A stretch of 64,000 bases of DNA from Candidatus Rokubacteria bacterium RIFCSPLOWO2_02_FULL_73_56 (GTDB taxonomy: Bacteria; Methylomirabilota; Methylomirabilia; Rokubacteriales; CSP1-6): contig MGCF01000006.1 of the NCBI GenBank assembly GCA_001788495.1, positions 2,106 through 66,105 of the forward strand. Direction: 5' to 3'. The position numbers and the translations under genes are program-made. The notes under the pieces were generated by a model. That model was given only the letters and a program-made list of their open reading frames with translations, was not told where the DNA came from and made no database searches. Shown in pieces: positions 1 through 64,000 of the stretch. Position 1 is the first letter of the stretch. Each line of letters starts with the position of its first letter.

Positions 1-1514
1 CCCGCCGCGGCGAGGCGCGCGCTCAGATGCTCGGAGGCGGCGACCGAGCGGGTGCCGACGAGAATCGGTCGTCCCTGCCCGTGGAGCGCGGCGATGCGCT
101 CCACCACCGCCCCCCACCTCGCCTCCGCGTCCCGATACACTCGGTCGGCATGCCGCCGCCGGCGGAGAGGCCGGTTGGTCGGGATGGACACGACCGGCAG
201 CCGATAGACCGACCAGAGCTCGGCCGCGGTCTCACGCGCGGTCCCGGTCATGCCGCACAGCATGAGATAGCGCCGGAAGAAGCGCTGGTAGCTGATGCGC
301 GTGAGCGCGTCGTGGCGCGCGCTGAGGGGGCATTCCTCCTTGACCTCGATGAGCTGGTGCAGCCCATGCTCCCACGAGCGGTCCGACATGAGACGCCCGG
401 TGTACTCGTCGATGATCTGCACCTTCCGGTCGCGCACGATGTAGTGCAGATCGCGGTGGAACAGGTGCAGCGCCGTGAGGGCCTTGGTGACCAGCTCCTC
501 CCGCCGGCGGCGGCCGGTCCACACGCCGCCGAGCGGCGGCGCGTTCTCGTCGAGCCGAAGCATGCCCGACTCGGTCAGCCGTGCCGCACGATCCTGCTCG
601 TCGATCGCGAAGTCGAGGCCGGGCGTCAGTCGTGACGCCAGGGCGAGTGCCGTCGAATAGAGGCGGCGCTCGCTCGCGGCGCCGGCGGCGCCGCCGCCGG
701 AAATGATCAACGGCGTGCGCGCCTCGTCGATCAGCACGCTGTCGGCCTCGTCGACGATCGCGTAGCTGAGCCCGCGCAGCACCAGCCGGCCGGCGCGGGC
801 GTCGTCGCCCGCGAGGCGCTCGAGCTGGAGCAGGGTGCGGCTGGCACGCGGTCCCAGAGCCAGCCGGTCTCGCAGGTAGTCGAACGCCACTTCCTTGTTC
901 GTGACGTAGGTGACGTCGGACGCGTAGGCGGCGCGCCGGTCCGCATGCTCCATCCCGTGGACCACGACACCGACCGTGAGCCCGAGCCCCCGATAGACCG
1001 GGCCCATCCACTCGGCGTCCCGGCGCGCCAGGTAGTCGTTGACCGTGATGACGTGGACCGGAATGCCGGCGAGCGCCGCCGTGCACGCGGCGAGCGTCGC
1101 GGTCAGCGTCTTGCCCTCGCCGGTTTCCATCTCCGCGACCATGCCGCCGAGCAGCACGCGTCCACCGACCAGCTGGACGTCGAAGTGACGCTCTCCCAGG
1201 GTCCGTTCGGCGACCTCCCGCACGAGGGCGAAGGCGCGGGCGACGAGATCGTCGACGAACCGGCGCGCGCGGAGCTCTCGACCGAGCCGCTGGGCCGCCG
1301 CGAGGATCGCGTCCTCGCCGAGCGTCGCGATCCCGCCGCCGTGCCGGTCGACGAGCGCGGAGAACCGCATCCAGCGTGCCCTGCGCACCGCTCGGTGACG
1401 CAGCAGGGGCGCCACGGCCCGAGCGGCAAGACGATCGAGGGCCCCAGGCGGACGCTCGCTACGCTCCGGATAGGCGCCGAGCGGGACCTCGGGGTGGACC
1501 GCGAGCCTAGACAT
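1..1514 (-). CDS. SecA-family translocase ATPase paralog, N-terminal ~504 codons. The C-terminus lies beyond the left edge, so there is no in-window stop and the gene is absent from the ORF track.
   Basis: My own translation of the minus frame gives MSRLAVHPEV...LGERHFDVQLVGGRVLLGGMVAEMETGEGKTLTATLAACTAALAGIPVHVITVNDYLARRDAEWMGPVYRGLGLTVG...YAIVDEADSVLIDEARTPLIISG...LHGQGRPILVGTRSVAASEHLS. Walker A GEGKT lies at ~1107-1121. ATG 1514 overlaps the TAG (1507-1509) of the upstream gene (ATGTCTAG). Confidence 0.85.
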   Translation of the reverse strand, partial: MSRLAVHPEVPLGAYPERSERPPGALDRLAARAVAPLLRHRAVRRARWMRFSALVDRHGGGIATLGEDAILAAAQRLGRELRARRFVDDLVARAFALVREVAERTLGERHFDVQLVGGRVLLGGMVAEMETGEGKTLTATLAACTAALAGIPVHVITVNDYLARRDAEWMGPVYRGLGLTVGVVVHGMEHADRRAAYASDVTYVTNKEVAFDYLRDRLALGPRASRTLLQLERLAGDDARAGRLVLRGLSYAIVDEADSVLIDEARTPLIISGGGAAGAASERRLYSTALALASRLTPGLDFAIDEQDRAARLTESGMLRLDENAPPLGGVWTGRRRREELVTKALTALHLFHRDLHYIVRDRKVQIIDEYTGRLMSDRSWEHGLHQLIEVKEECPLSARHDALTRISYQRFFRRYLMLCGMTGTARETAAELWSVYRLPVVSIPTNRPLRRRRHADRVYRDAEARWGAVVERIAALHGQGRPILVGTRSVAASEHLSARLAAA

Positions 1515-3654
1515 TGAAGCGCGAGAGGAAGAGCTGCCGGACCGTCCGGTACCACTGCAGGGCGAGCGGTCTCGAGCCGTGGTCGAAGCGCACGTACGCG
1601 CGGCCGCCGACGTTGAGCCGGAGGGACCGAGCCGCAAGCTCGACGTCCACCTGAAAGACCTTCTGGGTCGCCGTGACCCCCTTCGGGTCCCGCGGATCGA
1701 CGACGATCTGTCCTCCGCCAGCGCTGCCGAGCGCCGTCGTCGGCAGCCGCTCGCTCGCGGCCGGCACGATCCGGCGGAGCGTGGCGGGAACCGTGTCGGC
1801 GAGGCTCTCGGCGAGGCGCACCTCCAGCCCCACGGTATGGAAGCGGACCAGATCGATCGCGCCCTGGGGCACGGCGGCCCGGATCGTGACCGTGGCGAGC
1901 TCGACCACGTAGGCCAGCTGCTCGCCCTTCTTGACGAAGCGACCCGGCAGGTCCTCCGGCGTCGGCACGATGAACGCGCCCGCCGTGCCGCTGCGAACCG
2001 TCAGGGCCTCGACGCGCTCCAGCGCCTGGCCCAGATCTTGCCGCGCGTACCGCAGATCCTTCTCGATGATCTCGGCCTTCACCCGATCCACCGGGCGCTG
2101 CTCGTCGTAGCGCGCCTGGAGCTCGCGGACGCGCGCCCTGAGCATCGCCACACGGACGCCCAGATCGGAATCCCTGAGCACGATCAGCGCGTCGCCTTGC
2201 CGCACCCGGGAGCCCGACGACGCGACGAACCGCTCGACGAACCCGTCGGTGCCGGCCCGGACGAGCGACTCCTCCGGAATCCAGACCACACCCTCGACGA
2301 CGCTGCGATACGGGACCGGCGCCAGCGTCACCACGCCGACGGCGGCCGCGACGGCCGCGCCCGCGACGGCGAGCGCCCGCGCGCGGTGCTTGCGGAGGCG
2401 CGGACTCGCGAAGAGAAACCGCGCCCCCTTGCCGATCGGAACGCCGATCCAGCCGACGGCCGTCAGGCCCGCGAAGAACATCGCCAGCCAGAAGTACCGG
2501 TCGGCGATGAAGGCGATGATGGCGATCACCACGAGCACCCGGTAGGCGAAGGAGGCCGCCGCGTAGGCCACGAACCACGCACGCTCGCCGGCCGTGGCCA
2601 CGGCCAGCTCGGCCTCACGCTGCCCGAACAGGTAGCGTTCGCAGAGATACCCGAGGTACTTGTTGGACCGCTGCCGCAGGTTCGGAATCTCCAGGAGGTC
2701 GCCCAGGATGTAGTAGCCGTCGTACCGCAGCAACGGGTTTGCGTTGAAGAAGATCGTGGTGACCCCCGCGATCAGGATCACGTTGTAGGTGATCACGCGG
2801 AGCAGCCCGGCCTCGACGCTCAGCCAGACGTAGAGGGCCAGGGCCGCGAGGAACAACTCCACGGTCATCCCCGCGGCGCCGACGGCGATGCGCCGCCACT
2901 TGCTGCGGAACGCCGAGGCCGACGAGGCGTCCACGTACGGCACGGGCGTCATCACGAGGACCATGACGCCCATGTCGTGGACCTCACCACCGAATGCCTT
3001 CGTCGTGTAGGCGTGACCGAGCTCGTGCAGCGCCTTGATCAGGGGGAAGAGCAGCCAGATCGTGAACAGGGCCTGCATGGAGAACAGGCGATCGAGGGTG
3101 TCCCGGGTCAGGTCCGTCCAGTACACGCCGGCGAGGACGAGTGCCGGGAGGACGACCAGGACCCAGGCGACCGCCCCCGCCGGGCCGACGAGGGGTCTGA
3201 CGAGCGGGACCGTCGCTGCGAGGAACCGCTCGGGGTCGAGCAGCCGCATGCGCCACGAGAAGAAGCTGGAGACCCGGCCGAGCCACCTCCTCCGCTGCTG
3301 GCGTTCGTACCGCTCCAGCAGGTCCGCCGCGTCGGGCGGGACATCGGACTGGAGCACGTCGCTCGCGTGGAGCTGGCTCAGGAGCTGGATGACGTCCTCC
3401 TGGGTCGGGCCGTCGTCGCCCAGGCGCTCGCAGGCCGTTTCCCAGAGCTCCTGAACCGTGCGCCGGCCATCCATGAGCCCGATCACCAGATACGCCTGCG
3501 GGGTGAAGCGGTGAAAGCGCTGGCCGGCGCGGTCCTCCAGCACGTACCACGTCTTGCCGCGGTACCGGTGGCGGTGGATGTGCGCGTGACTCCTGAGCCG
3601 CGGCTGGAGCTCGGCGACCCGGTACCAGGAGCTGCTGAAGAGCGGTTGCGTCAC
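1507..3654 (-). CDS. Tri-domain membrane protein: PqqD/RRE-like N-terminus, M50 (site-2 protease type) zinc metalloprotease and a HlyD-type periplasmic adaptor
   Basis: This is the C-terminal 715 codons of track ORF 1507..4230. The start is taken as GTG 3654, 5 nt after the upstream stop. N-terminus: WYRVAELQPRL...GKTWYVLEDRAGQRFHRFTPQAYLVIGLMDGRRTVQELW (PqqD-like). HELGH lies at 3013-3027 followed by multiple TM segments. C-terminus: GDALIVLRD...coiled coil...GAFIVPTPEDLPGRFVKKGEQLAYVV (HlyD lipoyl/barrel-like). Confidence 0.8.
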   Translation of the reverse strand: MTQPLFSSSWYRVAELQPRLRSHAHIHRHRYRGKTWYVLEDRAGQRFHRFTPQAYLVIGLMDGRRTVQELWETACERLGDDGPTQEDVIQLLSQLHASDVLQSDVPPDAADLLERYERQQRRRWLGRVSSFFSWRMRLLDPERFLAATVPLVRPLVGPAGAVAWVLVVLPALVLAGVYWTDLTRDTLDRLFSMQALFTIWLLFPLIKALHELGHAYTTKAFGGEVHDMGVMVLVMTPVPYVDASSASAFRSKWRRIAVGAAGMTVELFLAALALYVWLSVEAGLLRVITYNVILIAGVTTIFFNANPLLRYDGYYILGDLLEIPNLRQRSNKYLGYLCERYLFGQREAELAVATAGERAWFVAYAAASFAYRVLVVIAIIAFIADRYFWLAMFFAGLTAVGWIGVPIGKGARFLFASPRLRKHRARALAVAGAAVAAAVGVVTLAPVPYRSVVEGVVWIPEESLVRAGTDGFVERFVASSGSRVRQGDALIVLRDSDLGVRVAMLRARVRELQARYDEQRPVDRVKAEIIEKDLRYARQDLGQALERVEALTVRSGTAGAFIVPTPEDLPGRFVKKGEQLAYVVELATVTIRAAVPQGAIDLVRFHTVGLEVRLAESLADTVPATLRRIVPAASERLPTTALGSAGGGQIVVDPRDPKGVTATQKVFQVDVELAARSLRLNVGGRAYVRFDHGSRPLALQWYRTVRQLFLSRFNV

Positions 3655-3659
3655 GGGCG

Positions 3660-5417
3660 CTACGGGAGCCAGGCCCAGAGCTTCAGCCGGAGCCAGTCGG
3701 CGGCCTGGCGTGTCCAGATCCAGACGAGCAGGTGCCGCCCGGACACGATCTTGCCGACCCCCTCCATGCCGGGCCGGAGACGCTGCGGCGCCCGATCGAG
3801 TCTCGCCTCCACGCGGAAAGAATTGCGCCCGTCGCGGGCCGTCGAGACGGGCGTGATCTTCGTCACCGTGAACGGCAGCGCGTCCGATGGCCAGGCAGTC
3901 AGGAGGAGCTGGCCTCGCTGGCCCACGGCGATGTCGGCGATGTCGCGCTCGTCGACCTCGAGCACCGTGCGGTAGCCGGCCAGCGGCGCGACCTCGAAGA
4001 GGGTCTGGCCCCGCTCGATCGGGGCGCCGAGCGACTGGCTCAGGTCTCCGGTCACGACGACGCCGTCGAACGGCGCCACGACGTGGGTGCGGGACAGATG
4101 ATCGTCGGTCAGGGCGAGCTGCGCCCGCGCCTGGTCGGCCTGGGCGCTCGCGATCTGGAGCGCGGCGGCGTCCCCCTTGGCACGGGCCTGGTCCCGCTGG
4201 CGGCTCAGCTGCTCGAGCTGGCCCTGCCACCTCGCCCGTTCGAGCCTGAGCTCGCGGTCGTCGAGCACCGCGAGCACCTGCCCCTCACGGACGGCGTCGC
4301 CGGCGCGGACCGGCGCGTCCTTCAGATAGCCGCTGAACGGGGCGACCGCGGCGATGCGCGTGCTCGGCTCCATCACGCTCCGGGCCGACACGCGGTAGTC
4401 CCCCTCGGCCAGCGCCAGGAACAGGCCCAGGGCCGTGAGCCCCGCCACGGTGAGCTTGAGTGCGGTATGCCGCGGACCGATGAGATGGCCGAGGTGGCGC
4501 AGTCCCACCTGGACCGCCTTCTCGATCAGCCAGCGATCGTCCCGGCGCTGCACCTCCAGCACGGGACCCGCGACGGCCGCGAGCGCCTCGCAGAACTCCA
4601 CCGTCGCCCGATCGAACGGCCGGTCGGCCCCCCGCTCCAGGGTCAGCGCGCCGACCACACGCGCCCCCTCCGCGAAGAGGACCGTGCAGATCGCCCCGGC
4701 GTTGGACTGCCGCGCCAGGTCGGCGTGGGCCCCGGTCACGCGCGCCTCGGCCCCCGGCGGTTCCGGGTAGACCACCGTCGCGCGCTGGTCCAGGGCCTCG
4801 TCCATCGCGGCGCCGATCGCGCGGATCAGATTCGTCTGCTTGGCGAAGTTCGCCGTGTGGGAGACGGCCCGCGGGTGCATCCGGCCGCGCTTGAGGAAGC
4901 CGACGCTCACCCGGTCGCAGCCCAGACGCGTGGCCAGAGTCGTGACGAAGGTCGTCGCCGCGCCGTAGAACCGCTCGTGGCCGAGGCTGCTCGTGACCAG
5001 CTCGAGGACCGTCTGCAGCCGCTGCTTCGACGCCTCGACGCTCCCCGGATCGAGCTGCGCGGCGCCGAGGCGGTGCACCAGCACCTCGAGCCAGCCGGCG
5101 CCCCACTGGAGCTGGCGCAGGACCCCTTCCAGCTCCGCCTGGGGCCGGGGTGCGATGTCGAGCGCGACGACGCCGTGCACCCGCCCGTTCGCCTGGATCG
5201 GATACGCGACGTCGTAGCGCTCACGGTCCCGCACCGACGCGTCCGTACCTGCCTCGCGCTTCAGGACGATACCGCGCCGCTCGGCGAGCGCACGCTCCGC
5301 GGCCTCGGCCAGATGCGCCGCGGCGCGAGAGCCTTCCGGCCAGAAGGCCGCCGGAGCGAACTTGCCCGTGGTCGGAGAGGCGGCGACGACGACGCCCCGG
5401 CCGACGCCCGGGATCAT
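3660..5417 (-). CDS. GAF-domain protein fused to a HlyD-family membrane-fusion/adaptor protein. The true N-terminus may lie further upstream (see findings).
   Basis: Track ORF of 585 aa. GAF-like segments: RFYGAATTFVTTLATRLGCDRVSVGF...ICTVLFAEGARVVGALTLER. One TM segment: LKLTVAGLTALGLFLALA. HlyD core: VRAGDAVREGQVLAVLDDRELRLERARWQGQLEQL...VVAPFDGVVV...GYRTVLEVDERDI. Confidence 0.8.
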   Translation of the reverse strand: MIPGVGRGVVVAASPTTGKFAPAAFWPEGSRAAAHLAEAAERALAERRGIVLKREAGTDASVRDRERYDVAYPIQANGRVHGVVALDIAPRPQAELEGVLRQLQWGAGWLEVLVHRLGAAQLDPGSVEASKQRLQTVLELVTSSLGHERFYGAATTFVTTLATRLGCDRVSVGFLKRGRMHPRAVSHTANFAKQTNLIRAIGAAMDEALDQRATVVYPEPPGAEARVTGAHADLARQSNAGAICTVLFAEGARVVGALTLERGADRPFDRATVEFCEALAAVAGPVLEVQRRDDRWLIEKAVQVGLRHLGHLIGPRHTALKLTVAGLTALGLFLALAEGDYRVSARSVMEPSTRIAAVAPFSGYLKDAPVRAGDAVREGQVLAVLDDRELRLERARWQGQLEQLSRQRDQARAKGDAAALQIASAQADQARAQLALTDDHLSRTHVVAPFDGVVVTGDLSQSLGAPIERGQTLFEVAPLAGYRTVLEVDERDIADIAVGQRGQLLLTAWPSDALPFTVTKITPVSTARDGRNSFRVEARLDRAPQRLRPGMEGVGKIVSGRHLLVWIWTRQAADWLRLKLWAWLP

Positions 5418-5576
5418 CCCGCACTGGAGACCGAGCCAGTTCCGGTAGAAGGCCTCCGGCGTCGCCGCCTCGGCGAACTCGCGCCAGAGGGCGTCGAAGG
5501 AAGGCTCCCTGGGGCCGACGCCGCTCAGCGGCGGCGGCGGCGTGATCGGACGGTGGACCTCGACCAGGGCCGGCTC

Positions 5577-5915
5577 TTACGACGCCGCCGGCGCGTCGGC
5601 CTGCGCTCCCTCGACCTGGACGGCGCCAAACCGGGCTTCATGTTCCCGCAACACGTTGGCCAGGAGCGTCGACAGCCGCTTGGCGACGAACGGGTTGAGG
5701 ATGAGTCGGTCGGTGAGCTGCACCGTCACGTCCTTCTGCCCGGCGTGCCACGCCTGGTTGATGCCGAAGAGCAGGACGACCTCCTCGCGCGTGCTCGCGA
5801 CGTTGCAGACGTTCGAGTACGAGCTCTTCATCCGGGAATCGTCCCACTTGATGGTGAGCTGCTGGGCCGTGCGCTCGGGCCCGGCCACAGCTTCGCGTTC
5901 ACGCTCGTCCGCCAT
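5577..5915 (-). CDS. DUF3467-like small protein, copy A
   Basis: Internal ATG (codon 112) of track ORF 5577..6248, preceded by GGAGAGGAG. Sequence: MADEREREAVAGPERTAQQLTIKWDDSRMKSSYSNVCNVASTREEVVLLFGINQAWHAGQKDVTVQLTDRLILNPFVAKRLSTLLANVLREHEARFG. It matches my recollection of the DUF3467 pattern (YaN...s..Ef.l.FG......RiilsP..AKrL...L......YE..fG). Confidence 0.8.
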   Translation of the reverse strand: MADEREREAVAGPERTAQQLTIKWDDSRMKSSYSNVCNVASTREEVVLLFGINQAWHAGQKDVTVQLTDRLILNPFVAKRLSTLLANVLREHEARFGAVQVEGAQADAPAAS

Positions 5916-5944
5916 ACCGTCTCCTCTCCTCCGCGCAGCGGGTC

Positions 5945-6892
5945 TCAGCTCGATGGGGTCCGGGTCAGTATGCCCGGCGGCCGCGGAGCCTCGGCCGCTC
6001 GAATGGGCACGAGCTCCGCGGCGTGCCACCCGTACCTCGCCGCGTAGGCCGCGTTGAGCCCCAGGCACCGCGTCGAGCTGCACGCCTCGCGATGCACGCA
6101 CTGGTAGAAGCCGTTGCGCCGGAACTCGGTCCAGAAGGCGGGGTCGATGAACAGCCGCGGCTGCGAGTTGTCGAGCGTGTCCCCGTCCTCGCCCAGCAGG
6201 CAGTGCGGAAAATTCTTGACCATGACGCCACGGTCGAGCGCGTGGCATCTGGCGATCGCCGTCCTCAGGAAGGGGAGCACCTCGAGGTGGGATGCGCCCA
6301 GCTCCTTGACGTCCTGCTCGTTCATGGCGAAGTAGACCCAGAACTCGTGCTGGACCATCCGCCGCAGGTGTCCGAGCCGGTCGACGAGCCGGGGCAGATG
6401 CCGGTAGCTCTTCACCGTGACGACGGTGTTCGTGAGGGTCGCGACGCCCGGCAGCGCGTCCAGGTTCTCCAGGCCCCGGAGGGTCTTGTCGAACGATCCC
6501 GGCACTGTCGTGATCGCGTCGTGCGTCTCGGCGTCCGCGGCGGTGACGCTCACGAAGAACTCGTCGACTCCCGCGTCGACCAGCTCTCGGCAGTAGGCCT
6601 CGCTCGCCAGGCGCATCCCGTGCGTCTGGATCCGCACGTGCTCGAAGCCCCTCCGCCGCGCCTGTCTGGCCAGCTCCGGCAGGTCACGCCGCAGCGTGAT
6701 CTCCGCCCCGGTGAGGATCAGACCCGTCCACCGTCGGTGCGTCGCGTTGTAGTCCAGGAGCTGCTCGAACCGGCTGAGCGACTCCGGCTCCAGCCGGTCC
6801 ATGGTGTCCTCGATCATGCAGTGGACGCAGGCCAGATTGCAGCGGAACTCCAGCGTCATCGACACGTAGCGATCGTCGTCAAACCGTCCCAC
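5945..6892 (-). CDS. Radical SAM enzyme with a Cys-rich C-terminal region that may hold an auxiliary cluster
   Basis: Track ORF of 315 aa. CNLACVHC (CxxxCxxC) at codons 18-25. GLILTGAEITLRRDLPELARQARRRGFEHVRIQTHG is TIM-barrel rSAM-like. C-terminal cysteines: HCLLGEDGD...FYQCVHREACSSTRCLGLN. Confidence 0.85.
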   Translation of the reverse strand: MGRFDDDRYVSMTLEFRCNLACVHCMIEDTMDRLEPESLSRFEQLLDYNATHRRWTGLILTGAEITLRRDLPELARQARRRGFEHVRIQTHGMRLASEAYCRELVDAGVDEFFVSVTAADAETHDAITTVPGSFDKTLRGLENLDALPGVATLTNTVVTVKSYRHLPRLVDRLGHLRRMVQHEFWVYFAMNEQDVKELGASHLEVLPFLRTAIARCHALDRGVMVKNFPHCLLGEDGDTLDNSQPRLFIDPAFWTEFRRNGFYQCVHREACSSTRCLGLNAAYAARYGWHAAELVPIRAAEAPRPPGILTRTPSS

Positions 6893-7187
6893 GGGGCTTC
6901 CCTTCCCTCTCGGCTCGAGTCGCCGGGGACCCTGCGCCCTCGAACCGCGCCTCGTACTCCGCGACCACCCGGCCGAGCAGCACGGCGAGCCGCTTCGCGA
7001 CCGGCGGACTCAGCACGATCCGCTGGCCGAGATCGACGACGAGCTCCTGGCGGTCGGTCCGCGAGGCGCGGCTCACGCCGAACGACAGGACGAACTCCGC
7101 GTCGCTGGTCGATACGTTGCACTGGTTCGCGTGCATCCGCCTGGCGCTCGCGTCGTCCCAGCGGACCCGGGCGGCGCCCGAGCTCAC
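6879..7187 (-). CDS. DUF3467-like small protein, copy B (divergent)
   Basis: In track ORF 6879..7235. The start is taken as GTG 7187, forming a GTGA overlap with the methyltransferase stop. Sequence: (V)SSGAARVRWDDASARRMHANQCNVSTSDAEFVLSFGVSRASRTDRQELVVDLGQRIVLSPPVAKRLAVLLGRVVAEYEARF. Confidence 0.7.
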   Translation of the reverse strand: MSSGAARVRWDDASARRMHANQCNVSTSDAEFVLSFGVSRASRTDRQELVVDLGQRIVLSPPVAKRLAVLLGRVVAEYEARFEGAGSPATRAEREGKPRGTV

Positions 7188-8275
7188 GGCTTCGTCCCCG
7201 TGACCAGGAAGAACGGCGTCTCGAGGTCGATCCACCGGACGTCGACGCCGCGGAACCCGAGTGCGCCGAGCTGATCAACGTACGCCGCCGGCGAGCGAAA
7301 CGAGCGGAAGAACAGCAGCAGCGGGATCATCGCGTATGACGGCGCGCCGGTCGCGACCGGTCCCCGCTCGAAGATGAGGAGCGTTCCCCCGGGCTTCAGC
7401 GCCTCGCTCGCCCGGACGAGCAGACGCCTCGCGTCCCGCTCCGGCCAGTCGTGCAGCATGGACTTGAACGATACCAGATCGCGCCCGCCGGGCAGCGGAT
7501 CGGTCAGCGCGTTCCCCCGGACGAAGTCGATCCGCGCGCCTTCGGGCTCGCGCTCCACGTGTGCGCGGCCGATGTCGCACACCACGGGCAGGTCGAACAC
7601 CGTCGCCGTGACCGCCGGGTACCTCCGACAGATCCGGAGCGCGAATTCCCCGCTGTTGCCGCCGACGTCCAGGACCCGCTCGTGGCCCCCGAAGTCGTGA
7701 TGCTGCAGGCACACCCCGGCCTCGTACTTCGTGAGACACGTGGTGATGCGCATCCACCGTCGGGTCGCCTCGTAGTCCTCGGCGCTCGCCCCGAGCGCCC
7801 GGTCGTAGGAGAACAAGCGAAAGGTGCGGGCCTGACGCCGGAACGTCTCGGGGTCCCGGATCGCCGCCGTGAACAGGTCCGTGAAGTCCGGCAGCACCAG
7901 CGCGGCGTACTCGAGCTTCGTCTCGAGCAGGTCACGGAAGCGGAGGGCCCTCCGGAAGTCCTCGCTCAGCGCGACGCCTCGCGGCCGTTCCTCGACGACG
8001 CGGTTCGTCCGGAGCAGGTCCAGCAGCAGCCGCAGGCCGCGGCCGTCGCCCGGGAACCCCGTCGCGAGATCCGCGACGGCCATGGCCTCGTGGGCAGCCA
8101 GCCGGTCGATCACCCGGAGCTCGAACGCCGTCTTCAACGCCCGTGCGTCGATCAGGGTCGTGAGAAAGCCGTCGACACAGAGGTACTCCCGCTCGTCTGT
8201 GGGCTCCATGGACGCCGCCGGCGGCGGGCCCACCGCGAGGCCCCGAGCGCGGTCGGTCACGTCAAAAGACTCCAT
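7184..8275 (-). CDS. Class I SAM-dependent O-methyltransferase (family-2 type with N-terminal dimerisation/wHTH domain)
   Basis: In track ORF 7184..8335. Start choice is ATG 8275 (MESFDV). SAM motif: VLDVGGNSGEFALRICRRYP. DFVRGNALTDPLPGGRDLVSFKSMLHDWPERDARRLLVRASEALKPGGTLLIFE is typical of Methyltransf_2 enzymes. Confidence 0.8.
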   Translation of the reverse strand: MESFDVTDRARGLAVGPPPAASMEPTDEREYLCVDGFLTTLIDARALKTAFELRVIDRLAAHEAMAVADLATGFPGDGRGLRLLLDLLRTNRVVEERPRGVALSEDFRRALRFRDLLETKLEYAALVLPDFTDLFTAAIRDPETFRRQARTFRLFSYDRALGASAEDYEATRRWMRITTCLTKYEAGVCLQHHDFGGHERVLDVGGNSGEFALRICRRYPAVTATVFDLPVVCDIGRAHVEREPEGARIDFVRGNALTDPLPGGRDLVSFKSMLHDWPERDARRLLVRASEALKPGGTLLIFERGPVATGAPSYAMIPLLLFFRSFRSPAAYVDQLGALGFRGVDVRWIDLETPFFLVTGTKP

Positions 8276-9134
8276 AATAGGCGCTCTTGAGGAACACCAG
8301 CCTGCCACCCTCCATACGGTAGTCGATCCCGACATCGTACAGCATGTGGCTCAGACTCGGCCGGTTCCTTTCGACGAACGACACGATCGCTTCCGGATAC
8401 GCCAGCCGCCGCAGGAAGAAGAGGAACTGATCCACGTCAATCCCGACGAAGTAGACGGCATCGTTCCGCTTCTTGTTCGCCACCACGATCACCCGGCACT
8501 TCTGCAGCTCCGGCCACAGGATCTCCTCGATCGGCACCCGCGTGGCGTCCATGTACGCGGAACACCCGGCCTTGTCCTTGATCTCCGCGAGCTGCGAGCG
8601 CGCGTCGAAGAAGAAGTAGAAGTTCTCGAGGGCGGTCCCGCGCTTCGTCAGCGAGTAGCAGATGCCCCCGGAGACCGTGCTCCCGGGCGTCCCGACATAC
8701 ATGTGGATCTCGTCCAGGGAGGCCGTCCCCGTCAGCAGCGACGGGCCCACGTCGAGCGAGAACATGAAGTACGGCAGGCGCTCGTTGACCGGGACGTCGC
8801 AGCGCACCCGAGGCCGGAGCGCCTCGGCGACTCGCGTGATGGAGCGCGTGCGCTCTCGGCGCCGATAGTCGTAGAAGTAGAGCTCCCAGCGCAGCTCGCC
8901 CCCGATCCACTTGACTCCGAAGACCGTCTTCGACACGCCGATCGCCTGCCGGAGGAGCGGCACCAGGTCGAAGCATTCCTCTCCCACCCCCGCGACCTCG
9001 AACGACCGGAACAGCAGGTTCACCGATCGAAACTTGCCGCCCGGGGGCGCGACCGGCTCGTACTCCCACAGGCAGAAGTCCTGCAGCGTCTCCCCCTCCG
9101 CCGCGTACTCGAGGCGCTCGTCGAGCGTCTTCAT
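8262..9134 (-). CDS. Unknown 290-aa protein (X2), paralogous to the C-terminal domain of the next gene. Its strand/helix pattern is reminiscent of ABBA (PT-barrel) prenyltransferases.
   Basis: Codon 295 onward of track ORF 8262..10016, with an ATGA overlap with the upstream stop at 9131. Sequence: MKTLDERLEY...VFGVKWIGGELRWELYFYDY...YFMFSLDVG...IHMYVG...ICYSLTKRGTALENFYFFF...AVYFVGIDV...LYDVGIDYRMEGGRLVFLKSAYYGVF. Confidence 0.6.
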   Translation of the reverse strand: MKTLDERLEYAAEGETLQDFCLWEYEPVAPPGGKFRSVNLLFRSFEVAGVGEECFDLVPLLRQAIGVSKTVFGVKWIGGELRWELYFYDYRRRERTRSITRVAEALRPRVRCDVPVNERLPYFMFSLDVGPSLLTGTASLDEIHMYVGTPGSTVSGGICYSLTKRGTALENFYFFFDARSQLAEIKDKAGCSAYMDATRVPIEEILWPELQKCRVIVVANKKRNDAVYFVGIDVDQFLFFLRRLAYPEAIVSFVERNRPSLSHMLYDVGIDYRMEGGRLVFLKSAYYGVF

Positions 9135-10252
9135 TGCGCGCCGAAGTAGATGGAGAGGAAGTCCTTGCCTTCCCGGTCGAAACCGCCCGTCACGTGCCCG
9201 AAGGGCGCCGCGCTCACCTGCGCGTACGCCGCCTCGAACCGGTCCGCGGAGATCGCGTAGTGCTCGCAGATCCTGAGGAACAGGGCGTGGAGATCGCGCA
9301 GCCGCAGTCGCGCGTTGTAGAGGTTGATGTCGAACGAGTTCCGCGGGTTCCCCTCCTCGGTGGTCTCCAGGTACAGGAATCGATCGGCGGCCACCCGGCC
9401 CGCGGCCTGCAGGACGATCTCGCGCGCGAGCGCGAGCGGGGTACCGGAGGGGCCGCCCGCGAAGGCGCGGGCCATCCGCTCCAGCATGTCGTCGGTGGAG
9501 AGCCCGGGATGGCACGTGTACCGCGCGACGGAGCACCGCCGGCTGTCGTCGGCATCCCACTTGAATCCCAGGTACATGAGGAGGGGATCCCGCCGGTTCT
9601 CCGCCTTGGCCCTGACCAGTCTCCCCCCGAATTCCAGATAGGCCTTGTAGCGCTGCGTCCGCTCGCTCTCCTCGAAGCCGAAGAAGACGATGTTGGCCTG
9701 GAAGATGTTCTCGCGGAACGCCGCCACGAAGCGCTCCGGCATCCGGAGGCGCTCGCAGATCGCCAGGAGGCGCCCGCCGGCGTCCTCGCTGAGCGAATCC
9801 CGCTTGAAGCCCCACAGGAACCGGTTCGCGAGCAGGGTCCGCTCGAACATCTTGAAGGAGCGCTCGAGCACCGGCTGGACTCCGAGGTCCTCGACGAGGC
9901 GAAGCAGCTCGGCGGCCTGCTCGGGGATGCCTTCGGTGAGCGACACGGGCGACTTCCGGCTGGAGAGCGGCGCCGCCGGCGGCAGCGGCTCGCCCCCGAG
10001 CGAGCCGTGCTCCCACTCGTAGTCCCGGACGGCGTGCGCCAGCATGGCCGCGAGCCGCTTCGCGGTGGAAGGGCTCAGGACGATCCGGTCGGACACCTCG
10101 AGCACGAGCTCGTCGGTGCCGGGCACCCGGCGCCCCTTGCTCCCGAAGGACAGGGTGACCTCCGAGCGATCGGCGGACAGCTCGAACACGTTCGCGTAGC
10201 TCGTGCTCGCATTCGAGCCTTCCCAGCGCACCGGGACCCGAGCCTCAGACAT
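9131..10252 (-). CDS. Fusion protein (X1): N-terminal DUF3467-like domain (copy C) plus a ~270-aa unknown domain paralogous to X2
   Basis: Track ORF of 373 aa with GGAGGG 6 nt upstream. N-terminus: VRWEGSNASTSYANVFELSADRSEVTLSFG...LEVSDRIVLSPSTAKRLAAMLAHAVRDYEWEHG. C-terminus: IVFFGFEESERTQRYKAYLEF...LLMYLGFKWD...NSFDINLY...FGHVTGGFDREGKDFLSIYFGAQ. Confidence 0.75.
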   Translation of the reverse strand: MSEARVPVRWEGSNASTSYANVFELSADRSEVTLSFGSKGRRVPGTDELVLEVSDRIVLSPSTAKRLAAMLAHAVRDYEWEHGSLGGEPLPPAAPLSSRKSPVSLTEGIPEQAAELLRLVEDLGVQPVLERSFKMFERTLLANRFLWGFKRDSLSEDAGGRLLAICERLRMPERFVAAFRENIFQANIVFFGFEESERTQRYKAYLEFGGRLVRAKAENRRDPLLMYLGFKWDADDSRRCSVARYTCHPGLSTDDMLERMARAFAGGPSGTPLALAREIVLQAAGRVAADRFLYLETTEEGNPRNSFDINLYNARLRLRDLHALFLRICEHYAISADRFEAAYAQVSAAPFGHVTGGFDREGKDFLSIYFGAQ

Positions 10253-10345
10253 CGGGGCCCTCCGCGCCCGACGGGTCGGCGGGGCCGACGCCGCCGCGTC
10301 CGCTCCTACCCGCCTCCACCGCCGGGATCAGTCTCCCTCGACACG

Positions 10346-13300
10346 TCACGCTCCGCTGATCGCGGTCGCGGGGCTCGCCTCGACCAGCTCGATGTCCGGG
10401 GCCACGTCGATGCTCCAGTCCAGGAGGTGCGACTCCGCCGACTCCGGCCGACTCAGCTCACCGCGCCGCGCGGCCGTCGTCAGGCTGCTCCAGAGATCCC
10501 CCGCCGCGTCGCCGTCGAAGATCCGGAAGTCGCGCAGGGCCGCCAGGACCCCGCCGCCGCGCTGCTCGTCGCGCGTGCTCAGGCCCGCGAACGCCCCCGC
10601 CGACCAGTCGATCCCCGGCGCGGCCGGTGCGAGGCGCACCGGCCCACCGAGCGCGACCTCGACAGGCTGCGCGGAACCCGTGTCGTGCGCGACGAGCCGC
10701 TCGCCCTGCGTCAGCGTCGGCGACATCACGTCGGCCACGCCCTCGTGCGCGAATCCCATCACGTGTCCGAGCTCGTGCATGGCCACCGTCAGCAGGTCCA
10801 CGCCGCCACTGCCGCCGCCGACGATCCAGCCGTACCCTGCAGCGTCGGCGTCGAAGACGATCGAGCGGCCCACGGTGGTGGCGAGCACCGGCCCGTCGAG
10901 CTCCGCGACCGCGAACCGGAAGTCCGCCAGCGCCCCCAGCCGCGAATCCCCGTTGCCCAGCGTGTCGGTCCACTGGCGGATCGCCGTGTCGACCGCGCCG
11001 TCCAGCGTGCGGACGTCGAGCGTGCCGGTCGCCGCCGGTGCGGACGCGATGGCCGCCGCTTCCATGTTCTGGCCGCCCGACTGCGCGAAGGCGGGATCCG
11101 TCGTCTTGATCGTGACGTTGTCGAAGCTCGCCGCTCCGCCGGTCGCGAACACGCCGAATCCGCCGTCCACGACGACCGCGTTGAACGCGAAGCCGACGAC
11201 CGCCTGACCGTTCAGCGTCACGCTGACCGTCGACCCCTTCAGCGAGATGCCCAGCGTGTAGTCGGTGCCCGCGTTGATCGTCCGGGCCACCGACGCGTCG
11301 ATGACCCAGCCGTTCTTCGCCGTGTAGTGCCCGATCACGACCTTGTCCGCGGGCGCGTCGATCGCGACGAACTTGAAGTCGTCCCCCTCGTACCGGTCGA
11401 AGACGAAGCCCGCGCGGCCCTGCGTGTTGACGATCGAGGACAGCTCGAGCACCGACGATACCTGGAACCCGCCGACGCCGAGGTCGATCAGCTTCGCCGC
11501 GGTCCCGCCCGAGGGCGGCACGGCCACGTAACGGCCGCCGCTCACGGCCCACGTTCCGCTCGTCGCGCCCGTGAACAGGTCGGCGACGCCGTCGCCGAAG
11601 TCCTCGGTCGACTGGAACGTCGCGGCCGCCTGCACCACCTGCACCTGGACGTTGTCGAACGAGCCGCGCGAGTTGTCCGAGCCCACCCCGACGAGGCCCC
11701 AGTTCAGGCCGTACGACCAGCCGTCGATCACCCGCGGCGCGAACGTGTAGGTCAGCGAGTCCTTGTTGTTGACGATGATCGTGGCGTTGAGGCCGTTGAT
11801 CGACAGCATCATGTTGTAGTACGTGTCGGCCTTCGCCAGGAACGGCGTCTGCTTGTCCACGTGCCAGCCCGAGGCGTCCCGGTGGCCGGCCACCAGCTTG
11901 TTCGTGGAGATGTCGATGCCGGTGAACTTGAAGTCGGTCTTCGTGTTGTAGTCGAAGATCAGGTAGGCGTTCCCCTTCCAGCCTGCCGTCGGCTTCACCA
12001 CGTCGACCGACGCGAGCATCTCGAAGTAGGCGGGCAGCGCGTCGCCGACCTGGTACACGGCGACCGCGTCGCCGCCCAGCGACTGCGCCGACACCTGGAG
12101 CGCGCCGCCCGAGACCGTCCACGCCCCGGAGTCGGCGAAGAACGCCTGGGCCGTACCGTCGTTGAAGTTCGCCGACCGCAGCACGTCGCGCTTGCCGCCG
12201 GGAACGTTCCCCGGCTGCGGGTCCGTGGGCGCGCCGGTCTGGTCGTGCCACGCGAAGTCCTGCTGCCTGATGACGGCGAGCTCGCCCTCCGGCTCGCCGT
12301 TCCGCGTCGGGTCCGCGCCCGTGTCGGCGGCGCGCGTCGGGTCGGCGCCGTCGTTGGCCGACAGCTGGTAGAGGAATTCCGCGAGCTGCGGCTGCAGCGT
12401 GCGGCTCACCGTCGCCATGCCGAACGGCGCAAACGGCACGAGGTAGCTGTTGAACTCGCCGGCCCAGTCGATGAGCCGGTCGCCGCCCGTGTTGCCGATC
12501 AGGACGTCGCGGCCGGCTCCGCCGAAGGCGCGGTCCTCGTAGCTGGCGGCCGTGTCGGGCGCGTTGTTGAGCCCGCCCGCCGTGGTCAGCACGTCGTCGG
12601 CGTTGAGCAGGTCGTTGCCCCAGCCGCCGTAGAGGTCGTCGCGACCCGTGCCGCCGACGAGCCAGTCGTTGCCCGTGTCGCCGAAGAGCGCGTCGTTGCC
12701 GTCGGAGAAGATCCCCGTCGCGACCTCCGCGCCCTCGGTGCTCACGAAGTTGAGGAAGAACTCCTTGCCCGCGCCCGTCTTCGACAGCTCGCCCACGTCC
12801 GTCAGCAGGATCTTCCGCAGCGGATCGTACTCGTCGTACAGCGCGAACTCGCCCGCGCGCCGCGTCCGGTCGACGTGCCAGCCGTCCGGGTCGTCCGGGT
12901 TGAAGCGGAGGATGTCGCCGTCCGCGAGGTTGAGCGGATGCCCGTAGTCGGTGCGGATGACGCCGATGAGCAGGTCGGTGGCGTCGTACAGCTGCGCGTA
13001 GGACTCGACCGGTGCCTCGGCGCCGGAGATCGCGTCGTCCCCCGAGCCGCCGTGGAGCGTGTCGTTGCCGACACCGCCGTAGATGATGTCGTCCGACTTG
13101 TGCGCGACCGTCGCGGAGCCGCCGAACTCGTCCTGGGTGCCGTTGAAGGTCACGTCCACGCTGAACGGCGTGAGGTCGGCCGTCTTCTTCAGCTGGCCGC
13201 TCACGTTGATGGTCGCCGACTGCACGTTGCCCGGCGTCGTGATGAGCAGGTCGAGCTGGCCGGCGAGGCTGCCGATCCCGTACAGCGGCTCCGCCGTGCC

Positions 13301-16300
13301 GTTCCGGCTCGTGAAGAGCCGGCCGTCGTCGCCGAGGACGCCGTCGTCGCCGGCGCCGCCCGAGATCCAGTCGTTGCCGTAGCCGGCCACGAGGTCGTCG
13401 TCCTGCCCCTCGCCGAAGAGCACGTCGTTGCCCTTCATGCCGTAGACGACGTCGTCGCCGCCCTCGCCGTGCAGCTCGTCCGCCGCGCCGATGTCGGTCG
13501 CCGCCTGCGCCGCCGTCGGCGCGTAGTCGAGACCGCCCGGGGTGTAGTCGACGAGCTGGACGCCGCGCACGACGATCTTCGCCTGCGGCACCGCCGGCGG
13601 GTCGTTCGTGTAGGTGTCGTAGTTGAAGGCCAGGAAGCCGCCGAACATCTCCACGCCGCCGCCGCCGCCCGGCGCGTCGTTGACGCCGAGCAGCCGATAG
13701 ATGTTGCCGTTGTCGCCGAGGATCACGTCGGCGTCGGTCGCGTGGCCCTGCGGCGTCAGGTTGCCCGCGTCGTTGCGTGCGACCGCGGTCCCGGAGCCGC
13801 CGAAGACGAGGTCCGAGCCGTCCGGCCGTTGGTTCGGCGTCTCCAGGCTGAACAGCGTCGAGCTGCCGCCGATGATGTCGTCCTGGCCCTGGTTGCCCAG
13901 GATGACGTCGTTCCCGCCGTTGCCCTCGACGTAGTCGTCGCCGTCGGTGGCCGCGTCGAAGGACGGGTTCAGGACGAGGGCGTTGCCCGCGTCCCGGGAG
14001 GCGCCGACGCGCGAACCGTTGCTCACGAAGTCGATCGAGCCGTCGCCCTGGATCACGTCGTCGCCGAGCTCGCCGAAGACCGTGTCGTCGCCGCCGCCGC
14101 CGGCGATGTAGTCGTTGCCGTAGAGGACGGCCGGCGTGCCGTTGGCGTGGTCCAGGAGCGTGATCTGGAAGTCGGCCCAGGCCGCGCTCCCACGCGGGTC
14201 CGCGTACTGGCTGGCCGAATTGATCAGGAGCTGGCCGGCCGTGGCCGCGGCGGTGCTGTAGACCTGCGTGCCGCTCAGCACCCGGAACCGCGGATTGGTG
14301 AAGTCGCCGAGCGTCAGCGACCGGTCGAGCGACACGTTGTCACCGAAGATCAGGTCCTTGTCCAGGCCGCCGTCGATGGCGTCGCTCCCGGTATTGCCGA
14401 TGAGGATGTCGTCGCCGGCGTTTCCGTACATCGTGTCGTCGGCGCCGTCGCTGTTGCTCTTGCTCTCCACCTGGATCACCCCGGCCGTCGACAGCAGCGT
14501 CTCCGCGATCGTCTGCGTGACGAGGCCGAAGTCGCCGAACTCGATGTCGGCGCCGCCGTCGCCGAAGAGCGTGTCCTGGCCGGGCGTCAGCGTGTCGTGC
14601 GTGTCCGGCGGGAACCCGGGAATGGGCGCCGACACGGCGAACACCGTGACCAGCTCGCGGTCGTAGAGCGTGCGGTCGATGACACCGCTGTCCTGGTTCG
14701 GCTCGGGGATGCTGACGGTCGTCTTGTGGACGTTGAACCCGTCGTCGCCGTAGATGATGTCGTCGCCGTCCTGGCCGTGGATCGTGTCGTGGCCCGAGCC
14801 GCCGGCCAGGTGGTCGCCCGCCTGGCTGCCCCAGATCGTGTCGTCGCCGCGCCCGCCGAAGATCGTGACGCTCTGGGTGGCGTTGCGCGCGTCGATCACG
14901 TCGTCGCCGGGGTTGTTGAAGGCGATCGCGTGCACCGACGCCACGCCCGACGTGCCGACGTACCGGCTACCGTCCTGCGAGGTGTCGCCGAAGACGACCA
15001 GCGGCGAACCCGCACCGCCGCCGCCGTTGATGGTGATGGTGTCGCTGCCGCCGCCGCCGTGCACGAGGGTGAGCGGGCCGCGGGTGCCGTCGGGCGCGGC
15101 CATCGTGCCGTCGATCGTCAGGCTGTCGTCGCCGCGGCCGAGCATGACCTCGAGCGTCTCGACCATCGTGTAGTTGATGCCCTTGGCGAAGTCGTGCGGC
15201 GTCCCGTCCTCGCCGACGAAGTGCAGGTCGGGGCCCATCCCGTTCATGAACAGGTTGCTGCCCGTCAGCGTGCCGACGTCGTTCGCGCCGCTGCCGTCGT
15301 TGAAGATGTTCAGCGTGTCGACCGAGCCCGTGTCGTCCGTGGTGATGACCTCGCCGACCGGGCCCGGATCGGTCTCGGTCGGCAAGATCACCGCCCGCCT
15401 GATCGAGCGGTCTTCTGGCCCGACGCTGCCGTCGATGGTGAGCGCTCCCTGGATCGCCGTGCTCGCCACGTGCGGCTGCACCGGGAAGAATTTCAGCGGC
15501 TGGATCTCGTCCGTCGGCGGGGCCTGCGGATTCGCCGTGACCCTGACGACGAACGGCGTGAACCAGTTGGTCGCGTCGAAGGTCACCGTGGCCGGGGTGA
15601 CGACCAGGCCGTCCGCGTCGAGGACGGCCGGGGTGAAGACCGGGCCGCCCGGCGGCACGACCACCGCCGAGTCGACCAGCGTCTGGTCGTCCGTCAGGAG
15701 GGCGATCGTCACCGCCGCCGCCGGCGCGTGCGTCAGCCGCAGGCTGTACGTGTCGCCGGTCGGGTCGCCCTTCACCACCAGCGTCGATCCGTCGGTCTCC
15801 CGCACGTAGACGCCGGCTCCATCCGTGTCGATGAGCTTGACGTTCAGCTTCGGAGCCGGCTTCGTCGCGAAGAAGCTTGTGTAGCTCGCGTCGGTGCCGC
15901 CCACCGCATGGCTGATCTGCGCCGTCACGGGATTCTGGACGACGAAGTCCTGGGCGGCCGCCACGTCCACGGTCGCAGCCACGTCCCAGTTGGACTCGTC
16001 GAACGTGAACGTCTGTGTCCCGGCGTTGTATCGCGGGTCGAGGCTCGAGAGCGCCAACCGCGCGTCGCTCGGACTCAGCGTCACCGTCACGGTCTGGCCC
16101 GCCGCCGGCGCCTTCGCGAGCTCCAGCGTGTAGCTGTCGGTGAGGCCGTGCGTGCCGGCCGCAGCGTCCTCCTCGAGCACCACCGTGTCCAGGTCGGTAT
16201 GCGTGAGGCGCAGCCCGGGCTGGTCGTCGTCGAGGACCCGCACCTTCACGTTGCGGATGGCCACGTGGTTGAAGTCGTCGTCCAGGCTACGGCTGCTCAT

Positions 16301-19300
16301 GCTCACGATGACCAGCCCGTCGCCTTCGCGAGCGACATCGTCGATGGCCTTGACCGTCACCGTCTTCTTGGTGCCCGCCGGCGTGCCCGCGGCGAACGTG
16401 AGCACGGCCGCGGGCTGGAAGGTGGCTCCCCCGTCGATCGACACCAGGAGCGTGGCGGCGCCGAGCGCCCCCGCCTCGGACGGGGAGCCGGCCGCCGACA
16501 CGGTGATGTACACGTCGTCCGTGGGCGCGGCCGCGAGGCTCACGTCGTAGGAGTCTTCCGTCGCGCCCGCCTCGCCCACCGTCGTCGCGCCGCCGCTCTC
16601 CTCGATCACGATCTGCCCCGAGGCCGGGGTCGCCACGTGCAGGTCCACGCCCTCCGCGGGCAGGTTGTCGTATGCCGGGTCGGTCGAGGTCACCTGGTGG
16701 TTGATGACCGCGCTGATGCCCTCCAGGTCACGGCTGACGATCGGCAGCGTCACGTCGCCGCCCACGTTGAACGTGTCCCAGCCGATGCCGCCGACCACGT
16801 TCACCGCCACATCCGCCGGCGTGCTGAGGACGAAGAAGTTGTCGTTCCCCTCCAGCCCGTCGACGGTGATGGACTGGACGTTCTCGAACGTGATGTGCAG
16901 CCCGGCCCCGAAGATGCCCTCCTCGGAGATCGCGAAGTTGTCGCTGAACTCGGTGCCGAGGACGACGATGCGGTTGAAGCCGGTGCCGCCGTCGATGTCC
17001 ACCGGCGCGTTGACGGTGTACTGGATGAGGTCGTTGCCGTCGCCGCCCAGCGCGGCCGCCTGCGCCGCCGTCGACAGGTCCTTCAAGACCTCGCCCGTGA
17101 GCGGGTCGGCCAGCGCGAAGGCGCGGATGATGAACGTGTCGTCGCCCGCGTTACCCTCGAGGCGCAGCTCCGCCTGGTTCGCGTACACCTGCATCGTATC
17201 GTTGCCCGAGCCGCCGTAGACCACCATGGGGAAGGTGACCCCGCGGCTCAGCCAGCCCTTGGTCGTGTAGATGGTCGCGATCTCGTCCCCCGGCGCCACG
17301 GCCGGCGGGATCCGCTCGGCGCCGAAGACCTGGCCGACCTGGAAGAAGTCGTCCCCGGCCCCGCCGTCGAGCGTCGTGATGCTGCTGTTGTCGTCGCTGT
17401 AGAACGCGTCGGCGCCGGTGTAGCCGTTGACGATCAGCCGTCCGTTGACGTTCTCGTCGTAGTTGATCCGCTCGACGCCGGCCAGCAGGTGCTGCGGGTC
17501 CGGCTCCGGCAGGTGGGCCGGATCCGGCGTCAGGTACGCCACGAAGTTCCGCCGGACCAGGAACAGGTCCTCGCCGTCCGGGTTGTTCGAGTCGCCGACC
17601 TCGGTGCCGTTGATGGTCAGCGTGTCGGCGCCGTCGTCCGGGGCGCCCGTGTCGAACACGTTGATGACGTAGTCGGTCGCGGTGGCGTCGGCCCGGACGT
17701 TGACCACGACGTCGTCCGTGTCGCCCTGGCCGTCGATGTCCAGGGTCGAGGCCCGCGTGTGCAGCTCGTTCACCGTGACGAGGTCGTGCCCGGCGCCGCC
17801 GAAGACCTCCACGTGGCCCGTCAGCGCGTGCGTCGGGAAGCCCGGGTCCGCGGGCCCGTGGTTCTCGTAGTCGAAGGTGATCGCGTCGTCGCCGTCCTCG
17901 CCGTAGTACCGGATCTCGGGCGCGGTGACCGTCCCCTTCGTCAGGATCGTGTCGCCCCCGCCCCCGCCGTGGACCTCCACGAAGCTCGCCGCGGTGACGT
18001 GGGCGTCGTCGACGAGGATCGTGTCCGCGTCGCTGTTGCCGGAGATCACGAGGTCGCCGGTCTGGATCGTGCCGTCGACGTCGATCGTGCTGCCGAGGCC
18101 CGGGTCGCTGTTGCCGAAGTCGCCGTCGATGATGACGTGCCCGCCCGCGCCGGTGACGAGCGAGGCGCCGCCCTCCAGGTGAAAGTCGTCGCCCGCGTGC
18201 AGCGTGATCGTGCCGTTGACGAGCACTGCCCCGGTCGCGTCCGCGTCCGGGCTGCCGAAGTCGTAGACCGCGGTCTTGAGGAAGAATCCGCTGCGGACGA
18301 CCAGGTGGTCGTCAGCGCTGTCGTCCGTCGCGATGTAGGTGATGTTGAGCGCGACGACGTTCTCGGTGATGTCGATCGGGCTGTCGGCGGTGACGGTGAT
18401 GTCGCCGCCCGCGGCCATGCCGGGGTCACCGCTGTCGACGACGCCGCCCTCGGTCAGGTCGCCCGTGTTCACGATCCACGTGCTGCCGAGGATCGCCTTG
18501 CCCTCGAGGAAGCCGATCTCCGTGTTCAGCGGGTTGCCGGCCGCGCCGATGTCGTCGCGCGCCACCAGGTACGCCTTGCCGGAGACCACGTTCTGCGGGC
18601 TGACGTTGCTGTTCAGGATGCTGCCCGTCGGTGCCGTGAGGAAGGCGGTGAACGCCGGGCCCGTGCCCGCGGTGTTCAGGTACAGGTCGCCGAGCACCTC
18701 GATGATGTAGGTGTTGGCGAGGTTGCTGTACGAGGTCAGCACGCCGGCGCCGTTCAAGCGGCTGTTGATGTCCACGTCGTTGCCGGACACGCCGATGCCG
18801 AGGAACGCCGTGAGCGTGATGCTGTTGCCGATGATCTCCGCGGCCGGCGTGTTCATTGCGTCGAAGATCGAGCCGGTGAACGCGTCGAGGTCCACGTTGC
18901 CGCTGTTCGACTGGACGTGCTCGACGTTCATGTCGCCGAACGTCTCGGAGACGAAGATGTCATCGTCCGCGTCCGCCACGAGGGTGCCGGTGCCGTTCAC
19001 GTCGACGTCGAGATAGTCGCCCGGCTCGCCGATCCCGCCGTTGTGCGCGGTCAGCACGACGTGGTTGGCGTTGATCTTCGTGAAGTCCGTGTCCAGCGCG
19101 TCGAGGATCGAGCCGTCGAGCGCCGTCAGGTGCACACCTTCCACACCGCTCTGCGAGAACATGAACTCCACGTTCATGTCGTCGTTCTGCTCGACGAGGT
19201 AGATCGCGCCGAGCGCGCGCGCCGTGATCGTGGCGCTCGCGCCGAGGTCGGTCTTGACCGGGGTCACCGCCGTCCCGATCGAGCCGTTGGCCGCTTCGAG

Positions 19301-22300
19301 GATGGTGTCGCCACCGATCACGTTGGTGCCGCCCGTCACGTTCAGGATCGACTGGCCGCTCTTGATCCGGATGTCGTCGTCGAGATCCGTCTGCACGAGG
19401 CCGAGGTTGATGTTGTGGGTCTCGGACCCGAGGTAGACGCTGTCGTGCGCGCCGACGTCGACCTGGTCCACGATCTCGACGTCGACGTCCTCGCGCTGGT
19501 CGATGACGATCGTGTGGATGTTCGCGCCCGGCGCGGTCGGGTCGTTGACCTCGGGCGCGATGGTCAGCACGACGCCGTCCTGGTCCAGCAGGTTCGCGGT
19601 CACGACCAGGTCCGCCCCGGAGACGGAGGCGACGACGTAGAACTCGCCCACGTCCGTCGCGTTCGCGCCGCCCGTCACGTGGATCCGCGTGTCGGGCGCG
19701 AACAGGACGGGGTCCCAGGTCCCGGACGTCCGGTGGAACGTGTGGGGCCCGGTGACGTCGACGGTCGTGGTGACCGCCGGACCCAGGTACGTCACGTCGA
19801 CGCGCTCGGCGGCCGCGAGCGCCACGCGCTCGTCGTTCGTGAGATTGTGGACGCCCCCGCTCACGTCGATGGTCGTGACGCCGACCGCCTTGCCCACGCC
19901 CTTCGACGCCGTGATGACCAGATTGGCGCCGGTGATGTTCGGCTCCTCGATCGTCGGGCTCGTGTCCGCGATGTCCTTCAGGAGGCCGGTGCTGATCGTG
20001 TAGAGCAGCTCCTCCTCGGTGAAGATGTGGATGCTGCCCTCGATGTCCGAGGTCTCCTGCGCCGTCAGCGTGTAGGCGAATGACGCATCGAAGCCGTCGA
20101 ACTCCAGGCCCACGAGGTGATCGACGAGCCCGCCCGGCTCGCCGTACTGCGTGTTCAGCGTGTGGTACTGCGCCGTCCGGCTCGCCTCGAGCGCCAGGAT
20201 GGCCGCGTCGTCGTAGCCGAGCTGGGTCCGGTAGAAGGCCTCCTCCTGCGGCCGCAGGTGCACCGGGAAGGCGATGTCGAAGACGTTGCTGCGGTACTTC
20301 ACCGCGGCGCCGGTGCTGAGCCCGTGGCCCGCGATGTGGATCGTGTCCGTCGCGCTGTCGACGTCCGCCAGCGGGTCGAACAGCCCGGTGCCCACGCCGC
20401 CGGCGTCCAGGCGGTGCTGGGTGCCCAGCGCGCCCGTGCTGTCGAGGTCGAGGTAGTGCCCGAGCCCCGCCTCCAGCGCGCTGACCGCCAGCCGCACGTG
20501 GTCGTCGTCCACCTTGACGATGTAGTACGTCCCGTCGGGCGCGAGGACGTCGGACACGACGGTGTGCACGGCCGTGTCGCCGGTCTCCACGCTGTAGCGG
20601 ACCACGTCGCCCGTCGCCAGGCCGTGGCCCGTCCCGAGATCGATCGCGTCCAAGGCGTTGTCGAGGTCCGTCGAGGTGCTGAAGAGCCGCACGCGATACA
20701 GCGCCTGGCTCGCCGGCGAGCCGTTCGCTGTCAGGTTCACGAAGCCGGCGTCGGCCAGATGCACCTTCAGCTTGATCGTGTTCGCGTCGACGACGCTCAC
20801 GTAGTACGTGAGGCCCTCGGTGAGCCCGATGCTCGTGCCGTGGGTCTCCTGGCTGTAGGTCACCGCGTCGCCCTCGCTCAGGCCGTGGGCGGCGAGCGTG
20901 ATCGTCTCGGCCGTGCCGTCGACGGCGGTCTTGGCGTCGAAGAACAGGCCCGTGCCGACCGTGATACCGTGGCCGGACCCTGTGGCGCCGGTCCCGTCGA
21001 TGTCGATCGCCTTCCCGCTCTGGGCGTCGCCCGCGCTCAGGGCGAGCTTCATCGTGTCGCCGGCGACGATGGCGTAGTACTTCACGCCGCCGCCGAGCGC
21101 CACGGAGGCCTCGTGGATCGTGAGCGGCGCGCTCGGCTGGCTGTGCCGGTACTCCCAGTACGTCTGGTACTCCTGCTCCCGCAGCGCGGCCAGCGAGTCC
21201 TTGACGTCCTGGACCTTGGCGTTGGCGCCCGTGCCCGCGGTGAGCCGCAGGTCGTGCCACGGGCCGGCGAGCAGCTGCTCGTACGTCCGCTCGTCGCGCG
21301 TCTCGGCCTCGTTGGCGTCGACGACGCCGCCGTTGACCACCGTGATGTGCACGTCCGCCGGCGTCGAGATCGACTCGACGTTCAGGTTGCCGTCCTTCTC
21401 CTGGACGTAGATGTCGGCGCCCGCGGCGATGTTCACCTTGTCCCACTGGAAGACACCGGCGTCGAGGATGAGCGGCTTGCCGTTGGCGCCGACGGCGCCG
21501 TTGGCGGTCAGTCCGATGGCGCCGCCCTCGACGAGCCCCTCGTGCCCGCTCGCCACGAAGATTCCGCCCTGCGACGTCAGCGTGACCTCGCCGCCCGAGC
21601 CGAAGATGTTGTGCTGGCTCTTCACCTGGTCGACGCGCAGGTCGCCGAAGCGCTCGTCGATGTGGACCTCGCCCGACGTGGTCGTCGCCTTGAGGCTCGC
21701 CGACGAGTTCTCGCTGAGGTCGGTCGTGATCGGGTTCTGGTCGGTCCCGACGCCGGTGCCCGCGATCAGCTCGATCCGCTGGCCGGCGACGACGGCGTCG
21801 GCGCTCTGCTGGATGATCGACTTGGTCGTCGAGATCTTGGTCGTGCCGGTCGGGTTCGTCACCGGCCCGTTGAGGATGACGTTGCCGTTCGAGTCGACGT
21901 CGATGTCGCCCTGGGTGAAGCCGATGAACTGCACGCTGATCGGCCGGTCGGACTCGATGGTGTGCGTGAAGACGTGCAGGTTGTCCTGCTCGGCCTCGAT
22001 CTCGTTGTGATACGTCGTCTCGCCGTACCAGGTGCTGTCCGAGTGCTGGTCGATGATGTGGATCTTCTTCTCGCTCTCGTGGATCTCCTCGTAGTCGAAC
22101 GTGTACTTCACGCCGTCCAGCGCGAGGTCCTTGAAGTAGTAAGGGCCGTTGCCGAGGAGCACCGGCGGGCCGAGGGGCTCGTGCTGGTCCCAGGTGACGG
22201 TCTCCGGATCCACGGACAGCCAGTCGATACCGAGCCACGCGCTCACGTCGTGGTGGTAGTAGAAGTAGTCACGCGTCCGCGCGCCGCGCTGCCAGCCGTA

Positions 22301-25300
22301 CCGCCAGCCGGCGTCCGGCGTGTAGGTGTCGGTGCTGCCCGCGAGCGTGCTCACGTCGGTCGGGAGGCCGCCGACGCCGTCGTCGATCGTCCGCTGGACC
22401 GAGCCGTCCTCCTGGACCTTGTAGAGCACGAAGTACGGGGTGCCCGGCTTCGCCTTGTCCGTGATGGTCAGCGTGCCCGCGCCGCGGATCGAGTCGTCCA
22501 CCTTGTTGAGGACGAGGTCGTAGCCGGTCGTGTTGTCGATCTCGAAGTTCGCGTAGCCGCCCAGCACCCGGATGATGCCGTTGCCGGTGTTGAGCACGTG
22601 GCCGGTCAGGTCGATCTGGCCGCCCCGGTTCCGGATCGCGTCGACGATGATCTGCTGCGTCGCCGTGTTGTACTTCACGATGAAGTCTTTGTTCGTGTAG
22701 GACGTCAGGTTCACGATCACGCCGTCGGCCGGTGTGAGCGTCGAGATCTCGTTGGCCACCGTCGCGCCGAGCACGAGGTGGTAGGTGTCCTTGCCGCTCT
22801 GCATGAGGCCGTTGACGTTGATGTACTCGGCGTCGATGAAGATCTTCTGGCCGTAGAGGTTGACGTCCGTCGGGATGTCGCTCAGCAGGTTGTCGATCTG
22901 CGCGTGCGGGCCCGCCGTCGGGCTGTTGTAGGTGGAGTGGTATTCCGTCGGCGGTGACGCCACGTCCTCGGCGAGCGTCAGCGCGGCGGCGTCCGTCTCG
23001 ATGGCCGAGAAGAGGCCGGGGTACAGGGTGGCGTCGATGCTGCCCGGGATCACGCCCTTCGTGATGTCGCCCCAGATCGCCTCCGGCTCGCCGGCGACCG
23101 CGAAGTTCGTCACGTCCGTGATGAACACGGTGCCGCCGGCGATGATGGTCAGGTTCTTGGCCTGCACCGAGGCGAGGATGATGATGTTGCCCTCGCCGCC
23201 GGGGTACGTCGTCAGCGTGACGTCGCCGCCCAGGTTCGAGATCCCCTGCCCCTGCACGACGATGTCCGGCCACGCGTAGATCCGCGTCTTGCCTTCGTGG
23301 AAGACGGTGCCGGCGATGAAGTCGTTGTCGACGGTGATCGTCGGCGTGCTGGCGGCGTTGTCGGGGATGCTCGCGAAGCTCGCCGTGCCGGGGACGATCG
23401 TGTGGTCGCCGGGGCTGCCGTCGGGCGTGATGCTGTTGTCCTCGGCGGCGTTCAGGACGTTCGAGCTGAAGATCTGCGCGTTCGTGGTGACCAGGTTGCC
23501 GTTGAGGAAGAGGCCGCCGTTGACCTCCGGGATCGTCAGCCCGTTGAGCTTGAGGAACGCCGGCGTGTGGTTCTGGATGTCGATGCTCGCGTCGCCCGGC
23601 GCGTCGAAGGTGCCCGTGCCCTGCAGCTGGTCGGTGCGGATGTCGATGCGCCCGGCTTCGGCCTTCTGCGGATCGACGGTCACCGTGACCGCGTACTGCC
23701 CGACCGCGACGCCCTTCAGGTTGTTGAGGTCGAAGTTCAGGGTCGTGCCGCCCTTCGTCACGCTGTGCGTGAAGCTGGCGCCGGCCGGGAAGAACCGGTA
23801 GTCGTCGGCGACGTTGCCCGTGTTCACCGTGGACAAGGCGAACTGGTTGTTGCTGATCTTGCGGACGTAGTAGCTCTGGCCGTCGACGAGGGGGCCGATC
23901 GCGCCGGCACCCCCCGTGTTGTGATAGACGACCGTGTCGCCGGTGCTGAGGCCGTGGCCCGCGATCTCGATGCTCCGGAACTCGAACAGCCCCTCGGCCG
24001 CGAGCTCGCCCTCGATGCGCGCGATCTCGCCCTCGTAGAAGGCCTTCAGGGTCGCGTTCGTGTTGCCGTACTGGTTCAGCTGGTCCCGGGCGTGCTGCAG
24101 CTCCTGGAGCAGCTCGGAGCTGACCACCTCGGGCTGCGACGTGAACGTCACGCCGCCGGTCTGCGTGTAGCCGACACCCTCGCCGAGGATGTGGCCGCCG
24201 TTCACGCCCTCGTCCGCCCACTCGAAGAGCGTGAGCATCTTGTGCCGCTCGATGCCCGTGCGCACGGTCCCGTTCATGATGACGGTGCCGTGGCCTTCCT
24301 GCTCGATGTCCGCGTCCTGCATGAACGCGGTCGCGGCGCCGTTCAGGAAGTCCTGGACCGCGCTCACCCAGCTCGTGCCCTTGGCGAGGCCCGAGAGGTC
24401 CGACAGGCCCTTGCGCTCGGCCTGCAGCGTCGCCTCTCCGGCCGTCTCGAGGAGGGCCCCGGTCGAGATCGTGATCGTGTTGTCGGTGATGAGGATGGTG
24501 TGCGAGTCGGTGTCGCCGAGCGGGATCGCGCTTCCGGCCACCGTCTCGGCGGTCGCGTCCATGACGTAGTTGTCGCGGACGAAGTTGGCGTCGGTGCCGG
24601 CGTAGAGACCGAGGTCGCCCTTGGCGTGGATGAACGCGCCGGCGCCGACGAAGATCTCGTTGTCCGGGTACACGCGGCTCTTGGCGTCCACGAGGATGAC
24701 CGTGGCCAGGCCGATCGCCTCCGCTTCGACGTTCGACTTGATGGTGCCGCCGCCGCGCGCGAAGAGGCTGATGGCGCCGATGCTCGTCAGCGAGGCGTTG
24801 GCGCCGACGTTCACCTTGGCGAGGTCGGTGTTCGTCACGATCGTGCTGTAGGCGGCGAGCCCGGAGAACGCACCGATCGTGTCGAACACCACCTTGTCGT
24901 GAACGTCGAAGTCGTTGTAGGCCTTCAGGATGAAGCCGCCGGGGTTGCTCGGGTCGCCGATCACGTCGAGCGAGGCGCCGACGCCGACGTCGACCAGCGT
25001 GGTGAAGTTGATGGTCGAGGTGTCGTCGCCGCCGCCGCCGGAGATGAAGCCGCCCGCCGTCCCGTCGAAGTTCGCCTCGCCCAGCGAGGGCTTGTACGCG
25101 TGGGTGATGGCCTCGACGTCGATGTCCTTCGCGACGACGATCGCGTTGGCGCCGACCCGCGCGGTCGTGTGCGCGGTCACGTCGTTGTCCGCGGAGCCGC
25201 CCGCGCCGGCCAGAAGGCCGCCCGAGAACGTCCGCAGGCGCGTGTTGAACTTCGCGGTGTGCTCCGCCGTGACGTCGAGGCCGCCGCCGCCCGCGAGACT

Positions 25301-28300
25301 GATCTTCCGGAGCGACGAGTTGCCGCCCAGGATCTCCGCGGTGGTCGTGCTGTCGTTGTTCGTGTCGGCCACGGCCGCCGCGCCCGAGAGCACGAAGCCG
25401 ATGCTGCCCGAGACCGTGTCGGCGAAGTTGTCGTCCGTGCCGTGGGCGATGATGACGAGGGTGCCGCCGGTGAGCTTGACGTTGTTGCCCACGAAAGCGT
25501 GCGTCACCGTGTCCGACGACGCGATGCCCGTCGCGATACCGCCCGCGACGAGGCCAACCGTGTTGCTGCTGGAGTCCGCCAGCTGCCGGCTGTCGTTCTT
25601 CGCCTCGACCTTGGTCTGGCCGGTGATGGTCAGCGTCGAGTTGTCGCCGATGGAGGCCGAGACCTCGCCGTTGTCGGTCGCCTCGCTGATGGTGGCGTCG
25701 AGGCCGACGAGGCCGCCGGCCGAGCCGGTCGTCTTCGCCTTGGCCGTGTAGCCGCTGGCGCCAACCTGCTGCTTGCCGGTGACGCTCAGGCTACCCGCGA
25801 CGATCGTCCCGGCCACGACTGCCGTGACCACGGGCGAGGCCTCGACGTCGGCGAGCGAGAAGCCGGCGCCGAGGACGCCGACGGCGATGCCGAACGTCTC
25901 GGCGCGCGCGAACGGCGTGGCGGTCGCGGCGACGGACACCCCGCCCGTCACCGTGATGTGCCCGCCGGTGCCGATCGTCGCCTCGATCTCCGGCGTGACG
26001 TCCACGAAGGCGAAGTTGCCGGCCATCGCGCCGATGCCGCCCGCCAGCGCCTCCGTCTGGGCGTAGGCCGTAACCGTCGAGGCCGCGCTCACCGACACGC
26101 TGCCGACCGTTCCACTCTGCCCGATCTCGACGTTGCTGCCGATGAACGCGCGCGTGTCCGTCGCCGAGCCGTTGTCGACGTCGATGATCACGAACGCGGC
26201 ACCGGCGCCGACGGCGCCGATGCTGAGCTGCCCGGCGTGGCCGTGGAGGTTCTGGTCGCCGACGGCGGACACGAGCACGCTGCCCGCGCGGATGATGGTC
26301 GCGTTGTTGAGGATGCCGGCCGACACGGTGCTCGCGTCGCTGATGGCGACGACGGCGGCGCCCAGGCCGACGAAGCCGACGGAGCCGGACAGGGAGGTGA
26401 CGACGATGTCGTCGTCGAGGATGCCCTTCACGTTGATGTGACCGGCGCTGCCCGCCTTGAGCGTGCCCCCCGCCTCGGCCTCGGCGTTCACGCCCACGTT
26501 CACCACGGCGATCGACGCGCCGACGCCGACGAACCCGCCCGCGACGCCGCCGGTGATGATCTCGATGTCGACGTCCTCGTTGGCCGTGACCTCGATGTTG
26601 TGGCCGGCCTCCACGTTGGTGGTGCCGCCCTGGATCCGCGCCACCGTGCCGGTGGACGGCGCCGCGCCGGTCACGGCATCCTGGATGGCCGTCGTCGAGG
26701 GCGCGGAGCCGGACAGGCTGGTCCCCGCGCTCTGCGTGCCCGAGTCCACGCGGTTCTGGCTGGTCTTGCTGTTGCCGCTGCCGTCGCCCGAGAACCCGCC
26801 GAGGAGGCCGGAGACCTGGCCGCTGGACTTCCCGCCCTGGTCGGCGGCGTCGTCCGTGGCCGAGCCGTTGTCGCCCGCGGTCGCGGACGCGTGCGTGCCC
26901 TCGTCGTTCTGGTAGTCCGAGGAGATCGGATTGCCGACCGACCACACGGAGACGGCGGCGGTGAGGCCGACGAGGCCGCCGGCGCCGCTGAGCGTGAAGC
27001 CGTCCACCTCGTGGATGCCGACCGCGTTGACCTCGACGTCGTTCTCGGCGTCGACGACCGCGCCGCTCCGGATCTCGGCCAGCGTGTCGTTGTTGAGGCT
27101 GCCGACGTCGACGGCGCCACCGACCCCGACCACGCCGCCGGCCACGCCGACGACGAACGTCGACAGGTGCGCCTGGTTGGAGGCCCCGACGTAGACGCCC
27201 TGATCGGCGTCACCGCTGAGCCCGGCGCCCTGGTTGATGCTCGCGTTGCTGCCGATGAAGGCGGTGGTGTCGGAGTCGACGAGGGTGACCGCCACCGCGC
27301 CGGACACGCCGACGAAGCCCACGCCGGCCGCGATCACGAGGTGGAGGACCTGTTCCTTCGACTGCGCCTGGACGATGACGCCGTGCGCCTCGGCCAGCGT
27401 GTCGGGGTCGCCCCCGCCGATCTCGCCGTTGAGGATGCCGCCGAAGCCGCTGCCGCTGCCGTCGGCGTCGACGTCGGCGCCGTTGGCGATGAACGCCGAG
27501 GTGTCCTTGTTGATGACCATCACGCCCACGGACGCGCCGATGCCGACGAAGCCGCCCGCGATGCCGCCGGACACCATCGTGATGTCGGTATTGTCCGTGG
27601 CGATGACCGCGACGTCGCCGCCCGCGACGACGGTGGCGTTGCCGATGGTGGCCGTGGTGGTGTTGTTGATGGTCAGCACGTCGACCGCGCCGCCGATGCC
27701 GACCACGCCGCCGCCCAGGCCGAAGGCGACCTGCACGACGTGCTCGTCCGCGTGCGCCTCGACCTCGACGTCGTTCATGGCGTGCACGACGGCGCCCGCG
27801 CCGATGGAGGCGAGCGTGGTGTTGCTGAGCACGGTGACGTCGACGGAGGGCGCCACGCCCACCACGCCCACGCCGAGCGAGCCGGCCACGGCCAGGTGGT
27901 AGAAGTCGTTGCCGGCCGCCACGCTGACCGACTGCGCGGCGTCTGCGCCGCCGCCGAGGTTCACCTGCGCGTTGTCGCCGATGTAGGCGTTCGTGTTCGT
28001 GCTGATGACGTTGACGCCGGCGGAGATGGCGACCCCCGCCGTGCCGCCCGCGACGCTGATCGTGAACGTCGCGATGTCGTCCCGGTTCGTGGCGGCGAGC
28101 GCCACACCGCGCCGGGACTGCTGGCCGGGGCTCACCGAGCGGGCGCCGGAGAGCGACGGATCCGTCGCCTCCGAGTTGCCGTCGTTGTTCGAGTCCATGT
28201 TGCTCATCGTCGGCGTGTGGACTTCGCCCTGGGCCTTCAGTGACGTCGAATCGGGGCTGCTCGAGACCGAATCGGCGTGGATGCCCTCGCCGCCGGCGTT

Positions 28301-31300
28301 GTTCGGGTCGAACGTCGGGGCGGCGTTGTTGAACGCCTCGCCAAAGCTGCCGTCGTTGACGAGCACGGCGCTGGTCGTGCCGTCGCCCGAAACCCACGCG
28401 CCCGCGCCGATGAAGGCCTCGGTGGTCTTGCTGACGACGCTCACCGCGCCGGAGGCGGCGACGCCGGCGGTGCCGGACACCGCGAGCACGCCGACGATCT
28501 TGTCCATCTCGGTCTGGTCGTCGGCGGTGATGACGACGTTGCCGCCCGCGTGCACGTGGCCGGCGCCGGCGGAGGCCGGGCCGCCCGTGGGATCGTCGCC
28601 GATCCACGCCCGCGTCTGGTTCGTGACGATGTGCACCGACGCGTCGAGGGCCACCGACGCCGTGCCGCTGAGGCTCATGCCCGCCGCGACCGAGGTGACG
28701 TCCTCGCTCGCGACCGCGCTGACCTCGATGTCGCCCTCGACCTCCGCCGTGACGTTGGAGTCGATGTAGGCGAGCGTGTCCTTGGTGATGGTCGCGACGT
28801 CGGCACCGAGGCCCACGCCGGCCGTGCCGCCGGCCGCGAGGTTGCCGGCCACGGAGACGATGTCCGTGTCGTCCTGGGCGTGGACCGACAGGTCGGGCTT
28901 GCCCGAGGCGCCGTCGTTCACGGTGATGTTCGCGCTGCGGCCGATGAACGCGTGCGTGTGCTCCGTGAGGACGTTCACGACGGCCGAGCCCGCGACCCCC
29001 GCGGTGCTGGCGCCGCCGCCCGCGGCGGCGATCGTGATCAGGTCCTCGCTCGAGGTGGCGGCGATCGTGATGCCGGTCGCGCCGTCGGAGGTCACGACCG
29101 CGTTGTCGCCGATGTAGGCCTCGACCGTGTCGGTGTGGACGAGGACGCTGGCCGCCGCGCCGACGCCGGCCGAGCCCGCGCTCGCGCCGATCGACCCGGC
29201 GACCATCGTCGCGTCGAGGTGGCCGTCGGCCGTCACGTCGATGTCGCCCGCGTGCACGGTCGCGCCGCCGATGTATGCCCGCGTCGTCGTGGTGAGCACC
29301 TGGACCGTGCCGGAGCCGGCGACGCCGACGGAGTTCCCGATGCCGGCGTTCGCGGCGATCGAGACGATGTCCTCCGACGAGTCGGCGTCGACGGTGAGCG
29401 CGCCGGCGGAGTCGACGGTCGCGCCGGTCGTGATGTAGGCCTCGGTGTCCTTGGAGATCACGCTGACTTCGAGCCCGGCGCCGACGCCGGTGGAATCGGT
29501 CGAGATGCCGAGCGCGCCCGCGGCGTTCGTCATGTCGATCGTGCTGGACGCGTGCAGGCCCACCGACTGGCCGCTCGGGGTGATGCTGCCGTCCTGGTTG
29601 ACGGCCGCGGTCCCGGCGATGTAGGCGTGGGTGTTGACCGTGTAGATGGTGATGTCGGCCGCGCCCGCGATCCCGACGCCGCCGTTGCTGCCGCCGCCCG
29701 CCAGCGCCGCCGAGCTGATCGCGATTGCCGGGTCGTCGACGACGGAGTTGTCCGGCAGGTCGAGCGTCGGCGGGGGCGCCAGCGTCGTCGTGGCGTCGAC
29801 CGTCAGCGCGCCCGCGGCGTCCGCGGCGCCCGCGATGAACGCGTCCGTGTCGCTGGTCACCACGGTCACGGCCACGGCCGCGCCGACCGACGTCCCGCTC
29901 GAGAAGCCGACGCCCGCGGCGATCGTCTGGAGGATCAGCTGGTTCTCGGCCGTGACGTGCAGGGCGCCCGTCGACAGCAGGTGCGCCGTGTTCGCGACCG
30001 AGGCCTCCGTGGTGAACGTCACCACGTTGACGGCGACCGAGCCTGCGATCCCGATGTCGCCCGTGCCGCCGGCCGCCGCAGCGCCCCAGACGATGAACTC
30101 GTTCTTGTTGCTGCCGGTCGTGACGGCCTCGACCGTGATCCCGTCGCCGTGGATGACCGAGCCGCCCAGCACGCGCGCCTTGTTGTTGATGCTCGCGACG
30201 TTCACGCCGACCGCCGCGCCGATCATGTTCGAGTCCTCGAGCGTGACCGCGAGCCCGAGGGCCTTCGAGGTCTCGTCCACCTCGGCCTGCGCGCTGACCT
30301 TCACGGCGCCGGTCGTCGTGATGTCGGCGCCGCTGGCGACCTCCGCGATGTTGTCGAGGCCGATGTAGCTCACCGCCACCGCGGCCGCGACGCCGACGCC
30401 GCTCGAGCCGCCGCCCGACTCGCCGCCGGCCGTGCCGCTCGCGGCGCTGGTCTGCCCGCTCGCCGACGGCGTCGACTGCGAGCCGGCGTTGCCCGTGACG
30501 TTCGTGGTGTTCGCGGCGCCGCTCGACTTCGAGTCCGCGCTCTGACCGCCCTCCGACTGCTTCTTCTCGCCGCCCGCGCTCGCGTTCACCTCGAGCGTGC
30601 TCGACATCTTGGACTTGGCCTGGACCGTGAAGCTACCGCTCGCGTTGTCCACGCTGCGAGCCAGCGTCGCCGTGCTGCTGTCGGTGACGACGACCACGCC
30701 GACGGAGGCGCCGATCGCCGCATCCGAGCCTTCGGCCTCGGAGCTGACCGTCGTGCCGAAGGTGCCCTGGTGGTCGGTGCTGATCTGGGAGGCGCCGCCG
30801 CCGAGATGGACGACGCCGCCGGTGCCGACCCGCGCGGTCGTGTGGTTCTCGGAGATGACGACCGCCACGGCGGCGCCGATGCCGGTGTCGCCCTTCGCGC
30901 CGTTCTTCGCCTCGGTCGTGAGGTCGTCCTTGCCGGTCGCCTGGGCCGACAGGTGGTCGATGCCGGTGCCCGTCACCGCGACGCCGTTCTCGAGCTCGGC
31001 CGTGGTGTCGTGCAGGACCAGGTTCAGGGCGAACGAGGCGCCGATACCCGCGCTGTCGGCCCCGCCCTCGCCGTCGCTGTCCTCGTCGGGCAGCGCCTTG
31101 GCGGTGTCCTCGGCCACCGAGGTGGCGGTGAGCTGGATCCCGCCGACTCCGGTCCCGCCGTCGCCGCCGTCCGCCAGGTTCAGGGTCGCGCCCGTCTCGA
31201 TGGACGCCGTCGTGTCGACGTCCGAGTAGTTGATGGCGACCGAGGCCGCGATGCTGATGTCGTCGGCGCCGGCGCCCGAGGTCGCCTGGGCGGAGAACGA

Positions 31301-34285
31301 GTGCTTGTCGGTCACCTCGGAGACGACGTCCGTCATCTCGGCCTTGACGCTGACGCCGTCGGCCGTGATCGTCGCGTCGCCGATGTGGGCGGAGTTCGTC
31401 ACGAGGGCGACGTTGATGGCCACCGCGGCCGCGATGCCCGTGCCGGCGTTGGCGACCGTCCCGTCGGCGGTCGCGCTCGCGTCCACGTTCTCGGAGGCCT
31501 GGACCGTCAGGGCGCCGTCGGAGTCGATCGTGACGCCGTCCGCGATCTGGGCGCGCGCCGTCGCCTTGGCGACGTTCACGGCGATCCCCGCGGCCACGCT
31601 CACGTTGTCGTTGTCCTGGTTCTGGGCCTTGGCCTTGTCGTTGCTGCTGTCCGCGCCCGAGGCGTGGCTGCCGCTGCCGCGGTTGGCGCTGGCCTGGGTG
31701 TTGCCGAAGTCCCGCTGCTGATTGCTCTTCTGCTGGGCGTTCTTCCCGCTGGAGTCGCTGCCCTCGCCCTCCCCGCCTTCCGCGCTCGCCTTGGCCTCGG
31801 CCAGGCTCTTCGAGCGCCCCTTGGCCTTGAACCGTGTCGCCCCGCCGGTGGTGACGCTGCGCGTCGTCTCGGACACGACCGTGTCCTGCGCCCAGCCGAA
31901 GGCGATCGCCACGCCGACCGCGACGTCGGTGCCGACGGCCTTGCCCTCGGCCTTCGTGCTGACGTCGCTCGTGCCGCTGGCGTCCGCGAGCAGCTCGCCC
32001 CCGACCACGAGCGCCGGCTGCAGCGCCGTGCCCTGGATCTGGGTCGCCGTGTCGAGGGTCACGACCGAGACGGCGACGACCGGCGCGATCGCGTTCCCGC
32101 CGGCTCCGCCGCCCTTGGCCTCGGTCTCGATCGTGTGGGTCGCCGTCGCCGTGAGGTGCACGTCGTCGGCGTCCGTGAAGACGACGCCGGAGCCGATCGT
32201 CGCCTTCGTGTCGTTGTCGGCGACGGTGAGCGCCACCGAGGCGCCGACGCCCGTGCTCTTGCCGGCGTCGTCGTCGCCGTCGTCGTCGTCGATGCTCGCC
32301 TCGGCCCTCGCCGTGATGTGGGTCGTCGACTCCGCCAGCAGCGTCAGGCTGCTGCCGTTGAGGTCGACCGTCGCCGCGGGGTCGACCAGCGCGTAGACGT
32401 TCGCGATCGTGACGTTGATCGCCAGCGCCCCGGCGAGCGCAAGGCCCGACGACCCCCCGCTCGCCCCGGACTTCGCGGTCACGTCGAAGTGGCTGTCCGG
32501 CATCACCGCGTGCACGGTGATCCCGTTCGGCCCGTCGAGGCTCGGGCTGCCCGTGAGCCACGCCTTGACCTCGACGACGTGCACGCCGATGCCGACGCCG
32601 AGGCCCACGCCCTCGGGGTTGTTGTCGGTCGTCGAGCCGTCGCCGATCGTGGCGATGTCGTAGGTGCCGCTCGCGGTGAGGCCGATCGTCGTGTCCGAAG
32701 TGATCGTCGCGTCGTCGATCTCGGCCCACGTGTGGCCGGTGATGACCGACACCGCGACGGTCGCGGCGAAGTTGACGTTCCCCTCGCCCGTCGCGGCCCG
32801 ATCGCTCGTGTCGCTGTCGTCGTTCGGGTCCTTGAGCCGCTCCTTGGACGTCTGCGAGCCGTCGTCGGCGTGGTCCTTGGCGCCCTTGGGCGACGCCTTC
32901 GCCGTCGTGTCGACGGTCCGGCTGGTGGTGGCCGCGATCGCGACCGAGCTTGCGTCGATCGAGGTCGTCGCGTCGCTGATCACGACTTCCGTGTCGCCGA
33001 AGACCACGCTCACGGCGACGATGGCGCCCGCGGTGCTCGAGTTGCCGAGCGTGCCGTCGGCCGTCGTCGTGAGGTGGACGGTGTTCGTCGCGTCGATCGT
33101 CGCCGCCCCCGTCGCCACCAGGTCCGAGTCGTTGTGGACGGTGACCGTGGCCGAGCTGCTGACGACCGCGACCGCGAACGAGGCGTCCGTCGTGGTTTCG
33201 GTGTTGTCCTTGCTGCCGTCGGTCGGATCGGGCTTCCGCGCGAGCGTGAGGCTCGGCATGCTCGACGTGGCGTCGATGTCGATCGTGCCGGTCGCGGCGA
33301 GGTCCGCGTTGTCGAGGTCCACGGTGGCGGACGAGAACAGCAGCAGCTCGCTGAAGTTGACCTTCCCGTCGAGCTTGCTGGCGGTGTTGATCGTCACCGT
33401 TTCCTGGCTCAGGGCCAGGATCGTGATGTCGTGACCGCTGATCGTCGAGTTCGTGACCGTGACCTCGGCGGACGGCAGCTGCAGGAAGTCGGCCGAGTCG
33501 GCGTCGCCCGTGACGGTGCTGGGCTTCCCCGCGTTGAGCGTCACGTCGTGCGCGCTCAGCGTCGTGCCGGTCATGTGGATCGTCGAGTCGGACTCGACGG
33601 TGAGATCCTTGCCGCCGGTGAGCGTGAACGTGCTGGCGGCGACCTCGATGTCGCTCGAGCTGTGGAACCGGAGGTTGAAGCCGACGCTCGTCGGGCCGGT
33701 GCCCTGCAGGCGGAAGAGATCGTTGCCGATGCCCGGGATGACGCCCTCGAGGAACGAGATGTCCTTGCCGCCCACGAAGTCGATGTCGAGGAGCCCGCCG
33801 TCGCCGCTCACGAAGGTCGCGAGCGCGGGCAGGTCGAACGAGTCGAGATCGATGCGGATCGTGTCGCCCCGGAGGTCGCTGTTGGTGTCCCCACCGTCGC
33901 GCTGGATGACGACCTGGTGCTCCCCGGCGTTGTCCAGCACGGCGGAGGCGAGGACGTTCCCGAGGTTCCCCGTCTCGCGCAGCTCCAGGATCGGGTCGGA
34001 GCCGCTCAAGTCCGCGACCAGCGTCATGTCGGCGACGAGGCTGAGCGTCGGGTACGTGAGGTTCGCGGACAGCAAGAGCCGCGGCTCCAGCGTCTCGAGC
34101 GCGAACGCCTGGCGCTGCCGCGCGAGGTCCGCGAGACGCGCCCACCGGCGGCCGGCACGGCGCCGCTGGGCGCCCTGCGCGTAGATCGATTGCATGAGGC
34201 GATGGAAAAAGAGCTCGGCGATCGTGCGGACACGCGAAGCGCGCCGACGCGGACGGGACGGACGGGCGTCGAGCAGCGTGGTCAT
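10346..34285 (-). CDS. Giant (7979 aa) secreted or surface protein. It carries an LEPR-XLL-type N-terminus, beta-solenoid repeats, Calx-beta-like domains, RTX repeats, LamG-like domains and a C-terminal metzincin domain.
   Basis: A single uninterrupted track ORF with AAGGGAG 7 nt upstream of the ATG. Composition and motifs are listed in the sub-features below. All long plus-strand ORFs across it are Arg/Gly/Asp/Val-rich shadow frames. Confidence 0.9.
   Translation of the reverse strand: [7979 protein letters not shown]
10745..10777 (-). other. Metzincin zinc-binding motif [11 protein letters not shown], followed by a possible Met-turn (DVMSP), 132 codons before the giant gene's stop
   Basis: [29 protein letters not shown]. 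This is the HExxHxxGxxH signature. Coordinates were derived by codon arithmetic from the track stop. Confidence 0.75.
11110..12180 (-). other. Two LamG/concanavalin-like domains within the giant gene (approximate bounds)
   Basis: [25 protein letters not shown]...[39 protein letters not shown]...GSFDNVQVQ, then [26 protein letters not shown]...[38 protein letters not shown]...ASFDNVTIK. Confidence 0.6.
12480..15070 (-). repeat. Haemolysin-type Ca-binding (RTX, GGxGxD nonapeptide) repeat region within the giant gene (approximate bounds)
   Basis: [135 protein letters not shown]. Confidence 0.75.
15500..16700 (-). other. Calx-beta-like domains within the giant gene (approximate bounds)
   Basis: [23 protein letters not shown]...[59 protein letters not shown]...[43 protein letters not shown]...[18 protein letters not shown]. 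Confidence 0.55.
20290..23960 (-). repeat. Scattered H-G-L-x-x-G-D...Y...YYV modules within the giant gene (approximate bounds)
   Basis: [19 protein letters not shown]...[32 protein letters not shown]...[37 protein letters not shown]...[34 protein letters not shown]. Confidence 0.5.
24700..33400 (-). repeat. Degenerate protein-level beta-solenoid-type repeats within the giant gene (approximate bounds)
   Basis: There are dozens of units such as [68 protein letters not shown] and [27 protein letters not shown]. The consensus is roughly G.(G/A)(V/G).(A/G)(S/A).(A/V)V.V....T.A.IG... with a period of roughly 55-60 aa. Confidence 0.6.
34064..34090 (-). other. LEPRLLLSA motif (codons 66-74) closing an Arg-rich, non-hydrophobic N-terminal region of the giant protein
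   Basis: [74 protein letters not shown]. From memory this matches the NCBI family model named LEPR-XLL domain, which is found at the N-termini of very large proteins. Confidence 0.7.
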
Positions 34286-34628
34286 TTGAGGCTCCCTTGG
34301 AGAGCGAGCAGAGGCAGGGCGATGAGACGAGAAACCCGCGGATGCGAGTGCCAGCGCCTCCCGGAAATCACCTGGGCGGTTCTCCTACGGGCTAGCGAGC
34401 GACGCCACGGGTTGTGGCGGCGCCACTCTCGGACCAAACCTGTGCGTTGTCAAGGGCCGTTCTGCTGGCACCCGGGGCATTTCCGGAAGGCCCGCCGGCC
34501 CAGGTCAGGAGGCGTGCCTCCGGGTCACCGCCACGCCCCTCCCCCGATGACGCGAATTCCGGGCGGTGCGATCATGGCCCTGGCTCCCCGGTCATGGCAA
34601 GACGACAGGCCGTCCAGGCGCCGGCCCG

Positions 34629-35645
34629 ATGACGGCGGCAGACGCGCGGCGGGTGGTGCTCGTCGCTCCACCGTACGGCTGGCTGCGCGGCGAAGTGCCG
34701 AGACGCTGGCTCTCGGGACGCGGCGTCGACGCCGTGCTGCTCGCCCATGCCTCGCCGCAGTTCGGGGTCCCCGGCGCGATGGACGCCATCGAAGCCCTGG
34801 CGCGGAGCGCCCCTGCGACGTGGCACTTCTACCCCTTCCCGCACGACGAGTATCTGATCGACACGCTCCAGGCGCGCGGCCACCGGGTGCTCGTCGGCCT
34901 CGACGACGACTACTGGCACCCGAGCCCCTGGCATCCCGTCGGACCCCGGCTGGACAGCCTCCCAGACCTCGAGGCGCTGCTCGCCGCCGCCGACGGCCTG
35001 GTCGTCACGACGGAGCCGCTCGCCGGGATCGTCGCGCGCTTCAACGCCAACGTCGCCGTCGTGCCGAACGCCCTCGACCTCGAGGCGATGCCGGCGGCCC
35101 GCCCGCCACGGGAGGGACGGGCCAGGCGGGTTGGATGGAGCGGCTGGCCGGGACACCGGGGCGACACGGCCCTCCTCGAGGCGCCGCTGCGCGCGCTGCT
35201 CGCGGAGGACCCGGAGCTCACCTTCGTCGTGGCCGGCGAGCTACCGGCCTGGGCGGTGGGCGAGGCCCGGGTGGAGCGCGATACGCGCCTGCTCCCTCCG
35301 CTGGCACACTACCGGCGGCTCGCGCGGCTGGAGATCGATCTGTTCGTCGCGCCGCTGGTCGAGCACCCGTGGAACGAGGCGCGGAGCCTGCTGAAGGCCC
35401 TCGAGGCGGCCGCGCTGGGACTCCCGATGATCGTGTCCGACGTGGGCCCGTATCGCGCCGTGCCCGCGGATGTCGCGCTGAAGGTTCCGAACACCGCGGC
35501 GGCCTGGCGCGCGGCCCTCGAGCGGCTGATCGCCGACGCCGCGCTGCGGAGGGCGCTCGCCGGGCGCGCGCTTGCATGGCTCCGAGAACACCACACGATC
35601 GACACCACCGGTCCGCTCTGGCGGGCGGCGCTCGCCGCCGTGTGA
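34629..35645 (+). CDS. GT-B fold glycosyltransferase (family 1/4-like)
   Basis: In track ORF 34566..35645. The start is taken at MTAADARRVVLVAPPYG. The C-terminal half reads RVGWSGWPGHRGD...FVAPLVEHPWNEARSLLKALEAAALGLPMIVSDVGPY, which looks like the nucleotide-sugar binding region. Confidence 0.65.
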   Translation: MTAADARRVVLVAPPYGWLRGEVPRRWLSGRGVDAVLLAHASPQFGVPGAMDAIEALARSAPATWHFYPFPHDEYLIDTLQARGHRVLVGLDDDYWHPSPWHPVGPRLDSLPDLEALLAAADGLVVTTEPLAGIVARFNANVAVVPNALDLEAMPAARPPREGRARRVGWSGWPGHRGDTALLEAPLRALLAEDPELTFVVAGELPAWAVGEARVERDTRLLPPLAHYRRLARLEIDLFVAPLVEHPWNEARSLLKALEAAALGLPMIVSDVGPYRAVPADVALKVPNTAAAWRAALERLIADAALRRALAGRALAWLREHHTIDTTGPLWRAALAAV

Positions 35646-35676
35646 CGGCCCGCGTTGGGGGGCCGGCGCGCGCGGC

Positions 35677-35988
35677 TCAGCCCGGCAGCGCCCCGAACCG
35701 CGCCTCGTACTCCCTGAGGATGTTGGCGAGCAGCGCGGAAAGCCGCTTGGCCGCCATGGGGCTCAGAATGATCCGGTCCGTGAGCTGCACCGGGATCTCT
35801 TTCTGGGCGCTGTGCCAGGCCTGGTTGATCCCGAACAGGAGGACGACCTCCTCGCGTGTGCTCGCGACGTTGCACACGTTCGCGTAGGAGCTCGTCATGT
35901 TCGAGTCGTCCCACTTGATCTGAGGCTGGGCCTGCGCCTGCCCGGCCGGCCGCGGTGACGGGGTCTCTGCGCTCCGTTCGTTGGCCAT
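35677..35988 (-). CDS. DUF3467-like small protein, copy D (closest to copy A)
   Basis: Track ORF of 103 aa: MANERSAETPSPRPAGQAQAQPQIKWDDSNMTSSYANVCNVASTREEVVLLFGINQAWHSAQKEIPVQLTDRIILSPMAAKRLSALLANILREYEARFGALPG. Confidence 0.8.
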   Translation of the reverse strand: MANERSAETPSPRPAGQAQAQPQIKWDDSNMTSSYANVCNVASTREEVVLLFGINQAWHSAQKEIPVQLTDRIILSPMAAKRLSALLANILREYEARFGALPG

Positions 35989-36115
35989 CGGTTCTCCTCG
36001 TCGAGGGTCGTCCGCTCGATGGTGACAGGCTGAGCGTCCCCTGCAGGGTACTCCGGAGGCCGAGCCGCGCGCAACCGCAGAAGGCGTCGAGGACGGAGGG
36101 TGCGGGTTCGCCGGC

Positions 36116-37141
36116 TCAGAACGCGATCGCGCCGCGCCCGAAGAGCGTGCGCGCGCGGAGCTTGGCGTGGAGCTCCGTCACCCGCTCGAGCGGAACCACC
36201 TCGGACACCACGGGGCGGATCGTGCCCGCGGCTACGAGGCGCGCCGCCTCGCCGAGCTCCCAGCGCGACGCGTAGCGCGAGCCGAGGACCGTGATCTCCT
36301 CGGTCACCAGGCGCCGCGAGGCGACCTCGAGCGTGATGCCCGGGAACGTCGTCAGGACGACCATCCGCCCGCGGCGCGCGAGCACGTCGAGGCAGAAGGC
36401 GTGCGTCTCGCGGCTGCCCACGAGGTCGATCGCCACCGTGGGGCCCGCCGGCGCCGCGGCCGCGAGCCGCGCGCGCGCGTCCGGCGCGCGGAAGTCGAGC
36501 GTCGTGCCGGCGCCGAGCTCCCGCGTCGCGTCGAGCTTCGCCGCGTCGAGGTCGACGGCGATCACCTCGGCGCCGCAGAGCCGCGCCATCTGCACCATGT
36601 GCACGCCCACCCCGCCCGCGGCGCCCACGATCATGACGACGTCCGCCGGGCCGATGCCCGCGCGCCGCGAGACGTGGAAGGGCGTCGCGATCGCGTCGGG
36701 GATCGCGGTGGCCTCGACGGCGCCGAGCCCTTCGGGCACGGGCAGAAGGTTCCCGGCGGGCAGCGCGGTGTACTCGGCGTAGCCCCCGTCGGCGGCGACG
36801 CCCACGTAGCCGCGGAGGTTGCGGCAGAGCGGCTCGTGGGCCAGGCGGCAGAAGTCGCAGCCGCCGCACGCGAGGTAGAAGTACGCCATCACGCGCCGGC
36901 CGACCTCGGGGTGCGCGACGCCGGGGCCGAGCGCGGTGACGATCCCGACCAGCTCGTGGCCGGGAATCCGCGGGAGGTCCTCCGGCCGCCCGCCGAGGTT
37001 GCCGTTCATCGCGTTGAGCACCGTGAGCCCGACGCCGCACGCCTCGACGCGCACCAGCGCCTCGCCCGCGGCCGGCGCCGGCGTCGGCACGTCGGCGGGC
37101 GTCACCTCGCCGCCCCACGCGTGGAGGACCTGGGCTCGCAT
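36116..37141 (-). CDS. Zinc-dependent alcohol dehydrogenase / MDR-family oxidoreductase
   Basis: Track ORF of 341 aa. EALVRVEACGVGLTVLN...IPGHELVGIVTALGPGV...CGGCDFCR...VMIVGAAGGVGVHMVQMA. Confidence 0.85.
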   Translation of the reverse strand: MRAQVLHAWGGEVTPADVPTPAPAAGEALVRVEACGVGLTVLNAMNGNLGGRPEDLPRIPGHELVGIVTALGPGVAHPEVGRRVMAYFYLACGGCDFCRLAHEPLCRNLRGYVGVAADGGYAEYTALPAGNLLPVPEGLGAVEATAIPDAIATPFHVSRRAGIGPADVVMIVGAAGGVGVHMVQMARLCGAEVIAVDLDAAKLDATRELGAGTTLDFRAPDARARLAAAAPAGPTVAIDLVGSRETHAFCLDVLARRGRMVVLTTFPGITLEVASRRLVTEEITVLGSRYASRWELGEAARLVAAGTIRPVVSEVVPLERVTELHAKLRARTLFGRGAIAF

Positions 37142-37160
37142 GACTCGGGCGATGGGCGCG

Positions 37161-37811
37161 CTACTTGACGATCGTCGCGGTGACCGCCATCAGGGTCTCG
37201 GTGGTCGCCTGCGTGGTCCGGTAGCCGAGGACCCGGCGCAGGACCTCGTGGGTCTGGGTCGTGCTCCCGCCGAGGACGACGGGCCGGCCGGACGGCACGA
37301 CGAGCTCGGTCGAGGCCTCGTTGACCTCGATGGCGCCGGAGCGGTCGCCGGCGAACCAGCTGAGCGTGGGGGTGAGCCTGAGCCGCACCTGGTCGCCGGG
37401 CAGGATGCTCGCGCGCACCTTGAGCGACGTCCCGACGTCGCGGAAGGTCACGCCGGTGGCGAGGTGGCCCGCGCCGGTCAGGTAGTCCTGGTAGAAGGCG
37501 ACGTGCGGGTACGGCACCTGGCTGGCGACGAGCAGCGTGGACTCGCCGCCGTCCTGGACGAGCGTGAAGACCCCCGTGCGCTGCCGCACGCGCCGCTCGC
37601 GGCTCTCGACGCCGACGCGCCCCGACCCGCGCACGCCGCCGGGCTCGGTGATCACGACGCGCCCGCCCGCCCCGACCCCCTCGCGGCTCGCCGTCGCCTC
37701 CTGGCGGAACTCGAAGACGACCTTGACGGTGCGCGGCGCCTGGGCGGCGGCGCCTCCGGGCAGGCCCGCGACGAGCGCGAGCGCGGCGGCGACCGAGAGG
37801 GCGGGGCTCAT
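37161..37811 (-). CDS. Secreted hypothetical protein with a weakly secretin-like C-terminal segment
   Basis: In track ORF 37161..37847. The start is taken at MSPALSVAAALALVAGLPGGAAAQ (signal peptide). C-terminus: ELVVPSGRPVVLGGSTTQTHE...TETLMAVTATIVK. Confidence 0.5.
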   Translation of the reverse strand: MSPALSVAAALALVAGLPGGAAAQAPRTVKVVFEFRQEATASREGVGAGGRVVITEPGGVRGSGRVGVESRERRVRQRTGVFTLVQDGGESTLLVASQVPYPHVAFYQDYLTGAGHLATGVTFRDVGTSLKVRASILPGDQVRLRLTPTLSWFAGDRSGAIEVNEASTELVVPSGRPVVLGGSTTQTHEVLRRVLGYRTTQATTETLMAVTATIVK

Positions 37812-37895
37812 CGTCCCAAGCGTAGCCTCCGCGGCCGGCCCGCGCAAAGGGCTTGAAATCGGCGGGCGGGCTGACGCACCCTCTGGGGGGACGCC

Positions 37896-38297
37896 ATGAG
37901 CAAGCGAGACCTCTACGTCGTCGCCGCCGATCGGAAGGACCTCTACGAGCTGCTCCGGAAGCAGTTCGCCGGCAACGACAGCGTCGAGATCATCCTGGAC
38001 CGCCGCAAGGCCGAGCGCCGGCGCGGCGGCGGCGGCGTCGCGCCGGACAAGCGCAGGAGCGACCGCCGCGTCCGCGACGACGCCTACCTGCTGAAGACGC
38101 TCGGCGTCGTGCTGGTCTCGGTCGAGCGGGACGAGCCCGCCCGCCCGGCGGCCCCCCCCAGGGCCGCCGCCCCCGCCAGGGCGGCCGGCCCCACGAAGGC
38201 GGCGGCCGCCAGGCCCGCCAGGCCCGCCCGACCCGCCAGGCCCGCCCGAGCCGCGAAGGCCCGCCGGGCCGCCAGGCGCAGGAAGCGCCCCGGGTAG
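37896..38297 (+). CDS. Small hypothetical protein with a basic Ala/Pro/Arg-rich tail
   Basis: Track ORF of 133 aa: MSKRDLYVVAADRKDLYELLRKQFAGNDSVEIILDRRKAERRR...DRRVRDDAYLLKTLGVVLVSV, then a PARPARPARPARAAKARRAARRRKRPG tail. Confidence 0.55.
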   Translation: MSKRDLYVVAADRKDLYELLRKQFAGNDSVEIILDRRKAERRRGGGGVAPDKRRSDRRVRDDAYLLKTLGVVLVSVERDEPARPAAPPRAAAPARAAGPTKAAAARPARPARPARPARAAKARRAARRRKRPG

Positions 38298-38298
38298 C

Positions 38299-38322
38299 GC
38301 GGCGCGGGCTCCGCCGCGCCGC
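38299..38322. terminator. GC hairpin (9-bp stem, 6-nt loop) between convergent genes. It is a possible bidirectional terminator, although it lacks a U-tract.
   Basis: gcggcgcgg-gctccg-ccgcgccgc lies immediately between TAG (38295-38297) and the livF stop (38323-38325). Confidence 0.35.
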
Positions 38323-39039
38323 TCAGCCGCCGAGGTAGAGGCGCTTGACGTCGGGGTCCGCGAGCAGGGTGGCGCCGGGCCCCTCGAAGCGGTTCCGCCC
38401 GAGCTCCAGGACGTAGCCGCGGTCGGCGATCGCGAGCGCCCGCGCGGCGTTCTGCTCCACGAGCATGAGCGTGTAGCCGGCCCGCCTCATCTCGACGAGC
38501 TTGTCGAAGATGAGCGTGACGAACTTCGGCGACAGCCCGAGCGAGGGCTCGTCGAGGAGGATCAGCTTCGGCCGGACCATGAGCGCCCGCGCGATCGCGA
38601 CCATCTGCTGCTCGCCGCCCGACATCGTGCCCGCGCGCTGGTACCGGCGCTCGAGGAGGATCGGGAACAGCGCGTAGACCGCCTCCAGCGCGGCGGCGAT
38701 CTGGCGCTCGTCGCGCACGGTGTAGGCGCCCATCTCGAGGTTCTCCAGCACGGTCATCTGCGGGAACACGATCCGCCCCTGCGGCACGTAGGCGAGCCCC
38801 CGCCGGAGCACGAGGTCGGGCCGGACGCCGGTGATGTCCTCGCCGTTGAACACGACGCGCCCGCTCCGCGGCCGGAGGAAGCCGACGATCGTCTTGAAGG
38901 CGGTGGACTTGCCGGCGCCGTTCGGGCCGATGATGCTCACGATCTCGCCGGCCTGCACGTCGAGGGAGACCTCGTGCAGGATGTCCATCGTGCCGTAGCC
39001 GGCGGTGAGCGTGTGGGCCGCGAGGATCGGCGCGCTCAC
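38323..39039 (-). CDS. livF: Branched-chain amino acid ABC transporter ATP-binding protein (LivF type)
   Basis: Codon 173 (GTG) onward of track ORF 38323..39555, with a GTGA overlap with the upstream stop. Sequence: (V)SAPILAAHTLTAGYGTMDILHEVSLDVQAGEIVSIIGPNGAGKSTAFKTI...MSGGEQQMVAIARALMVRPKLILLDEPSLGLSP. Confidence 0.85.
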   Translation of the reverse strand: MSAPILAAHTLTAGYGTMDILHEVSLDVQAGEIVSIIGPNGAGKSTAFKTIVGFLRPRSGRVVFNGEDITGVRPDLVLRRGLAYVPQGRIVFPQMTVLENLEMGAYTVRDERQIAAALEAVYALFPILLERRYQRAGTMSGGEQQMVAIARALMVRPKLILLDEPSLGLSPKFVTLIFDKLVEMRRAGYTLMLVEQNAARALAIADRGYVLELGRNRFEGPGATLLADPDVKRLYLGG

Positions 39040-39689
39040 GCCGCGCTCCGCTTGGCGCAGACGTAGAGGACGTGCGGGTACGGCAGGAAGTCGCGCATCG
39101 CGTGGCGGCGGACGACGAACCCGGCGGCGCCCAGCGCGGCCGTCAGCTCCTCGGCGCTCCAGTACCTGACCGGCGTCGCGGGCGCCATCAGGCGGTCGAG
39201 GAGCCAGGTGAACCAGCGCTTCGGCGCGGGCCGGGTGTCCACGTCCTTCACGAGCAGCACGCCCTCGTCCGCGAGGCAGCGGTGGAGCTCGCGCAGGAGC
39301 GGCCCGACGTGCTCCGGCGCGACGTGGTGCACGATGTCGAGCATGTAGGCCGCGGCGACCTCGCCGTCGCCCTTGAAGTCGCGCGCGTCGCCCTGCTCGT
39401 ACGCCACGTTCTCGACCGCGAGGCGCGCGGCCGCGCGGCGCGCCAGCGCGATCCGCCGCGCGCTCAGGTCCACGCCCCGCACGAACCGCCGGGGCCCGGT
39501 CGTCGCGTAGTAGAGCGAGAACAGGCCGAAGCCGCAGCCGATGTCGAGCACGCATCCGGACTCGGGCAGGTACTGGCCGATCTCGTCGAGGAACCGCTGC
39601 CGCAGGACCCAGAAGCGTGCCCAGCAGTAGGCCCGCACGACCGGGTCGTCGTACGCGCGCACGATGCGGCGGATCGCCTCAGCGCGCAT
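39036..39689 (-). CDS. Class I SAM-dependent methyltransferase
   Basis: Track ORF of 217 aa. CVLDIGCGFGLFSLYYA...VRGVDLSARRIALARRAA...LLVKDVD. Confidence 0.8.
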   Translation of the reverse strand: MRAEAIRRIVRAYDDPVVRAYCWARFWVLRQRFLDEIGQYLPESGCVLDIGCGFGLFSLYYATTGPRRFVRGVDLSARRIALARRAAARLAVENVAYEQGDARDFKGDGEVAAAYMLDIVHHVAPEHVGPLLRELHRCLADEGVLLVKDVDTRPAPKRWFTWLLDRLMAPATPVRYWSAEELTAALGAAGFVVRRHAMRDFLPYPHVLYVCAKRSAA

Positions 39690-41130
39690 ACAGGAGGTAT
39701 CCGGGGCCGCGCCGGTCCAGGCGGTACGTCGAGAGCCGCAGGCGGAGGCTGCCGAACTGCTGGACGCGCGCGTAGCCGCCGCCGGGCCAGCCGTGCTCGA
39801 AGAGGACGATGAACTTGGGCGGGCGCCGGTCGAACTCCTCGGCGAAGTACGCGCGGAGCTTGTGGACGATCGGCGTGCCGGGATCGTGGTAGAAGGGGAA
39901 GTCGTAGACGAAGCGCGTCGGCTGCACGATGCGCAGCCGGAGCAGCGCGTCGATCCCGCCGTCCGTCGTGTCGAGCACCTGCACGTACTCGCCCGGGCCC
40001 ACGCGGCCGTCGAGGTCGCGGACGAGCGCGCTCACGCGCCGCTGCTTGTCCGCGATCCACGGCGCCCGGGACGCCTCCACGCCCTTGATCCCGAGCAGCG
40101 CCGTCGCGACCGCGATGCTCGCGAGGGCCACCGCCGCGGGCACCCGGCGGCGGGCGCGGAGCAGCGGCTCGACCTCGGCGAGCAGGAGGACGGCCGCGAA
40201 GGCGGCCAGCGGGTACAGGTGGTACTCCCAGCCCTTGCCCTGGACGACGAAGTGCGCGACGCCGTAGCCGAGCCCGACCGCGGCCACCGCGTGGCGCACC
40301 CCGAAGCGCCGGTGGACGCCGGCGCTCACGAGCGCCAGGGCCACGCCGACGCCGATCGGGACCCACACCTCCCAGCGCCAGGGCGTCCACCGGGCGGGAC
40401 GCCCGAGCCGCGCGTAGAGCGGCAGCAGGTACTCGAAGACGATCTCGCGCCAGGCGCCGAGCGCGCCGCGCGCCGCGACCCACACCGTCACCAGCATCGG
40501 CACGAGGAGCGCCGCCATCGCGAGGATCGCCAGCGGGATCCACGGCCGGCCGCCGCGCCGCCACGTGACGATCGCGACGACGCCCAGCAGACCCGCGACG
40601 AGCAGCGCCGCGTGCGGCTTCACCGTGAGCGCGGCGCCGAGCGCGAGCCCGCCCCAGAGCAGGCCCCACTCCACGCCGGTCTCGGCCCAGCGCGCGACGC
40701 CGAGCGCGCCGAGCAGCAGGAACGGGCTCAGGAGGAAGTCGCGCTGGCCCGCCTGCCACGCGCCGCCGGCCAGGTGGTAGGTCGCGAAGAACAGCCCCGC
40801 GCCCGCCGCCGCGACGCGCCCCCACGGCCGGGCGAGCGCCGCGACGCAGAGCGCGGTGCCCGCGAGCCAGAGGAGGTCGAAGGCGCGCCAGCCGGCGTCC
40901 GACGCGCCGAACACGCCCAGCACGACGCGGTGGAGCAGGTACACCCCGGGGAAGTTCATGTCGAAGAGGTCGCGGTACGGCGCGGCGCCCTCGCCGATCC
41001 GCCAGGCGACGTAGTGCATGATCGGCGCGTCGTGGACGAGCGGCCAGGCGCGCGAGCGCCAGGCGAGCACGGCGGCGAGCGCCGCGAGCGGCAGGAGCGC
41101 GAGCCCGCTAGCGGCCGAAATACGCTTCAA
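39679..41130 (-). CDS. Polytopic membrane glycosyltransferase (GT39/ArnT/PMT-like)
   Basis: Track ORF of 483 aa. It begins with a signal/TM segment and has the RDLFDMNFPGVYLL loop motif, about 10 hydrophobic segments and a soluble C-terminal domain. It overlaps the livG 3' end by 23 nt, so the exact start is uncertain. Confidence 0.7.
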   Translation of the reverse strand: MKRISAASGLALLPLAALAAVLAWRSRAWPLVHDAPIMHYVAWRIGEGAAPYRDLFDMNFPGVYLLHRVVLGVFGASDAGWRAFDLLWLAGTALCVAALARPWGRVAAAGAGLFFATYHLAGGAWQAGQRDFLLSPFLLLGALGVARWAETGVEWGLLWGGLALGAALTVKPHAALLVAGLLGVVAIVTWRRGGRPWIPLAILAMAALLVPMLVTVWVAARGALGAWREIVFEYLLPLYARLGRPARWTPWRWEVWVPIGVGVALALVSAGVHRRFGVRHAVAAVGLGYGVAHFVVQGKGWEYHLYPLAAFAAVLLLAEVEPLLRARRRVPAAVALASIAVATALLGIKGVEASRAPWIADKQRRVSALVRDLDGRVGPGEYVQVLDTTDGGIDALLRLRIVQPTRFVYDFPFYHDPGTPIVHKLRAYFAEEFDRRPPKFIVLFEHGWPGGGYARVQQFGSLRLRLSTYRLDRRGPGYLLYAR

Positions 41131-41815
41131 TGACCCGCTCGTCGGCCTGGATCGCGCCGGGCGGCCCCTCGGCGATCTTCTCGCCGTGGTCCAGCACGAA
41201 CACGGTCTCGCAGAGCCCCATGACGACCTTCATGTCGTGCTCGACGAGGAGCACGGTCTTGCCCCGCTCGCGCAGCTGCCGCACCGCCTCCAGCAGGTCG
41301 TTCAGCAGCGTGCGGTTGACGCCGGCAGCGGGCTCGTCGAGCAGCACCAGCGTCGGGTCGCGCATCAGCATGCGGGCGAACTCGACGAGCTTCTGCTGGC
41401 CGTAGGAGAGGTTGCCCGCGTACTCGTCCTGCAGGGCCTCGAGCCGGACGAACCGGAGCAGCTCGAGCGCGCGCGCGCGCGCTTCCTCGAGGTGGCCGCG
41501 CGTCACGACGAGGAGGTTCTCCAGCGCGGTCAGCTCGGGAAACACGCGGATGATCTGGAACGTGCGCCCGATCCCCTTGAGGGCGATGCGCCACGGCGGC
41601 AGCCCGTCGATGCGCTCGCCGTTCAGGAGGACCCGCCCGGCGTTGCGTCGCTCGAGGCCGGTGACGCAGTTGAAGAGCGTCGTCTTGCCCGAGCCGTTCG
41701 GGCCGATCAGGCCGTAGATCCGGCCGGCGGCGAGGCTGAGCGAGACGCCGTCCACGGCGGCCACGCCGCCGAAATGCTTGTGGAGCCCCTCGACCTCGAG
41801 CACGGGCGCCGGCAT
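41108..41815 (-). CDS. livG: Branched-chain amino acid ABC transporter ATP-binding protein (LivG type)
   Basis: Track ORF of 235 aa. LEVEGLHKHFGGVAAVDGVSLSLAAGRIYGLIGPNGSGKTTLFN...LSYGQQKLVEFARMLMRDPTLVLLDEPAAGV. Confidence 0.9.
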   Translation of the reverse strand: MPAPVLEVEGLHKHFGGVAAVDGVSLSLAAGRIYGLIGPNGSGKTTLFNCVTGLERRNAGRVLLNGERIDGLPPWRIALKGIGRTFQIIRVFPELTALENLLVVTRGHLEEARARALELLRFVRLEALQDEYAGNLSYGQQKLVEFARMLMRDPTLVLLDEPAAGVNRTLLNDLLEAVRQLRERGKTVLLVEHDMKVVMGLCETVFVLDHGEKIAEGPPGAIQADERVIEAYFGR

Positions 41816-41993
41816 CAGATGGTCCTCGGCAGGCGATACGAGTCGGCATCATGCGGCTCCGAGTCACGAGCATCACGAGGCCCGAGGGAGGAGCCGACCG
41901 CAGCGTACGCGGTTGTACGTGAGGATCGGCGACGACCGAGAACGAAGTGAGGCGACGTGAATCGGAGCCGCATCAGATGGTCCTCGGCAGGCG
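41812..41993. repeat. Insertion of 158 bp at the livM/livG junction. It is bounded by a 24-nt perfect direct repeat and contains a 16-nt inverted repeat.
   Basis: gcatcagatggtcctcggcaggcg occurs at ~41812-41835 and ~41970-41993, duplicating the ...YRLPRTI-stop end of livM. The inverted repeat is gcggctccgagtcacg (~41853-41868) and cgtgaatcggagccgc (~41956-41971), with 1 mismatch. Confidence 0.7.
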
Positions 41994-42863
41994 GTACCGG
42001 ATCTGGAGGATCCCCAGCACCCCGCGCGGCATCAGGAGCACGACCGCGACGATGATCGCGCCGAACAGGAGCTGGTGCACGTACGGGAAGCGCGCCCACA
42101 CGAACTCCTGGGCGACGAACAGCGCCACGGCGCCGAGGACCGGGCCCCAGACCGTGCCCTTGCCGCCGAACAGGACCATGACGATCATCGTGATCGTGGT
42201 CGCCAGCGGAAACACGCTGACCGGCTCGATGTAGCCCTGGTCGCGCGCCGCGAGCGCGCCCGCGATCCCCGGTCCCACGGCCGAGAGCAGGAAGGCGTAG
42301 AGCTTGTGCCGCGCGGTGTCGATGCCCATCGCCTCGGCCGCCAGCTCGTCCTCGCGGATCGTCATGAGCCGCAGGCCGAAGCGCGAGGTGATGATCGCGT
42401 ACGTGAGCAGCGTCACGCCCCCCGCGGTCGCCGCCATCGCGTAGTAGATGGGCACGGTGGCGTGGAGCGTCGGCAGCGACAGGCCCGAGCCGCCGCCCGT
42501 GAGCCCCTCGAAGTACGAGACGAGCGCCCGCAGCACCTCGTTGAGGCCGAGCATCGCGATGGCGAAGTACGGGCCCTTGAGGCGCAGGCACGGGTAGCCG
42601 ATCACCAGCGCGACGGCGCACGCGCCGACGCCGCCCGCGAGCGCGGCGGCGAGCCAGGGCCAGTCGGCCTTGGCGACGAGGATCGCCCCGGTGTAGGCGC
42701 CGGCGCCGAAGAACGCCACGTGGCCGAAGGACACGTAGCCGGTGAGCCCCGAGATCAGGTTCCAGGAGCCCGCGAGCGCGATCCACATGAAGATCTGGAG
42801 CATCGCGCGCACGCCGTAGCCGGTCCCGAGCGCCGGGTAGACGGCGAGCGCCGCCAGGAGCAC
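41973..42863 (-). CDS. livM: Branched-chain amino acid ABC transporter permease (LivM type)
   Basis: Track ORF of 296 aa. It is polytopic, with SWNLISGLTGYVSFGHVAFFGAGAY and LGLNEVLRALV motifs. Confidence 0.85.
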   Translation of the reverse strand: MLLAALAVYPALGTGYGVRAMLQIFMWIALAGSWNLISGLTGYVSFGHVAFFGAGAYTGAILVAKADWPWLAAALAGGVGACAVALVIGYPCLRLKGPYFAIAMLGLNEVLRALVSYFEGLTGGGSGLSLPTLHATVPIYYAMAATAGGVTLLTYAIITSRFGLRLMTIREDELAAEAMGIDTARHKLYAFLLSAVGPGIAGALAARDQGYIEPVSVFPLATTITMIVMVLFGGKGTVWGPVLGAVALFVAQEFVWARFPYVHQLLFGAIIVAVVLLMPRGVLGILQIRYRLPRTI

Positions 42864-42889
42864 GCCGAGCGCCGCGAGGAGCGCGCGCT

Positions 42890-43768
42890 TCAGGTCTGTC
42901 GTCCCCCGAGGAGCCCCGTCGGGCGCACGAGGAGCACGACGACGAGCAGGACGTAGGCGACCACCTCGGAGAGCTGCGTCGTCAGGAAGAGCGCGGCCCC
43001 CTGCTCGACGAGCCCCAGCAGCATCCCGCCCAGGAGCGCGCCGGGATAGTTTCCGGCGCCGCCGAGGACGATCACGAGGAACGACTTGAACGTCCAGATC
43101 TGGCCCATCTCCGGCTGGATCGCGACGATCACCGCGATGAGCGCGCCGCCGGCCGCCGCGAGCGCGCTCGCGAACCCGAAGGTGAGCATGTGGACCCGCT
43201 GGACGTCGACCCCGCAGACCATCGCGACCTCCCGGCTCTGCGAGGTGGCGCGGATCGCCTTGCCGAGCCGCGTCCCGCGCAGGAACAGGAAGGCGAGGCC
43301 GGTGACGCCCGCGGCGAACACGAACGCGACCAGGCGCGGCTTCGAGACGGCGAACGGTCCGAGGGGGAACGAGCCGGTCAGGTACTCCACGGCGCGCAGG
43401 TCGGACGTGAAGGCGAGCTGCGCCAGGTTCACGAGCCCGATCGAGATCCCGAACGTGAGCAGCAGCGACGAGAGCTCCGGCGCGTCCACGACGCGGAAGA
43501 CGAGCGTCCGCTGGAGCACGACGCCGACGACGAACAGCACCGCCATGGTCACCGGGACCGACAGGTAGGGGTTCAGCCCGAACAGGCTGTGCAGGAAGAA
43601 GGTCGTGTAGGCGCCCAGCATCAGCAGGGGGCCGTGGGCGATGTTGATGACGCGCATGACCCCGAAGATCAGCGCCAGCCCGAGCGCCACCATCGAGTAC
43701 AGCGCCCCCGCCAGGATGCCGGAGATGACCACCTGGCCGACCATCGCCGGCGTGATGGCGACATTCAT
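42890..43768 (-). CDS. livH: Branched-chain amino acid ABC transporter permease (LivH type)
   Basis: Track ORF of 292 aa. GALYSMVALGLALIFGVMRVINIAHG...VVLGGAGNYPGALLGGMLLGLVE. Confidence 0.9.
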   Translation of the reverse strand: MNVAITPAMVGQVVISGILAGALYSMVALGLALIFGVMRVINIAHGPLLMLGAYTTFFLHSLFGLNPYLSVPVTMAVLFVVGVVLQRTLVFRVVDAPELSSLLLTFGISIGLVNLAQLAFTSDLRAVEYLTGSFPLGPFAVSKPRLVAFVFAAGVTGLAFLFLRGTRLGKAIRATSQSREVAMVCGVDVQRVHMLTFGFASALAAAGGALIAVIVAIQPEMGQIWTFKSFLVIVLGGAGNYPGALLGGMLLGLVEQGAALFLTTQLSEVVAYVLLVVVLLVRPTGLLGGRQT

Positions 43769-43813
43769 CGCGGGGTCCGCGAGGCCGGCACGAACCGGCG
43801 GACGCTCAAGCGC

Positions 43814-44989
43814 TCAGCGCTGGTTCCAGGGCGGCGTGGGAAACCGGAGCTTCCCGGTCGCCAGCTCGTCCGGCCAGACGATGACCTTCTTCCCGTCCTG
43901 CCACTGCGTCGTGACCATCTTGTGGGCGGTCTGGAACCCGTCCGCGTCGACCTTGAACCCGCCGAACGCCGTCTTCGTGTCGAGCTTCAGGAGCGTCTCG
44001 CGCACCTTCTCGCTGTCCAGGCTCCCGGCGCGCCTGACGGCCTCCGCCCAGACGGTGCACCCGGCGTACCCGGCCGCCGAGTGGTAGACGGGCTCGCGGC
44101 CGAACTCCTTCTTGTAGGCCCCGGCGAACTCCGTGTTGCCGGGATAGGGCAGCGCCGCCTCCCACTGGGTCGCCCCGGTGATGTACTCGGCGTTCTGCTT
44201 GAGGAGGTTGTAGAACTCCGGCAGGTCGCCGCCGACCGTGACGCCGTACATCTTGGGGTTGACGTTCAGCTCCTTCATCTGGCGCGTGATCGCGATCGCG
44301 TCGTCGAAGTAGGTCGAGGCCGCCAGCACGTCCGGGTTGGCCGCCTTGATCTTCGTGAGCATGCCGGAGAAGTCCTGGTTCCCCTTCGGGTAGCCCTCCT
44401 GGAAGACGACCTCCATGCCGCGTTTCTTGGCCAGATCGACCGCGCCGACCGCCGAGGCCTTCGCGAAGAGGGTGTCCTCGTACACGACGGCCACCGTCTT
44501 GAGCCCACGCTTGGCGGCCATGTCCACGAGGCCCTCCAGGTAGACCTCCGCCGGCGAGATGACCATGAAGATGTACTTGCGGCCCTTCTTGAAGATCGAG
44601 GTGGTCGCCGCCAGCGGCGTCACCATCACCTTCTTGTACTTCTCGGTGACGTTCGCCGAGGCCTCGGTCACCGGCGAGGAGTACGGGCCCATCAGCGCGT
44701 CCACCTTGTCCTCGGTGATGAGCTTCTCGTAGAGGCGCACCGCGGTGGCCGGCGTCGACTGGTCGTCGTAGACGACGAACTCGACCTTCCGGCCCAGCAG
44801 CCCGCCCTTGTCGTTGATCTGCTTCGCGCAGAGCTTGTAGCCTTCGTGCTGGTAGTTGCCCAGCTTGGCGTAGGTTCCGGTGAGCGACATCGAGGCGCCG
44901 ACGCGGATCGGCCCCTGCGCGCCGGCGGGGAGGCTCGCGGCCAGGACGGCGGCGGCGACGAGGACGGCACCGAGGGTCTTGATGGTCAT
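43814..44989 (-). CDS. Periplasmic branched-chain amino acid (Leu/Ile/Val-type) ABC substrate-binding protein
   Basis: Track ORF of 391 aa. Signal peptide MTIKTLGAVLVAAAVLAASLPAGAQG, then IRVGASMSLTGTYAKLGNYQHEGYKLCAKQINDKGGLLGRKVEFVVYDDQS. Confidence 0.9.
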   Translation of the reverse strand: MTIKTLGAVLVAAAVLAASLPAGAQGPIRVGASMSLTGTYAKLGNYQHEGYKLCAKQINDKGGLLGRKVEFVVYDDQSTPATAVRLYEKLITEDKVDALMGPYSSPVTEASANVTEKYKKVMVTPLAATTSIFKKGRKYIFMVISPAEVYLEGLVDMAAKRGLKTVAVVYEDTLFAKASAVGAVDLAKKRGMEVVFQEGYPKGNQDFSGMLTKIKAANPDVLAASTYFDDAIAITRQMKELNVNPKMYGVTVGGDLPEFYNLLKQNAEYITGATQWEAALPYPGNTEFAGAYKKEFGREPVYHSAAGYAGCTVWAEAVRRAGSLDSEKVRETLLKLDTKTAFGGFKVDADGFQTAHKMVTTQWQDGKKVIVWPDELATGKLRFPTPPWNQR

Positions 44990-45152
44990 GGGGGCCCTCC
45001 TGCTGAGCGGGGTTCGGGTTCGAGCCTATCACGCATAGCATCCTGCGCTTTGACGTGTCAAGGCTCACGCCGCTAGACTGCGGGCACCATGACGCCCCGG
45101 GTCGTCTGACCCGCGCCGGCACCGGGCCCCCCGCCCGGGAAAGGAGCCACGG

Positions 45153-45482
45153 ATGCTCGGCATCGCGCGATCGCTGCTGCTCTTCGTCGCGGCGGGCGCC
45201 TGCGAGATCGGCGGCGGCTACTTCGTCTGGCAGTGGTGGCGCGCCGGCGCCTCGTGGGCCGTCGGCCTGGCCGGCGCGGCCCTGCTCGTCGTCTACGGCG
45301 TCGTCCCGACCTATCAGCCCGCGCACTTCGGGCGCGCCTACGCCGCGTACGGCGGTGTGTTCGTCGTGCTCGCCGTCCTGTGGGGGTGGGCCGTGGACGG
45401 CATCGCCCCGGACCGCTTCGACGTCGCGGGCGGGGCGCTGTGCCTGCTCGGGGTCGCGGTGATCATGTACTGGCCCCGCTGA
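45153..45482 (+). CDS. ynfA: YnfA (UPF0060) family small membrane protein
   Basis: Track ORF of 109 aa. [21 protein letters not shown]...[28 protein letters not shown] lies 7 nt upstream. Confidence 0.85.
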
Positions 45483-45508
45483 GCCGGGCGCGCGCGGCCG
45501 TCCGGGGG

Positions 45509-46006
45509 CTAGTCGCGGAACTCCTGGTCGAGGATCTCCCGGATGAACCGGTCGAGCGAGACCGGGTAGAAGCGCGCGTCGGGCGAGGCGATGACGCCGG
45601 TGTTGATGACCTCGCGCTGCTGGAGCTCCTCGAGCACGCGCTCGAGGTGGCCGTGGGCGTCGCGCTCCTGGCGTCGGATCCGCAGGTCCTCGCTCTCGAG
45701 CGCCACGCGCGGCGCGTAGCGGAAGCTGAAGACGCGGGCGACGAGCCGGCGGTCCATCAGCTCGGTCTCGCCGAACACCTCGCCGTAGGTCGGGCCGTCG
45801 CCGCCCGCCGCGAGCACGAGCCGCGGCGAGACCTTGATGCGCCCGCGCACCTCCACCGAGCGCCCGGGATGGTCCGGCTCGGCGCCGACGAGGATGTAGG
45901 GCAGCACGTGGTAGCCCGTGATGATCCCGTGCAGGGGCTTCCGCACCACCTGCGTCTGGTCGAAGACGTGGCGCAGGAACTCGGGATCTTGCCAGCGCTC
46001 GCTCAC
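45509..46006 (-). CDS. Hypothetical protein
   Basis: C-terminal 165 codons of track ORF 45509..46213, from GTG 46006. Sequence: (V)SERWQDPEFLRHVFDQTQVVRKPLHGIITGYHVLPYILVGAEPDHPGRSVEVRGRIKV.... I recognised no family. Confidence 0.5.
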   Translation of the reverse strand: MSERWQDPEFLRHVFDQTQVVRKPLHGIITGYHVLPYILVGAEPDHPGRSVEVRGRIKVSPRLVLAAGGDGPTYGEVFGETELMDRRLVARVFSFRYAPRVALESEDLRIRRQERDAHGHLERVLEELQQREVINTGVIASPDARFYPVSLDRFIREILDQEFRD

Positions 46007-46027
46007 GCGAGGTAGTGTACCAGCCGG

Positions 46028-46183
46028 ATGGACCAGCGCCCGCGCCCGTCGCCGAGCCCCGCCCGCCCGGGAGTCACGGAGTGGGTGCACACCTGCGAGC
46101 GCTGCGGTGCGCGGATGGAAGAGCGCCAGTGCAAGATCGTCTGCACGACCTGCGGCGCCTTTCGAGACTGCAGCGACCCCTGA
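46028..46183 (+). CDS. Possible 51-aa Cys-rich (zinc-ribbon-like) micro-protein, too short for the ORF track
   Basis: My own translation gives MDQRPRPSPSPARPGVTEWVHTCERCGARMEERQCKIVCTTCGAFRDCSDP, with a CxxC...CxxxCxxC pattern. It lies divergent from the 45509-46006 gene. Coordinates were counted by eye. Confidence 0.35.
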   Translation: MDQRPRPSPSPARPGVTEWVHTCERCGARMEERQCKIVCTTCGAFRDCSDP

Positions 46184-46205
46184 GCGCGCCGCCCCCGCGC
46201 CCCGC

Positions 46206-46278
46206 CTAGCCAACGCCCAGCCCGCATGATTCGCGAACGGCGCTGGCGCGATGACCGTTCGAAACTCATCCGGGCTAG
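46206..46278. repeat. Short CTAG-bounded palindromic intergenic element, related to the element at 59171-59389
   Basis: The arms are atgattcgcgaacgg (~46226-46240) and ccgttcgaaactcat (~46255-46269). The 19-mer attcgcgaacggcgctggc (~46229-46247) recurs exactly, reverse-complemented, at ~59359-59377. The right-hand CTAG supplies the TAG stop of the RidA gene. Confidence 0.55.
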
Positions 46279-46667
46279 AGCACCGCGATCGCCTCGACCT
46301 CGATCAGCCAGCCCGGCTGCGCGAGCGCCGTGACGCCGACGAGCGTGGAGGCAGGGAGCCGCGCGCCGAAGATCTCCGCGCGGATCGGCCCGAGGTCCGC
46401 GCGGTGCCGGAGGTCGGTCAGGTACGTGGTGAGCTTCACGATGCTCGCCGTCGTCCCGCCCGCCGCCTCGACCTGCGCGACGAGCGCGCGGAACGCCTCC
46501 CGCGCCTGCGCCGTGAAGTCGCCCGGGTGGGCGACGGCGCCGCTCGCGTCGTAGGCGACCTGGCCCGAGACGAACACGACCGCCTGGGCCCCGGTCACCT
46601 TGAGGGCCTGGCTGTACGTCGGGGGATCGAACACGCCTTTCGCCGCCACCTTCTCGATCTGGACCAT
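46275..46667 (-). CDS. RidA/YjgF-family reactive intermediate deaminase
   Basis: Track ORF of 130 aa. PPTYSQALKVTGAQAVVFVSGQVAYDASG...IVKLTTYLTD...PASTLVGVTALAQPGWLIEVEAIAV. Confidence 0.9.
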   Translation of the reverse strand: MVQIEKVAAKGVFDPPTYSQALKVTGAQAVVFVSGQVAYDASGAVAHPGDFTAQAREAFRALVAQVEAAGGTTASIVKLTTYLTDLRHRADLGPIRAEIFGARLPASTLVGVTALAQPGWLIEVEAIAVL

Positions 46668-46737
46668 CGCGTCTCCCTCCGCGCCGCCGGGCTACACTCC
46701 CCGCATGCCGGCGGCGTCGGGCGAGTATAGCCGAGAA

Positions 46738-47604
46738 CTATTTCGCCCGCGGGTGCAGCGCGGACGCGTGGACGAGCCAGCGGCCCGGCCAGCCCGGGAC
46801 GGCGCACCCGGCGCGGAGCGCCCCCGCCCGGACGAGCCGCGCGGTGGCCGGCGCGACGTCGTCCGGCCGGAGGCCGAACAGGCGGCCGAGTGCCGGCGCG
46901 CTCGCGTACACCGCGCCGCGCAGATACCGCTCGGTCAGCTGCTCCACGGCGGCCCTGCGCGCCAGGCGCCGGCCCTCGGCCACCGCGTCCGGCAGCCAGG
47001 CCTCGAGCAGGTCCCAGCGGTAGGAGAAGCTCGGCTCGTACCGCTCCTCCGTCTTGACGATCCACAGGCCCTGCTGGAGCTCGGCCATCGCGCGCTCGAA
47101 CTCGCGCGTGCGCCGGGGCTCGAGCATGAAGCAGTTGGCGCGCAGCCCGCGCGTGTACTGCGGATGCTCGCGCACCAGGGCTTTGAGGACGTGGTGAGCG
47201 GTGTGCGACATCCGGCCGGCCGCGTACTCGGCCTCGAAGTCCCGCGCCCGCTGGCGGCCCCGCACGAGCGCGTAGAACGCCGGGAACAGGTCCAGCGCGA
47301 CCAGCACCGGCCGACCCTTGAGGAGCTTGCCGTAGTAGACGCGCTTCGTCGCCGGCAGCGTGTCCTTGAGCTCCCACGTGCGGCCGATCCCCGCGTCGTG
47401 GTGGGAGCGCCGCGGCCAGCGCGGCTCGGCCCGGCCGACCACCGCCTCCCACAGGCAGGCGACGCCCTCCGGGAAGCGGTAGAAGGTCGAGCAGAGCCCG
47501 ACGGCCTCCACGAACGCGAGCGCGGCGCGCTCGCTCCGCACGGCGAGCGAGGGCAGCCGGCGGAAGCGCCGGTCGCGCAGGCGCTCGAGCGACGCGCCGG
47601 TCAC
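46738..47604 (-). CDS. Winged-helix DNA-binding domain protein (AlkZ/YcaQ-like)
   Basis: C-terminal 288 codons of track ORF 46738..47865, from GTG 47604. ALAFVEAVGLCSTFYRFPEGVACLWEAV...VYYGKLLKGRPVLVALDLFPAFYAL...ELQQGLWIVKTEERYEPSFSYRWDLLEAWLP. Confidence 0.55.
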   Translation of the reverse strand: MTGASLERLRDRRFRRLPSLAVRSERAALAFVEAVGLCSTFYRFPEGVACLWEAVVGRAEPRWPRRSHHDAGIGRTWELKDTLPATKRVYYGKLLKGRPVLVALDLFPAFYALVRGRQRARDFEAEYAAGRMSHTAHHVLKALVREHPQYTRGLRANCFMLEPRRTREFERAMAELQQGLWIVKTEERYEPSFSYRWDLLEAWLPDAVAEGRRLARRAAVEQLTERYLRGAVYASAPALGRLFGLRPDDVAPATARLVRAGALRAGCAVPGWPGRWLVHASALHPRAK

Positions 47605-47624
47605 GTGAGCTCGACCAGTACGCG

Positions 47625-48074
47625 CTACTCGAGCGTGAACGCGGGCGGGCTGCCCGACTGCCGCTTCGCGCAGAAGCGCGGGCCGTCGAGCGGGCGCGCG
47701 CCGCCCCGCAGGTCCGCCGCGACGTGGAAGCAGGGCGTGCCGGCGGCGACGCGGAAGCCCGGGGCGCCGGGGATCGGGATCACGTTGAGCCCGGGCCGCA
47801 GCGTCCACACGAGCTCGACGCTCGCGGGCCGCGCGCCCTCGCGGACCCGGAGGCGCACGGCGCACTCCCCGCTGCCGGCCACCTCGAGCTTCGCCACCCA
47901 GCGCTGCACCGCTTCGCCCTGCGGCAGCGGGCTCGGCGTCATGCCGAGGTCGCTGACCCGCACCGTCTTGATGCTCGCGCAGCGCACGGGCTCGGCGGCG
48001 CCGGCGCCCGCGGGCGCGCCGAGCGCCAGCAGGCCCAGCGCGACGAGTCCGAGCGCCCGGCCGCTCCGTCCCAT
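47625..48074 (-). CDS. Secreted hypothetical protein
   Basis: In track ORF 47625..48134, starting at MGRSGRALGLVALGLLALGAPAGAGAA (signal peptide). I recognised no family. Confidence 0.5.
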   Translation of the reverse strand: MGRSGRALGLVALGLLALGAPAGAGAAEPVRCASIKTVRVSDLGMTPSPLPQGEAVQRWVAKLEVAGSGECAVRLRVREGARPASVELVWTLRPGLNVIPIPGAPGFRVAAGTPCFHVAADLRGGARPLDGPRFCAKRQSGSPPAFTLE

Positions 48075-48137
48075 GATCCCCTCATAGTGGAGGACGCGCG
48101 GGAGGTCAATGCCCTTCACGGCGCGCGCCGGCAACCG

Positions 48138-48542
48138 TCAGCGGCGCCGGTCGGAGATCCGGACCGCGAGCGCGCGGAGCCGGTCGAGCGTCGCGGGACT
48201 CAGCAGCGCCGTGAAGGCCTCCGGGTCGGCCTTCGCCCGCTCGAGCGCCTCGCCCAGCCGGCGCGCGTCGCCGCCCGTGCCGCGCGTGAGGTCCGCGAAG
48301 ACCTCCGCGGCGAGCTCGTAGAACGCCTGGGCGAGCTCCGGCGAGCCCGCGAGGGTCTGGACCTCGCGGTCGATCGCGGCGGCCCGAGGGTCGCCGGCGA
48401 CCGCCGGGCCGCGCTGCGCCGGGTCCTGGAGCAGCCGGAGGACGGCGGCGAGCGCCTCCTCCGAGGCCGGGTCGAGGGCCTGCGCGGCCGCCGGGGCCGC
48501 GGCGCAGGCGAGGAGCAGCACGGCGAGCGTCGCGCGGCGCAT
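48138..48542 (-). CDS. Secreted hypothetical helical protein
   Basis: Codon 69 onward of track ORF 48138..48746. MRRATLAVLLLACAAAPAAAQA (signal peptide), then LDPASEEALAAVLRLLQDPAQRG.... Confidence 0.5.
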   Translation of the reverse strand: MRRATLAVLLLACAAAPAAAQALDPASEEALAAVLRLLQDPAQRGPAVAGDPRAAAIDREVQTLAGSPELAQAFYELAAEVFADLTRGTGGDARRLGEALERAKADPEAFTALLSPATLDRLRALAVRISDRRR

Positions 48543-48585
48543 GCTTCCATTGACCACGTTTCGGCGAGCCTGTAAAGTGCGCCCC

Positions 48586-48786
48586 ATGAAGAAGACCGCG
48601 AAGAAGGCCGTGAAGAAGCAGACGGTGTCGAAGCCCAGGACGAAGACCACCGCGCGGAAGACCGCGGCGAAGAAGCCGGCGGCCCAGGCGCCGCGGCGGG
48701 CCAGGGCCGCGAAGCCCGCCGCGCCGTACACGCCGCCGCCGCTCACGACGTCGGGCTGGGCACCGTTCCGGTACCCGCCGCAGTAA
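48586..48786 (+). CDS. Small Lys/Ala/Pro-rich basic protein (histone-H1-like composition)
   Basis: Internal ATG of track ORF 48541..48786: MKKTAKKAVKKQTVSKPRTKTTARKTAAKKPAAQAPRRARAAKPAAPYTPPPLTTSGWAPFRYPPQ. Confidence 0.45.
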   Translation: MKKTAKKAVKKQTVSKPRTKTTARKTAAKKPAAQAPRRARAAKPAAPYTPPPLTTSGWAPFRYPPQ

Positions 48787-48844
48787 GCTGAACAAGCTCC
48801 TCCCGCACACCCTGCCCGGCGGCCTGCTGCTCCTCGGAGCCGCC

Positions 48845-49996
48845 GTGTCCCTGCAGGTGGACGCGCTCCGCGGCGCGCTCGAGCCGCTCGTCCCCGTCTA
48901 TCCGTGGATCGTCTTCGGCGCGGGCGTCCTGCTCGGCTGGCGCTTCCACCGGCTGCAGCCCATCCTGGCGCTCGTGCTGCTCCTCGCCGCGGAGCGCACG
49001 CTCGCGACCTTCGCCGACGCCGGGGCGGCTCCGGCCGACCGCGCGGTGACGGCGGCGGTCGCGCTCCTGCTGCCGCTCGACCTCGCGGTCCTGGCCTGGC
49101 ACTCCGAGCGCTCGCTGCGCGCGGGCGCCGGCCGCTTGACCCTCGCCCTGCTGCTGATCCAGCCGCTCGCGGTCGTGCTCGTGCGACAGCCCGAGCTGGA
49201 GAGCCTGGCGCGCGCGCTCGACGCCGGGCGCGCCGGGGGGCCCGGCCTCCGGGGCGCGGCGCTCACGCAGCCCGAGCTCCTCGCCTTCGGTGCCGCGCTG
49301 GCGCTCGCCAGCGCGCGCTTCGCGCTCCGGCAGACCCTCATCCAGTCGGGCTTCCTCTGGGCGCTGCTGGCGGCGTTCCTCGCGGTCGGGGCCGGCACGG
49401 GGCTCGCGGCCACGGTCTACCTCACGACGGGCGGGCTCGTGCTCGTCCTGGCGCTCGTGGAGACGTCGCACCACATGGCGTACGACGACGAGCTCACCGG
49501 GCTGCCGGGCCGGCGCGCCTTCGAGGACGCGCTCCTGCGGCTCGGCGGCCAGTTCGCGATCGCGATGCTGGACATCGACCACTTCAAGCGGTTCAACGAC
49601 GAGCACGGCCACGACGCGGGCGACCAGCTCCTGCGGATGGTGGGCGCCACGCTCACGCGCACGGAGGGCGGCGGGCGCGCGTTCCGCTACGGGGGCGAGG
49701 AGTTCGCGATCCTCTTCCCGGGCCGCTCGGCGGTGGACGCGCTGCCGCACCTCGAGGCCCTGCGGCGCGCGATCGAGGCCACGGGCTTCACGCTGCGCGG
49801 CCGCGACCGCCCCACGCAGAAGCCCAAGCGGCCCGTCGCGGCCGGGCCGCGCCGGAAGCTCTCCGTGACGGTCAGCATCGGCGTCGCCGAGTCCGACGGG
49901 GGCGAGGCCGACCCGCGCGAGGTCGTCAAGGCCGCGGACCGGGCGCTCTACCGGGCCAAGGGCGCCGGACGCAACCGCGTCGTGTGCGCCGGCTAG
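48845..49996 (+). CDS. Membrane-anchored diguanylate cyclase (GGDEF domain, GGEEF active site)
   Basis: Track ORF of 383 aa. There are about 6 N-terminal TM segments, then DELTGLPGRRAFEDAL...AIAMLDIDHFKRFNDEHGHDAGDQLL...AFRYGGEEFAILFPG...ALYRAKGAGRNRV. Confidence 0.9.
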   Translation: MSLQVDALRGALEPLVPVYPWIVFGAGVLLGWRFHRLQPILALVLLLAAERTLATFADAGAAPADRAVTAAVALLLPLDLAVLAWHSERSLRAGAGRLTLALLLIQPLAVVLVRQPELESLARALDAGRAGGPGLRGAALTQPELLAFGAALALASARFALRQTLIQSGFLWALLAAFLAVGAGTGLAATVYLTTGGLVLVLALVETSHHMAYDDELTGLPGRRAFEDALLRLGGQFAIAMLDIDHFKRFNDEHGHDAGDQLLRMVGATLTRTEGGGRAFRYGGEEFAILFPGRSAVDALPHLEALRRAIEATGFTLRGRDRPTQKPKRPVAAGPRRKLSVTVSIGVAESDGGEADPREVVKAADRALYRAKGAGRNRVVCAG

Positions 49997-50853
49997 GCGT
50001 CGCCCGCCCCGGCGAAGGCGAGGATCGCGTCGACCACGGCCTGCGGCTGCTCCTCCGGGATGAAGTGGCCGGAGTCGGGCACCGCGTGGCCCGTGACGGG
50101 CCCGGCGCAGCGCGCGCGCCAGACGCCGAGCATGTCCGCGGCCTGCGGCACGCGCCCGGCGCCGCCCCAGAGGACGAGCGTCGGCACGCCGATCTTGCGG
50201 TCGCGGTCGGCGCCGTCGTGCTCGAAGTCCAGACTCGCCGCGGCCCGGTAGTCCTCGAACCCGGCGCGCATCGCGCCCGGCTGGCGGAAGCAGCGCAGGT
50301 ACTCCTGGATCGCCTCCTCCTCGATCGCGGCCGGGTTCCACGCCCAGCTCCGGTACAGGAAGCGCAGGTAGACGTCCTCGCGCCCGGCGGTGAGCGCCTC
50401 GGGCAGGTCCGGCACCTGGTGGAAGAACCAGTGCCAGCGCGCGCGCGCGCTCACGCGGTCGGTGCGCTCGAACACGTCGTACGTGGGCGCGATGTCGAGG
50501 AGGACGAGGCGCGTGAGGAGCGCCGGGTGGTCGAGCGCCAGGCGGTGGGCGACGCGCGCGCCGCGGTCGTGGCCGACCAGCGTCACCGGGGCGAGTCCGA
50601 GGGCGGCGATCACGTCGGCGACGTCGGCGGCCATCGTGCGCTTGTCGTAGCCGGCGGCCGGCCGGTCCGAGTCGCCGTAGCCGCGGAGGTCGGGGGCGAC
50701 GACCGTGAACTGCTCGGCGAGCACCGGCATCACCTTGCGCCACATGTGGCCGGTCTGGGGGTAGCCGTGCAGGAGCACGAGCCCCGGCCCCCGGCCGAGC
50801 CGGCGGTAGTGGAGGCGGATCCCGTCGCGCGTGCCGACGACGCCCCGGGTCAT
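49993..50853 (-). CDS. Alpha/beta hydrolase (haloacetate dehalogenase / epoxide hydrolase-like)
   Basis: Track ORF of 286 aa. LVLLHGYPQTGHMWRKVMPVLAEQFTVVAPDLRGYGDSDRP...LVGHDRGARVAHRLALDHP. Confidence 0.85.
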   Translation of the reverse strand: MTRGVVGTRDGIRLHYRRLGRGPGLVLLHGYPQTGHMWRKVMPVLAEQFTVVAPDLRGYGDSDRPAAGYDKRTMAADVADVIAALGLAPVTLVGHDRGARVAHRLALDHPALLTRLVLLDIAPTYDVFERTDRVSARARWHWFFHQVPDLPEALTAGREDVYLRFLYRSWAWNPAAIEEEAIQEYLRCFRQPGAMRAGFEDYRAAASLDFEHDGADRDRKIGVPTLVLWGGAGRVPQAADMLGVWRARCAGPVTGHAVPDSGHFIPEEQPQAVVDAILAFAGAGDA

Positions 50854-50967
50854 GCGCCCGATTAGACTCCGGAGGGGCGCCGGCGCGCAACGCCCGGCGA
50901 TTCGAGGGCCTCGGGCGCCGCGCCTGTGCTCCCGTTCGCCACGCCCGCTGAGCCCGGCGGCGCGGGG

Positions 50968-52959
50968 CTACGCGCGCGCGACCGGCTCGCGCTCGGCGAG
51001 CCACGCGTGCGCGGCGGCGCGCAGCGCCGCGCGCTCGCGCGGGTCGAGCCCCGCGGGGTCGAACCGGTAGCGGTAGTGCAGGCGGACGAGCGGCCGGAGC
51101 GCGTCCTCGTGGATGCGCTCGACCCACGCCGACGCCGGCTCGGACGGGCGCCGGCCGCGCCCCGCCACGGCCAGCGCCCGCTCGACGAGGTAGAACTCCG
51201 AATCGTCCCCGCGGCGCTGCCGCGGTGCCGCGGGGGCCGGCACCGCCGCGCCGCCCCGGCCGACGCGCTTGCGCGCCCAGAGGCGCCACGCGAGGAGCAG
51301 GATGAGGGGGATCAGCAGCCAGGCCAGGTACGGTCCCATCCAGTCGCCGCCCTCGCTCCAGCGCCACCGCGCGAAGAGGAACTGCGCCCACGCCCACAGG
51401 TCGCCCACCGGCCCCAGGAGCGAGTCCGGGGTCTCCTCGTCCACCCACACGGACGGCGTCGTGTCCACGTCCCGCCACGCGCCGCCGACCCACGCCAGCG
51501 CCCACGCGTGCGCGTGGCGCTGCCGCACGATCCAGCGCCGCTCGAGCCAGCTCCACTCCTGCACGGAGTAGCCGACGGCGTAGCGCGCGGGGAGGCCGGC
51601 AGCACGCAGCAGCAGGACGGTCGCCGTCGCGAAGTACTCGCAGTGGCCGGCGCGCGTCTCGAGCAGGAACTGCTCGAGCGGGGGGACGTCCCGCCGCGCG
51701 GCGCGCCGGTAGAGCGAGTAGCGGAAGTTCCGCCGGAACCAGCGCTCGACGGCGCGCACCGCCTCGGCGGGCGGGAGCGTGGCGAGGCGGAGCTCCGCGG
51801 CGACGCGCGCCAGGACCACCGCCTCGCGCGCCGGCACGCCCGTGTCGGCCTCGGTCGGCGGCGCGTCGAGCGGCGCCGCCGGGTCGAAGCGGACGCCGTA
51901 GGTGACGAGGCCGAGGCCCTCGTCCACCTTCACCGCGCCGAGCCGGTTCCGGCTCACGGTGACGGCCGCGAGCCGGTCGAGCCGGTACGCGCCGTTCGGC
52001 AGCGTCAGGACGCCGCGGCCGCGGGGCAGGTACGCGCTGATCGCGACCGTGCGCGGCGCCGTGGCGGGCGGCCCGAGCGTCCACGTCTCGCCGTCGGCCT
52101 CCGGCTGGATCGGCGTGAACCCGGCGGCGGACGCGAACCACGCGGGCGAGCTGTAGAGGTCGTAGCTCGCCTCGCGCAGCAGCAGCGGCACCCGGACGCC
52201 GGGGCCCGGGTCCACGCGCAGCACGACGCGCTCGGAGAGCTTCAGCTCGCCGAGTTGCCCGATCGCCGTCATGCTGCGGAACGGGTCCAGGTCCCGGCGC
52301 ACGAGGCTGAAGATGTACTCGAAGACCCGTTCCTCGACGACGGTCTGCAGGCGGTGGAGCGCCGCCTGGCCGCCCCAGCCGAGCGCGGCCGCCGCGACGA
52401 CGAGCGCCGCCCACCAGGCGGGCCGGAAGCGCCGCGAGCGCTCGAACCAGAGCGCCCAGCCGACGAGCGCGCAGAGGCCCGCGTAGAACACGGGCGTGCG
52501 CACGTTCGCCGCGCTCGTCGCGAGCACGACGAGCGCCAGGTACGGGTAGGCGAAGTCCACCGCGCCGGCCGGCGCCGCCGGGTCGCGCTCGGCCCGGCGC
52601 CGCAGCGCCCAGAAGAAGGCGGTGAGCGGCACGCGGCCCTCCACGCTGTAGGCCTGGCAGGCGGCCAGGGGCGCGAGGAGCAGGGGCAGCCACTCGAACA
52701 GGATCGTGAGCGCCCGCGGCCCGGCGACGGCCGTCCGCCCGGCGCCCGTCGTCGCGAAGAGGTAGACGGCGCCGCCCAGGAAGAGGACGGCGCACAGGTC
52801 GGCGACGCGGTTGAAGTCGCTCCGCGACAGCTCGAGGCGCCACGTGACGGCGCGCGCGCCTTCGAGGAGGGTCGCGACGGCGAGGCCGAAGAAGACGAGG
52901 CCGGTCTGCCAGCCCCAGAAGACGAGCGCGGCGCCGAGCAGGAGCGGCGGCGTGCTCAC
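50968..52959 (-). CDS. Transglutaminase-domain membrane protein (TgpA-like)
   Basis: C-terminal 663 codons of track ORF 50968..54636, from GTG 52959 (GTGA overlap with the DUF58 stop). N-terminal TM block, then the catalytic region RAGHCEYFATATVLLLRAAGLPARYAVGY...RHAHAWALAWVGGAWRDVDTTP. Confidence 0.85.
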   Translation of the reverse strand: MSTPPLLLGAALVFWGWQTGLVFFGLAVATLLEGARAVTWRLELSRSDFNRVADLCAVLFLGGAVYLFATTGAGRTAVAGPRALTILFEWLPLLLAPLAACQAYSVEGRVPLTAFFWALRRRAERDPAAPAGAVDFAYPYLALVVLATSAANVRTPVFYAGLCALVGWALWFERSRRFRPAWWAALVVAAAALGWGGQAALHRLQTVVEERVFEYIFSLVRRDLDPFRSMTAIGQLGELKLSERVVLRVDPGPGVRVPLLLREASYDLYSSPAWFASAAGFTPIQPEADGETWTLGPPATAPRTVAISAYLPRGRGVLTLPNGAYRLDRLAAVTVSRNRLGAVKVDEGLGLVTYGVRFDPAAPLDAPPTEADTGVPAREAVVLARVAAELRLATLPPAEAVRAVERWFRRNFRYSLYRRAARRDVPPLEQFLLETRAGHCEYFATATVLLLRAAGLPARYAVGYSVQEWSWLERRWIVRQRHAHAWALAWVGGAWRDVDTTPSVWVDEETPDSLLGPVGDLWAWAQFLFARWRWSEGGDWMGPYLAWLLIPLILLLAWRLWARKRVGRGGAAVPAPAAPRQRRGDDSEFYLVERALAVAGRGRRPSEPASAWVERIHEDALRPLVRLHYRYRFDPAGLDPRERAALRAAAHAWLAEREPVARA

Positions 52960-54284
52960 GCGAGCGCCAGCCCCTCGCGGATCCGCCCCGCGACCAGGTG
53001 CCGCGCGTCGGCCGGCAGCCCCGGCAGGGCCACGCCGGGCGCGGTCACGACGAAGACGCGCGTGGGGGTGCCGAGCGCCTGCAGGTGGCGGATCAGCTCG
53101 CGGCGCGGCGCGTCCCACGCGAGCAGCACGCACACGCAGCCGCTCAGCGTGCCGACGCGCTCGAGCACCGCGGTGTGGAGCGCGCGGAACGGCCTGTCGC
53201 GGCACACGCCGACGCTCGCCAGCACCTCGAGCATCCGGTCCGTGTGGCCGAGCCCGCGGCCGGCGGTGAAGCAGTACGCCTCGGGGCCCACGAACATGAG
53301 GTCGAGCAGCGACTCCTGCGTGTCGATCGAGACCGCGATCGACGCGGCGACGGAAACCGCCTCCTCGAACGCCGGCTCGCCGTCCGCGGCGCCGAACGTG
53401 TCGAGCACGAGCGCGTGGCGCACGAAGAACTCGTCGAGGTATTCCTTCACCACCGGCTTGCCGACGCGCGCCCAGCTCTTCCAGTGGATGCGCCGGAGCG
53501 GGTCGCCCGGGCGGTAGTCGCGCAGCGCGACGAACTCCTCCGAGTCGCCGACCGACGACGCGAGCGCGACGCCGCCCGGCTGGTACTTGCGGGTGCCCGG
53601 CAGCCCGATGTCGGGCACCGGATAGCGCCGCGGCAGCACGACGAGCGACTGCGGCAGCGGCAGCCGCCGGAGCGCCTGCACGAGGCCGAGCGGGTCGGGG
53701 CGCGCGATCGTCACCGCAGCGAACCGGAGCCGCCCGCGGCGCATCGGCGTGACCTCCACGCGCACCTCCACCTCGTCCCGCGGCGGCAGCGGCGGCACCG
53801 GGCGCCGCGGGATCACGGCGCCCCGGTTGCGCGCGACGAGCCACATCCAGCGAGGGTAGCCGACGGTGCGGTCGAACCAGTTGCGCCGCTCCTCGCCGGG
53901 CTCGCGCGCGCGCGTGAACTCCTCGAAGGACGGGCGCGGGTCGGCCAGGTCGTCGAGCAGCACGAGGCCCTCCTGGCGCGCGTCGGTCTCGTTCGTGAGC
54001 ACGACGCGGTACGTGACCGGCTGGCCGGCGGTGGCGAAGCGCGGCAGGACGCGGCGCGCCGAGAGCCGCGCGCGGAAGGTCGCGCTCGCCGCCGTGGCGA
54101 GCACGAGCAGCGCGCCCAGGAGCGCGAACACCTGGGAGCCGAGCGTGCGGTTGGTGTCGAGCCCGACGACCGCGGCCGCCCCGAACGCCGCGAGCGCGAG
54201 CCGCCCGGCGGGCGTGAGCCGCCGGCCGAGCCGGTGCTGGAGCGAGGAGACCGACCGGAACCAGCGGTACCAGACTCGCCGCAT
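52956..54284 (-). CDS. DUF58-domain protein (vWA-like, MoxR-associated)
   Basis: Track ORF of 442 aa. GDSEEFVALRDYRPGDPLRRIHWKSWARVGKPVVKEYLDEFFVRHALVLD. Confidence 0.85.
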   Translation of the reverse strand: MRRVWYRWFRSVSSLQHRLGRRLTPAGRLALAAFGAAAVVGLDTNRTLGSQVFALLGALLVLATAASATFRARLSARRVLPRFATAGQPVTYRVVLTNETDARQEGLVLLDDLADPRPSFEEFTRAREPGEERRNWFDRTVGYPRWMWLVARNRGAVIPRRPVPPLPPRDEVEVRVEVTPMRRGRLRFAAVTIARPDPLGLVQALRRLPLPQSLVVLPRRYPVPDIGLPGTRKYQPGGVALASSVGDSEEFVALRDYRPGDPLRRIHWKSWARVGKPVVKEYLDEFFVRHALVLDTFGAADGEPAFEEAVSVAASIAVSIDTQESLLDLMFVGPEAYCFTAGRGLGHTDRMLEVLASVGVCRDRPFRALHTAVLERVGTLSGCVCVLLAWDAPRRELIRHLQALGTPTRVFVVTAPGVALPGLPADARHLVAGRIREGLALA

Positions 54285-54293
54285 GGCGCCCCG

Positions 54294-55232
54294 CTAGACC
54301 GGCACCGGCACCTTCTTGAGGATCTCCTCGACGACCGAGGCGGTGGTGACGCCCGAGAAGCGCGCCTGGGGGTCGACGACCATGCGGTGGGCGACGACCG
54401 ACACGGCGATCTCCTGGACGTCCTCGGGGATCACGAACTCGCGGCCCTCGAGCAGGGCGAGGGCCTGGGCGGCCTTCATGAGCGCGAGCGAGGCGCGCGG
54501 GCTCGCACCGAGCTGCACGCCCTCGGCCGAGCGCGTCGCGCTCACGACGTCGACGACGTAGCGCTTGAGCTCGTCGGTCATCCGCACCGCCGCCACGCTC
54601 TCCCGCACGCCGAGCATGTCCGCCAGGGACACGCACGGCGTCACGTCGTCGATCGGGTGCCGCCGCGCCTGCGCCGAGAGGATCGCCACTTCCTCCTCGG
54701 GCGCGACGTAGCCGAGGCTGAACTGCAGGGCGAAGCGGTCCATCTGCGCCTCGGGGAGCGGGTACGTGCCGCGGAACTCCACCGGGTTCTGGGTCGCGAT
54801 GACGAAGAACAGCTCCTCGAGCCGGTAGGACTGGCCCTCGATCGAGACCTGCCCCTCGGCCATCGCCTCGAGCAGCGCCGACTGCGTCCGCGGCGAGGCG
54901 CGGTTGATCTCGTCGGCGAGCAGGATGTTGGTGAAGACCGGGCCCTCGTGGAAGTGGAAGGCGTGGTCGCGCTGGTCGTAGACGGACACGCCGAGGATGT
55001 CCGAGGGCAGGAGGTCGGGCGTGAACTGCACGCGCTTGAACGTGGCTCCGATCGAGCGGGCGAGCGCCTTGGCGAGCGTGGTCTTGCCCGTGCCCGGGTA
55101 GTCCTCGAGCAGGACGTGCCCGCCGCTGGCGAAGGCGGCCAGGAGCTTGCGGACCGCCGACGACTGCCCCTTGATGACGGTCTCGATGCTCGCGGCGAGC
55201 TTCGCGCAGACCTCCCGGGGCGGCAGGCTCAT
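54294..55232 (-). CDS. MoxR-family AAA+ ATPase
   Basis: Track ORF of 312 aa. GGHVLLEDYPGTGKTTLAKALARSI...LLADEINRASPRTQSALLEAMAEGQVSIEG. Confidence 0.9.
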   Translation of the reverse strand: MSLPPREVCAKLAASIETVIKGQSSAVRKLLAAFASGGHVLLEDYPGTGKTTLAKALARSIGATFKRVQFTPDLLPSDILGVSVYDQRDHAFHFHEGPVFTNILLADEINRASPRTQSALLEAMAEGQVSIEGQSYRLEELFFVIATQNPVEFRGTYPLPEAQMDRFALQFSLGYVAPEEEVAILSAQARRHPIDDVTPCVSLADMLGVRESVAAVRMTDELKRYVVDVVSATRSAEGVQLGASPRASLALMKAAQALALLEGREFVIPEDVQEIAVSVVAHRMVVDPQARFSGVTTASVVEEILKKVPVPV

Positions 55233-55242
55233 GGCTCCAACT

Positions 55243-55500
55243 CTACCCCGACCGGCGCAGGGCGGCGATCATATCCAGCACCCGCAGGATCTCGCGCCCT
55301 CGCGGTCCACGACGAACGTCGAGCGGTAGGCGACGTTGCGCTCGGCGTCGAGCACCGGGAAGGCGCGGAGGGCCGTGCGGTGGACGTCGGCCAGGAGCGG
55401 GAACGGCAGGGCCCGCGCCCGCGCGAACGCGGCGTGGCAGAACGGGCGGAACCCGGGGGCGGCGTGGCCGAAGCGCAGGCCGGTCACGCCGGCGGGTCCT
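55243..55500 (-). pseudogene. Remnant of a peroxiredoxin (BCP/AhpC-TSA type) gene. It is N-terminally truncated and frameshifted near the 3' end.
   Basis: One frame gives FCHAAFARARALPFPLLADVHRTALRAFPVLDAERNVAYRSTFVVDREG and then stops. A second frame continues EILRVLDMIAALRRSG-stop. The N-terminal active-site Cys region is missing and is replaced by the 3' end of the enoyl-CoA hydratase gene. Confidence 0.55.
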
Positions 55501-56290
55501 CGAACCGCGGTGGGCGCCGCTCGAGGTTGGCGCGGACGGCCTCGGCGTGGTTGGCGCCATCGAGCAGCGCGCGCTGCACGCGCTCCTCCAGGCGCAGGCC
55601 CTCCTCGAGGCCCGCGGTCACGGCACGCTGGAGCAGGCGCTTGCCGGCGCGGACCGCGTCGGGCGACCGGGCGGCGAGCTCGCGCGCGAGCTCGAGCGCG
55701 GTCGCGCGCGGCGTCGCGGAGAGCCGCGTCGCCAGGCCGAGCGCGACCGCCTCGGTGCCTGTGACGACCCGGCCGGTCAGCGCCAGCTCCTTCAGCACGT
55801 CGAGCCGCACGAGGTGGCGGAGCGTCTGCGTGCCGGTCATGTCGGGGACGAGCCCCCAGCGGACCTCCATGACCGAGAGCTGCGCGTCCGGCGCGACCAG
55901 GCGGATGTCGGCGGCGAGCGCGATCTGCAGCCCGCCGCCGAAGCACGCGCCGTGCACCGCGGCGATCACCGGCACGGGCAGCTCCGCCCAGACCCACGCC
56001 GCCTGCTGGGCGAAGGTGGCGACCTCGCCGGGCTCGCGCGCGAGCAGGTCCCGCACGGCGCGGCCCTCGGCCCGCGCCGCCGCGAAGCTCGCGAAGTCGA
56101 GGCCCGCCGAGAACGCGCGCCCCTCGCCGGAGAGCACGACGGCGCGCAGCGCGCGGTCGCCGGCGAGGGCCCGCCCCGTCGCCACGAGCGCCTCGAACAT
56201 GGCCGCGTCGAGGCCGTTCAGCTTGTCCGGCCGGTTGAGCCGCACGTCGGCCACGCCGGCGTGCCGCGCGACGCTGACGCGCTCGCTCAC
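55484..56290 (-). CDS. Enoyl-CoA hydratase/isomerase (crotonase) family protein
   Basis: C-terminal 268 codons of track ORF 55484..56515, from GTG 56290 (GTGA overlap). VADVRLNRPDKLNGLDAAMFEAL...VVLSGEGRAFSAGLD...PVIAAVHGACFGGGLQIALAADIRL. Confidence 0.85.
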   Translation of the reverse strand: MSERVSVARHAGVADVRLNRPDKLNGLDAAMFEALVATGRALAGDRALRAVVLSGEGRAFSAGLDFASFAAARAEGRAVRDLLAREPGEVATFAQQAAWVWAELPVPVIAAVHGACFGGGLQIALAADIRLVAPDAQLSVMEVRWGLVPDMTGTQTLRHLVRLDVLKELALTGRVVTGTEAVALGLATRLSATPRATALELARELAARSPDAVRAGKRLLQRAVTAGLEEGLRLEERVQRALLDGANHAEAVRANLERRPPRFEDPPA

Positions 56291-56568
56291 GGGGCTTTCC
56301 ACTCGATCTCGACGAAGGCGAACTCGAAGGGGTTCGCGTTCTTGACGTCGTGCTCGACCCCCGCGGGGCGGAAGTACGCGCGGCCCGTGCGCAGGTCGGC
56401 CGGGGCGACGCCGTCGGGCCCCACGACCTCGAGGCGGCCCGTCGAGAGCGGCACCACCACGTAGGGATGCTCGTGACGGTGCCGGCCGGTCGTGGCGCCG
56501 GGCGCGAACCGCCACTCCGTGACGCGGACGCTCGCGTTGTCGATCTGGACCGTGGCCACGGCGCGCAT
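56287..56568 (-). CDS. Cupin-domain protein
   Basis: Track ORF of 93 aa. VTEWRFAPGATTGRHRHEHPYVVVPLSTGRLEV...RPAGVEHDVKNANPFEFAFVEIE. Confidence 0.75.
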   Translation of the reverse strand: MRAVATVQIDNASVRVTEWRFAPGATTGRHRHEHPYVVVPLSTGRLEVVGPDGVAPADLRTGRAYFRPAGVEHDVKNANPFEFAFVEIEWKAP

Positions 56569-56616
56569 CGCGGAGGCTACGGTAGCACGCCGCGACGGGG
56601 AGCGGTGACGCGCGCG

Positions 56617-57708
56617 CTACTTGTCCTTGCCCTTGCCCTTGCCGGGCCCGCCGCCGAGGACGCCGTACGCGTTCCCGCTGCCCCTGCCGCTGACGACGCC
56701 GAGCGCGTTGCCGTTACCCATCGCGCCCGGCGCCACCGCCGGCGCGCCCACGCTGCCGGCGCCCGGCACCCCCGCCGCCGCGGGCACCGTCCCGCTCGCC
56801 GCGCCCACGGTGCCGCTGCCCGGGCCGCCGCCGACCGCGCCGAAGGCGTTGCCGCCGCCGGGCACACCCGCGCCGCTCGCGCCCGACACGCCGCTCGCCG
56901 CGCCCGCCCCCGCCTCGCTGCTCGCGCTGCCGTCCACGCGTCCGCGCGCGACGCCCGCGCCCGGCGTCGCGACCGGCGGCAGCGTCCGCGTCAGGTCGCG
57001 CGCCGCGTTCGCGACGGCCGCCCGGATCAGCGGCTGCATGCTCGCCGCGGGCGCCTCCCGCGGGATCACCGAGAAGCTGCGCCCGAGGCCGCCGGCGGCC
57101 TCACGGGGGATCGTCCGCACGGGCGACAGCGCGCGCGTCACGCCGATCTGCTGGAGCGCGCCGACGTCCACCGGCCGGCCGACGGGTCGGCCCGCCGCGT
57201 CGAGCCGCGTCACGTCGATGAGGCCGCGCAGCACGGTGATCGTCGAGGCGGGCCCGCCGTCGCCCGACACGACCTCGGCGACGACGACCGTGCCGCGGAT
57301 CGCGGCGACCGCGTTCGGCGTGCGGATCTCGACGACCTCGCCCTGCCGCATCCGGGTCTTGTCCACGGCGACGGCGATCTTGCCCTCGGCGAGGCTCACG
57401 GTGGAGGTCCCGGGGCGCTCGGTGATGACGAGCACCGAGTGCTCGCGCGCCGTGACGGTCGCCTTGCCCCCGAGCAGGATGCGCACGACCGAGCGCTCGC
57501 CCGTCGTGATCCGGTCGCGCACGAAGACGTCGTCCCTGAACTTGAGCGGGGCGGGCTCGGCGACGGCGGTCCGCTCGACGGTCGCCGTGCCCTGGAGCGA
57601 GGCGACGACGCCGACCGGCCTCGTCTCCGTCGAGCCCGGGCCGCAGAGCGCGAGCGTGGCAAGCGTCGCCAGGATGGTCGGCCGAACGGCCCGTCTGAGC
57701 ATCGTCAT
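56617..57708 (-). CDS. FecR-domain secreted protein with a Gly/Ala-rich C-terminal tail
   Basis: Codon 116 onward of track ORF 56617..58053, with GGAGGG upstream. MTMLRRAVRPTILATLATLALCG (signal peptide), then FRDDVFVRDRITTGERSVVRILLGGKATVTAREHSVLVI...VEIRTPNAVAAIRGT. Confidence 0.7.
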   Translation of the reverse strand: MTMLRRAVRPTILATLATLALCGPGSTETRPVGVVASLQGTATVERTAVAEPAPLKFRDDVFVRDRITTGERSVVRILLGGKATVTAREHSVLVITERPGTSTVSLAEGKIAVAVDKTRMRQGEVVEIRTPNAVAAIRGTVVVAEVVSGDGGPASTITVLRGLIDVTRLDAAGRPVGRPVDVGALQQIGVTRALSPVRTIPREAAGGLGRSFSVIPREAPAASMQPLIRAAVANAARDLTRTLPPVATPGAGVARGRVDGSASSEAGAGAASGVSGASGAGVPGGGNAFGAVGGGPGSGTVGAASGTVPAAAGVPGAGSVGAPAVAPGAMGNGNALGVVSGRGSGNAYGVLGGGPGKGKGKDK

Positions 57709-58030
57709 GGGATCCCTCCGCCGGGGCGTCCGCCCCGCGTCGCCGAGAGGCCGGAATTCGCTGGCCGAAAAGGAAGCAATTCCACTGCCACCGGGATTCC
57801 GGAATCCGGCGCGAGCCCGCCGCCGGGCGGGGCGGCGTTTTCGTCCGCCGTTCCGCCGCGTTCGGCGTGCGCTCGTCCGGGACCGCCCCCGTCCCGGCCG
57901 GCGCCGGCAGGGCCGTGCCGGCCGTCGCGCGCGCCGCGCTGGACGGCCTGGCAACGCGGGCTGCCACGATGGCCCGGCGCGGGGCGCGGTATAGTTTCCG
58001 GACACGGGGCTCACCGACACGGGAGGGACG

Positions 58031-59161
58031 ATGCTGCCGCTCGAGGGGATCAAGGTGGTCGAGATCGCGCAGAACCTCGCGGGCCCCTACGCCGGGGAGA
58101 TCCTGGCGGCGCTCGGGGCCGACGTGGTCAAGGTGGAGCGCCCGGAGGGCGGCGACGACGCGCGCGGCTGGGGTCCGCCGTTCTGGCGGGGCACCTCGCC
58201 CGCGTTCCTCACGATGAACAGCGACAAGCGCTCGATCACCCTCGACCTCAAGGACCCCGCGGCGGTCGCCTGGCTCACGGCCTACCTCGGCGACGCCGAC
58301 GTCCTCGTGCAGAACCTGCGGCCGGGCGTCCTCGAGGCGTTCGGGCTCGGCCCCGAGGCGCTGCTGGCGAAGTATCCGCGCCTCGTCTACTGCTCGCTCT
58401 GGGCGTTCGGCCGGACGGGGCCGCTGCGCCTCAGACCCGGCTACGAGCCGATGGTCCAGGCGTTCGCCGGGCTCATGACCGTGAACGGCGACGAGGGCGG
58501 GCCGCCGACGCGGATCGGCACCTCGATCCTCGACTACGGCACCGGGATGTGGACGGCGATCGGGACGCTCGCGGCGCTGGTGCGCCGCCAGCAGACGGGG
58601 CGTGGCGGCGTCGTGGACGCCTCGCTGTTCGAGACCGCGCTCGCGTGGCTCACCGGCCACTACACCGCGTACCGGATCACCGGCGAGCTGCCCGTCCCCC
58701 ACCGCAGCGGCAGCCGGCGGCTGGTGGTCTTCCAGGCCTTCGAGGCGAAGGACGGCCCGGTCATCGTCGCCGCCGGCAACGACCGGCTCTTCGCCAAGCT
58801 CGCCGAGGCGCTCGGCCGGCCCGACTGGGCGCAGGACGCGCGCTTCGCGACGAACGCCGCGCGGGTGACGAACCGCGCGGCGCTGATCCCCGAGATCGAG
58901 GCGATCGTGCGCACCCGCACGAAGGCGGAGTGGCTCGAGCGCCTGGAGCAGGCCGGGGTGCCGTGCGCGCCGATCCAGAACCTCGCCGAGGTGCTGGCCG
59001 AGCCGCAGACCGGGGCGACGGGGATGCTCCAGCCCGTGCCCGAGCTCGGGCTCGAGCTGCTGGGGCTGCCGCTGTCCTTCGACGGCGAGCGGCCGCCGAT
59101 CCGGCGCCGGGCGCCGCACCTCGGCGAGCACAACGGCGAGATCCTCGGCGAGCGCGGCTGA
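58031..59161 (+). CDS. Family III CoA-transferase (CaiB/BaiF type)
   Basis: Track ORF of 376 aa. LEGIKVVEIAQNLAGPYAGEILAALGADVVKVERPEGGDDARGWGPP...SITLDLK...VLVQNLRPG. Confidence 0.9.
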   Translation: MLPLEGIKVVEIAQNLAGPYAGEILAALGADVVKVERPEGGDDARGWGPPFWRGTSPAFLTMNSDKRSITLDLKDPAAVAWLTAYLGDADVLVQNLRPGVLEAFGLGPEALLAKYPRLVYCSLWAFGRTGPLRLRPGYEPMVQAFAGLMTVNGDEGGPPTRIGTSILDYGTGMWTAIGTLAALVRRQQTGRGGVVDASLFETALAWLTGHYTAYRITGELPVPHRSGSRRLVVFQAFEAKDGPVIVAAGNDRLFAKLAEALGRPDWAQDARFATNAARVTNRAALIPEIEAIVRTRTKAEWLERLEQAGVPCAPIQNLAEVLAEPQTGATGMLQPVPELGLELLGLPLSFDGERPPIRRRAPHLGEHNGEILGERG

Positions 59162-59170
59162 GCGCCCGCC

Positions 59171-59389
59171 CTAGCGCGCATTATTCACGAACGGTCAGCG
59201 CGCGAGCCGGGCAGGGCCTGTCGCAGGGTGCGGTCCTCGCGGGGCCGGCGCCGTCACCCATTCGCCCGAACGCCGCGCTGCGCGCGGCGGACGGGACGAA
59301 GGGGGCCCACAGCGCGCGGCCCCGCGAGGGCCGCACCCTGCGCCACCCGCCCGGTCGTGCCAGCGCCGTTCGCGAATAACGCGCGCTAG
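59171..59389. repeat. Long (~219 bp) imperfect palindrome bounded by CTAG, filling the gap between two convergent genes
   Basis: The outer arms are ctagcgcgcattattcacgaacgg and ccgttcgcgaataacgcgcgctag (24 nt, 2 mismatches). The inner arms are cgcagggtgcggtcctcgcggggccg and cggccccgcgagggccgcaccctgcg (26 nt, 1 mismatch). The right-hand CTAG supplies the TAG stop of the OsmC-like gene. Confidence 0.7.
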
Positions 59390-59886
59390 CGCGCCGACGC
59401 GCTCGAGAGCGCGACGACCGCGTCGCCGGCGCGCAGCGTGGCGTCCCAGCCGATCGCGATCGCGCCCTTGACGCTCTCGTGGGCGGGGCAGCCCTGCGGG
59501 TGCACGGCGAGCGCGCGCTCGGCGGCCTCGCGCGCCTCCGCCGGCACGCTGAGATCGTAGTGGACCTGGATCGACGCGATGCGGATCGTCGTGCCCGTGC
59601 CGACGATGCGCCCGTCCACCGTCGCCGTGTACGCGCTCCGGTCGAACGTGATCTTGCGCCCTGCCAGGGCGCCGGCCAGCGTGCCGTACATTCAGCCGGC
59701 CACCGCCGCCACGATGTGATCGAGCGTCGAGGCCACCGGCGGGCCCGCCTTGACGCCGTAGTACGCGCGGAGCGCGCCCTGCACGCCGTAGACGACCGGC
59801 TCCGGGACCTCGCCCAGCCACGCGTTGCGGAAGCCGCCGCGGTACTCGAGGCGGGCGTGCGAGACGTACTCGAACTCCTGGCTCAT
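59386..59886 (-). CDS. OsmC/Ohr-family peroxiredoxin-like protein with an in-frame TGA (59692-59694) at the conserved catalytic Cys position. It is either a candidate selenoprotein or a nonsense pseudogene.
   Basis: The last 64 codons of track ORF 59692..61041 (MSQEFEYVSHARLEY...ASTLDHIVAAVAG), the TGA, and track ORF 59386..59691 (MYGTLAGALAGRKITF...VHPQGCPAHESVKG...) are all in one frame. Together they make a normal-length OsmC protein of 166 codons. A strong GGAGGAGGAGGA RBS precedes ATG 59886. Confidence 0.6.
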
Positions 59887-59915
59887 GCGGTCCTCCTCCT
59901 CCTCGTCGGTCGGCT

Positions 59916-60485
59916 CTACGCCGCCTTGACCGTCAGCACCGGGCACGGCGCCATCCGGATCACGCGATCGGCGACGCTCCCCACGAGGAGGCGATGGACC
60001 TCGCCGCGCCCGTGCGTGGCGAGCAGCACGAGGTCCGCCTGCTCCTCCTTCGCGGCGGCGACGACCTCGCGGTAGGGCACGCCGACGCGCAGGAGCGTGC
60101 GCACCCGGCAACCGGCCGCGCGCCCGGCGTCGGCCCACTCCTCGAGCTTCCTGGCCCACTCGCGCCCCGCGGCGGAGAACTCGCGCACCCGCTCGCCCGC
60201 GAGGGGCCCGGCGAAGACGCGCCCGGGCGGCGGCACCTCGCCTTCCTCGTCGGCGCGCGGGATCCCGAGCTGGTGCTCCGCCTGCAGCGCCCGCAGCTCC
60301 GCGCGCAACTCCTCGGTCTGCAGCCGGACCTCGGTGTCGATCGGCGTGGCAGGCAGGACGTGCAGCAGCACCAGCTCGGCCCCGAAGCTCGGGGCGAGCC
60401 GCTGCGCCAGGCTCCAGGCCTTCTCCGACCCGAGGGAGAAGTCCGTGGGCACCAGGACCCGGGTGATGCCGGAGGTCGTCGTCAT
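59916..60485 (-). CDS. Universal stress protein (UspA family)
   Basis: Codon 58 onward of track ORF 59916..60656. MTTTSGITRVLVPTDFSLGSEKAWSLAQRLA...ADLVLLATHGRGEVHRLLVGSVADRVIRMAPCPVLTV. Confidence 0.85.
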   Translation of the reverse strand: MTTTSGITRVLVPTDFSLGSEKAWSLAQRLAPSFGAELVLLHVLPATPIDTEVRLQTEELRAELRALQAEHQLGIPRADEEGEVPPPGRVFAGPLAGERVREFSAAGREWARKLEEWADAGRAAGCRVRTLLRVGVPYREVVAAAKEEQADLVLLATHGRGEVHRLLVGSVADRVIRMAPCPVLTVKAA

Positions 60486-60689
60486 GGCTGCGCCCTCCCT
60501 TCGTACCGAACGCTCTACGTGCATGAAGCCTGCCGCGGCACCGGAGGGCCGGGCGTCGCGGAAGTGCCCGAGCGGGCGCGCCCTCGGCGAGGCGGCGGGA
60601 CCTCCGCCCGGCGGGCGCCCTGGGGCGCGCGACCCCCGGCGGGGCGCGCATGCCACAAGCCCGGCAGGCGCGCCCCCTCGACGGCGGCC

Positions 60690-61733
60690 TCACTCGTGCG
60701 GCGCGTCGAACGGGCCCGAGATGCGCACGACCTCGTTGACGGGCCAGGCGCCGCGGCGGATCGTGACGACGAGCAGGTCGCCCGCGATCCCCGCGCGACG
60801 GGTGTCGGGCGTGACCGGGACGAAGCCGAGGCTGCGCGGGGCGTCGCCGTCGGTGAAGCGCGCGAACTCGACCGCCCGCCCCTCGGCGTCCACGGCGAGG
60901 ATCCGCTCGGCGTGGCGGTCGGCGACGAACAGGCGGCCGCCCGGGCTCAGCGCGATCCCGGCCGGCATGGGGCCGCGCAGCACGCGCCGCGCCTCGCCGT
61001 CCGCGCCGACGCGCCAGATCTCGCCGTCCGTGCGCTGCCACGGCGCGTCGGCGCTCCCGTCGCTCCCGACCCAGAGCCGGTCGGCGTCGTCCATCGCGAG
61101 CACGCGCGGCCGGGTCATGCTCGCCCAGCGCGCGTCGAGCACGCGCCCGGAGGGATCGAACCGGACGACGACGCCGCGCTGGCGGTCGGCGACGTACACC
61201 CGGCCGCTCCGGTCGACGGCCACGCCCTCGGGCTGCACGAGGAGCGGCGTGCCGCCCCGGGGCGGCGTGCCGCCCGCGAAGAGCTCGGCGCGCCCGGCGT
61301 GGAGGCGGTAGACGGCGCCGATCAGCCGGTCGCGCTCGAACGTCGTGACGAAGAGCTCGCGCCCGGCGCGCCCGGCGGACACCTGCGGGTTCCAGAGCGG
61401 CGGTCCCCAGGCGTAGCGCGCCTCGCCGCCGGGCGCGAGGCGGGCGCCGCCGGGCGGGATCCGGTAGAGCCGCAGCATGTCCACCTCGTCGCCCAGGTAG
61501 CGGCGCCCGGTCCGCGCGAGGAGCACGGCCCCGGCGTGGTCCACCGCGAGCGTCGACGTGGACGGCAGCCCGCGCGCCGCGCGCGAGGCCGCCGGGTCGA
61601 AGCCCGTGCCGGTGACGTACACCTCGGCGCTGAATCCGGGCGGGAGCGTGAGCTCGGCGCCCGCCGGCGAGGCCGGGACGAGGAGGACGGCGACGACGAG
61701 GGCACGCACCCGCACCGCGCGCGACCCCCTCAC
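60690..61733 (-). CDS. Secreted beta-propeller protein (NHL/SMP-30-like repeats)
   Basis: In track ORF 60690..62105. The start is taken as GTG 61733 (GTGA overlap with the upstream micro-ORF). Signal peptide (V)RGSRAVRVRALVVAVLLVPASPAGA. Repeated P.GVAVD..GRVYVAD and GIALSPGGRLFVAD blades. Confidence 0.65.
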   Translation of the reverse strand: MRGSRAVRVRALVVAVLLVPASPAGAELTLPPGFSAEVYVTGTGFDPAASRAARGLPSTSTLAVDHAGAVLLARTGRRYLGDEVDMLRLYRIPPGGARLAPGGEARYAWGPPLWNPQVSAGRAGRELFVTTFERDRLIGAVYRLHAGRAELFAGGTPPRGGTPLLVQPEGVAVDRSGRVYVADRQRGVVVRFDPSGRVLDARWASMTRPRVLAMDDADRLWVGSDGSADAPWQRTDGEIWRVGADGEARRVLRGPMPAGIALSPGGRLFVADRHAERILAVDAEGRAVEFARFTDGDAPRSLGFVPVTPDTRRAGIAGDLLVVTIRRGAWPVNEVVRISGPFDAPHE

Positions 61734-61852
61734 CCGGTGGTGACGGCGGCCAGGACGGACTCCACCAGGTGCGGGAGCCCCGCGGTGTCGAGGCTTCCGT
61801 CGTCGGCGAACGGCGTCGCCAGGATGTGGAAGATGTGCGGCCAGTCGATCAT
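61730..61852 (-). pseudogene. A 40-codon ORF resembling the N-terminus of a DapA/DHDPS-family lyase. It is a likely gene remnant, translationally coupled to the propeller gene.
   Basis: My own translation gives MIDWPHIFHILATPFADDGSLDTAGLPHLVESVLAAVTTG-stop. The xxTPFxxDGsxDxxxLxxLvexxi pattern is typical of DHDPS-family N-termini. Coordinates were counted by eye. Confidence 0.4.
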
Positions 61853-61974
61853 CGCCGCCGGCGCCGACTATACCATGCGCGCGTCGCGCTCGGAGGGCGT
61901 GACGGAAGCGCGCACGCGCGATCCCGTTGGAGGTGTCGGCCGGGGAGTGCGAGGGGGCGTCAGCCCCCTCGTCG

Positions 61975-62270
61975 CGGCCCCGCGTTGTCGAGGAACGTCC
62001 CGGCTTTGCCGGGGCGCGACGAGCCTCCGGGGGTCTTGGAGGGCCCGTCGAGGCCCCCCATGTTCTCAGAGCCCGTGAACGAATCGCCTGGTCGAGGAGC
62101 GCCACGGCTTCGCCGCGGCGCTCCGAGCGTCGGGGGGTTTGGGGGGCCCGTCGAGGCCCCCCATGTTCTCAGAGGGCGTGAACGAATCGCCTGGTCGAGG
62201 GGCACCACGGCTGCGCCGGGGCGCCCCGAGCGCCGGGGGGTTTGGGGGGCGCCCGGAGCCCCCCATGTTC

Positions 62271-62274
<4 letters not shown>
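61975..62274. repeat. About three tandem copies of a ~102-103 bp unit, each predicted to form two GC-rich hairpins. The array begins exactly at the kbl stop codon.
   Basis: catgttctcag recurs at ~62059, ~62162 and ~62264, with spacings of 103 and 102. Read in the kbl sense, the unit is TGAGAACATGGGGGGCCTCGACGGGCCCCCCAAACCCCCCGACGCTCGGAGCGCCGCGGCGAAGCCGTGGCGCTCCTCGACCAGGCGATTCGTTCACGGGCTC. The copy farthest from kbl is the most diverged. Confidence 0.75.
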
Positions 62275-63455
<1,181 letters not shown>

Positions 63456-63485
63456 CGCCGTCCCCCTCCCCCGCCGACGCCCGCC

Positions 63486-64000
63486 TCAGCGGGCCGCGTA
63501 GCGGCGCGTCACGTTCGGCAGCAGGTACTCGTTGAACGCGCGCGCGAGGTCGTACGCGGGCCGGAACCCCCACTCGCGGCGCGCCCGCGCGTCGTCCACG
63601 TCCTCGGGCCACGTGTCCACGATCGCCTGGCGGCGCGGGTCGGGCGCGAACGTGAGGCGCGCGGCCGGGAAGGCCCGCCGCACCAGCCCGGCGAGCTCGC
63701 CGGCGCTCGGGTTGAACCCGGTCACGTTGTACGCGAGGGCCGTGACGGCGTCGGCGGGCGCGGCCAGCAGGGCGAGCAGCGCCTCGATCGCGTCCGGCAT
63801 CGCCATGAACGGGATCCGCGTGTCCTCGCGCACGAAGCAGGCGTAGGGCTGGCCCACGGCCGCGGCGTGGATCATCTCGGACGCGTAGTCGCTCGTGCCT
63901 CCGCTCGGCAGGGTGAACGCCGAGATGAGCCCCGGGAAGCGGATCGCGCGGAAGTCCACGCCGCTCGGCTCGCCCTGCGCGGCGAGCTGGCGGTAGTGGC
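63486..64000 (-). CDS. tdh: L-threonine 3-dehydrogenase of the NAD-dependent epimerase/dehydratase (SDR) type, C-terminal part. The N-terminus lies beyond the right edge.
   Basis: Track ORF 63486..63959 plus its open frame to the window end. FRAIRFPGLISAFTLPSGGTSDYASEMIHAAAVGQPYACFVREDTRIPFMAMPDAIEALL...WPEDVDDARARREWGFRP. It lies directly upstream of kbl. Confidence 0.8.
   Translation of the reverse strand, partial: HYRQLAAQGEPSGVDFRAIRFPGLISAFTLPSGGTSDYASEMIHAAAVGQPYACFVREDTRIPFMAMPDAIEALLALLAAPADAVTALAYNVTGFNPSAGELAGLVRRAFPAARLTFAPDPRRQAIVDTWPEDVDDARARREWGFRPAYDLARAFNEYLLPNVTRRYAAR

Follow-up and report, generated by a model that had tools for sequence, protein, structure and literature searches.

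The LEPR-XLL leader of a giant Rokubacteria exoprotein and the secondary-SecA cassette encoded downstream of its gene

How a bacterial protein of almost 8,000 residues might leave the cell is the question raised by a 64,000-nt stretch of DNA from Candidatus Rokubacteria bacterium RIFCSPLOWO2_02_FULL_73_56 (MGCF01000006.1:2106-66105), hereafter called the window. The original prediction described a single 7979-aa ORF without an internal stop, and this was borne out: the giant gene lies at 10346..34285 on the minus strand, as do all features described below, and comprises 7,979 codons plus a stop, with a product of 808.6 kDa, pI 4.18 and zero cysteine. An AAGGGAG ribosome-binding site is located 7 nt 5' of the ATG at 34285, and the GC content at codon positions 1, 2 and 3 is 0.64, 0.48 and 0.97 over the 24 kb. 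With this strong coding signature and ribosome-binding site, the giant ORF is a real gene. It could be objected that the GC-rich window holds many long spurious ORFs and that the data are short-read metagenome assemblies, so that the frame might be open by chance or might result from the collapse or expansion of repeats. However, chance would not be expected to produce the difference in GC between the third and second positions over such a length, curated domain matches span the ORF end to end, and its internal DNA repeats are mutually only 60-76% identical. In addition, at least five independent metagenome assemblies give an identical product length of 7,979 aa (ERZ27254803, ERZ27254793, ERZ28563641, ERZ27254809 and ERZ27254791), and over 20,252 nt the window is colinear with four other assemblies, which differ from it by 8-18 substitutions and no indels. 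An assembly artefact is therefore unlikely, and a wholly spurious frame, whether made by repeats or by chance, is practically inconceivable. The proteins encoded next to the giant gene are 76-81% identical (one at least 90%) to Rokubacteria/Methylomirabilota proteins.

The first 90 residues (34016..34285) form a basic leader (net +12) that contains a conserved ELFFxRL segment, followed by LETLEPRLLLSANLTYP. The predicted LEPRLLLSA motif is present at residues 66-74, within an N-terminus that has 17 K+R versus 5 D+E in its first 75 residues, and the longest hydrophobic run in these 75 residues is 4, which agrees with the claim that a hydrophobic signal core is absent. The N-terminus is not a Sec signal. 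Residues 61-81 (34043..34105) match a catalogued family, the LEPR-XLL domain (NCBIfam NF012209, 'LEPR-8K'), with 25.2 bits against a cut-off of 17 (E = 8.6e-6; profile positions 1-21 of 24). Of 79 N-terminal relatives, 72 have the same motif; it lies at aa ~6-72 (mostly 40-70), preceded by a K/R-rich stretch, and is always at the N-terminus of the protein concerned. The leader is followed by a domain at aa 91-319 (33329..34015) that is conserved in the N-terminal relatives, whose matches reach query residue ~300; no TAAG or [TP]AA[GV] motif occurs in the first 400 residues. Earlier reports of the LEPR-XLL domain concern a ~8,000-aa protein of Vibrio sp. VB16 whose C-terminal part has RTX and serralysin domains (PMC10868602) and Cag_663/Cag_665 of Chlorobium chlorochromatii (bioRxiv 10.64898/2026.03.19.712371), and Studholme's motif RRLxxExLExRxLLA is referred to, in a quotation in PMC8567305, as a proposed N-terminal export signal. 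Like the window protein, these LEPR-XLL giants have ~8,000 aa and carry the 24-residue LEPR..LL motif after a basic stretch, and the Vibrio protein shares the C-terminal RTX and metalloprotease arrangement. The Cag proteins differ in having other C-terminal domains and a SapC/TolC neighbourhood, and the window protein differs from the family in its host, which belongs to Rokubacteria/Methylomirabilota. To our knowledge, no member of the LEPR-XLL family has a demonstrated function or export route.

Beyond the N-terminal domain, diverged G/A/T/V-rich tandem repeats with a unit of ~53 residues occupy aa ~320-2850 (25736..33328), as mapped with a self-built repeat HMM, in keeping with the solenoid repeats that had been described there. 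They match NCBIfam NF012206 (LktA_tand_53) with 283.1 bits against a cut-off of 50, in 14 stretches, and make up a beta-solenoid fibre shaft of ~2,500 residues. The post-repeat and central region, aa 2851-5439 (17969..25735), belongs to no assigned family and contains three copies of the small HGLxxGD...YYV module noted earlier (aa 3444, 4467 and 4554); in Pfam it gives a weak End_beta_barrel hint (E 0.03-0.07). Next comes a first, looser RTX-like GGxGxD block recognized by pattern matches, aa 5440-5869 (16679..17968), which is homologous (39%) to a giant protein of Alisedimentitalea. The beta-rich region at aa 5870-6290 (15416..16678) had been called Calx-beta-like, and this call found no support: Pfam gave no Calx-beta (PF03160) match at E <= 5 in the tile aa 5601-6550, and the region showed zero PDB sequence matches and no similarity to homologues carrying PF03160. 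The main RTX block of GGxGxD nonapeptides, aa 6400-7290 (12416..15088), matches Pfam HemolysinCabind (PF00353) in up to 10 stretches, with 76-141 bits against a gathering score of 23; there are 27 regex matches to GGxGxD in the protein, and the predicted ~2.6 kb of such repeats lie mainly at aa 6410-7264.

After the last RTX repeat, ~715 residues follow, consisting of a folded LamG-LamG-matrixin module and then a disordered tail. The two tandem LamG/concanavalin-like lectin-fold domains anticipated here, aa 7370-7549 and 7557-7728 (11102..12178), are well defined in an AlphaFold model (pLDDT >90), and Foldseek relates the pair with probability 1.0 to laminin LG4-5 pairs, tandem galectins and CBM66 (for CBM66, target-normalised TM-score ~0.8 and rmsd 2.5-2.8); by sequence, Pfam 3keto-disac_hyd (PF06439) reaches only 20 bits against a threshold of 26.8. 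The compact matrixin-type metzincin domain at aa 7740-7869 (10679..11068) likewise yields a high-confidence model. It contains the HELGHVMGFAH motif (7837-7847) and then the DVMSP Met-turn (7852-7856), with 132 residues after the zinc-binding motif, as predicted. Peptidase_M10 (PF00413) matches with 26.9-29.4 bits against a gathering score of 24, its alignment covering only profile positions 87-137 of 159 in a modelled domain of ~130 residues, and the PDB sequences closest to the domain are those of karilysin and MMPs (E = 4e-5 at best). The zinc-site H, E, G and H are invariant in 74 aligned sequences, and to judge from its sequence the C-terminal protease is probably active. The protein lacks a prodomain and a cysteine switch, and indeed any cysteine, so that latency of the matrixin would need another mechanism.

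Two families of metzincins invite comparison with this domain. The serralysins (M10B: AprA, PrtC and ZapA) also carry RTX repeats and a metzincin zinc site on a single chain, but they are ~50 kDa and place the protease first, followed by the RTX repeats and the signal, whereas this order is reversed in the window protein. A serralysin-type comparison uses the wrong reference class. The protease aligns best with matrixins/karilysin (M10A). Membership in the serralysins was rejected: NCBIfam ZapA_metallo reaches 24 bits where the cut-off is 940, and its match (aa 6459-6512) lies inside the RTX block. Karilysin and the bacterial MMP-like matrixins share HExxHxxGxxH and then a Met-turn with the window protein; on the other hand, the alignment is restricted to the C-terminal half of the catalytic domain, the cysteine-switch prodomain is absent, and the window domain forms the end of an 8,000-aa fibre, fused to a LamG pair.

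The LamG-LamG-matrixin end is widely conserved. There are 402 protein matches and >505 GTDB loci, from species-level genomes of many phyla, and in ~75 other loci HExxH stands 38-260 residues (mostly 72-260) before the stop, so that a check for conservation of the metzincin end came out positive. In ~70 of ~80 loci with this end, the ORF is open to the locus edge, which amounts to >3,300 upstream codons where the full 10-kb flank is covered. The original prediction had considered the end-to-end architecture unusual, and this did not stand, because the N-terminus is a catalogued LEPR-XLL domain and the LamG-LamG-matrixin end is the family norm. For the protease, the original prediction suggested either self-processing or a delivered effector domain. 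By analogy with the MARTX cysteine protease domain, the matrixin might be a maturation or release protease that cuts the giant protein itself after export; its invariant catalytic residues, the lack of a prodomain or cysteine switch and its constant tethering at the very end beside a disordered tail would suit such a role. However, the lectin-fold pair always accompanies the protease, which suggests targeting to an external ligand, and no conserved cleavage motif was found; self-processing would also fit either export route and leave room for an external substrate. We consider it a rather unlikely function, and prefer to regard the LamG-LamG-matrixin module as a putative ligand-binding, proteolytic tip of a long fibre. 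The tail itself, aa 7870-7979 (10349..10678), is predicted to be disordered (pLDDT <50) and is not conserved: 58 homologues have tails of several unrelated classes, and only 2 of them (L025 and L082) share the last 75 residues.

The genes downstream of the giant gene, which the original prediction did not cover, are the most informative clue to secretion. A DUF3467-domain protein of 373 aa (9131..10252) is encoded 93 nt past the giant gene, with no terminator-like site between the two. An accessory insert (5577..9134) then encodes a 290-aa protein of no assigned family, an O-methyltransferase, a DUF3467 protein (102 aa), a radical SAM enzyme and another DUF3467 protein (112 aa), and the same accessory set follows giant genes in three other loci (L009, L012 and L050). 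The DUF3467 proteins have a conserved ~70-residue core and a variable N-terminus, and their structure prediction has a pLDDT of only 47, too low for use. Next is a GAF-HlyD membrane-fusion (adaptor) protein of 585 aa (3660..5417), conserved after giant genes, and then a 715-aa fusion (1507..3654) in which profile matches identify a PqqD-like (RRE) domain, an M50 intramembrane metalloprotease with intact HELGH and NxxPxxxxDG motifs, and an HlyD part. The last gene, at 1..1370, is cut by the window start and encodes a truncated SecA paralogue (617 aa in full), in which the DEAD motor and the preprotein cross-linking domain are present and the C-terminal third is absent; it scores below the SecA equivalog cut-offs (630 versus 814), and its catalytic motifs are intact. 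A short adaptor of 274 aa follows just beyond the window. No ABC exporter gene (ABC_membrane/HlyB-type) was found within the 64-kb window, and an OEP/TolC partner is absent from both the cassette operon and the rest of the window; likewise, no LapG/LapD genes were seen among the scanned neighbours.

This gene order recurs in other genomes. Among 54 evaluable loci, defined as those with at least 6 kb of 3' flank, 25 have the genes for GAF-HlyD, PqqD-M50-HlyD and the SecA-like protein 3' of the giant gene and in its orientation; their hosts include Nitrospiraceae, Nitrospinaceae, Geomonas, Pseudomonas, Rhizobacter, Ramlibacter, Methylomicrobium and Desulfobulbaceae. Of the 54, 35 have one or more accessory genes; a gene for the short adaptor comes after that for the SecA-like protein in 21 loci, and 22 have a SapC-family gene after the giant gene. 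The full cassette was not seen within 10 kb downstream in the remaining 29, in which it may sit upstream or beside a tandem giant gene. Tandem arrangements do occur: in a Betaproteobacteria MAG whose cassette was not located, a second giant gene lies right after the first and also begins with the LEPR-XLL motif, as does the next ORF downstream of the cassette in Rhizobacter Root404. On plasmids, each of the eight evaluable cassettes comes immediately after the 3' end of a giant ORF (at least 2,547 to 12,737 aa). The cassette-linked giants share the LEPR-XLL motif wherever the N-terminus is readable or the protein is so named by NCBI, even when the C-terminus differs. For example, the Methylosinus giant (8,847 aa) has a LamG end without HExxH, and that of Alisedimentitalea (8,148 aa) lacks the HExGH motif, has a repeat-rich end unlike that of the window protein and carries the LEPR motif just upstream of a mis-called start. 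The giants of Mesorhizobium, Pseudosulfitobacter and Thalassospira likewise share the leader, and those of Pontibrevibacter and Thalassospira bear the NCBI name 'LEPR-XLL domain-containing protein'. TolC is encoded within the cassette in Methylosinus and Thalassospira, the latter cassette being without the SecA-like gene. One cassette (L086) has no large gene beside it, and one further cassette follows a 2,867-aa Ig-domain protein whose N-terminus is not readable.

A locus of this kind has been described before. Kamneva, Poudel & Ward (2015) reported a 'secondary SecA_DEAD domain protein' locus, for which a secretion role was proposed and the broader role was given as completely unknown; no substrate was identified, and giant, RTX or LEPR proteins were not mentioned (PMC4452313). 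Its four genes, namely GAF-HlyD, M50-HlyD, short SecA and the HlyD/biotin-lipoyl adaptor, follow the giant gene of the window in unchanged order. OEP/TolC is sometimes present in the Kamneva locus and an ABC transporter is not, and the window cassette is also without ABC. The loci described here differ in that the cassette comes directly after LEPR-XLL giant genes, and the PqqD-like domain and the neighbouring DUF3467 and SapC genes are additional features.

Based on the results presented above, the downstream export gene set probably handles the giant protein. As regards the relation between cargo and machine and the direction of transport, we infer that the leader, and not a C-terminal T1SS signal, targets the protein to an ABC-less pathway encoded by the cassette directly downstream. 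In this model, the M50-HlyD fusion would bind the leader through its PqqD-like peptide-binding domain and cleave it with its M50 intramembrane protease; ATP-driven threading would come from the truncated SecA paralogue, and the three HlyD-type adaptors would form the link to a TolC-type outer-membrane channel, whose gene is within the cassette in some genomes and would lie elsewhere in this one. Once the protein is outside, its RTX block would fold with calcium. We regard the product of the ORF as a genuine 809-kDa exoprotein, acidic and free of cysteine, that represents the LEPR-XLL family in Rokubacteria/Methylomirabilota, and consider this model of its export by leader and cassette rather probable. 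The broader proposal may hold, although we advance it more tentatively: cargo would be targeted by the LEPR-XLL leader, and if the idea is extended also by the planctomycete RRLxxExLExRxLLA motif, to a distinct pathway across the envelope, in which the truncated SecA paralogue and PqqD-M50-HlyD replace the ABC transporter, cargo is recognized at its N-terminus, the leader is removed within the membrane, and proteins of 4,000-12,000 residues pass through HlyD-type adaptors and TolC. Synteny alone is no proof of a cargo relation, the cassette encodes no obvious inner-membrane channel, and the PqqD-like domain could have the small DUF3467 proteins, in place of the leader, as its real ligand.

Among the closest known systems are LapA of Pseudomonas fluorescens and MpIBP of Marinomonas primoryensis, which are, like the window protein, very large, acidic and repeat-rich, with RTX repeats near the C-terminus; they have ligand-binding domains near the distal end and use HlyD-type adaptors and TolC, as proposed here. 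The giant protein could accordingly be read as an RTX adhesin of their kind that leaves C-terminus first through an ABC-HlyD-TolC system encoded elsewhere, with a signal in the last ~110 residues, while the cassette only regulates or processes it, e.g. by releasing an N-terminal retention module. The strong RTX block, zero cysteine, a pI of 4.2 and the disordered C-terminal tail fit a classical T1SS substrate as well, HlyD-type adaptors and TolC do occur in the cassettes, and the M50 protease could act as a LapG-like release factor. However, LapA and MpIBP depend on an ABC exporter and carry the C-terminal signal directly after the RTX repeats. The window has no ABC gene, although an ABC exporter may be encoded elsewhere in the genome, and the ~715 residues after the RTX block of the giant protein are mostly folded, ~600 of them separating the block from the tail; a classical C-terminal T1SS signal is doubtful, in line with the earlier remark that it is less obvious. 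No ABC exporter is annotated in the eight plasmid cassette neighbourhoods either, and Kamneva et al. found none in secondary-SecA loci (PMC4452313). The N-terminal retention module of LapA and MpIBP is cut by LapG at TAAG, and the basic LEPR-XLL leader has no such site. The C-termini of the cassette-linked giants are unrelated, as are the classes of tails, and the N-terminal leader is the common element. Export by a classical T1SS therefore appears unlikely, and N-terminal targeting to the cassette remains the preferred reading.

The PqqD-like and M50 domains raise another possibility, since both are typical of recognition and leader-peptidase parts of RiPP pathways. The M50 relatives of the fusion protein are RiPP leader peptidases (daptide and YydH/LiaK models), the score on the daptide protease model being 164 bits against a cut-off of 300. 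Such peptidases with an RRE (daptide MpaP-type, YydH/LiaK) resemble the window fusion in joining a PqqD-like domain to an M50 core with HExxH; the window protein differs in that it is HlyD-fused and syntenic with a SecA paralogue and giant proteins, not with short precursors. The cassette might then serve a RiPP-like small-peptide or small-protein pathway, in which DUF3467 substrates are bound by the PqqD-like domain, trimmed by M50 and exported, and the giant gene is a mere frequent neighbour or encodes the target or partner of the product. DUF3467 genes are indeed the commonest immediate neighbours, and those of the window are interleaved with radical SAM enzyme and methyltransferase genes. 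However, the latter two occur in only 3-4 loci, and the conserved core and variable N-terminus of DUF3467 are the opposite of a leader-core precursor and resemble a folded chaperone or adaptor. Similarly, the link to giant LEPR-XLL proteins holds across phyla and on all of the evaluable plasmids, and a SecA motor that has a preprotein clamp is better suited to threading polypeptides than to peptide efflux. A small-peptide pathway is thus quite improbable as the function of the cassette.

Viewed in isolation, the giant protein simply adds to a family already catalogued; the novelty lies in its genomic context, in which the giant gene is followed by the secondary-SecA cassette. In the literature searched, no prior link was found between the LEPR-XLL/planctomycete motif on giant surface proteins and the secondary-SecA/M50/HlyD locus. 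Annotation poses problems here: mis-called start codons can clip the leader, a SecA paralogue goes under the name 'prepilin peptidase' or 'DEAD/DEAH box helicase', and metagenome protein sets break giant genes into fragments. LEPR-XLL giants adjoin the cassette across many phyla, including the culturable Rhizobacter, Mesorhizobium, Ensifer, Pseudomonas, Geomonas and Methylosinus, and the link makes two questions tractable, namely how the largest bacterial proteins exit without a Sec or T1SS signal and what job a second SecA performs in Gram-negative bacteria. If the proposal is true, a locus that had no identified cargo in 2015 would gain both a cargo and a signal, and many of the largest bacterial proteins would gain an export route.

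On the minus strand, the open reading frame at 10346-34285 runs for 7,979 codons with no internal stop, and the original prediction of a single uninterrupted gene is borne out. The G+C content of the window is 68-78%, a setting in which a chance open frame might be suspected. Across the full 24 kb, however, the G+C content at codon positions 1, 2 and 3 is 0.64, 0.48 and 0.97, an AAGGGAG site lies 7 nt 5' of the ATG, and curated profiles hit the protein from end to end. The concern that repeats had been collapsed or expanded during assembly proved unfounded: the DNA repeats inside the gene share only 60-76% identity, the window is colinear with four contigs from other samples over 20,252 nt (8-18 substitutions, no indels), and a product of 7,979 residues was called in each of five separate assemblies. 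On codon-position composition, diverged repeats and independent assemblies, both a chance frame and an artefact were rejected. The product has a mass of 808.6 kDa, a pI of 4.18, 1,005 acidic versus 349 basic residues and no cysteine. An exact-sequence look-up of the protein in a clustered protein collection returned no entry; the neighbouring proteins of the window are 76-81% identical (one at least 90%) to proteins of Candidatus Rokubacteria or Methylomirabilota.

Most of the domain order read from the DNA alone holds under profile and structure searches. Residues 1-75 contain 17 Lys and Arg versus 5 Asp and Glu, the LEPRLLLSA motif occupies residues 66-74, and the longest hydrophobic run within residues 1-120 is 4; judged from its sequence, this N-terminus is neither a Sec nor a Tat signal. 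On the NCBIfam model NF012209 ('LEPR-8K', LEPR-XLL domain) it scores 25.2 bits, above the cut-off of 17. The G/A/T/V-rich solenoid corresponds to NF012206 ('LktA_tand_53', tandem repeat-containing filamentous protein; 283 bits, 14 stretches), and a repeat HMM trained on six clear copies traces diverged shaft repeats from about aa 320 to 2850. Three HGLxxGD...YYV modules were found in the centre of the protein, with only a faint match to an endosialidase beta-barrel (E 0.03-0.07); aa 3300-4720 gave no match to PDB sequences. The Calx-beta-like domains that had also been proposed could not be recovered with Pfam at E <= 5, in PDB sequences or against PF03160-bearing homologues. RTX repeats are strongly supported (76-141 bits); the main block spans aa 6410-7264, and a looser block spans aa 5440-5832.

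For the C-terminal module, the last 640 residues were aligned with 73 homologues and then modelled. Module residues 30-530 fold into a pair of beta-sandwiches plus a small alpha/beta domain, mostly at pLDDT >90, and the last ~110 residues of the protein are disordered in the model. With Foldseek, the two sandwiches resemble CBM66 (target-normalised TM-score ~0.8) as well as laminin LG4-5 pairs and tandem galectins, in agreement with two LamG-like domains. The small domain bears HELGHVMGFAH and DVMSP and matches Pfam Peptidase_M10 at 26.9 and 29.4 bits (gathering score 24); its closest PDB alignments are to the catalytic domains of karilysin and MMPs (E = 4e-5), spanning the zinc-binding helix and the Met-turn. 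The zinc-site H, E, G and H are invariant in 74/74 aligned sequences.

Both ends of the protein are conserved far beyond the window. Of the candidates scored, 402 are significant relatives of the C-terminal module (44-62% identity in the 120 matches listed), and the module occurs at >505 loci in GTDB contigs with one genome per species. Burkholderiales predominate among the hosts, which also include Steroidobacteraceae, Nitrospiraceae, Nitrospinaceae, Phycisphaeraceae, Tepidisphaeraceae, a cyanobacterium, Acidobacteriota and Actinomycetota, as well as Geomonas, Pseudomonas, Rhizobacter, Ramlibacter and Cognatazoarcus. Where a locus includes the full 10 kb upstream, the ORF almost always continues without a stop to the locus edge (>3,300 codons before the module); the handful of exceptions resemble frameshifts of long-read assemblies. 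The distance from HExxH to the stop in the GTDB loci is 38-260 residues, mostly 72-260. Two giant genes with the same module may lie within ~40 kb on one contig, as in JACQTO010000156.1 (loci L008/L036) and in Rhizobacter sp. Root404 (NZ_LMDS01000001.1, loci L044/L046), where the cassette described below lies between them.

For the N-terminal 300 residues, a word-indexed search gave one hit and an exhaustive HMMER search gave 79 relatives, all of which match at their own N-termini. A [LFIMV]ExR..LL motif at residue ~6-72 (mostly 40-70), following a K/R-rich region, is present in 72 of these 79, with the local consensus ...F.LE.LEPRLLLSADL.Y. Every match returned from two protein collections is at most ~1,100-2,200 aa long and looks like a fragment, so that full-length members of the family are poorly represented there; full-length relatives were therefore read from GTDB loci and PLSDB plasmids. 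Apparent frameshifts break homologous giant genes into several ORFs in the long-read assemblies of L005 (ERZ25039541 contig_131037, 1-11992), L080 and L082. LEPRxLL domains have also been reported on the 36,806- and 20,647-aa proteins Cag_663/665 (bioRxiv 10.64898/2026.03.19.712371), and Studholme's planctomycete motif RRLxxExLExRxLLA, as quoted in PMC8567305, was proposed to be a novel export signal. The window protein is very probably a new addition to a widespread, uncharacterised family that is already catalogued. The original prediction was largely correct; its claim of an unusual architecture was not, and serralysins, its implicit reference, were the wrong class for comparison.

The genes 3' of the giant gene, all on the same strand, are central to the question of export. 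A 373-aa DUF3467-domain protein begins 93 nt past the giant gene, with no terminator-like site between, and is followed by an unknown protein of 290 aa, an O-methyltransferase, a 102-aa DUF3467 protein, a radical SAM enzyme and a 112-aa DUF3467 protein. This accessory block (5577-10252, minus strand) includes three DUF3467 paralogues, one of them fused to an unknown domain of ~270 aa; the same set also follows giant genes in loci L009, L012 and L050, and its products may act as modifiers of the giant protein or of a small partner. Next come a 585-aa GAF-HlyD adaptor and a 715-aa fusion protein that joins a PqqD-like domain at residues ~18-110 to an M50 intramembrane metalloprotease and an HlyD adaptor, and then a SecA paralogue (617 aa) and a short adaptor (274 aa), beyond which the genes are unrelated. 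The SecA paralogue comprises a DEAD motor with intact Walker A and DEAD motifs and a preprotein cross-linking domain, ends in the scaffold helix and scores under the SecA equivalog cut-offs. The M50 domain retains HELGH and NxxPxxxxDG and is nearest to RiPP leader peptidases (the YydH/LiaK model, and the daptide model at 164 bits, under its cut-off of 300). Genes for an ABC exporter, OEP/TolC or LapG/LapD were looked for in the window and none was found, and no SapC-like gene was recognised there. Upstream of the giant gene, at 34566-41130, a divergent gene for a group-1 glycosyltransferase is accompanied by genes for a zinc alcohol dehydrogenase, a secretin-domain protein, an ABC ATPase and a PMT_2-type glycosyltransferase; giant genes elsewhere have none of these as recurrent neighbours. 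At 52956-55232 (minus strand), a MoxR-type AAA ATPase (AAA_3) adjoins a DUF58 protein, a common pair unrelated to the present finding.

The association of cassette and giant gene recurs across the family. Among 80 loci recovered with the C-terminal module, 54 have at least 6 kb of 3' flank, and 25 of these carry GAF-HlyD, PqqD-M50-HlyD and SecA-like genes in this order, the short adaptor coming next in 21 loci. The cassette starts 0.2-2.4 kb past the giant gene's stop in 23/25 loci and is co-directional with it in 24/25; it begins ~9.3 kb downstream in L063 and lies on the opposite strand in L078. Cassette proteins of the GTDB loci are 40-65% identical to those of the window. About 20 loci have small DUF3467 genes, and a SapC-family gene directly follows the giant gene in 22 GTDB loci (L006, L015-L017, L022, L030, L032, L035, L042, L044, L053, L057, L060, L063, L066, L069, L072, L076, L078, L079, L083 and L085). 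In Alisedimentitalea (locus L089, 33558-34355) the SapC-family gene is divergent and upstream of the giant gene, and a sapC gene adjoins Cag_663 according to the Chlorochromatium preprint (bioRxiv 10.64898/2026.03.19.712371). At least one of the cassette, adaptor, SapC or DUF3467 genes is present in 35/54 loci; some cassette-free loci have a second giant gene directly downstream. The 715-aa fusion has at least 6,404 matches and represents a large family whose length hardly varies, its members being variously labelled 'PqqD family protein', 'peptidase M50', 'biotin/lipoyl-binding protein' or 'hypothetical protein'. Two metagenome contigs with the cassette gave a mixed picture, one without a large neighbour and the other with the cassette after a 2,867-aa Ig-domain protein.

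In 8/8 evaluable records of annotated plasmids, a giant ORF immediately precedes the cassette: Alisedimentitalea (8,148 aa), Methylosinus (8,847 aa), Mesorhizobium ciceri (10,518 aa), Pseudosulfitobacter (12,737 aa), Pontibrevibacter (10,603 aa), Thalassospira (4,033 aa), Ensifer (at least 6,025 aa) and Pseudohalocynthiibacter (at least 2,547 aa). A TolC-family gene ends the cassette in Methylosinus and Thalassospira. In Thalassospira marina pCSC3H3 (L098, 5540-24505), the order is LEPR-XLL protein, DUF3467, HlyD, M50 fusion, short adaptor and TolC, without a SecA-like gene; the SecA paralogue is either dispensable here or supplied from elsewhere. In Methylosinus sp. C49 pMSC49a (L094, 3173-5089) the SecA paralogue, 56% identical to that of the window, is labelled 'prepilin peptidase', and elsewhere (L095, L097) 'DEAD/DEAH box helicase' or 'translocase'.

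The C-terminus is not what the cassette-linked giants have in common. The Methylosinus giant ends in a LamG domain and has no HExxH, the Alisedimentitalea giant lacks HExGH throughout and has a repeat-rich end unlike that of the window protein, and both show only patchy similarity to it. The leader, on the other hand, is shared: ...IIFDTLEPRVLLNADVL in Methylosinus, ...HFEALEPRLLLSADF in Mesorhizobium, ...HLETFEPRVLLSADL in Pseudosulfitobacter and ...HVEPIEPRILLSAD in Thalassospira. In Alisedimentitalea scapharcae (NZ_CP123586.1, L089 33226-33330), VVEQLEPRLLLAADF lies in frame just 5' of the annotated ATG, so the RefSeq start of the 8,148-aa 'calcium-binding protein' appears to be mis-called and its leader clipped. 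The Pontibrevibacter and Thalassospira giants are named 'LEPR-XLL domain-containing protein' by NCBI. In Rhizobacter sp. Root404 the next ORF downstream of the cassette begins ...LEALEPRLLLSG, and in a Betaproteobacteria MAG, whose cassette was not located, the ORF directly 3' of a giant gene begins ...IEALEPRVLLSAD; if continuous with the downstream C-terminal module, these genes would encode about 10,700 and 9,650 residues, respectively. The LEPR-XLL motif is thus present in all eight cassette-linked giants, the window's included, whose N-terminus is readable or NCBI-named.

These results bear on how the giant protein may leave the cell. A classical T1SS signal may reside in the disordered tail. 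In homologues L006-L085, recurrent classes were seen over the ~100 residues past the matrixin domain: 'W..FVNHLG....NPNA.L.V.L', '(F/Y)DSLG..LLGKGK', runs of acidic residues, and Lys-rich ends that are also rich in Pro/Ala; no class tracking cassette presence was found among these homologues. The doubt already raised about such a signal was reasonable, and it is reinforced by the ABC-less secondary-SecA cassette conserved directly downstream. This machine is already known from Kamneva et al. (PMC4452313), who described secondary SecA_DEAD proteins co-encoded with GAF-HlyD, Peptidase_M50-HlyD and HlyD/biotin-lipoyl proteins, sometimes with OEP, noted that an ABC transporter is missing, and suggested that SecA is the ATPase and M50 a membrane component; they mention no substrates, giant proteins or RTX. 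In the later literature searched, a single paper takes up their term, and in passing only. The phyla that they list are those with reported LEPR-type leaders.

There is close to an even chance, perhaps slightly less, that the basic LEPR-XLL leader is the recognition element for export by the downstream cassette. The leader would be bound by the PqqD-like domain and removed by M50, and the unfolded, cysteine-free chain would be threaded by the SecA paralogue, with HlyD-type adaptors linking to a TolC-type channel. Outside the cell, calcium would fold the RTX block, and the lectin-protease module would act at the far end of a solenoid fibre. Against this model, not every giant gene has a cassette alongside, the Thalassospira cassette has no SecA, and no inner-membrane channel is evident for the proposed pathway. 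Alternatively, DUF3467 might be the true ligand of the PqqD-like domain. A role for DUF3467 as a SecB-like chaperone found no support: a PDB profile search gave no match, hhalign against an E. coli SecB sequence gave a probability of 0.1, and an AlphaFold model from the three window paralogues reached a pLDDT of 47, too low for use. As far as our literature search reached, the proposal that LEPR-XLL giants are the cargo of this cassette is new, and the link between giant protein and cassette is the part of the finding worth pursuing.

Follow-up and report, generated by a model that had tools for sequence, protein, structure and literature searches.

Two abutting open reading frames on the minus strand of the analyzed DNA (the entire 64-kb stretch, referred to here as the window) very probably represent one gene, not two, which on comparative evidence would encode a selenocysteine (Sec)-containing hydroperoxide reductase of the OsmC/Ohr superfamily with an in-frame UGA read as Sec. 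The features of this gene are listed in Table 1.

Table 1. Features of the candidate OsmC-like selenoprotein gene and the basis of their assignment.
Feature	Position in window	Strand	Basis or comment
Complete predicted selenoprotein CDS, OsmC/Ohr-fold product	59386..59886	-	Sequence, Pfam, AF2/Foldseek, dN/dS
Shine-Dalgarno-like run GAGGAGGAGGAGGA	59891..59904	-	4 nt 5' of the start (59886-59884)
In-frame TGA, putatively read as selenocysteine (residue 65)	59692..59694	-	Ortholog conservation, Cys alignment
Codons +1 to +3 after UGA (ATG TAC GGC), unusually frozen nucleotides	59683..59691	-	81-locus alignment
SECIS-like hairpin GCGCCCU-GGC-AGGGCGC	59656..59672	-	Folding, conservation, bSECIS criteria
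TGC codon, Cys133 in 'GCPAH' motif	59488..59490	-	Presumed resolving cysteine

The coordinates given in the original prediction, which had two same-frame ORFs meeting at a TGA-ATG junction and joining into 166 codons, were confirmed in the sequence. The minus-strand ORF 59886..59386 comprises 166 codons counting the TGA (64 codons, the Sec codon and 101 codons, followed by the stop TAG at 59388-59386), corresponding to a joined product of 165 residues; the TGA is the only one in frame and is immediately followed by an ATG (59691-59689). The peptide reads ...STLDHIVAAVAG-TGA-MYGTLAGALAGRKITF... around this codon and ...VHPQGCPAHESVKG... further on. A strong ribosome-binding site had been claimed for the first part only, and indeed the Shine-Dalgarno-like run precedes the true start, while no such motif is found ahead of the internal ATG. 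Nearly all of the 81 compared loci (the window and 80 others) share a GGAGG-type motif 5–10 nt 5' of the ATG located 64 codons before the TGA. Elsewhere in the window TGA is an ordinary stop (in 15/26 long ORFs) and, therefore, the genetic code is not reassigned. A scan of the window for other selenoprotein genes picked up five further pairs of ORFs that share a frame and have high GC3 before and after a TGA, but each resembles the normal end of one gene with another gene behind it. Among the neighbors, Usp, NHL, cupin and ECH have counterparts only in the closest genome, L001 (ECH also in one further locus), and the CoA-transferase is matched in no compared locus; with neighbors matched almost only in L001, the gene context therefore does not help to assign a function to the window copy.

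The product of joining the two ORFs had been described as a full-length OsmC/Ohr-type protein, and the Pfam OsmC model (PF02566), matched by 30/31 homologs, supports this description: with Cys placed at the TGA, the joined product passes the gathering threshold (36.5 vs. 27.5 bits), whereas the C-terminal half alone stays below it (25.2 bits). An AF2 model of P0002, a Cys-containing homolog with 73% identity, displays the OsmC/Ohr fold (pLDDT 95.9), and its top Foldseek matches are all OsmC/Ohr structures. Residue 65, located inside a continuous helix (residues 54-76) of this model, aligns with Cys59 of OsmC and Cys60 of Ohr (1n2f, 1ukk, 1qwi), placing the TGA at the first conserved Cys of these proteins, as proposed originally. 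Judging by this alignment, the putative Sec65 corresponds to the Cys that is peroxidatic in OsmC/Ohr. The second Cys, expected in a CP motif, is also present: Cys133 is invariant in both alignments (TGA orthologs and distant homologs) and aligns with the resolving Cys of both Ohr (Cys124) and OsmC (Cys125, GCPVS). By analogy with these enzymes, the window protein would possess hydroperoxide reductase activity.

A comparison with Cys-containing homologs, which had been expected to align at the TGA, yielded a consistent picture. At least 90% of 31 distant full-length homologs (30–52% identity) have Cys in the TGA column, and so does P0002, which carries a TGT codon along with an intact hairpin. 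Among apparent non-TGA forms of the family, P0002 and P0003 (TCG, Ser, with a degraded hairpin) are the only real substitutions. Of the remaining ones, the 'W' form P0001 results from translation of the TGA as Trp by the gene caller, and the 'W' forms P0007 and P0095 presumably have the same origin; the 'R' form P0009/L094, which comes from a long-read contig, has CGA along with frameshifts and is the only clearly degraded copy.

Conservation of the TGA follows the pattern that a selenoprotein predicts. The same codon is TGA in 81/81 orthologs, i.e., in the window and in 80 loci from different species (mainly Rokubacteria/Methylomirabilota and Ktedonobacteria/Chloroflexota), and the terminal stops of the same 81 genes vary (TAG in 41, TAA in 22 and TGA in 18). 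The dN/dS estimate is ~0.14 for the part before the TGA and ~0.21 for the part after it (0.29 and 0.25, respectively, against L001, with no disabling change); by this measure, both gene halves are under purifying selection. Thus, where TGC-containing orthologs in relatives combined with disabling mutations in this copy would have spoken against a selenoprotein, all 80 other-species orthologs have TGA with both flanks intact and constrained, and the CDS in the window is itself intact. These observations also bear on the explanation by a pseudogene or a sequencing error, the TGA being either a nonsense mutation or a miscalled Cys codon, for which it can be said that TGC and TGT are each one substitution away from TGA and that one close homolog does have TGT. 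Given that TGA recurs in 80 assemblies made independently for different species, the selection acting on both halves and the different appearance of the sole clearly degraded copy (P0009/L094), such an explanation has virtually no chance of being correct and, as far as comparative data can tell, is already refuted.

The signal expected downstream of a Sec codon is represented by a hairpin located within the coding region. The original prediction noted a 6-bp GC stem with a 5-nt loop; this stem is present and gains a U-A pair, which makes it 7 bp long and leaves a 3-nt loop (59665-59663), although a description as 6 bp closing the loop UGGCA is equally valid. The stem begins 19 nt past the UGA and has an MFE of -12.0 kcal/mol, and the UGA-to-loop spacing of 25–26 nt agrees with the earlier estimate of ~25 nt as lying within the bacterial SECIS range. 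The hairpin conforms to the bSECIS model in each of its four published criteria, as quoted in PMC13188914 (loop, 3–5 nt, U-G-(G/U)-C-A; stem, 6–7 bp; spacing, 25–26 nt; MFE, -12 kcal/mol). RNAalifold applied to the orthologs returned the 7-bp helix as the sole consensus helix; a search for a lower stem or second helix turned up a small upstream hairpin (CGGCA/UGCCG) that is confined to the Ala variants and was not retained. A whole-window Rfam search with gathering thresholds gave no match, and one at E <= 10 on 59560-59760 gave only noise (Actino-ugpB, Glutamine-II, mir-4018) and no SECIS family.

Among the other open-frame TGAs of the fetched loci, 3.9% are also followed by a SECIS-like hairpin and, because of this background in G+C-rich DNA, a hairpin alone is weak evidence. 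Nevertheless, the structure in question is conserved in 81/81 loci (99.8% of cells paired) with almost frozen synonymous sites, and both this freezing and the 81/81 TGA conservation are far beyond chance. The third-base entropy at the six 4-fold codons of the hairpin is 0–0.82 bits vs. a median of 1.59 elsewhere, and the pairwise third-position identity is 0.91 vs. 0.44 elsewhere (Mann-Whitney p = 3e-5), despite a gene GC3 range from 0.40 to 0.97. The only changes within the hairpin are C->U, keeping G-U pairs; three pairs vary, each on one side only, and there are no double-sided compensatory changes among the 81 orthologs; conservation of the helix is too high for covariation to show. The support for the hairpin is, thus, conservation and not covariation. 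The codons directly following the UGA are similarly frozen: +1 is ATG in 81/81, +2 is TAC in 69 and TAT in 5, with TTC in the remaining 7, the Phe variants, and +3 is GGC in 81/81 although it contains a 4-fold site. The Sec motif is U-M-[YF]-G-T (UxxxT) in all 81 sequences.

The conserved ATG can also be viewed from the perspective of a split gene, with the TGA as a true stop, the ATG as a true start, and polypeptides of 64 and 101 residues forming an OsmC-like fold without the first catalytic Cys. A TGA-ATG junction is a textbook arrangement for genes with coupled translation, and in our case the stop and start abut exactly, the ATG is invariant, and gene callers everywhere report a 64-aa and a 101-aa ORF. 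We consider this interpretation extremely unlikely, as the stop is always TGA, even in ~50% G+C genomes with mostly TAA or TAG terminal stops; the frozen nucleotides are located 3' of the ATG, in the form of a SECIS-type hairpin, and not 5' of it, where a coupling signal or ribosome-binding site is expected (codons -12 to -1 vary freely); and the break would interrupt helix 54-76 exactly at the catalytic residue, in a column where homologs have Cys.

The single-gene reading with Sec at residue 65 implies a Sec-decoding machinery, for which the evidence comes from the neighborhood of the orthologs. Within the 64-kb window no selA, selB, selD or tRNA-Sec was found by tblastn, ARAGORN and Rfam (ARAGORN revealed no tRNA of any kind). 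When the SelA, SelB and SelD proteins of E. coli were used as tblastn queries on the window and the 80 loci, the only match was selA in L027, a Rokubacteria MAG in which a tRNA-Sec (detected by ARAGORN and, with 69.7 bits, by Rfam) and the N-terminal part of selA are located ~8–10 kb from the ortholog. Presumably, selA, selB, selC and selD are all encoded in the source genome. In addition, a TGA-containing AhpC/TSA-like gene with a W-U-P-[FY]-C motif adjoins the OsmC-like gene in 12/81 loci (the window has none beside it) and carries a similar hairpin (7 bp, G(G/U)N triloop). The lack of Sec genes in the window would also be compatible with a Sec-independent read-through, where a near-cognate or suppressor tRNA (Trp, Cys, Gly) decodes the UGA and the hairpin serves as a general stimulator, all the more so as the inserted amino acid is not readable from sequence alone. 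We regard this as very unlikely, considering that the hairpin fits the SelB-dependent bSECIS model in loop motif, spacing and size, that the site is a redox-active Cys, which is a typical Sec position, and that tRNA-Sec with selA in one case, and UxxC selenoprotein genes of a known type with like hairpins in others, are found next to orthologs.

A distinct question is whether the window's organism still decodes Sec. A separate Sec-peroxiredoxin gene nearby is intact in L001 and L083 (..FYCYDWGGI-U-TPEL..), whereas its counterparts in the window and L084 have a 180-nt in-frame deletion removing the Sec codon and SECIS, and a C-terminal frameshift. This lesion could hint at a decaying Sec trait in the window's strain and, along with the lack of Sec genes in 64 kb, would fit a relic, that is, a genuine selenoprotein family in an organism that has lost or is losing Sec decoding and makes truncated products only. 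Such a scenario is likewise very improbable, since the loss of one selenoprotein gene is common among Sec-using bacteria, and the OsmC-like gene itself shows no decay: its ORF, ribosome-binding site, hairpin and Cys133 are all intact, its 101-aa part is identical in contigs from 52 blocks of the collection index, and dN/dS vs. L001 remains at 0.25–0.29 with no disabling change.

The selenoprotein reading is further supported by a recent prediction of 63 selenoproteins in one Methylomirabilota MAG (PMC13188914). In the favored scenario of a functional Sec-containing enzyme, translation would begin at the ATG at 59886 behind the strong ribosome-binding site, the hairpin would recruit SelB with Sec-tRNA(Sec), Sec would be inserted midway along the long helix of the active site, and translation would run on to the terminal TAG. 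By analogy with OsmC/Ohr, the peroxidatic Sec65 would then attack a hydroperoxide, Cys133 (GCP) would resolve the selenenic acid into a selenenylsulfide, and a dithiol donor would reduce the latter, with both the reductant and the substrate presumed from the same analogy. The family yielded 230 matches in a species-representative genome set and 1475 matches in a protein-cluster database (mostly metagenome-derived); the complete genome of Ktedonobacteria strain brp13 (AP024096) carries the gene twice. A possible, albeit rather doubtful, extension is that these proteins constitute an uncatalogued U-M-Y-G-T subfamily of OsmC selenoproteins with a near-invariant SECIS, occurring widely among the Rokubacteria and Ktedonobacteria of soil and groundwater and partly paired with the W-U-P-x-C protein as a two-selenoprotein module of hydroperoxide detoxification, where the thioredoxin-fold partner would act as the reductant.

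For genome annotation, the practical consequence is that all inspected records (JGI, ENA, Logan gene calls, NCBI MAG) either split the gene into ORFs of 64 aa and 101 aa labelled "hypothetical / OsmC-like" or read the TGA as Trp and, therefore, the catalytic residue is missing from hundreds to thousands of database entries. The proposed gene would add a selenoprotein to the selenoproteomes of soil phyla newly recognized as selenium-rich (Rokubacteria/Methylomirabilota and Ktedonobacteria), and its very clean SECIS, a 7-bp stem capped by a G(G/U)C triloop at a spacing of 26 nt from the UGA, may serve as a template for further selenoprotein searches in these lineages.

OsmC-like proteins containing Sec became known in 2005, and no concept is changed by our findings. 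The statement in the original prediction that such proteins had been reported in metagenomic surveys is borne out by a family described from marine metagenomes (Zhang, Fomenko & Gladyshev 2005, PMC1088965; GOS 2008, PMC2398784) and listed as 'OsmC-like protein, PF02566, UxxT' in PMC13188914. The marine family and the window family have in common the PF02566 domain, a single Sec in the N-terminal half, Cys homologs, and an in-frame UGA followed by a bSECIS hairpin in the coding region. They differ in the Sec motif (UxxT vs. UxxxT, U-M-Y/F-G-T), in an extra conserved N-terminal segment of the window family (FEY.S.ARL.Y..G.R.A.LG), and in their distribution (marine plankton vs. soil and groundwater Rokubacteria/Methylomirabilota and Ktedonobacteria). 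In the literature we found the marine UxxT family only, and nothing on a U-M-Y-G-T subfamily or on OsmC selenoproteins of Ktedonobacteria or Rokubacteria. Against the NCBIfam model NF041052, 'OsmC-related (seleno)protein', the window protein scores 18.4 bits vs. the cut-off of 95, in a weak match that covers the same protein region (query 55-145 to model 43-136); this cut-off is reached by 0/31 family members (best E-value among relatives, 9.8e-07), which therefore form a separate subfamily.

The adjoining W-U-P-[FY]-C genes belong to the Prx-like thiol:disulfide oxidoreductase selenoproteins (AhpC/TSA, PF00578, UxxC), a family of Kryukov & Gladyshev (Table 1, PMC13188914); they share the hairpin style of the OsmC-like gene (7-bp stem, G(G/U)N triloop) but have an unrelated thioredoxin fold and a hairpin positioned 21 nt after the UGA vs. 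26 nt in the OsmC-like gene. The window protein scores 16.7 bits against NCBIfam OsmC (TIGR03562; cut-off 85.8) and has no match to NCBIfam Ohr (TIGR03561). Overall, the closest known systems by structure are the Cys-based hydroperoxide reductases OsmC (E. coli 1qwi/1nye; T. thermophilus 1ukk) and Ohr (P. aeruginosa 1n2f; C. violaceum 6eb4), which have the same fold as the P0002 model (Foldseek probability 1.00, TM 0.6–0.84) at a sequence identity of only 12–20%, and whose peroxidatic Cys appears to be replaced by Sec in the window protein; an OsmC with such a replacement would be a natural test of the contribution of selenium to the OsmC/Ohr peroxidase mechanism.

The OsmC-like gene (59886..59386, minus strand) is very probably a genuine selenoprotein gene, one that is systematically mis-annotated as two ORFs. 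Re-reading and translation of the minus strand bore out the original prediction in all its sequence details, including two abutting same-frame ORFs separated by an in-frame TGA and jointly spanning 166 codons, the 101-aa C-terminal ORF adjoining the upstream frame in the mechanical ORF list. The 166-residue joined product, with Cys placed at the TGA, scores 36.5 bits against Pfam OsmC (gathering threshold 27.5), while the C-terminal ORF by itself scores under the threshold and the N-terminal piece by itself has no Pfam match. On the same strand, 29 nt separate the end of a Usp (PF00582) gene from the OsmC-like start downstream of it, and the two genes are probably co-transcribed; this pairing is common only to the window, the closest genome (L001) and same-species contigs.

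Coordinates of the features in the window and in related loci
Feature	Sequence	Position	Strand	Basis or remark
Usp gene	window	59916-60656	minus	
GAGGAGGAGGAGGA ahead of start ATG	window	59904-59891	minus	minus-strand read
Start codon ATG	window	59886-59884	minus	minus-strand read and translation
Internal TGA, after 64 sense codons	window	59694-59692	minus	translation
ATG directly 3' of TGA	window	59691-59689	minus	translation
Codons +1 to +3 after UGA (ATG TAC GGC)	window	59683-59691		
Hairpin GCGCCCU-GGC-AGGGCGC	window	59672-59656	minus	7 bp, one U-A pair more than first described
Terminal TAG	window	59388-59386	minus	translation; 101 codons between TGA and TAG, ATG counted
AhpC/TSA remnant, 72 aa	window	55269-55487	minus	between enoyl-CoA hydratase and MoxR genes
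8012-codon ORF	window	10346-34384	minus	
Sec-peroxiredoxin gene	L001	about 5550-6030		
Sec-peroxiredoxin gene	L083	about 14200-14475		
23S rRNA 3' end and 5S rRNA	L027	1-848		
OsmC-like ortholog	L027	10001-10480		
tRNA-Sec, anticodon TCA	L027	18747-18844		ARAGORN; Rfam RF01852, 69.7 bits vs 47
selA start	L027	20169-20462		
AhpC/TSA-like neighbour gene	L007, L017, L027, L035, L036, L016	1857, 1669, 10652, 10652, 10230, 1558 (respectively)		
AhpC/TSA-like neighbour gene	L050, L074, L080, L012, L061, L073	3617, 126, 1305, 746, 1435, 11446 (respectively)		
JGI gene calls of P0001 type	L090, L091	620, 545 (respectively)		

Of the 1475 relatives from a protein search, nearly all have ~100 aa and start with MYGTL... 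right after the TGA, and a few are full length; an exhaustive, profile-free search with a 73% identical Cys homolog (P0002) likewise recovered many fragments ending at residue 64 or beginning at residue 66. A genome scan with one genome per species gave 230 encoded relatives; the best 80 of these 230 loci, mostly MAGs of Rokubacteria/Methylomirabilota and Ktedonobacteria/Chloroflexota, were fetched, including two gene copies in the complete genome of Ktedonobacteria strain brp13 and, as the closest relative, a Rokubacteria MAG ortholog with 90% amino-acid identity. TGA occupies the same codon in 80/80 fetched loci, flanked by ...STLDHIVAAVAG and M[YF]GTL.GAL.GR, and nearly all of them have an ATG 64 codons before the TGA, preceded by a GGAGG-type ribosome-binding site. 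The internal stop is thus TGA in 81/81 genes, whereas the terminal stops are mixed (TAG 41, TAA 22, TGA 18). Median dN/dS is 0.14 before and 0.21 after the TGA (0.29 and 0.25 against the nearest genome), and these low values on both sides indicate that both parts are translated in this frame. Together with the conserved TGA, this constraint excludes a sequencing error or pseudogene. A reassigned genetic code is ruled out as well, since the window's long high-GC3 ORFs use TGA as an ordinary stop more often than any other (15 TGA, 11 TAG). Near-identical orthologs, 69-74% identical to the window protein and carrying the same SECIS, also occur in MAGs of unrelated phyla, one of them archaeal (L053, in a bin named Nitrosotalea sp.; L048, Acidobacteria; L050, Actinomycetota; L052, Deferrimicrobiaceae; L056, Acidoferrum), reflecting either bin contamination or horizontal gene movement. 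Separately, more than one-third of the window is taken up by a giant uninterrupted ORF (~24 kb, GC3 0.97) with 'LETLEPRLLLSA' in its N-terminus and a Zn-metalloprotease-like HELGHVMGFAHE motif in its C-terminus.

Of 31 full-length homologs (30-52% identity), at least 90% have Cys where the TGA falls in the alignment, and all keep the second Cys (C133, 'GCP'). By phmmer against PDB sequences, residue 65 corresponds to Cys60 and C133 to Cys124 of P. aeruginosa Ohr, and the family profile pairs these two residues with the cysteines of 'AGC'/'AAC' and 'GCPVS' in OsmC from T. thermophilus and E. coli. In an AlphaFold2 model of P0002 (31-sequence alignment, pLDDT 95.9) residue 65 lies within helix 54-76, and all of the best 50 PDB matches listed by Foldseek are structures of OsmC, Ohr or OsmC-like proteins (TM up to 0.84). 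Taken together, these alignments and the model place the TGA at the peroxidatic cysteine, a typical Sec site, in line with the catalytic position and the second Cys in a CP motif originally proposed. One close homolog carries TGT instead of TGA and keeps the hairpin; another carries TCG (Ser) with relaxed hairpin codons (GGT GTT CTG GCC). Apparent 'W' forms proved to be TGA mistranslated by the gene caller, and an 'R' form (CGA) belongs to a frameshifted gene copy. In JGI gene calls (P0001 type), for which an alternative genetic code was apparently used, the internal and terminal TGA are both read as Trp, so that the product comes to 174 aa and gains a spurious C-terminal extension. P0153, a full-length homolog with 41% identity, has W at the Sec/Cys column (...IGAIGGWLTGTF...); here too a TGA may have been translated as Trp, and P0153 would then belong to a second, more divergent Sec clade, a possible source of SECIS covariation.

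The hairpin described initially is present in 81/81 sequences, after a 19-nt spacer from the UGA, and is the sole consensus helix in RNAalifold. It agrees with all four criteria of the bacterial SECIS model (PMC13188914), including an upper stem of 4-16 bp (6-7 bp here), a UGA-to-loop distance of 16-37 nt (25-26 nt) and an MFE of at most -7.5 kcal/mol (-12.0 kcal/mol). A hairpin in one sequence proves little, since 3.9% of other open-frame TGAs in this G+C-rich DNA have some hairpin passing similar criteria; no Rfam family matches it, and no compensatory covariation occurs among the 81 sequences, the helix being 99.8% paired with changes solely from C to U, giving G-U pairs. The evidence for selection on the hairpin RNA is synonymous constraint: third-base entropy is 0-0.82 bits in its six 4-fold codons (GGY GCC CTG GCA/TCA GGG CGC) vs. 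a median of 1.59 bits in the 63 other 4-fold codons (Mann-Whitney p = 3e-5), and third-position identity between pairs of sequences averages 0.91 inside the hairpin, compared with 0.44 outside it. Composition does not explain these frozen sites, as GC3 of the genes spans 0.40-0.97, and the free variation of codons upstream of the TGA speaks against a conserved translational coupling or RBS signal. Codons +1 to +3, outside the predicted hairpin, are also almost invariant in nucleotides among the 81 orthologs (GGC at +3 in 81/81, at a 4-fold site), which a UGA context effect or undetected pairing might explain.

The 64-kb window holds no tRNA (ARAGORN), no Rfam RNA and no SelA, SelB or SelD homolog. 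In locus L027, from a Rokubacteria MAG contig of 401 kb where the 3' end of 23S rRNA and 5S rRNA are present as well, a tRNA-Sec gene and the start of selA follow the OsmC-like ortholog at a distance of 8-10 kb downstream. A second TGA-containing gene, AhpC/TSA-like with ...W-U-P-[FY]-C... and absent beside the OsmC-like gene in the window, adjoins it in 12/81 loci and has, 21 nt past its UGA, a hairpin of its own with a 7-bp stem and a G(U/G)N triloop; it is of the known Prx-like UxxC type (PMC13188914), and its product may work together with the OsmC-like protein. Given also the 63 selenoproteins predicted for one Methylomirabilota MAG in a 2026 review (PMC13188914), the lineages carrying the OsmC-like gene read UGA as Sec and use hairpins of this style.

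A further Sec-peroxiredoxin gene (...FYCYDWGGI-U-TPEL...), with its own hairpin, lies ~4 kb away in L001, where it is full length, and in the same-species contig L083, where it appears frameshifted near its start and ends 45 codons past the UGA at the contig end. In the window and the sibling contig L084, a 180-nt in-frame deletion has removed its Sec codon, accompanied by a C-terminal frameshift, so that just the 72-aa AhpC/TSA remnant is left, a strain-level loss of a selenoprotein gene. This deletion could signal a Sec trait eroding in the window's strain, with the OsmC-like gene as a relic, a reading that is highly improbable given that the gene, its RBS, hairpin and Cys133 are all intact and identical in many contigs.

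Overall, the conserved TGA, Cys homologs, peroxidatic site and bSECIS-type hairpin support the selenoprotein reading. Judging from family knowledge, the UGA would be recoded as Sec through SelB/SECIS, and peroxidase chemistry would then pass through a selenenic acid and a selenenylsulfide. The gene, while no surprise for a specialist, helps annotation and the search for SECIS elements in soil phyla. Selenoproteins of the OsmC-like kind are known from a 2005 study of the Sargasso Sea (COG1765, motif UxxT; PMC1088965) and again from GOS (PMC2398784), and the UxxT type is the sole OsmC entry among the 119 families of a 2026 catalogue (PMC13188914). Against NCBIfam NF041052 'OsmC-related (seleno)protein' (cut-off 95, to which none of 31 relatives comes close) the window protein reaches 18.4 bits, and it also fails the NCBIfam OsmC and Ohr subfamily models; curated criteria, applied to its predicted sequence, place it outside the known OsmC-like selenoprotein family. 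Our literature search found nothing on a U-M-Y/F-G-T OsmC subfamily, which may sit unlisted in some large-scale prediction set. The gene is a new subfamily-level addition to the known OsmC selenoproteins, differing from them in its U-M-Y/F-G-T rather than UxxT motif and sharing with them the OsmC fold and Sec at the peroxidatic position.

Follow-up and report, generated by a model that had tools for sequence, protein, structure and literature searches.

The stretch of DNA analysed here, hereafter referred to as the window, is 64,000 nt in length and carries on its minus strand the kbl gene (ORF 62271..63455), whose 394-aa product matches, with 100% identity, the glycine C-acetyltransferase of Candidatus Rokubacteria bacterium RIFCSPHIGHO2_02_FULL_73_26. 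In relatives with Kbl of 89-90% identity, the operon consists of a tdh-like gene, kbl, a DHDPS gene (dapA-like, 299 aa) and the gene for an NHL-SGL protein, and the dapA-like gene is full length at loci L030-L032, encoding a 299-aa PF00701 protein. In the window, a block of 384 nt (62273-61890, minus strand), composed of units A, B, a truncated C and a type-2 unit, directly follows the kbl coding sequence. Downstream of this block lie the original kbl-dapA intergenic leader of 37 nt (61853..61889, minus strand), which aligns with the 35-nt spacer after the kbl TGA in L031/L032 and holds the conserved TGGTATAGT motif at 61875-61867, and, outside the repeat, a remnant of 40 codons of the DHDPS/DapA-like gene (61730..61852, minus strand), for which L030-L032 carry the full-length homologues.

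Using TRF on the 64-kb window, the tandem array was detected at 61987-62275 with a period of 103, 2.8 copies, 87% matches and a score of 415, this being the strongest tandem array of the window by a wide margin. The 15-mer TGAGAACATGGGGGG is present exactly at 62273, 62171 and 62068 on the minus strand, with the spacing of 102 and 103 nt, and at no other site in the 64-kb window, while the 23-nt 3′ module was found there twice against an expectation of 0. These results agree well with the first-pass annotation, in which about three head-to-tail units were described downstream of kbl in the kbl sense, the first starting at the kbl TGA: the stop codon at 62271..62273 (minus strand), preceded by 450 nt of in-frame sequence with GC3 of 1.00, indeed forms the first 3 nt of unit A. 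The array runs, however, about 85 nt beyond the end originally given, to 61890, and the distal unit, which had been considered degenerate, turned out to consist of two parts, a type-1 unit cut short (62068-61981) and, fused to it, a type-2 unit that is itself conserved (61980-61890).

The type-1 unit is organized in the order TGA-GAACAT, hairpin 1 (GGGGGGCC / GGCCCCCC), AAA-CCCCCC, hairpin 2 (13 bp with a tri-loop), CTCGACCAGGCGATTCGTTCACGGGCTC and the next TGA. Unit A (102 nt; 62172..62273, minus strand) carries hairpin 1 at 62264-62244, hairpin 2 at 62227-62199 and a 3′ module ending in GCGATTCGTTCACGCCCTC, and unit B (103 nt; 62069..62171, minus strand) carries the two hairpins at 62162-62141 and 62124-62096, respectively. 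Unit C (61981..62068, minus strand) corresponds to the 5′ 88 nt of a type-1 unit, with hairpin 1 at 62059-62038 (one G.U pair) and hairpin 2 at 62018-61996; its own 3′ module has been lost, and its sublineage is that of unit 1 at L050/L068, where the 3′ module persists. The type-2 unit (91 nt; 61890..61980, minus strand; repeat family D5 of the window) has a different interior with the hairpin CGAGGGGGC-TGAC-GCCCCCTCG at 61971-61950, and its 3′ end is the family 3′ module CGCTTCCGTCACGCCCTCCGA. The dimer of type-1 and type-2 units is intact at an unrelated locus on another contig (L050/L068). The hairpins of 8 bp and about 13 bp that had been proposed for each unit are exact for unit B, in which they read GGGGGGCC-TCGACG-GGCCCCCC and GGAGCGCCGCGGC-GAA-GCCGTGGCGCTCC, the latter with one G.U pair; in unit A, hairpin 1 has 7 bp and another loop, and hairpin 2 contains a C.U mismatch.

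Among 16 full copies, the phase from the internal ATG to the TGA is 0 in 6, 2 in 8 and 1 in 2, and units A and B, which differ by 1-nt indels in the hairpin loops, specify unrelated peptides. With no conserved reading frame for the internal mini-ORF, the unit does not code for a peptide, and the ORF calls within the array are spurious, as was suspected from the beginning. A SECIS-like or readthrough reading of the TGA plus hairpin was also considered and ruled out, because neither the loop sequences nor the downstream frames are conserved.

Further copies of the unit were searched for both inside and outside the window. Motif searches and the covariance model gave no additional copy outside the kbl array in the 64-kb window. 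A strict scan with the exact pattern over 185,579 species genomes, one genome per species, yielded 19 contigs at unrelated loci, 18 of them titled Rokuibacteriota or Methylomirabilota MAGs and one Candidatus Binatia, with up to 5 such contigs per MAG. A covariance model built from 19 copies recovered more diverged copies in the same loci, and a leader-free pattern (hairpin 1 plus the C-run) detected at least 120 loci in soil and groundwater metagenomes, the environments in which the uncultured Rokubacteria/Methylomirabilota are abundant. About 100 of the 124 leader-free matches listed share a common plan, i.e., a stop codon, an A/T-rich leader of 3-9 nt, hairpin 1, AAN-C6, hairpin 2, CCTCGA and one of several 3′ modules. 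The five pattern matches in viral contigs are all unrelated low-GC sequences and include no family member. Rfam 15 holds no matching family, the best score in a permissive scan of 60500-63000 being blv_FSE with 19.8 bits (gathering score 34, E = 1.3), and the searchable literature gave no relevant description of repeats in Rokubacteria or Methylomirabilis, or of stop-codon-associated repeats. The kbl array is one locus of a two-hairpin repeat family that is dispersed across the phylum and not specific to kbl, and the family is, by Rfam and the searchable literature, previously undescribed.

The hairpins, proposed at first from the folding of single units, are borne out by covariation among copies. 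In an alignment of 112 copies fitted to the covariance model, a procedure that makes the figures lean towards structure although the margin is large, standard pairs occupy 94.6% of cells, in contrast to 40-57% for slid-partner controls, and double changes were observed at 16 of 21 pairs, including 10 out of 10 pairs of hairpin 2; a smaller earlier alignment had given 3 pairs with double changes. The consensus fold consists of two separate local hairpins within a unit of 102-104 nt: HP1 (21-22 nt) between AACAT and AAAC, and HP2 (29 nt) between CGCTCG and TCGAC. They are unrelated in sequence, and HP2 ends 30 nt ahead of the 3′ TGA. The fold energy per unit is approximately -52 to -58 kcal/mol, and it is lower still for unit B read on the antisense strand (-63 kcal/mol, z = -3.8). 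The balance between G.U cells (27) and A.C cells (35) gives no sign that the sense RNA is the selected form. In hairpin 2, a C.T mismatch predominates (50 of 98 copies), and in 55 of 98 copies a GNA tri-loop is closed by C-G to give GCGNAGC, the sequence of an unusually stable DNA mini-hairpin; this apex is a hint of a role at the DNA level. Hairpin 1 is followed by AAACCCCCC, with no U-tract, and no terminator-like site was detected on either strand within 61500-62500, nor any promoter-like site by promoter scan at the array.

The copies are anchored to stop codons. In the strict subfamily, a co-oriented gene with a clear coding signature (GC3 0.85-1.0) ends in frame at the leading TGA at 18 of the 20 loci; the strict search had demanded a TGA, but in no particular frame. 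The covariance model, which made no such demand, recovered divergent copies that also begin on TGA or TAG stops, except for one that adjoins a divergent gene start. For the unbiased metagenome sample, among the matches listed, the first in-frame stop is located 1-10 nt ahead of hairpin 1 in 53 of the 65 copies with co-directional upstream coding, and the distance from stop to hairpin 1 shows a sharp mode at 6 nt (24 copies), with 8 more copies at 7 nt. The stop codons at the copies (43 TGA, 14 TAG and 9 TAA, among the matches listed) resemble those of 552 control genes on the same contigs (369, 145 and 38, respectively). The last codon, in contrast, differs from the controls among the matches listed, with a pyrimidine (Y) at position -1 in 88% (47% of controls; p ~1e-10) and A or T (W) at position -2 in 74% (30% of controls; p ~1e-10). 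A short A/T-rich motif, W-Y-T-R-R, appears to be the target. Because the window contains about 20 TGA stops as against about 200 TGA/TCA triplets in uncalled space, insertion at any tolerated TGA cannot explain the anchoring of 90%; the null of any tolerated intergenic TGA predicts that at most about 17-35% should be found at stop codons.

Neighbouring genes were called with a gene caller requiring GC1 > GC2. Downstream of the copies, the next co-directional start codon is situated between +3 and +47 nt. Where the neighbour is convergent, its end lies between +7 and +17 or even within the element itself, at a reverse-strand TGA in the GTTCAC, and the element typically fills the whole intergenic region. 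Approximately 17-20% of the superfamily copies, among the matches listed, abut the start codon of a divergently transcribed gene. Copies of the window's subfamily carry a TGA at both unit ends, compared with the single TGA at empty sites; other subfamilies frequently have a 5′ stop-like triplet unlike the one at the 3′ end, so that a target-site duplication in the strict sense is only a possibility. In a genome of 72-80% GC (72-75% by the narrower figure), the W-Y-T-R-R motif is practically confined to gene ends.

Junctions with and without the unit were compared at two loci, kbl and L010 versus L153/L156. The empty kbl junction of L031/L032 (Kbl 89%) reads GTC GTG TGA, 35 nt and the dapA ATG, while the filled junction of the window reads GTC GTC TGA, the rest of the array, the leader (GCGCATGGTATAGTCGGCGCC...) and the dapA ATG; the Kbl length of 394 aa and the TGA are unchanged between the array-less relatives and the window. 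As the junction between kbl and dapA is empty in these relatives and yet carries this TGA, the kbl stop was there first and the array was inserted at it. At the second locus, the L010 unit sits after the GTC TGA of an enolase-superfamily gene, and L153/L156, relatives at 94-95% identity, share this GTC TGA and the protein length of 379 aa but have no unit; the position of the stop codon agrees between L010 and L153, although about 50 nt of flank also differ and the junction is not clean.

Unit A is 93, 92 and 90% identical to the copies in L001, L006 and L014, respectively, as compared with 88% to unit B, of which the closest relative is the L010 copy in a Methylomirabilota MAG (94%). As units A and B are nearer to the copies of other genomes than to each other, the sequences point to serial insertion at the kbl stop rather than tandem duplication. 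Two different subfamilies stand in tandem at L014, sharing one TGA, and at kbl the distal units are the most decayed. The kbl allele of L020, L021, L025 and L028 is composed of A′, C and type-2, that of the window and L022 of A, B, C and type-2, and that of L023 is joined to a different downstream gene. Independent assemblies of the kbl locus thus contain either 2 or 3 type-1 units, and three contigs end inside the array, in good agreement with the fragility of the copy number that the first-pass annotation had anticipated. The allele differences may be partly chimeric, because the assemblies are of short-read (k141) metagenome origin.

As the family is dispersed and located almost always exactly on stop codons, it probably represents a small mobile element directed to the ends of genes, kbl being no special case. 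The best reading is a non-autonomous element of REP/MIRU/MITE-like type targeted to stop codons. In its full form we hold it to be probable, with some reserve, that the block is made of four units of a non-coding two-hairpin family confined to Rokubacteria/Methylomirabilota, behaving as a non-autonomous mobile element that integrates at pre-existing stop codons. With respect to the mobility mechanism, the role of the hairpins at the DNA level and any effect at the RNA level, we infer the following course of events. The unit would integrate in gene orientation at an existing stop codon via the W-Y-T-R-R target, leaving, in the window's subfamily, a TGA at each unit end. Successive units of different sublineages would land on the same kbl TGA, pushing older and decaying units downstream, and recombination or assembly would then vary the copy number of the kbl array. 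Recognition of folded single-stranded DNA by a trans-acting enzyme is suggested by the asymmetry of the ends, by the strict orientation and by the conservation of imperfect hairpins, and these hairpins would most likely be the sites that the enzyme recognizes. Once in place, the array would form part of the tdh-kbl transcript, as its 3′ UTR or as a spacer between cistrons, and the stable hairpins, the first of them 6 nt past the stop, are expected by analogy to REPs (PMC3733652) to block 3′ exonucleases or to impede readthrough into the next gene.

The 3′ module has, in 21 of 21 occurrences, the 5′ part of an element within 95 nt upstream, hairpin 1 in 18 cases and a variant or type-2 5′ part in 3. 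Inspection by eye of the neighbours of the copies, including those with hairpin 1 only, revealed no transposase or other candidate enzyme, but ordinary permeases, response regulators and the like, and about 0.9 Mb of loci contained no long element bounded by both ends that could represent an autonomous parent. The best terminal inverted repeat is 6/8 (CTGAGAAC versus the reverse complement CTCAGAGC), and inside the TGAs the match is 5/8; given such asymmetric ends and unlike hairpins, the element seems to fit neither a classical MITE nor the IS200/IS605 type.

The rival that survives best, though we rate it as rather unlikely, regards the unit as a host-selected cis-acting RNA module at the stop, functioning for example as a 3′-exonuclease barrier, as a terminator or attenuator that needs no U-tract or depends on a factor, or by slowing ribosomes at termination, while the spread of the unit would be secondary. 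E. coli REPs located within about 15 nt of the stop codon lower the expression of the upstream gene. The strict co-orientation with the upstream gene, the fixed spacing of 6-7 nt between stop and hairpin, the high stability of the hairpins within each unit and the high conservation across species all fit such a module; the 93-94% identity of copies across species could equally be explained by purifying selection for a host function, and REPs are also found mainly 3′ of ORFs and are thought to act as RNA (PMC3733652). Against it stand the lack of G.U excess over A.C, the absence of a U-tract, the many copies lying 3-47 nt ahead of the next co-directional start inside operons, and the 17-20% of copies, among the matches listed, that adjoin divergent gene starts. 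Furthermore, the stacking of different sublineages with decaying distal units indicates accumulation rather than design, and close relatives lack the element at the same kbl junction. Stacked terminators in the canonical sense, one of the functions proposed at first reading, are not supported, given the missing U-tract and these intra-operonic copies; an RNA-stability element, another of them, is conceivable.

Returning to the mobile element, a more far-reaching version, which we put forward as an unlikely but conceivable extension, is that the integration machinery is aimed at ORF ends as such, accepting any of the three stops with a fixed hairpin offset of 6-7 nt, in gene orientation and leaving the protein unchanged. 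If true, it would represent a hitherto unknown targeting mechanism, for which the candidates would be a hairpin-recognizing single-stranded DNA enzyme with W-Y-T-R-R specificity or, alternatively, a process coupled to translation termination or mRNA 3′ ends, and modular 3′-UTR cassettes would have spread through a whole uncultured phylum.

In comparison with the known repeat systems, the element is nearest to MIRUs in position and arrangement and to REPs in structure, but it departs in defining features from REPs, MIRUs, classical MITEs, IS200/IS605 derivatives, attC sites and intrinsic terminators. MIRUs, reportedly described by Supply et al. in 1997 and 2000, are said to be head-to-tail units of about 50-100 bp, dispersed and co-oriented within operon intergenic regions, with ends that overlap the upstream stop codon, strain-variable copy number, and small in-frame ORFs but no dyad symmetry. 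The present units likewise form direct tandem arrays between operon genes, co-oriented, overlapping the upstream stop and variable in copy number; they differ in that the ORF is not conserved (6 of 16 copies in phase), that two covarying hairpins dominate the unit and that the host belongs to another phylum, the distinction from MIRUs being drawn from their description. MITEs of the IS5/PIF-Harbinger type are non-autonomous elements of about 100 bp with a 3-bp TNA target duplication. The similarity to these includes the size, the lack of autonomy, the insertion polymorphism, the nested or tandem insertion at what may be a duplicated target and the TGA at both ends in a palindromic CTNAG-like context (C-TGA-G), but the terminal inverted repeats are at best 6/8, the orientation bias is strong, the TAG-flanked subfamilies do not fit TNA, and about 0.9 Mb of loci yielded no parent IS. 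The mycobacterial TRIT motif is a conserved terminator-like motif after stop codons of high-GC bacteria. The units share with intrinsic terminators and TRIT a GC-rich stem-loop right after stop codons, repeated genome-wide, and are distinguished by the missing U-tract, the frequent location inside operons just ahead of the next start, the clear insertion polymorphism and the multi-module structure.

Derivation from a known hairpin-based mobile system, namely REP/REPIN mobilized by RAYT, a palindrome-associated element derived from IS200/IS605 or an integron attC site, appears improbable to us. REPs, including BIMEs and REPINs, are GC-rich imperfect palindromes of 20-40 bp with a GTAG or CGTC tag, extragenic and mostly 3′ of ORFs between unidirectional or convergent genes, usually arranged as inverted pairs, often transcribed and thought to be mobilized in trans (PMC3733652; PMC2817692). 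The copies of the present family are also extragenic, mainly just 3′ of ORFs between unidirectional or convergent genes and orientation-specific, and their imperfect hairpins keep a conserved mismatch. In contrast to the inverted pairs of 20-40 nt by which REPs are defined (PMC3733652), they are direct repeats of 102-104 nt, each a composite of two unlike hairpins with conserved 5′ and 3′ modules, arranged head-to-tail and positioned exactly at the stop, L132 being the one head-to-head variant observed. Neither a GTAG nor a CGTC tag is present beside either hairpin, the nearest motif being GACG 5′ of HP2, which is variable (RRCGYTCGG) and in the mirrored position, and no RAYT gene was seen among the neighbours of the copies. 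As for IS200/IS605-derived ('peel and paste') elements, the similarity lies in the absence of clear inverted-repeat ends and of clear target duplication, in subterminal imperfect hairpins, in orientation-specific insertion 3′ of a short target and in a stop-like triplet at each end, similar to the sites at which HUH enzymes cleave. The two hairpins, left and right, are, however, unrelated to each other in sequence and located 30-45 nt from the ends, too far for this type, and neither TnpA nor TnpB was found near the copies. With attC, the ends GAGAAC and GTTCAC pair at 5 of 6 positions, like R′′ and R′, but the ends (GAGAAC / GTTCACG) do not fit RYYYAAC/GTTRRRY, two local hairpins take the place of a single long stem, and the flanks are conserved housekeeping operons, here tdh-kbl-dapA, and not cassettes.

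That the units are repeated small-RNA genes with their own expression is very improbable: structured and conserved units of about 100 nt, with an antisense strand of unit B that folds even better than the sense strand, would be compatible with it, but promoter-like and terminator-like sites and any Rfam match are lacking, the units abut one another and the stop codon with no spacer, and their position is bound to gene ends and not to free intergenic space. Even less credit can be given to local tandem duplication or an assembly artefact of this contig, to which the variation between 2 and 3 type-1 units and the contigs breaking in the array might point. L022, which was assembled independently, repeats the three-unit layout, a simple collapse does not account for the two-unit alleles because they have a 3′ module that is absent from the window, the units are nearer to copies elsewhere than to each other, and the family occupies more than 100 other loci. 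Finally, tandem 32-aa mini-ORFs, either precursors of small peptides or coupled translationally to kbl as has been proposed for mycobacterial MIRUs, would agree with the ATG 4 nt after the TGA in each unit, which in six copies, unit B among them, is in frame with the terminal TGA, but are effectively refuted, since that frame is held in these 6 of 16 copies only, the loop indels alter the peptide completely between A and B, a Shine-Dalgarno sequence is absent, other subfamilies have no ATG, and conservation tracks base pairing and not codons.

The precise stop anchoring combined with strict orientation is unusual among bacterial interspersed repeats, and it offers a way into the question of how 'safe' sites are selected by small non-autonomous elements when the genome is compact and rich in GC. 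Such a repeat, which occupies short junctions between genes and interrupts short-read assemblies, may also mediate rearrangements, and this bears on the quality of MAGs; at the same time, the variation in copy number between near-identical strains could be used as a VNTR-like marker for strain typing.

The family also bears on whether such elements shape operon expression; here the dapA-like gene downstream of the array has decayed. A recombination scar next to the DapA-like remnant, as the first-pass annotation had suggested, is not supported, because dapA downstream of the array retains an intact 5′ end with its conserved 37-nt leader and the dapA deletion starts only about 120 nt further on. 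In every assembly carrying the array, all belonging to a single lineage, the downstream dapA-like gene is cut to 40 codons, and this decay is compatible with a polar effect of the array.

The repeat element that begins with the TGA stop codon of kbl was also found at the ends of convergent genes. In three other loci carrying copies, L003 (about 231-245), L008 (about 2850-2864) and L011 (about 1012-1026), the convergent genes terminate at a reverse-strand TGA within the 3′ module (GTTCAC) of the element, and therefore both flanking genes receive their stop codons from it.

Downstream of the array, the DHDPS/DapA-like gene is represented in the window by a remnant of 40 codons (61730-61852, minus strand), and this truncation is present in all the array-bearing assemblies; the gene is full-length (299 aa) in the array-free relatives L030-L032. 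The remnant is directly joined to the start of the gene for the NHL/SGL-repeat protein. Within the kbl-dapA interval we identified an extended -10-like motif, TGGTATAGT (window 61867-61875, minus strand; L031 about 2704-2712), and its conservation in the window, L029 and L031 suggests a putative internal promoter between kbl and dapA. The motif lies about 25 nt upstream of the dapA ATG. The 3′ end of kbl is altered in L029 (about 4170-4185) and L030 (about 2670-2685), where about 23 nt are missing between two GGCGTG-like repeats, and the kbl stop is therefore the TAG of a TATAG motif, replacing the ancestral TGA. In L023 (1735-2014), kbl is 100% identical and is followed by the array, but, unlike in the window, a convergent MFS transporter gene comes next; either the repeats mediated a rearrangement here, or the short-read assembly of this contig is chimeric.

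The tandem reiteration of the hairpin-2 module alone or the hairpin-1 module alone, observed for other subfamilies in the metagenome loci L041, L044, L075, L093, L118, L119 and L150, shows that the element is modular. A head-to-head variant in L132 (about 2263-2369) is perfectly palindromic, with hairpin 2 at the centre and hairpin 1 plus the C-run mirrored on either side. This variant adjoins a gene start.

The sequence GGGGGGCTTTCCGATCGCCCCCCAAGCCCCCTTCGG, frequently in tandem on the lower-GC contigs L061, L086, L101, L107 and L151, is a different repeat that fitted the search pattern by chance, and it seems to form a separate family. The window itself carries a C/G-rich tandem repeat with 9/18/60-nt periodicity (38145-38277), and tandem tracts with 27-nt periodicity (12611-12700, 13389-13470 and 14739-14794) that are probably coding repeats.
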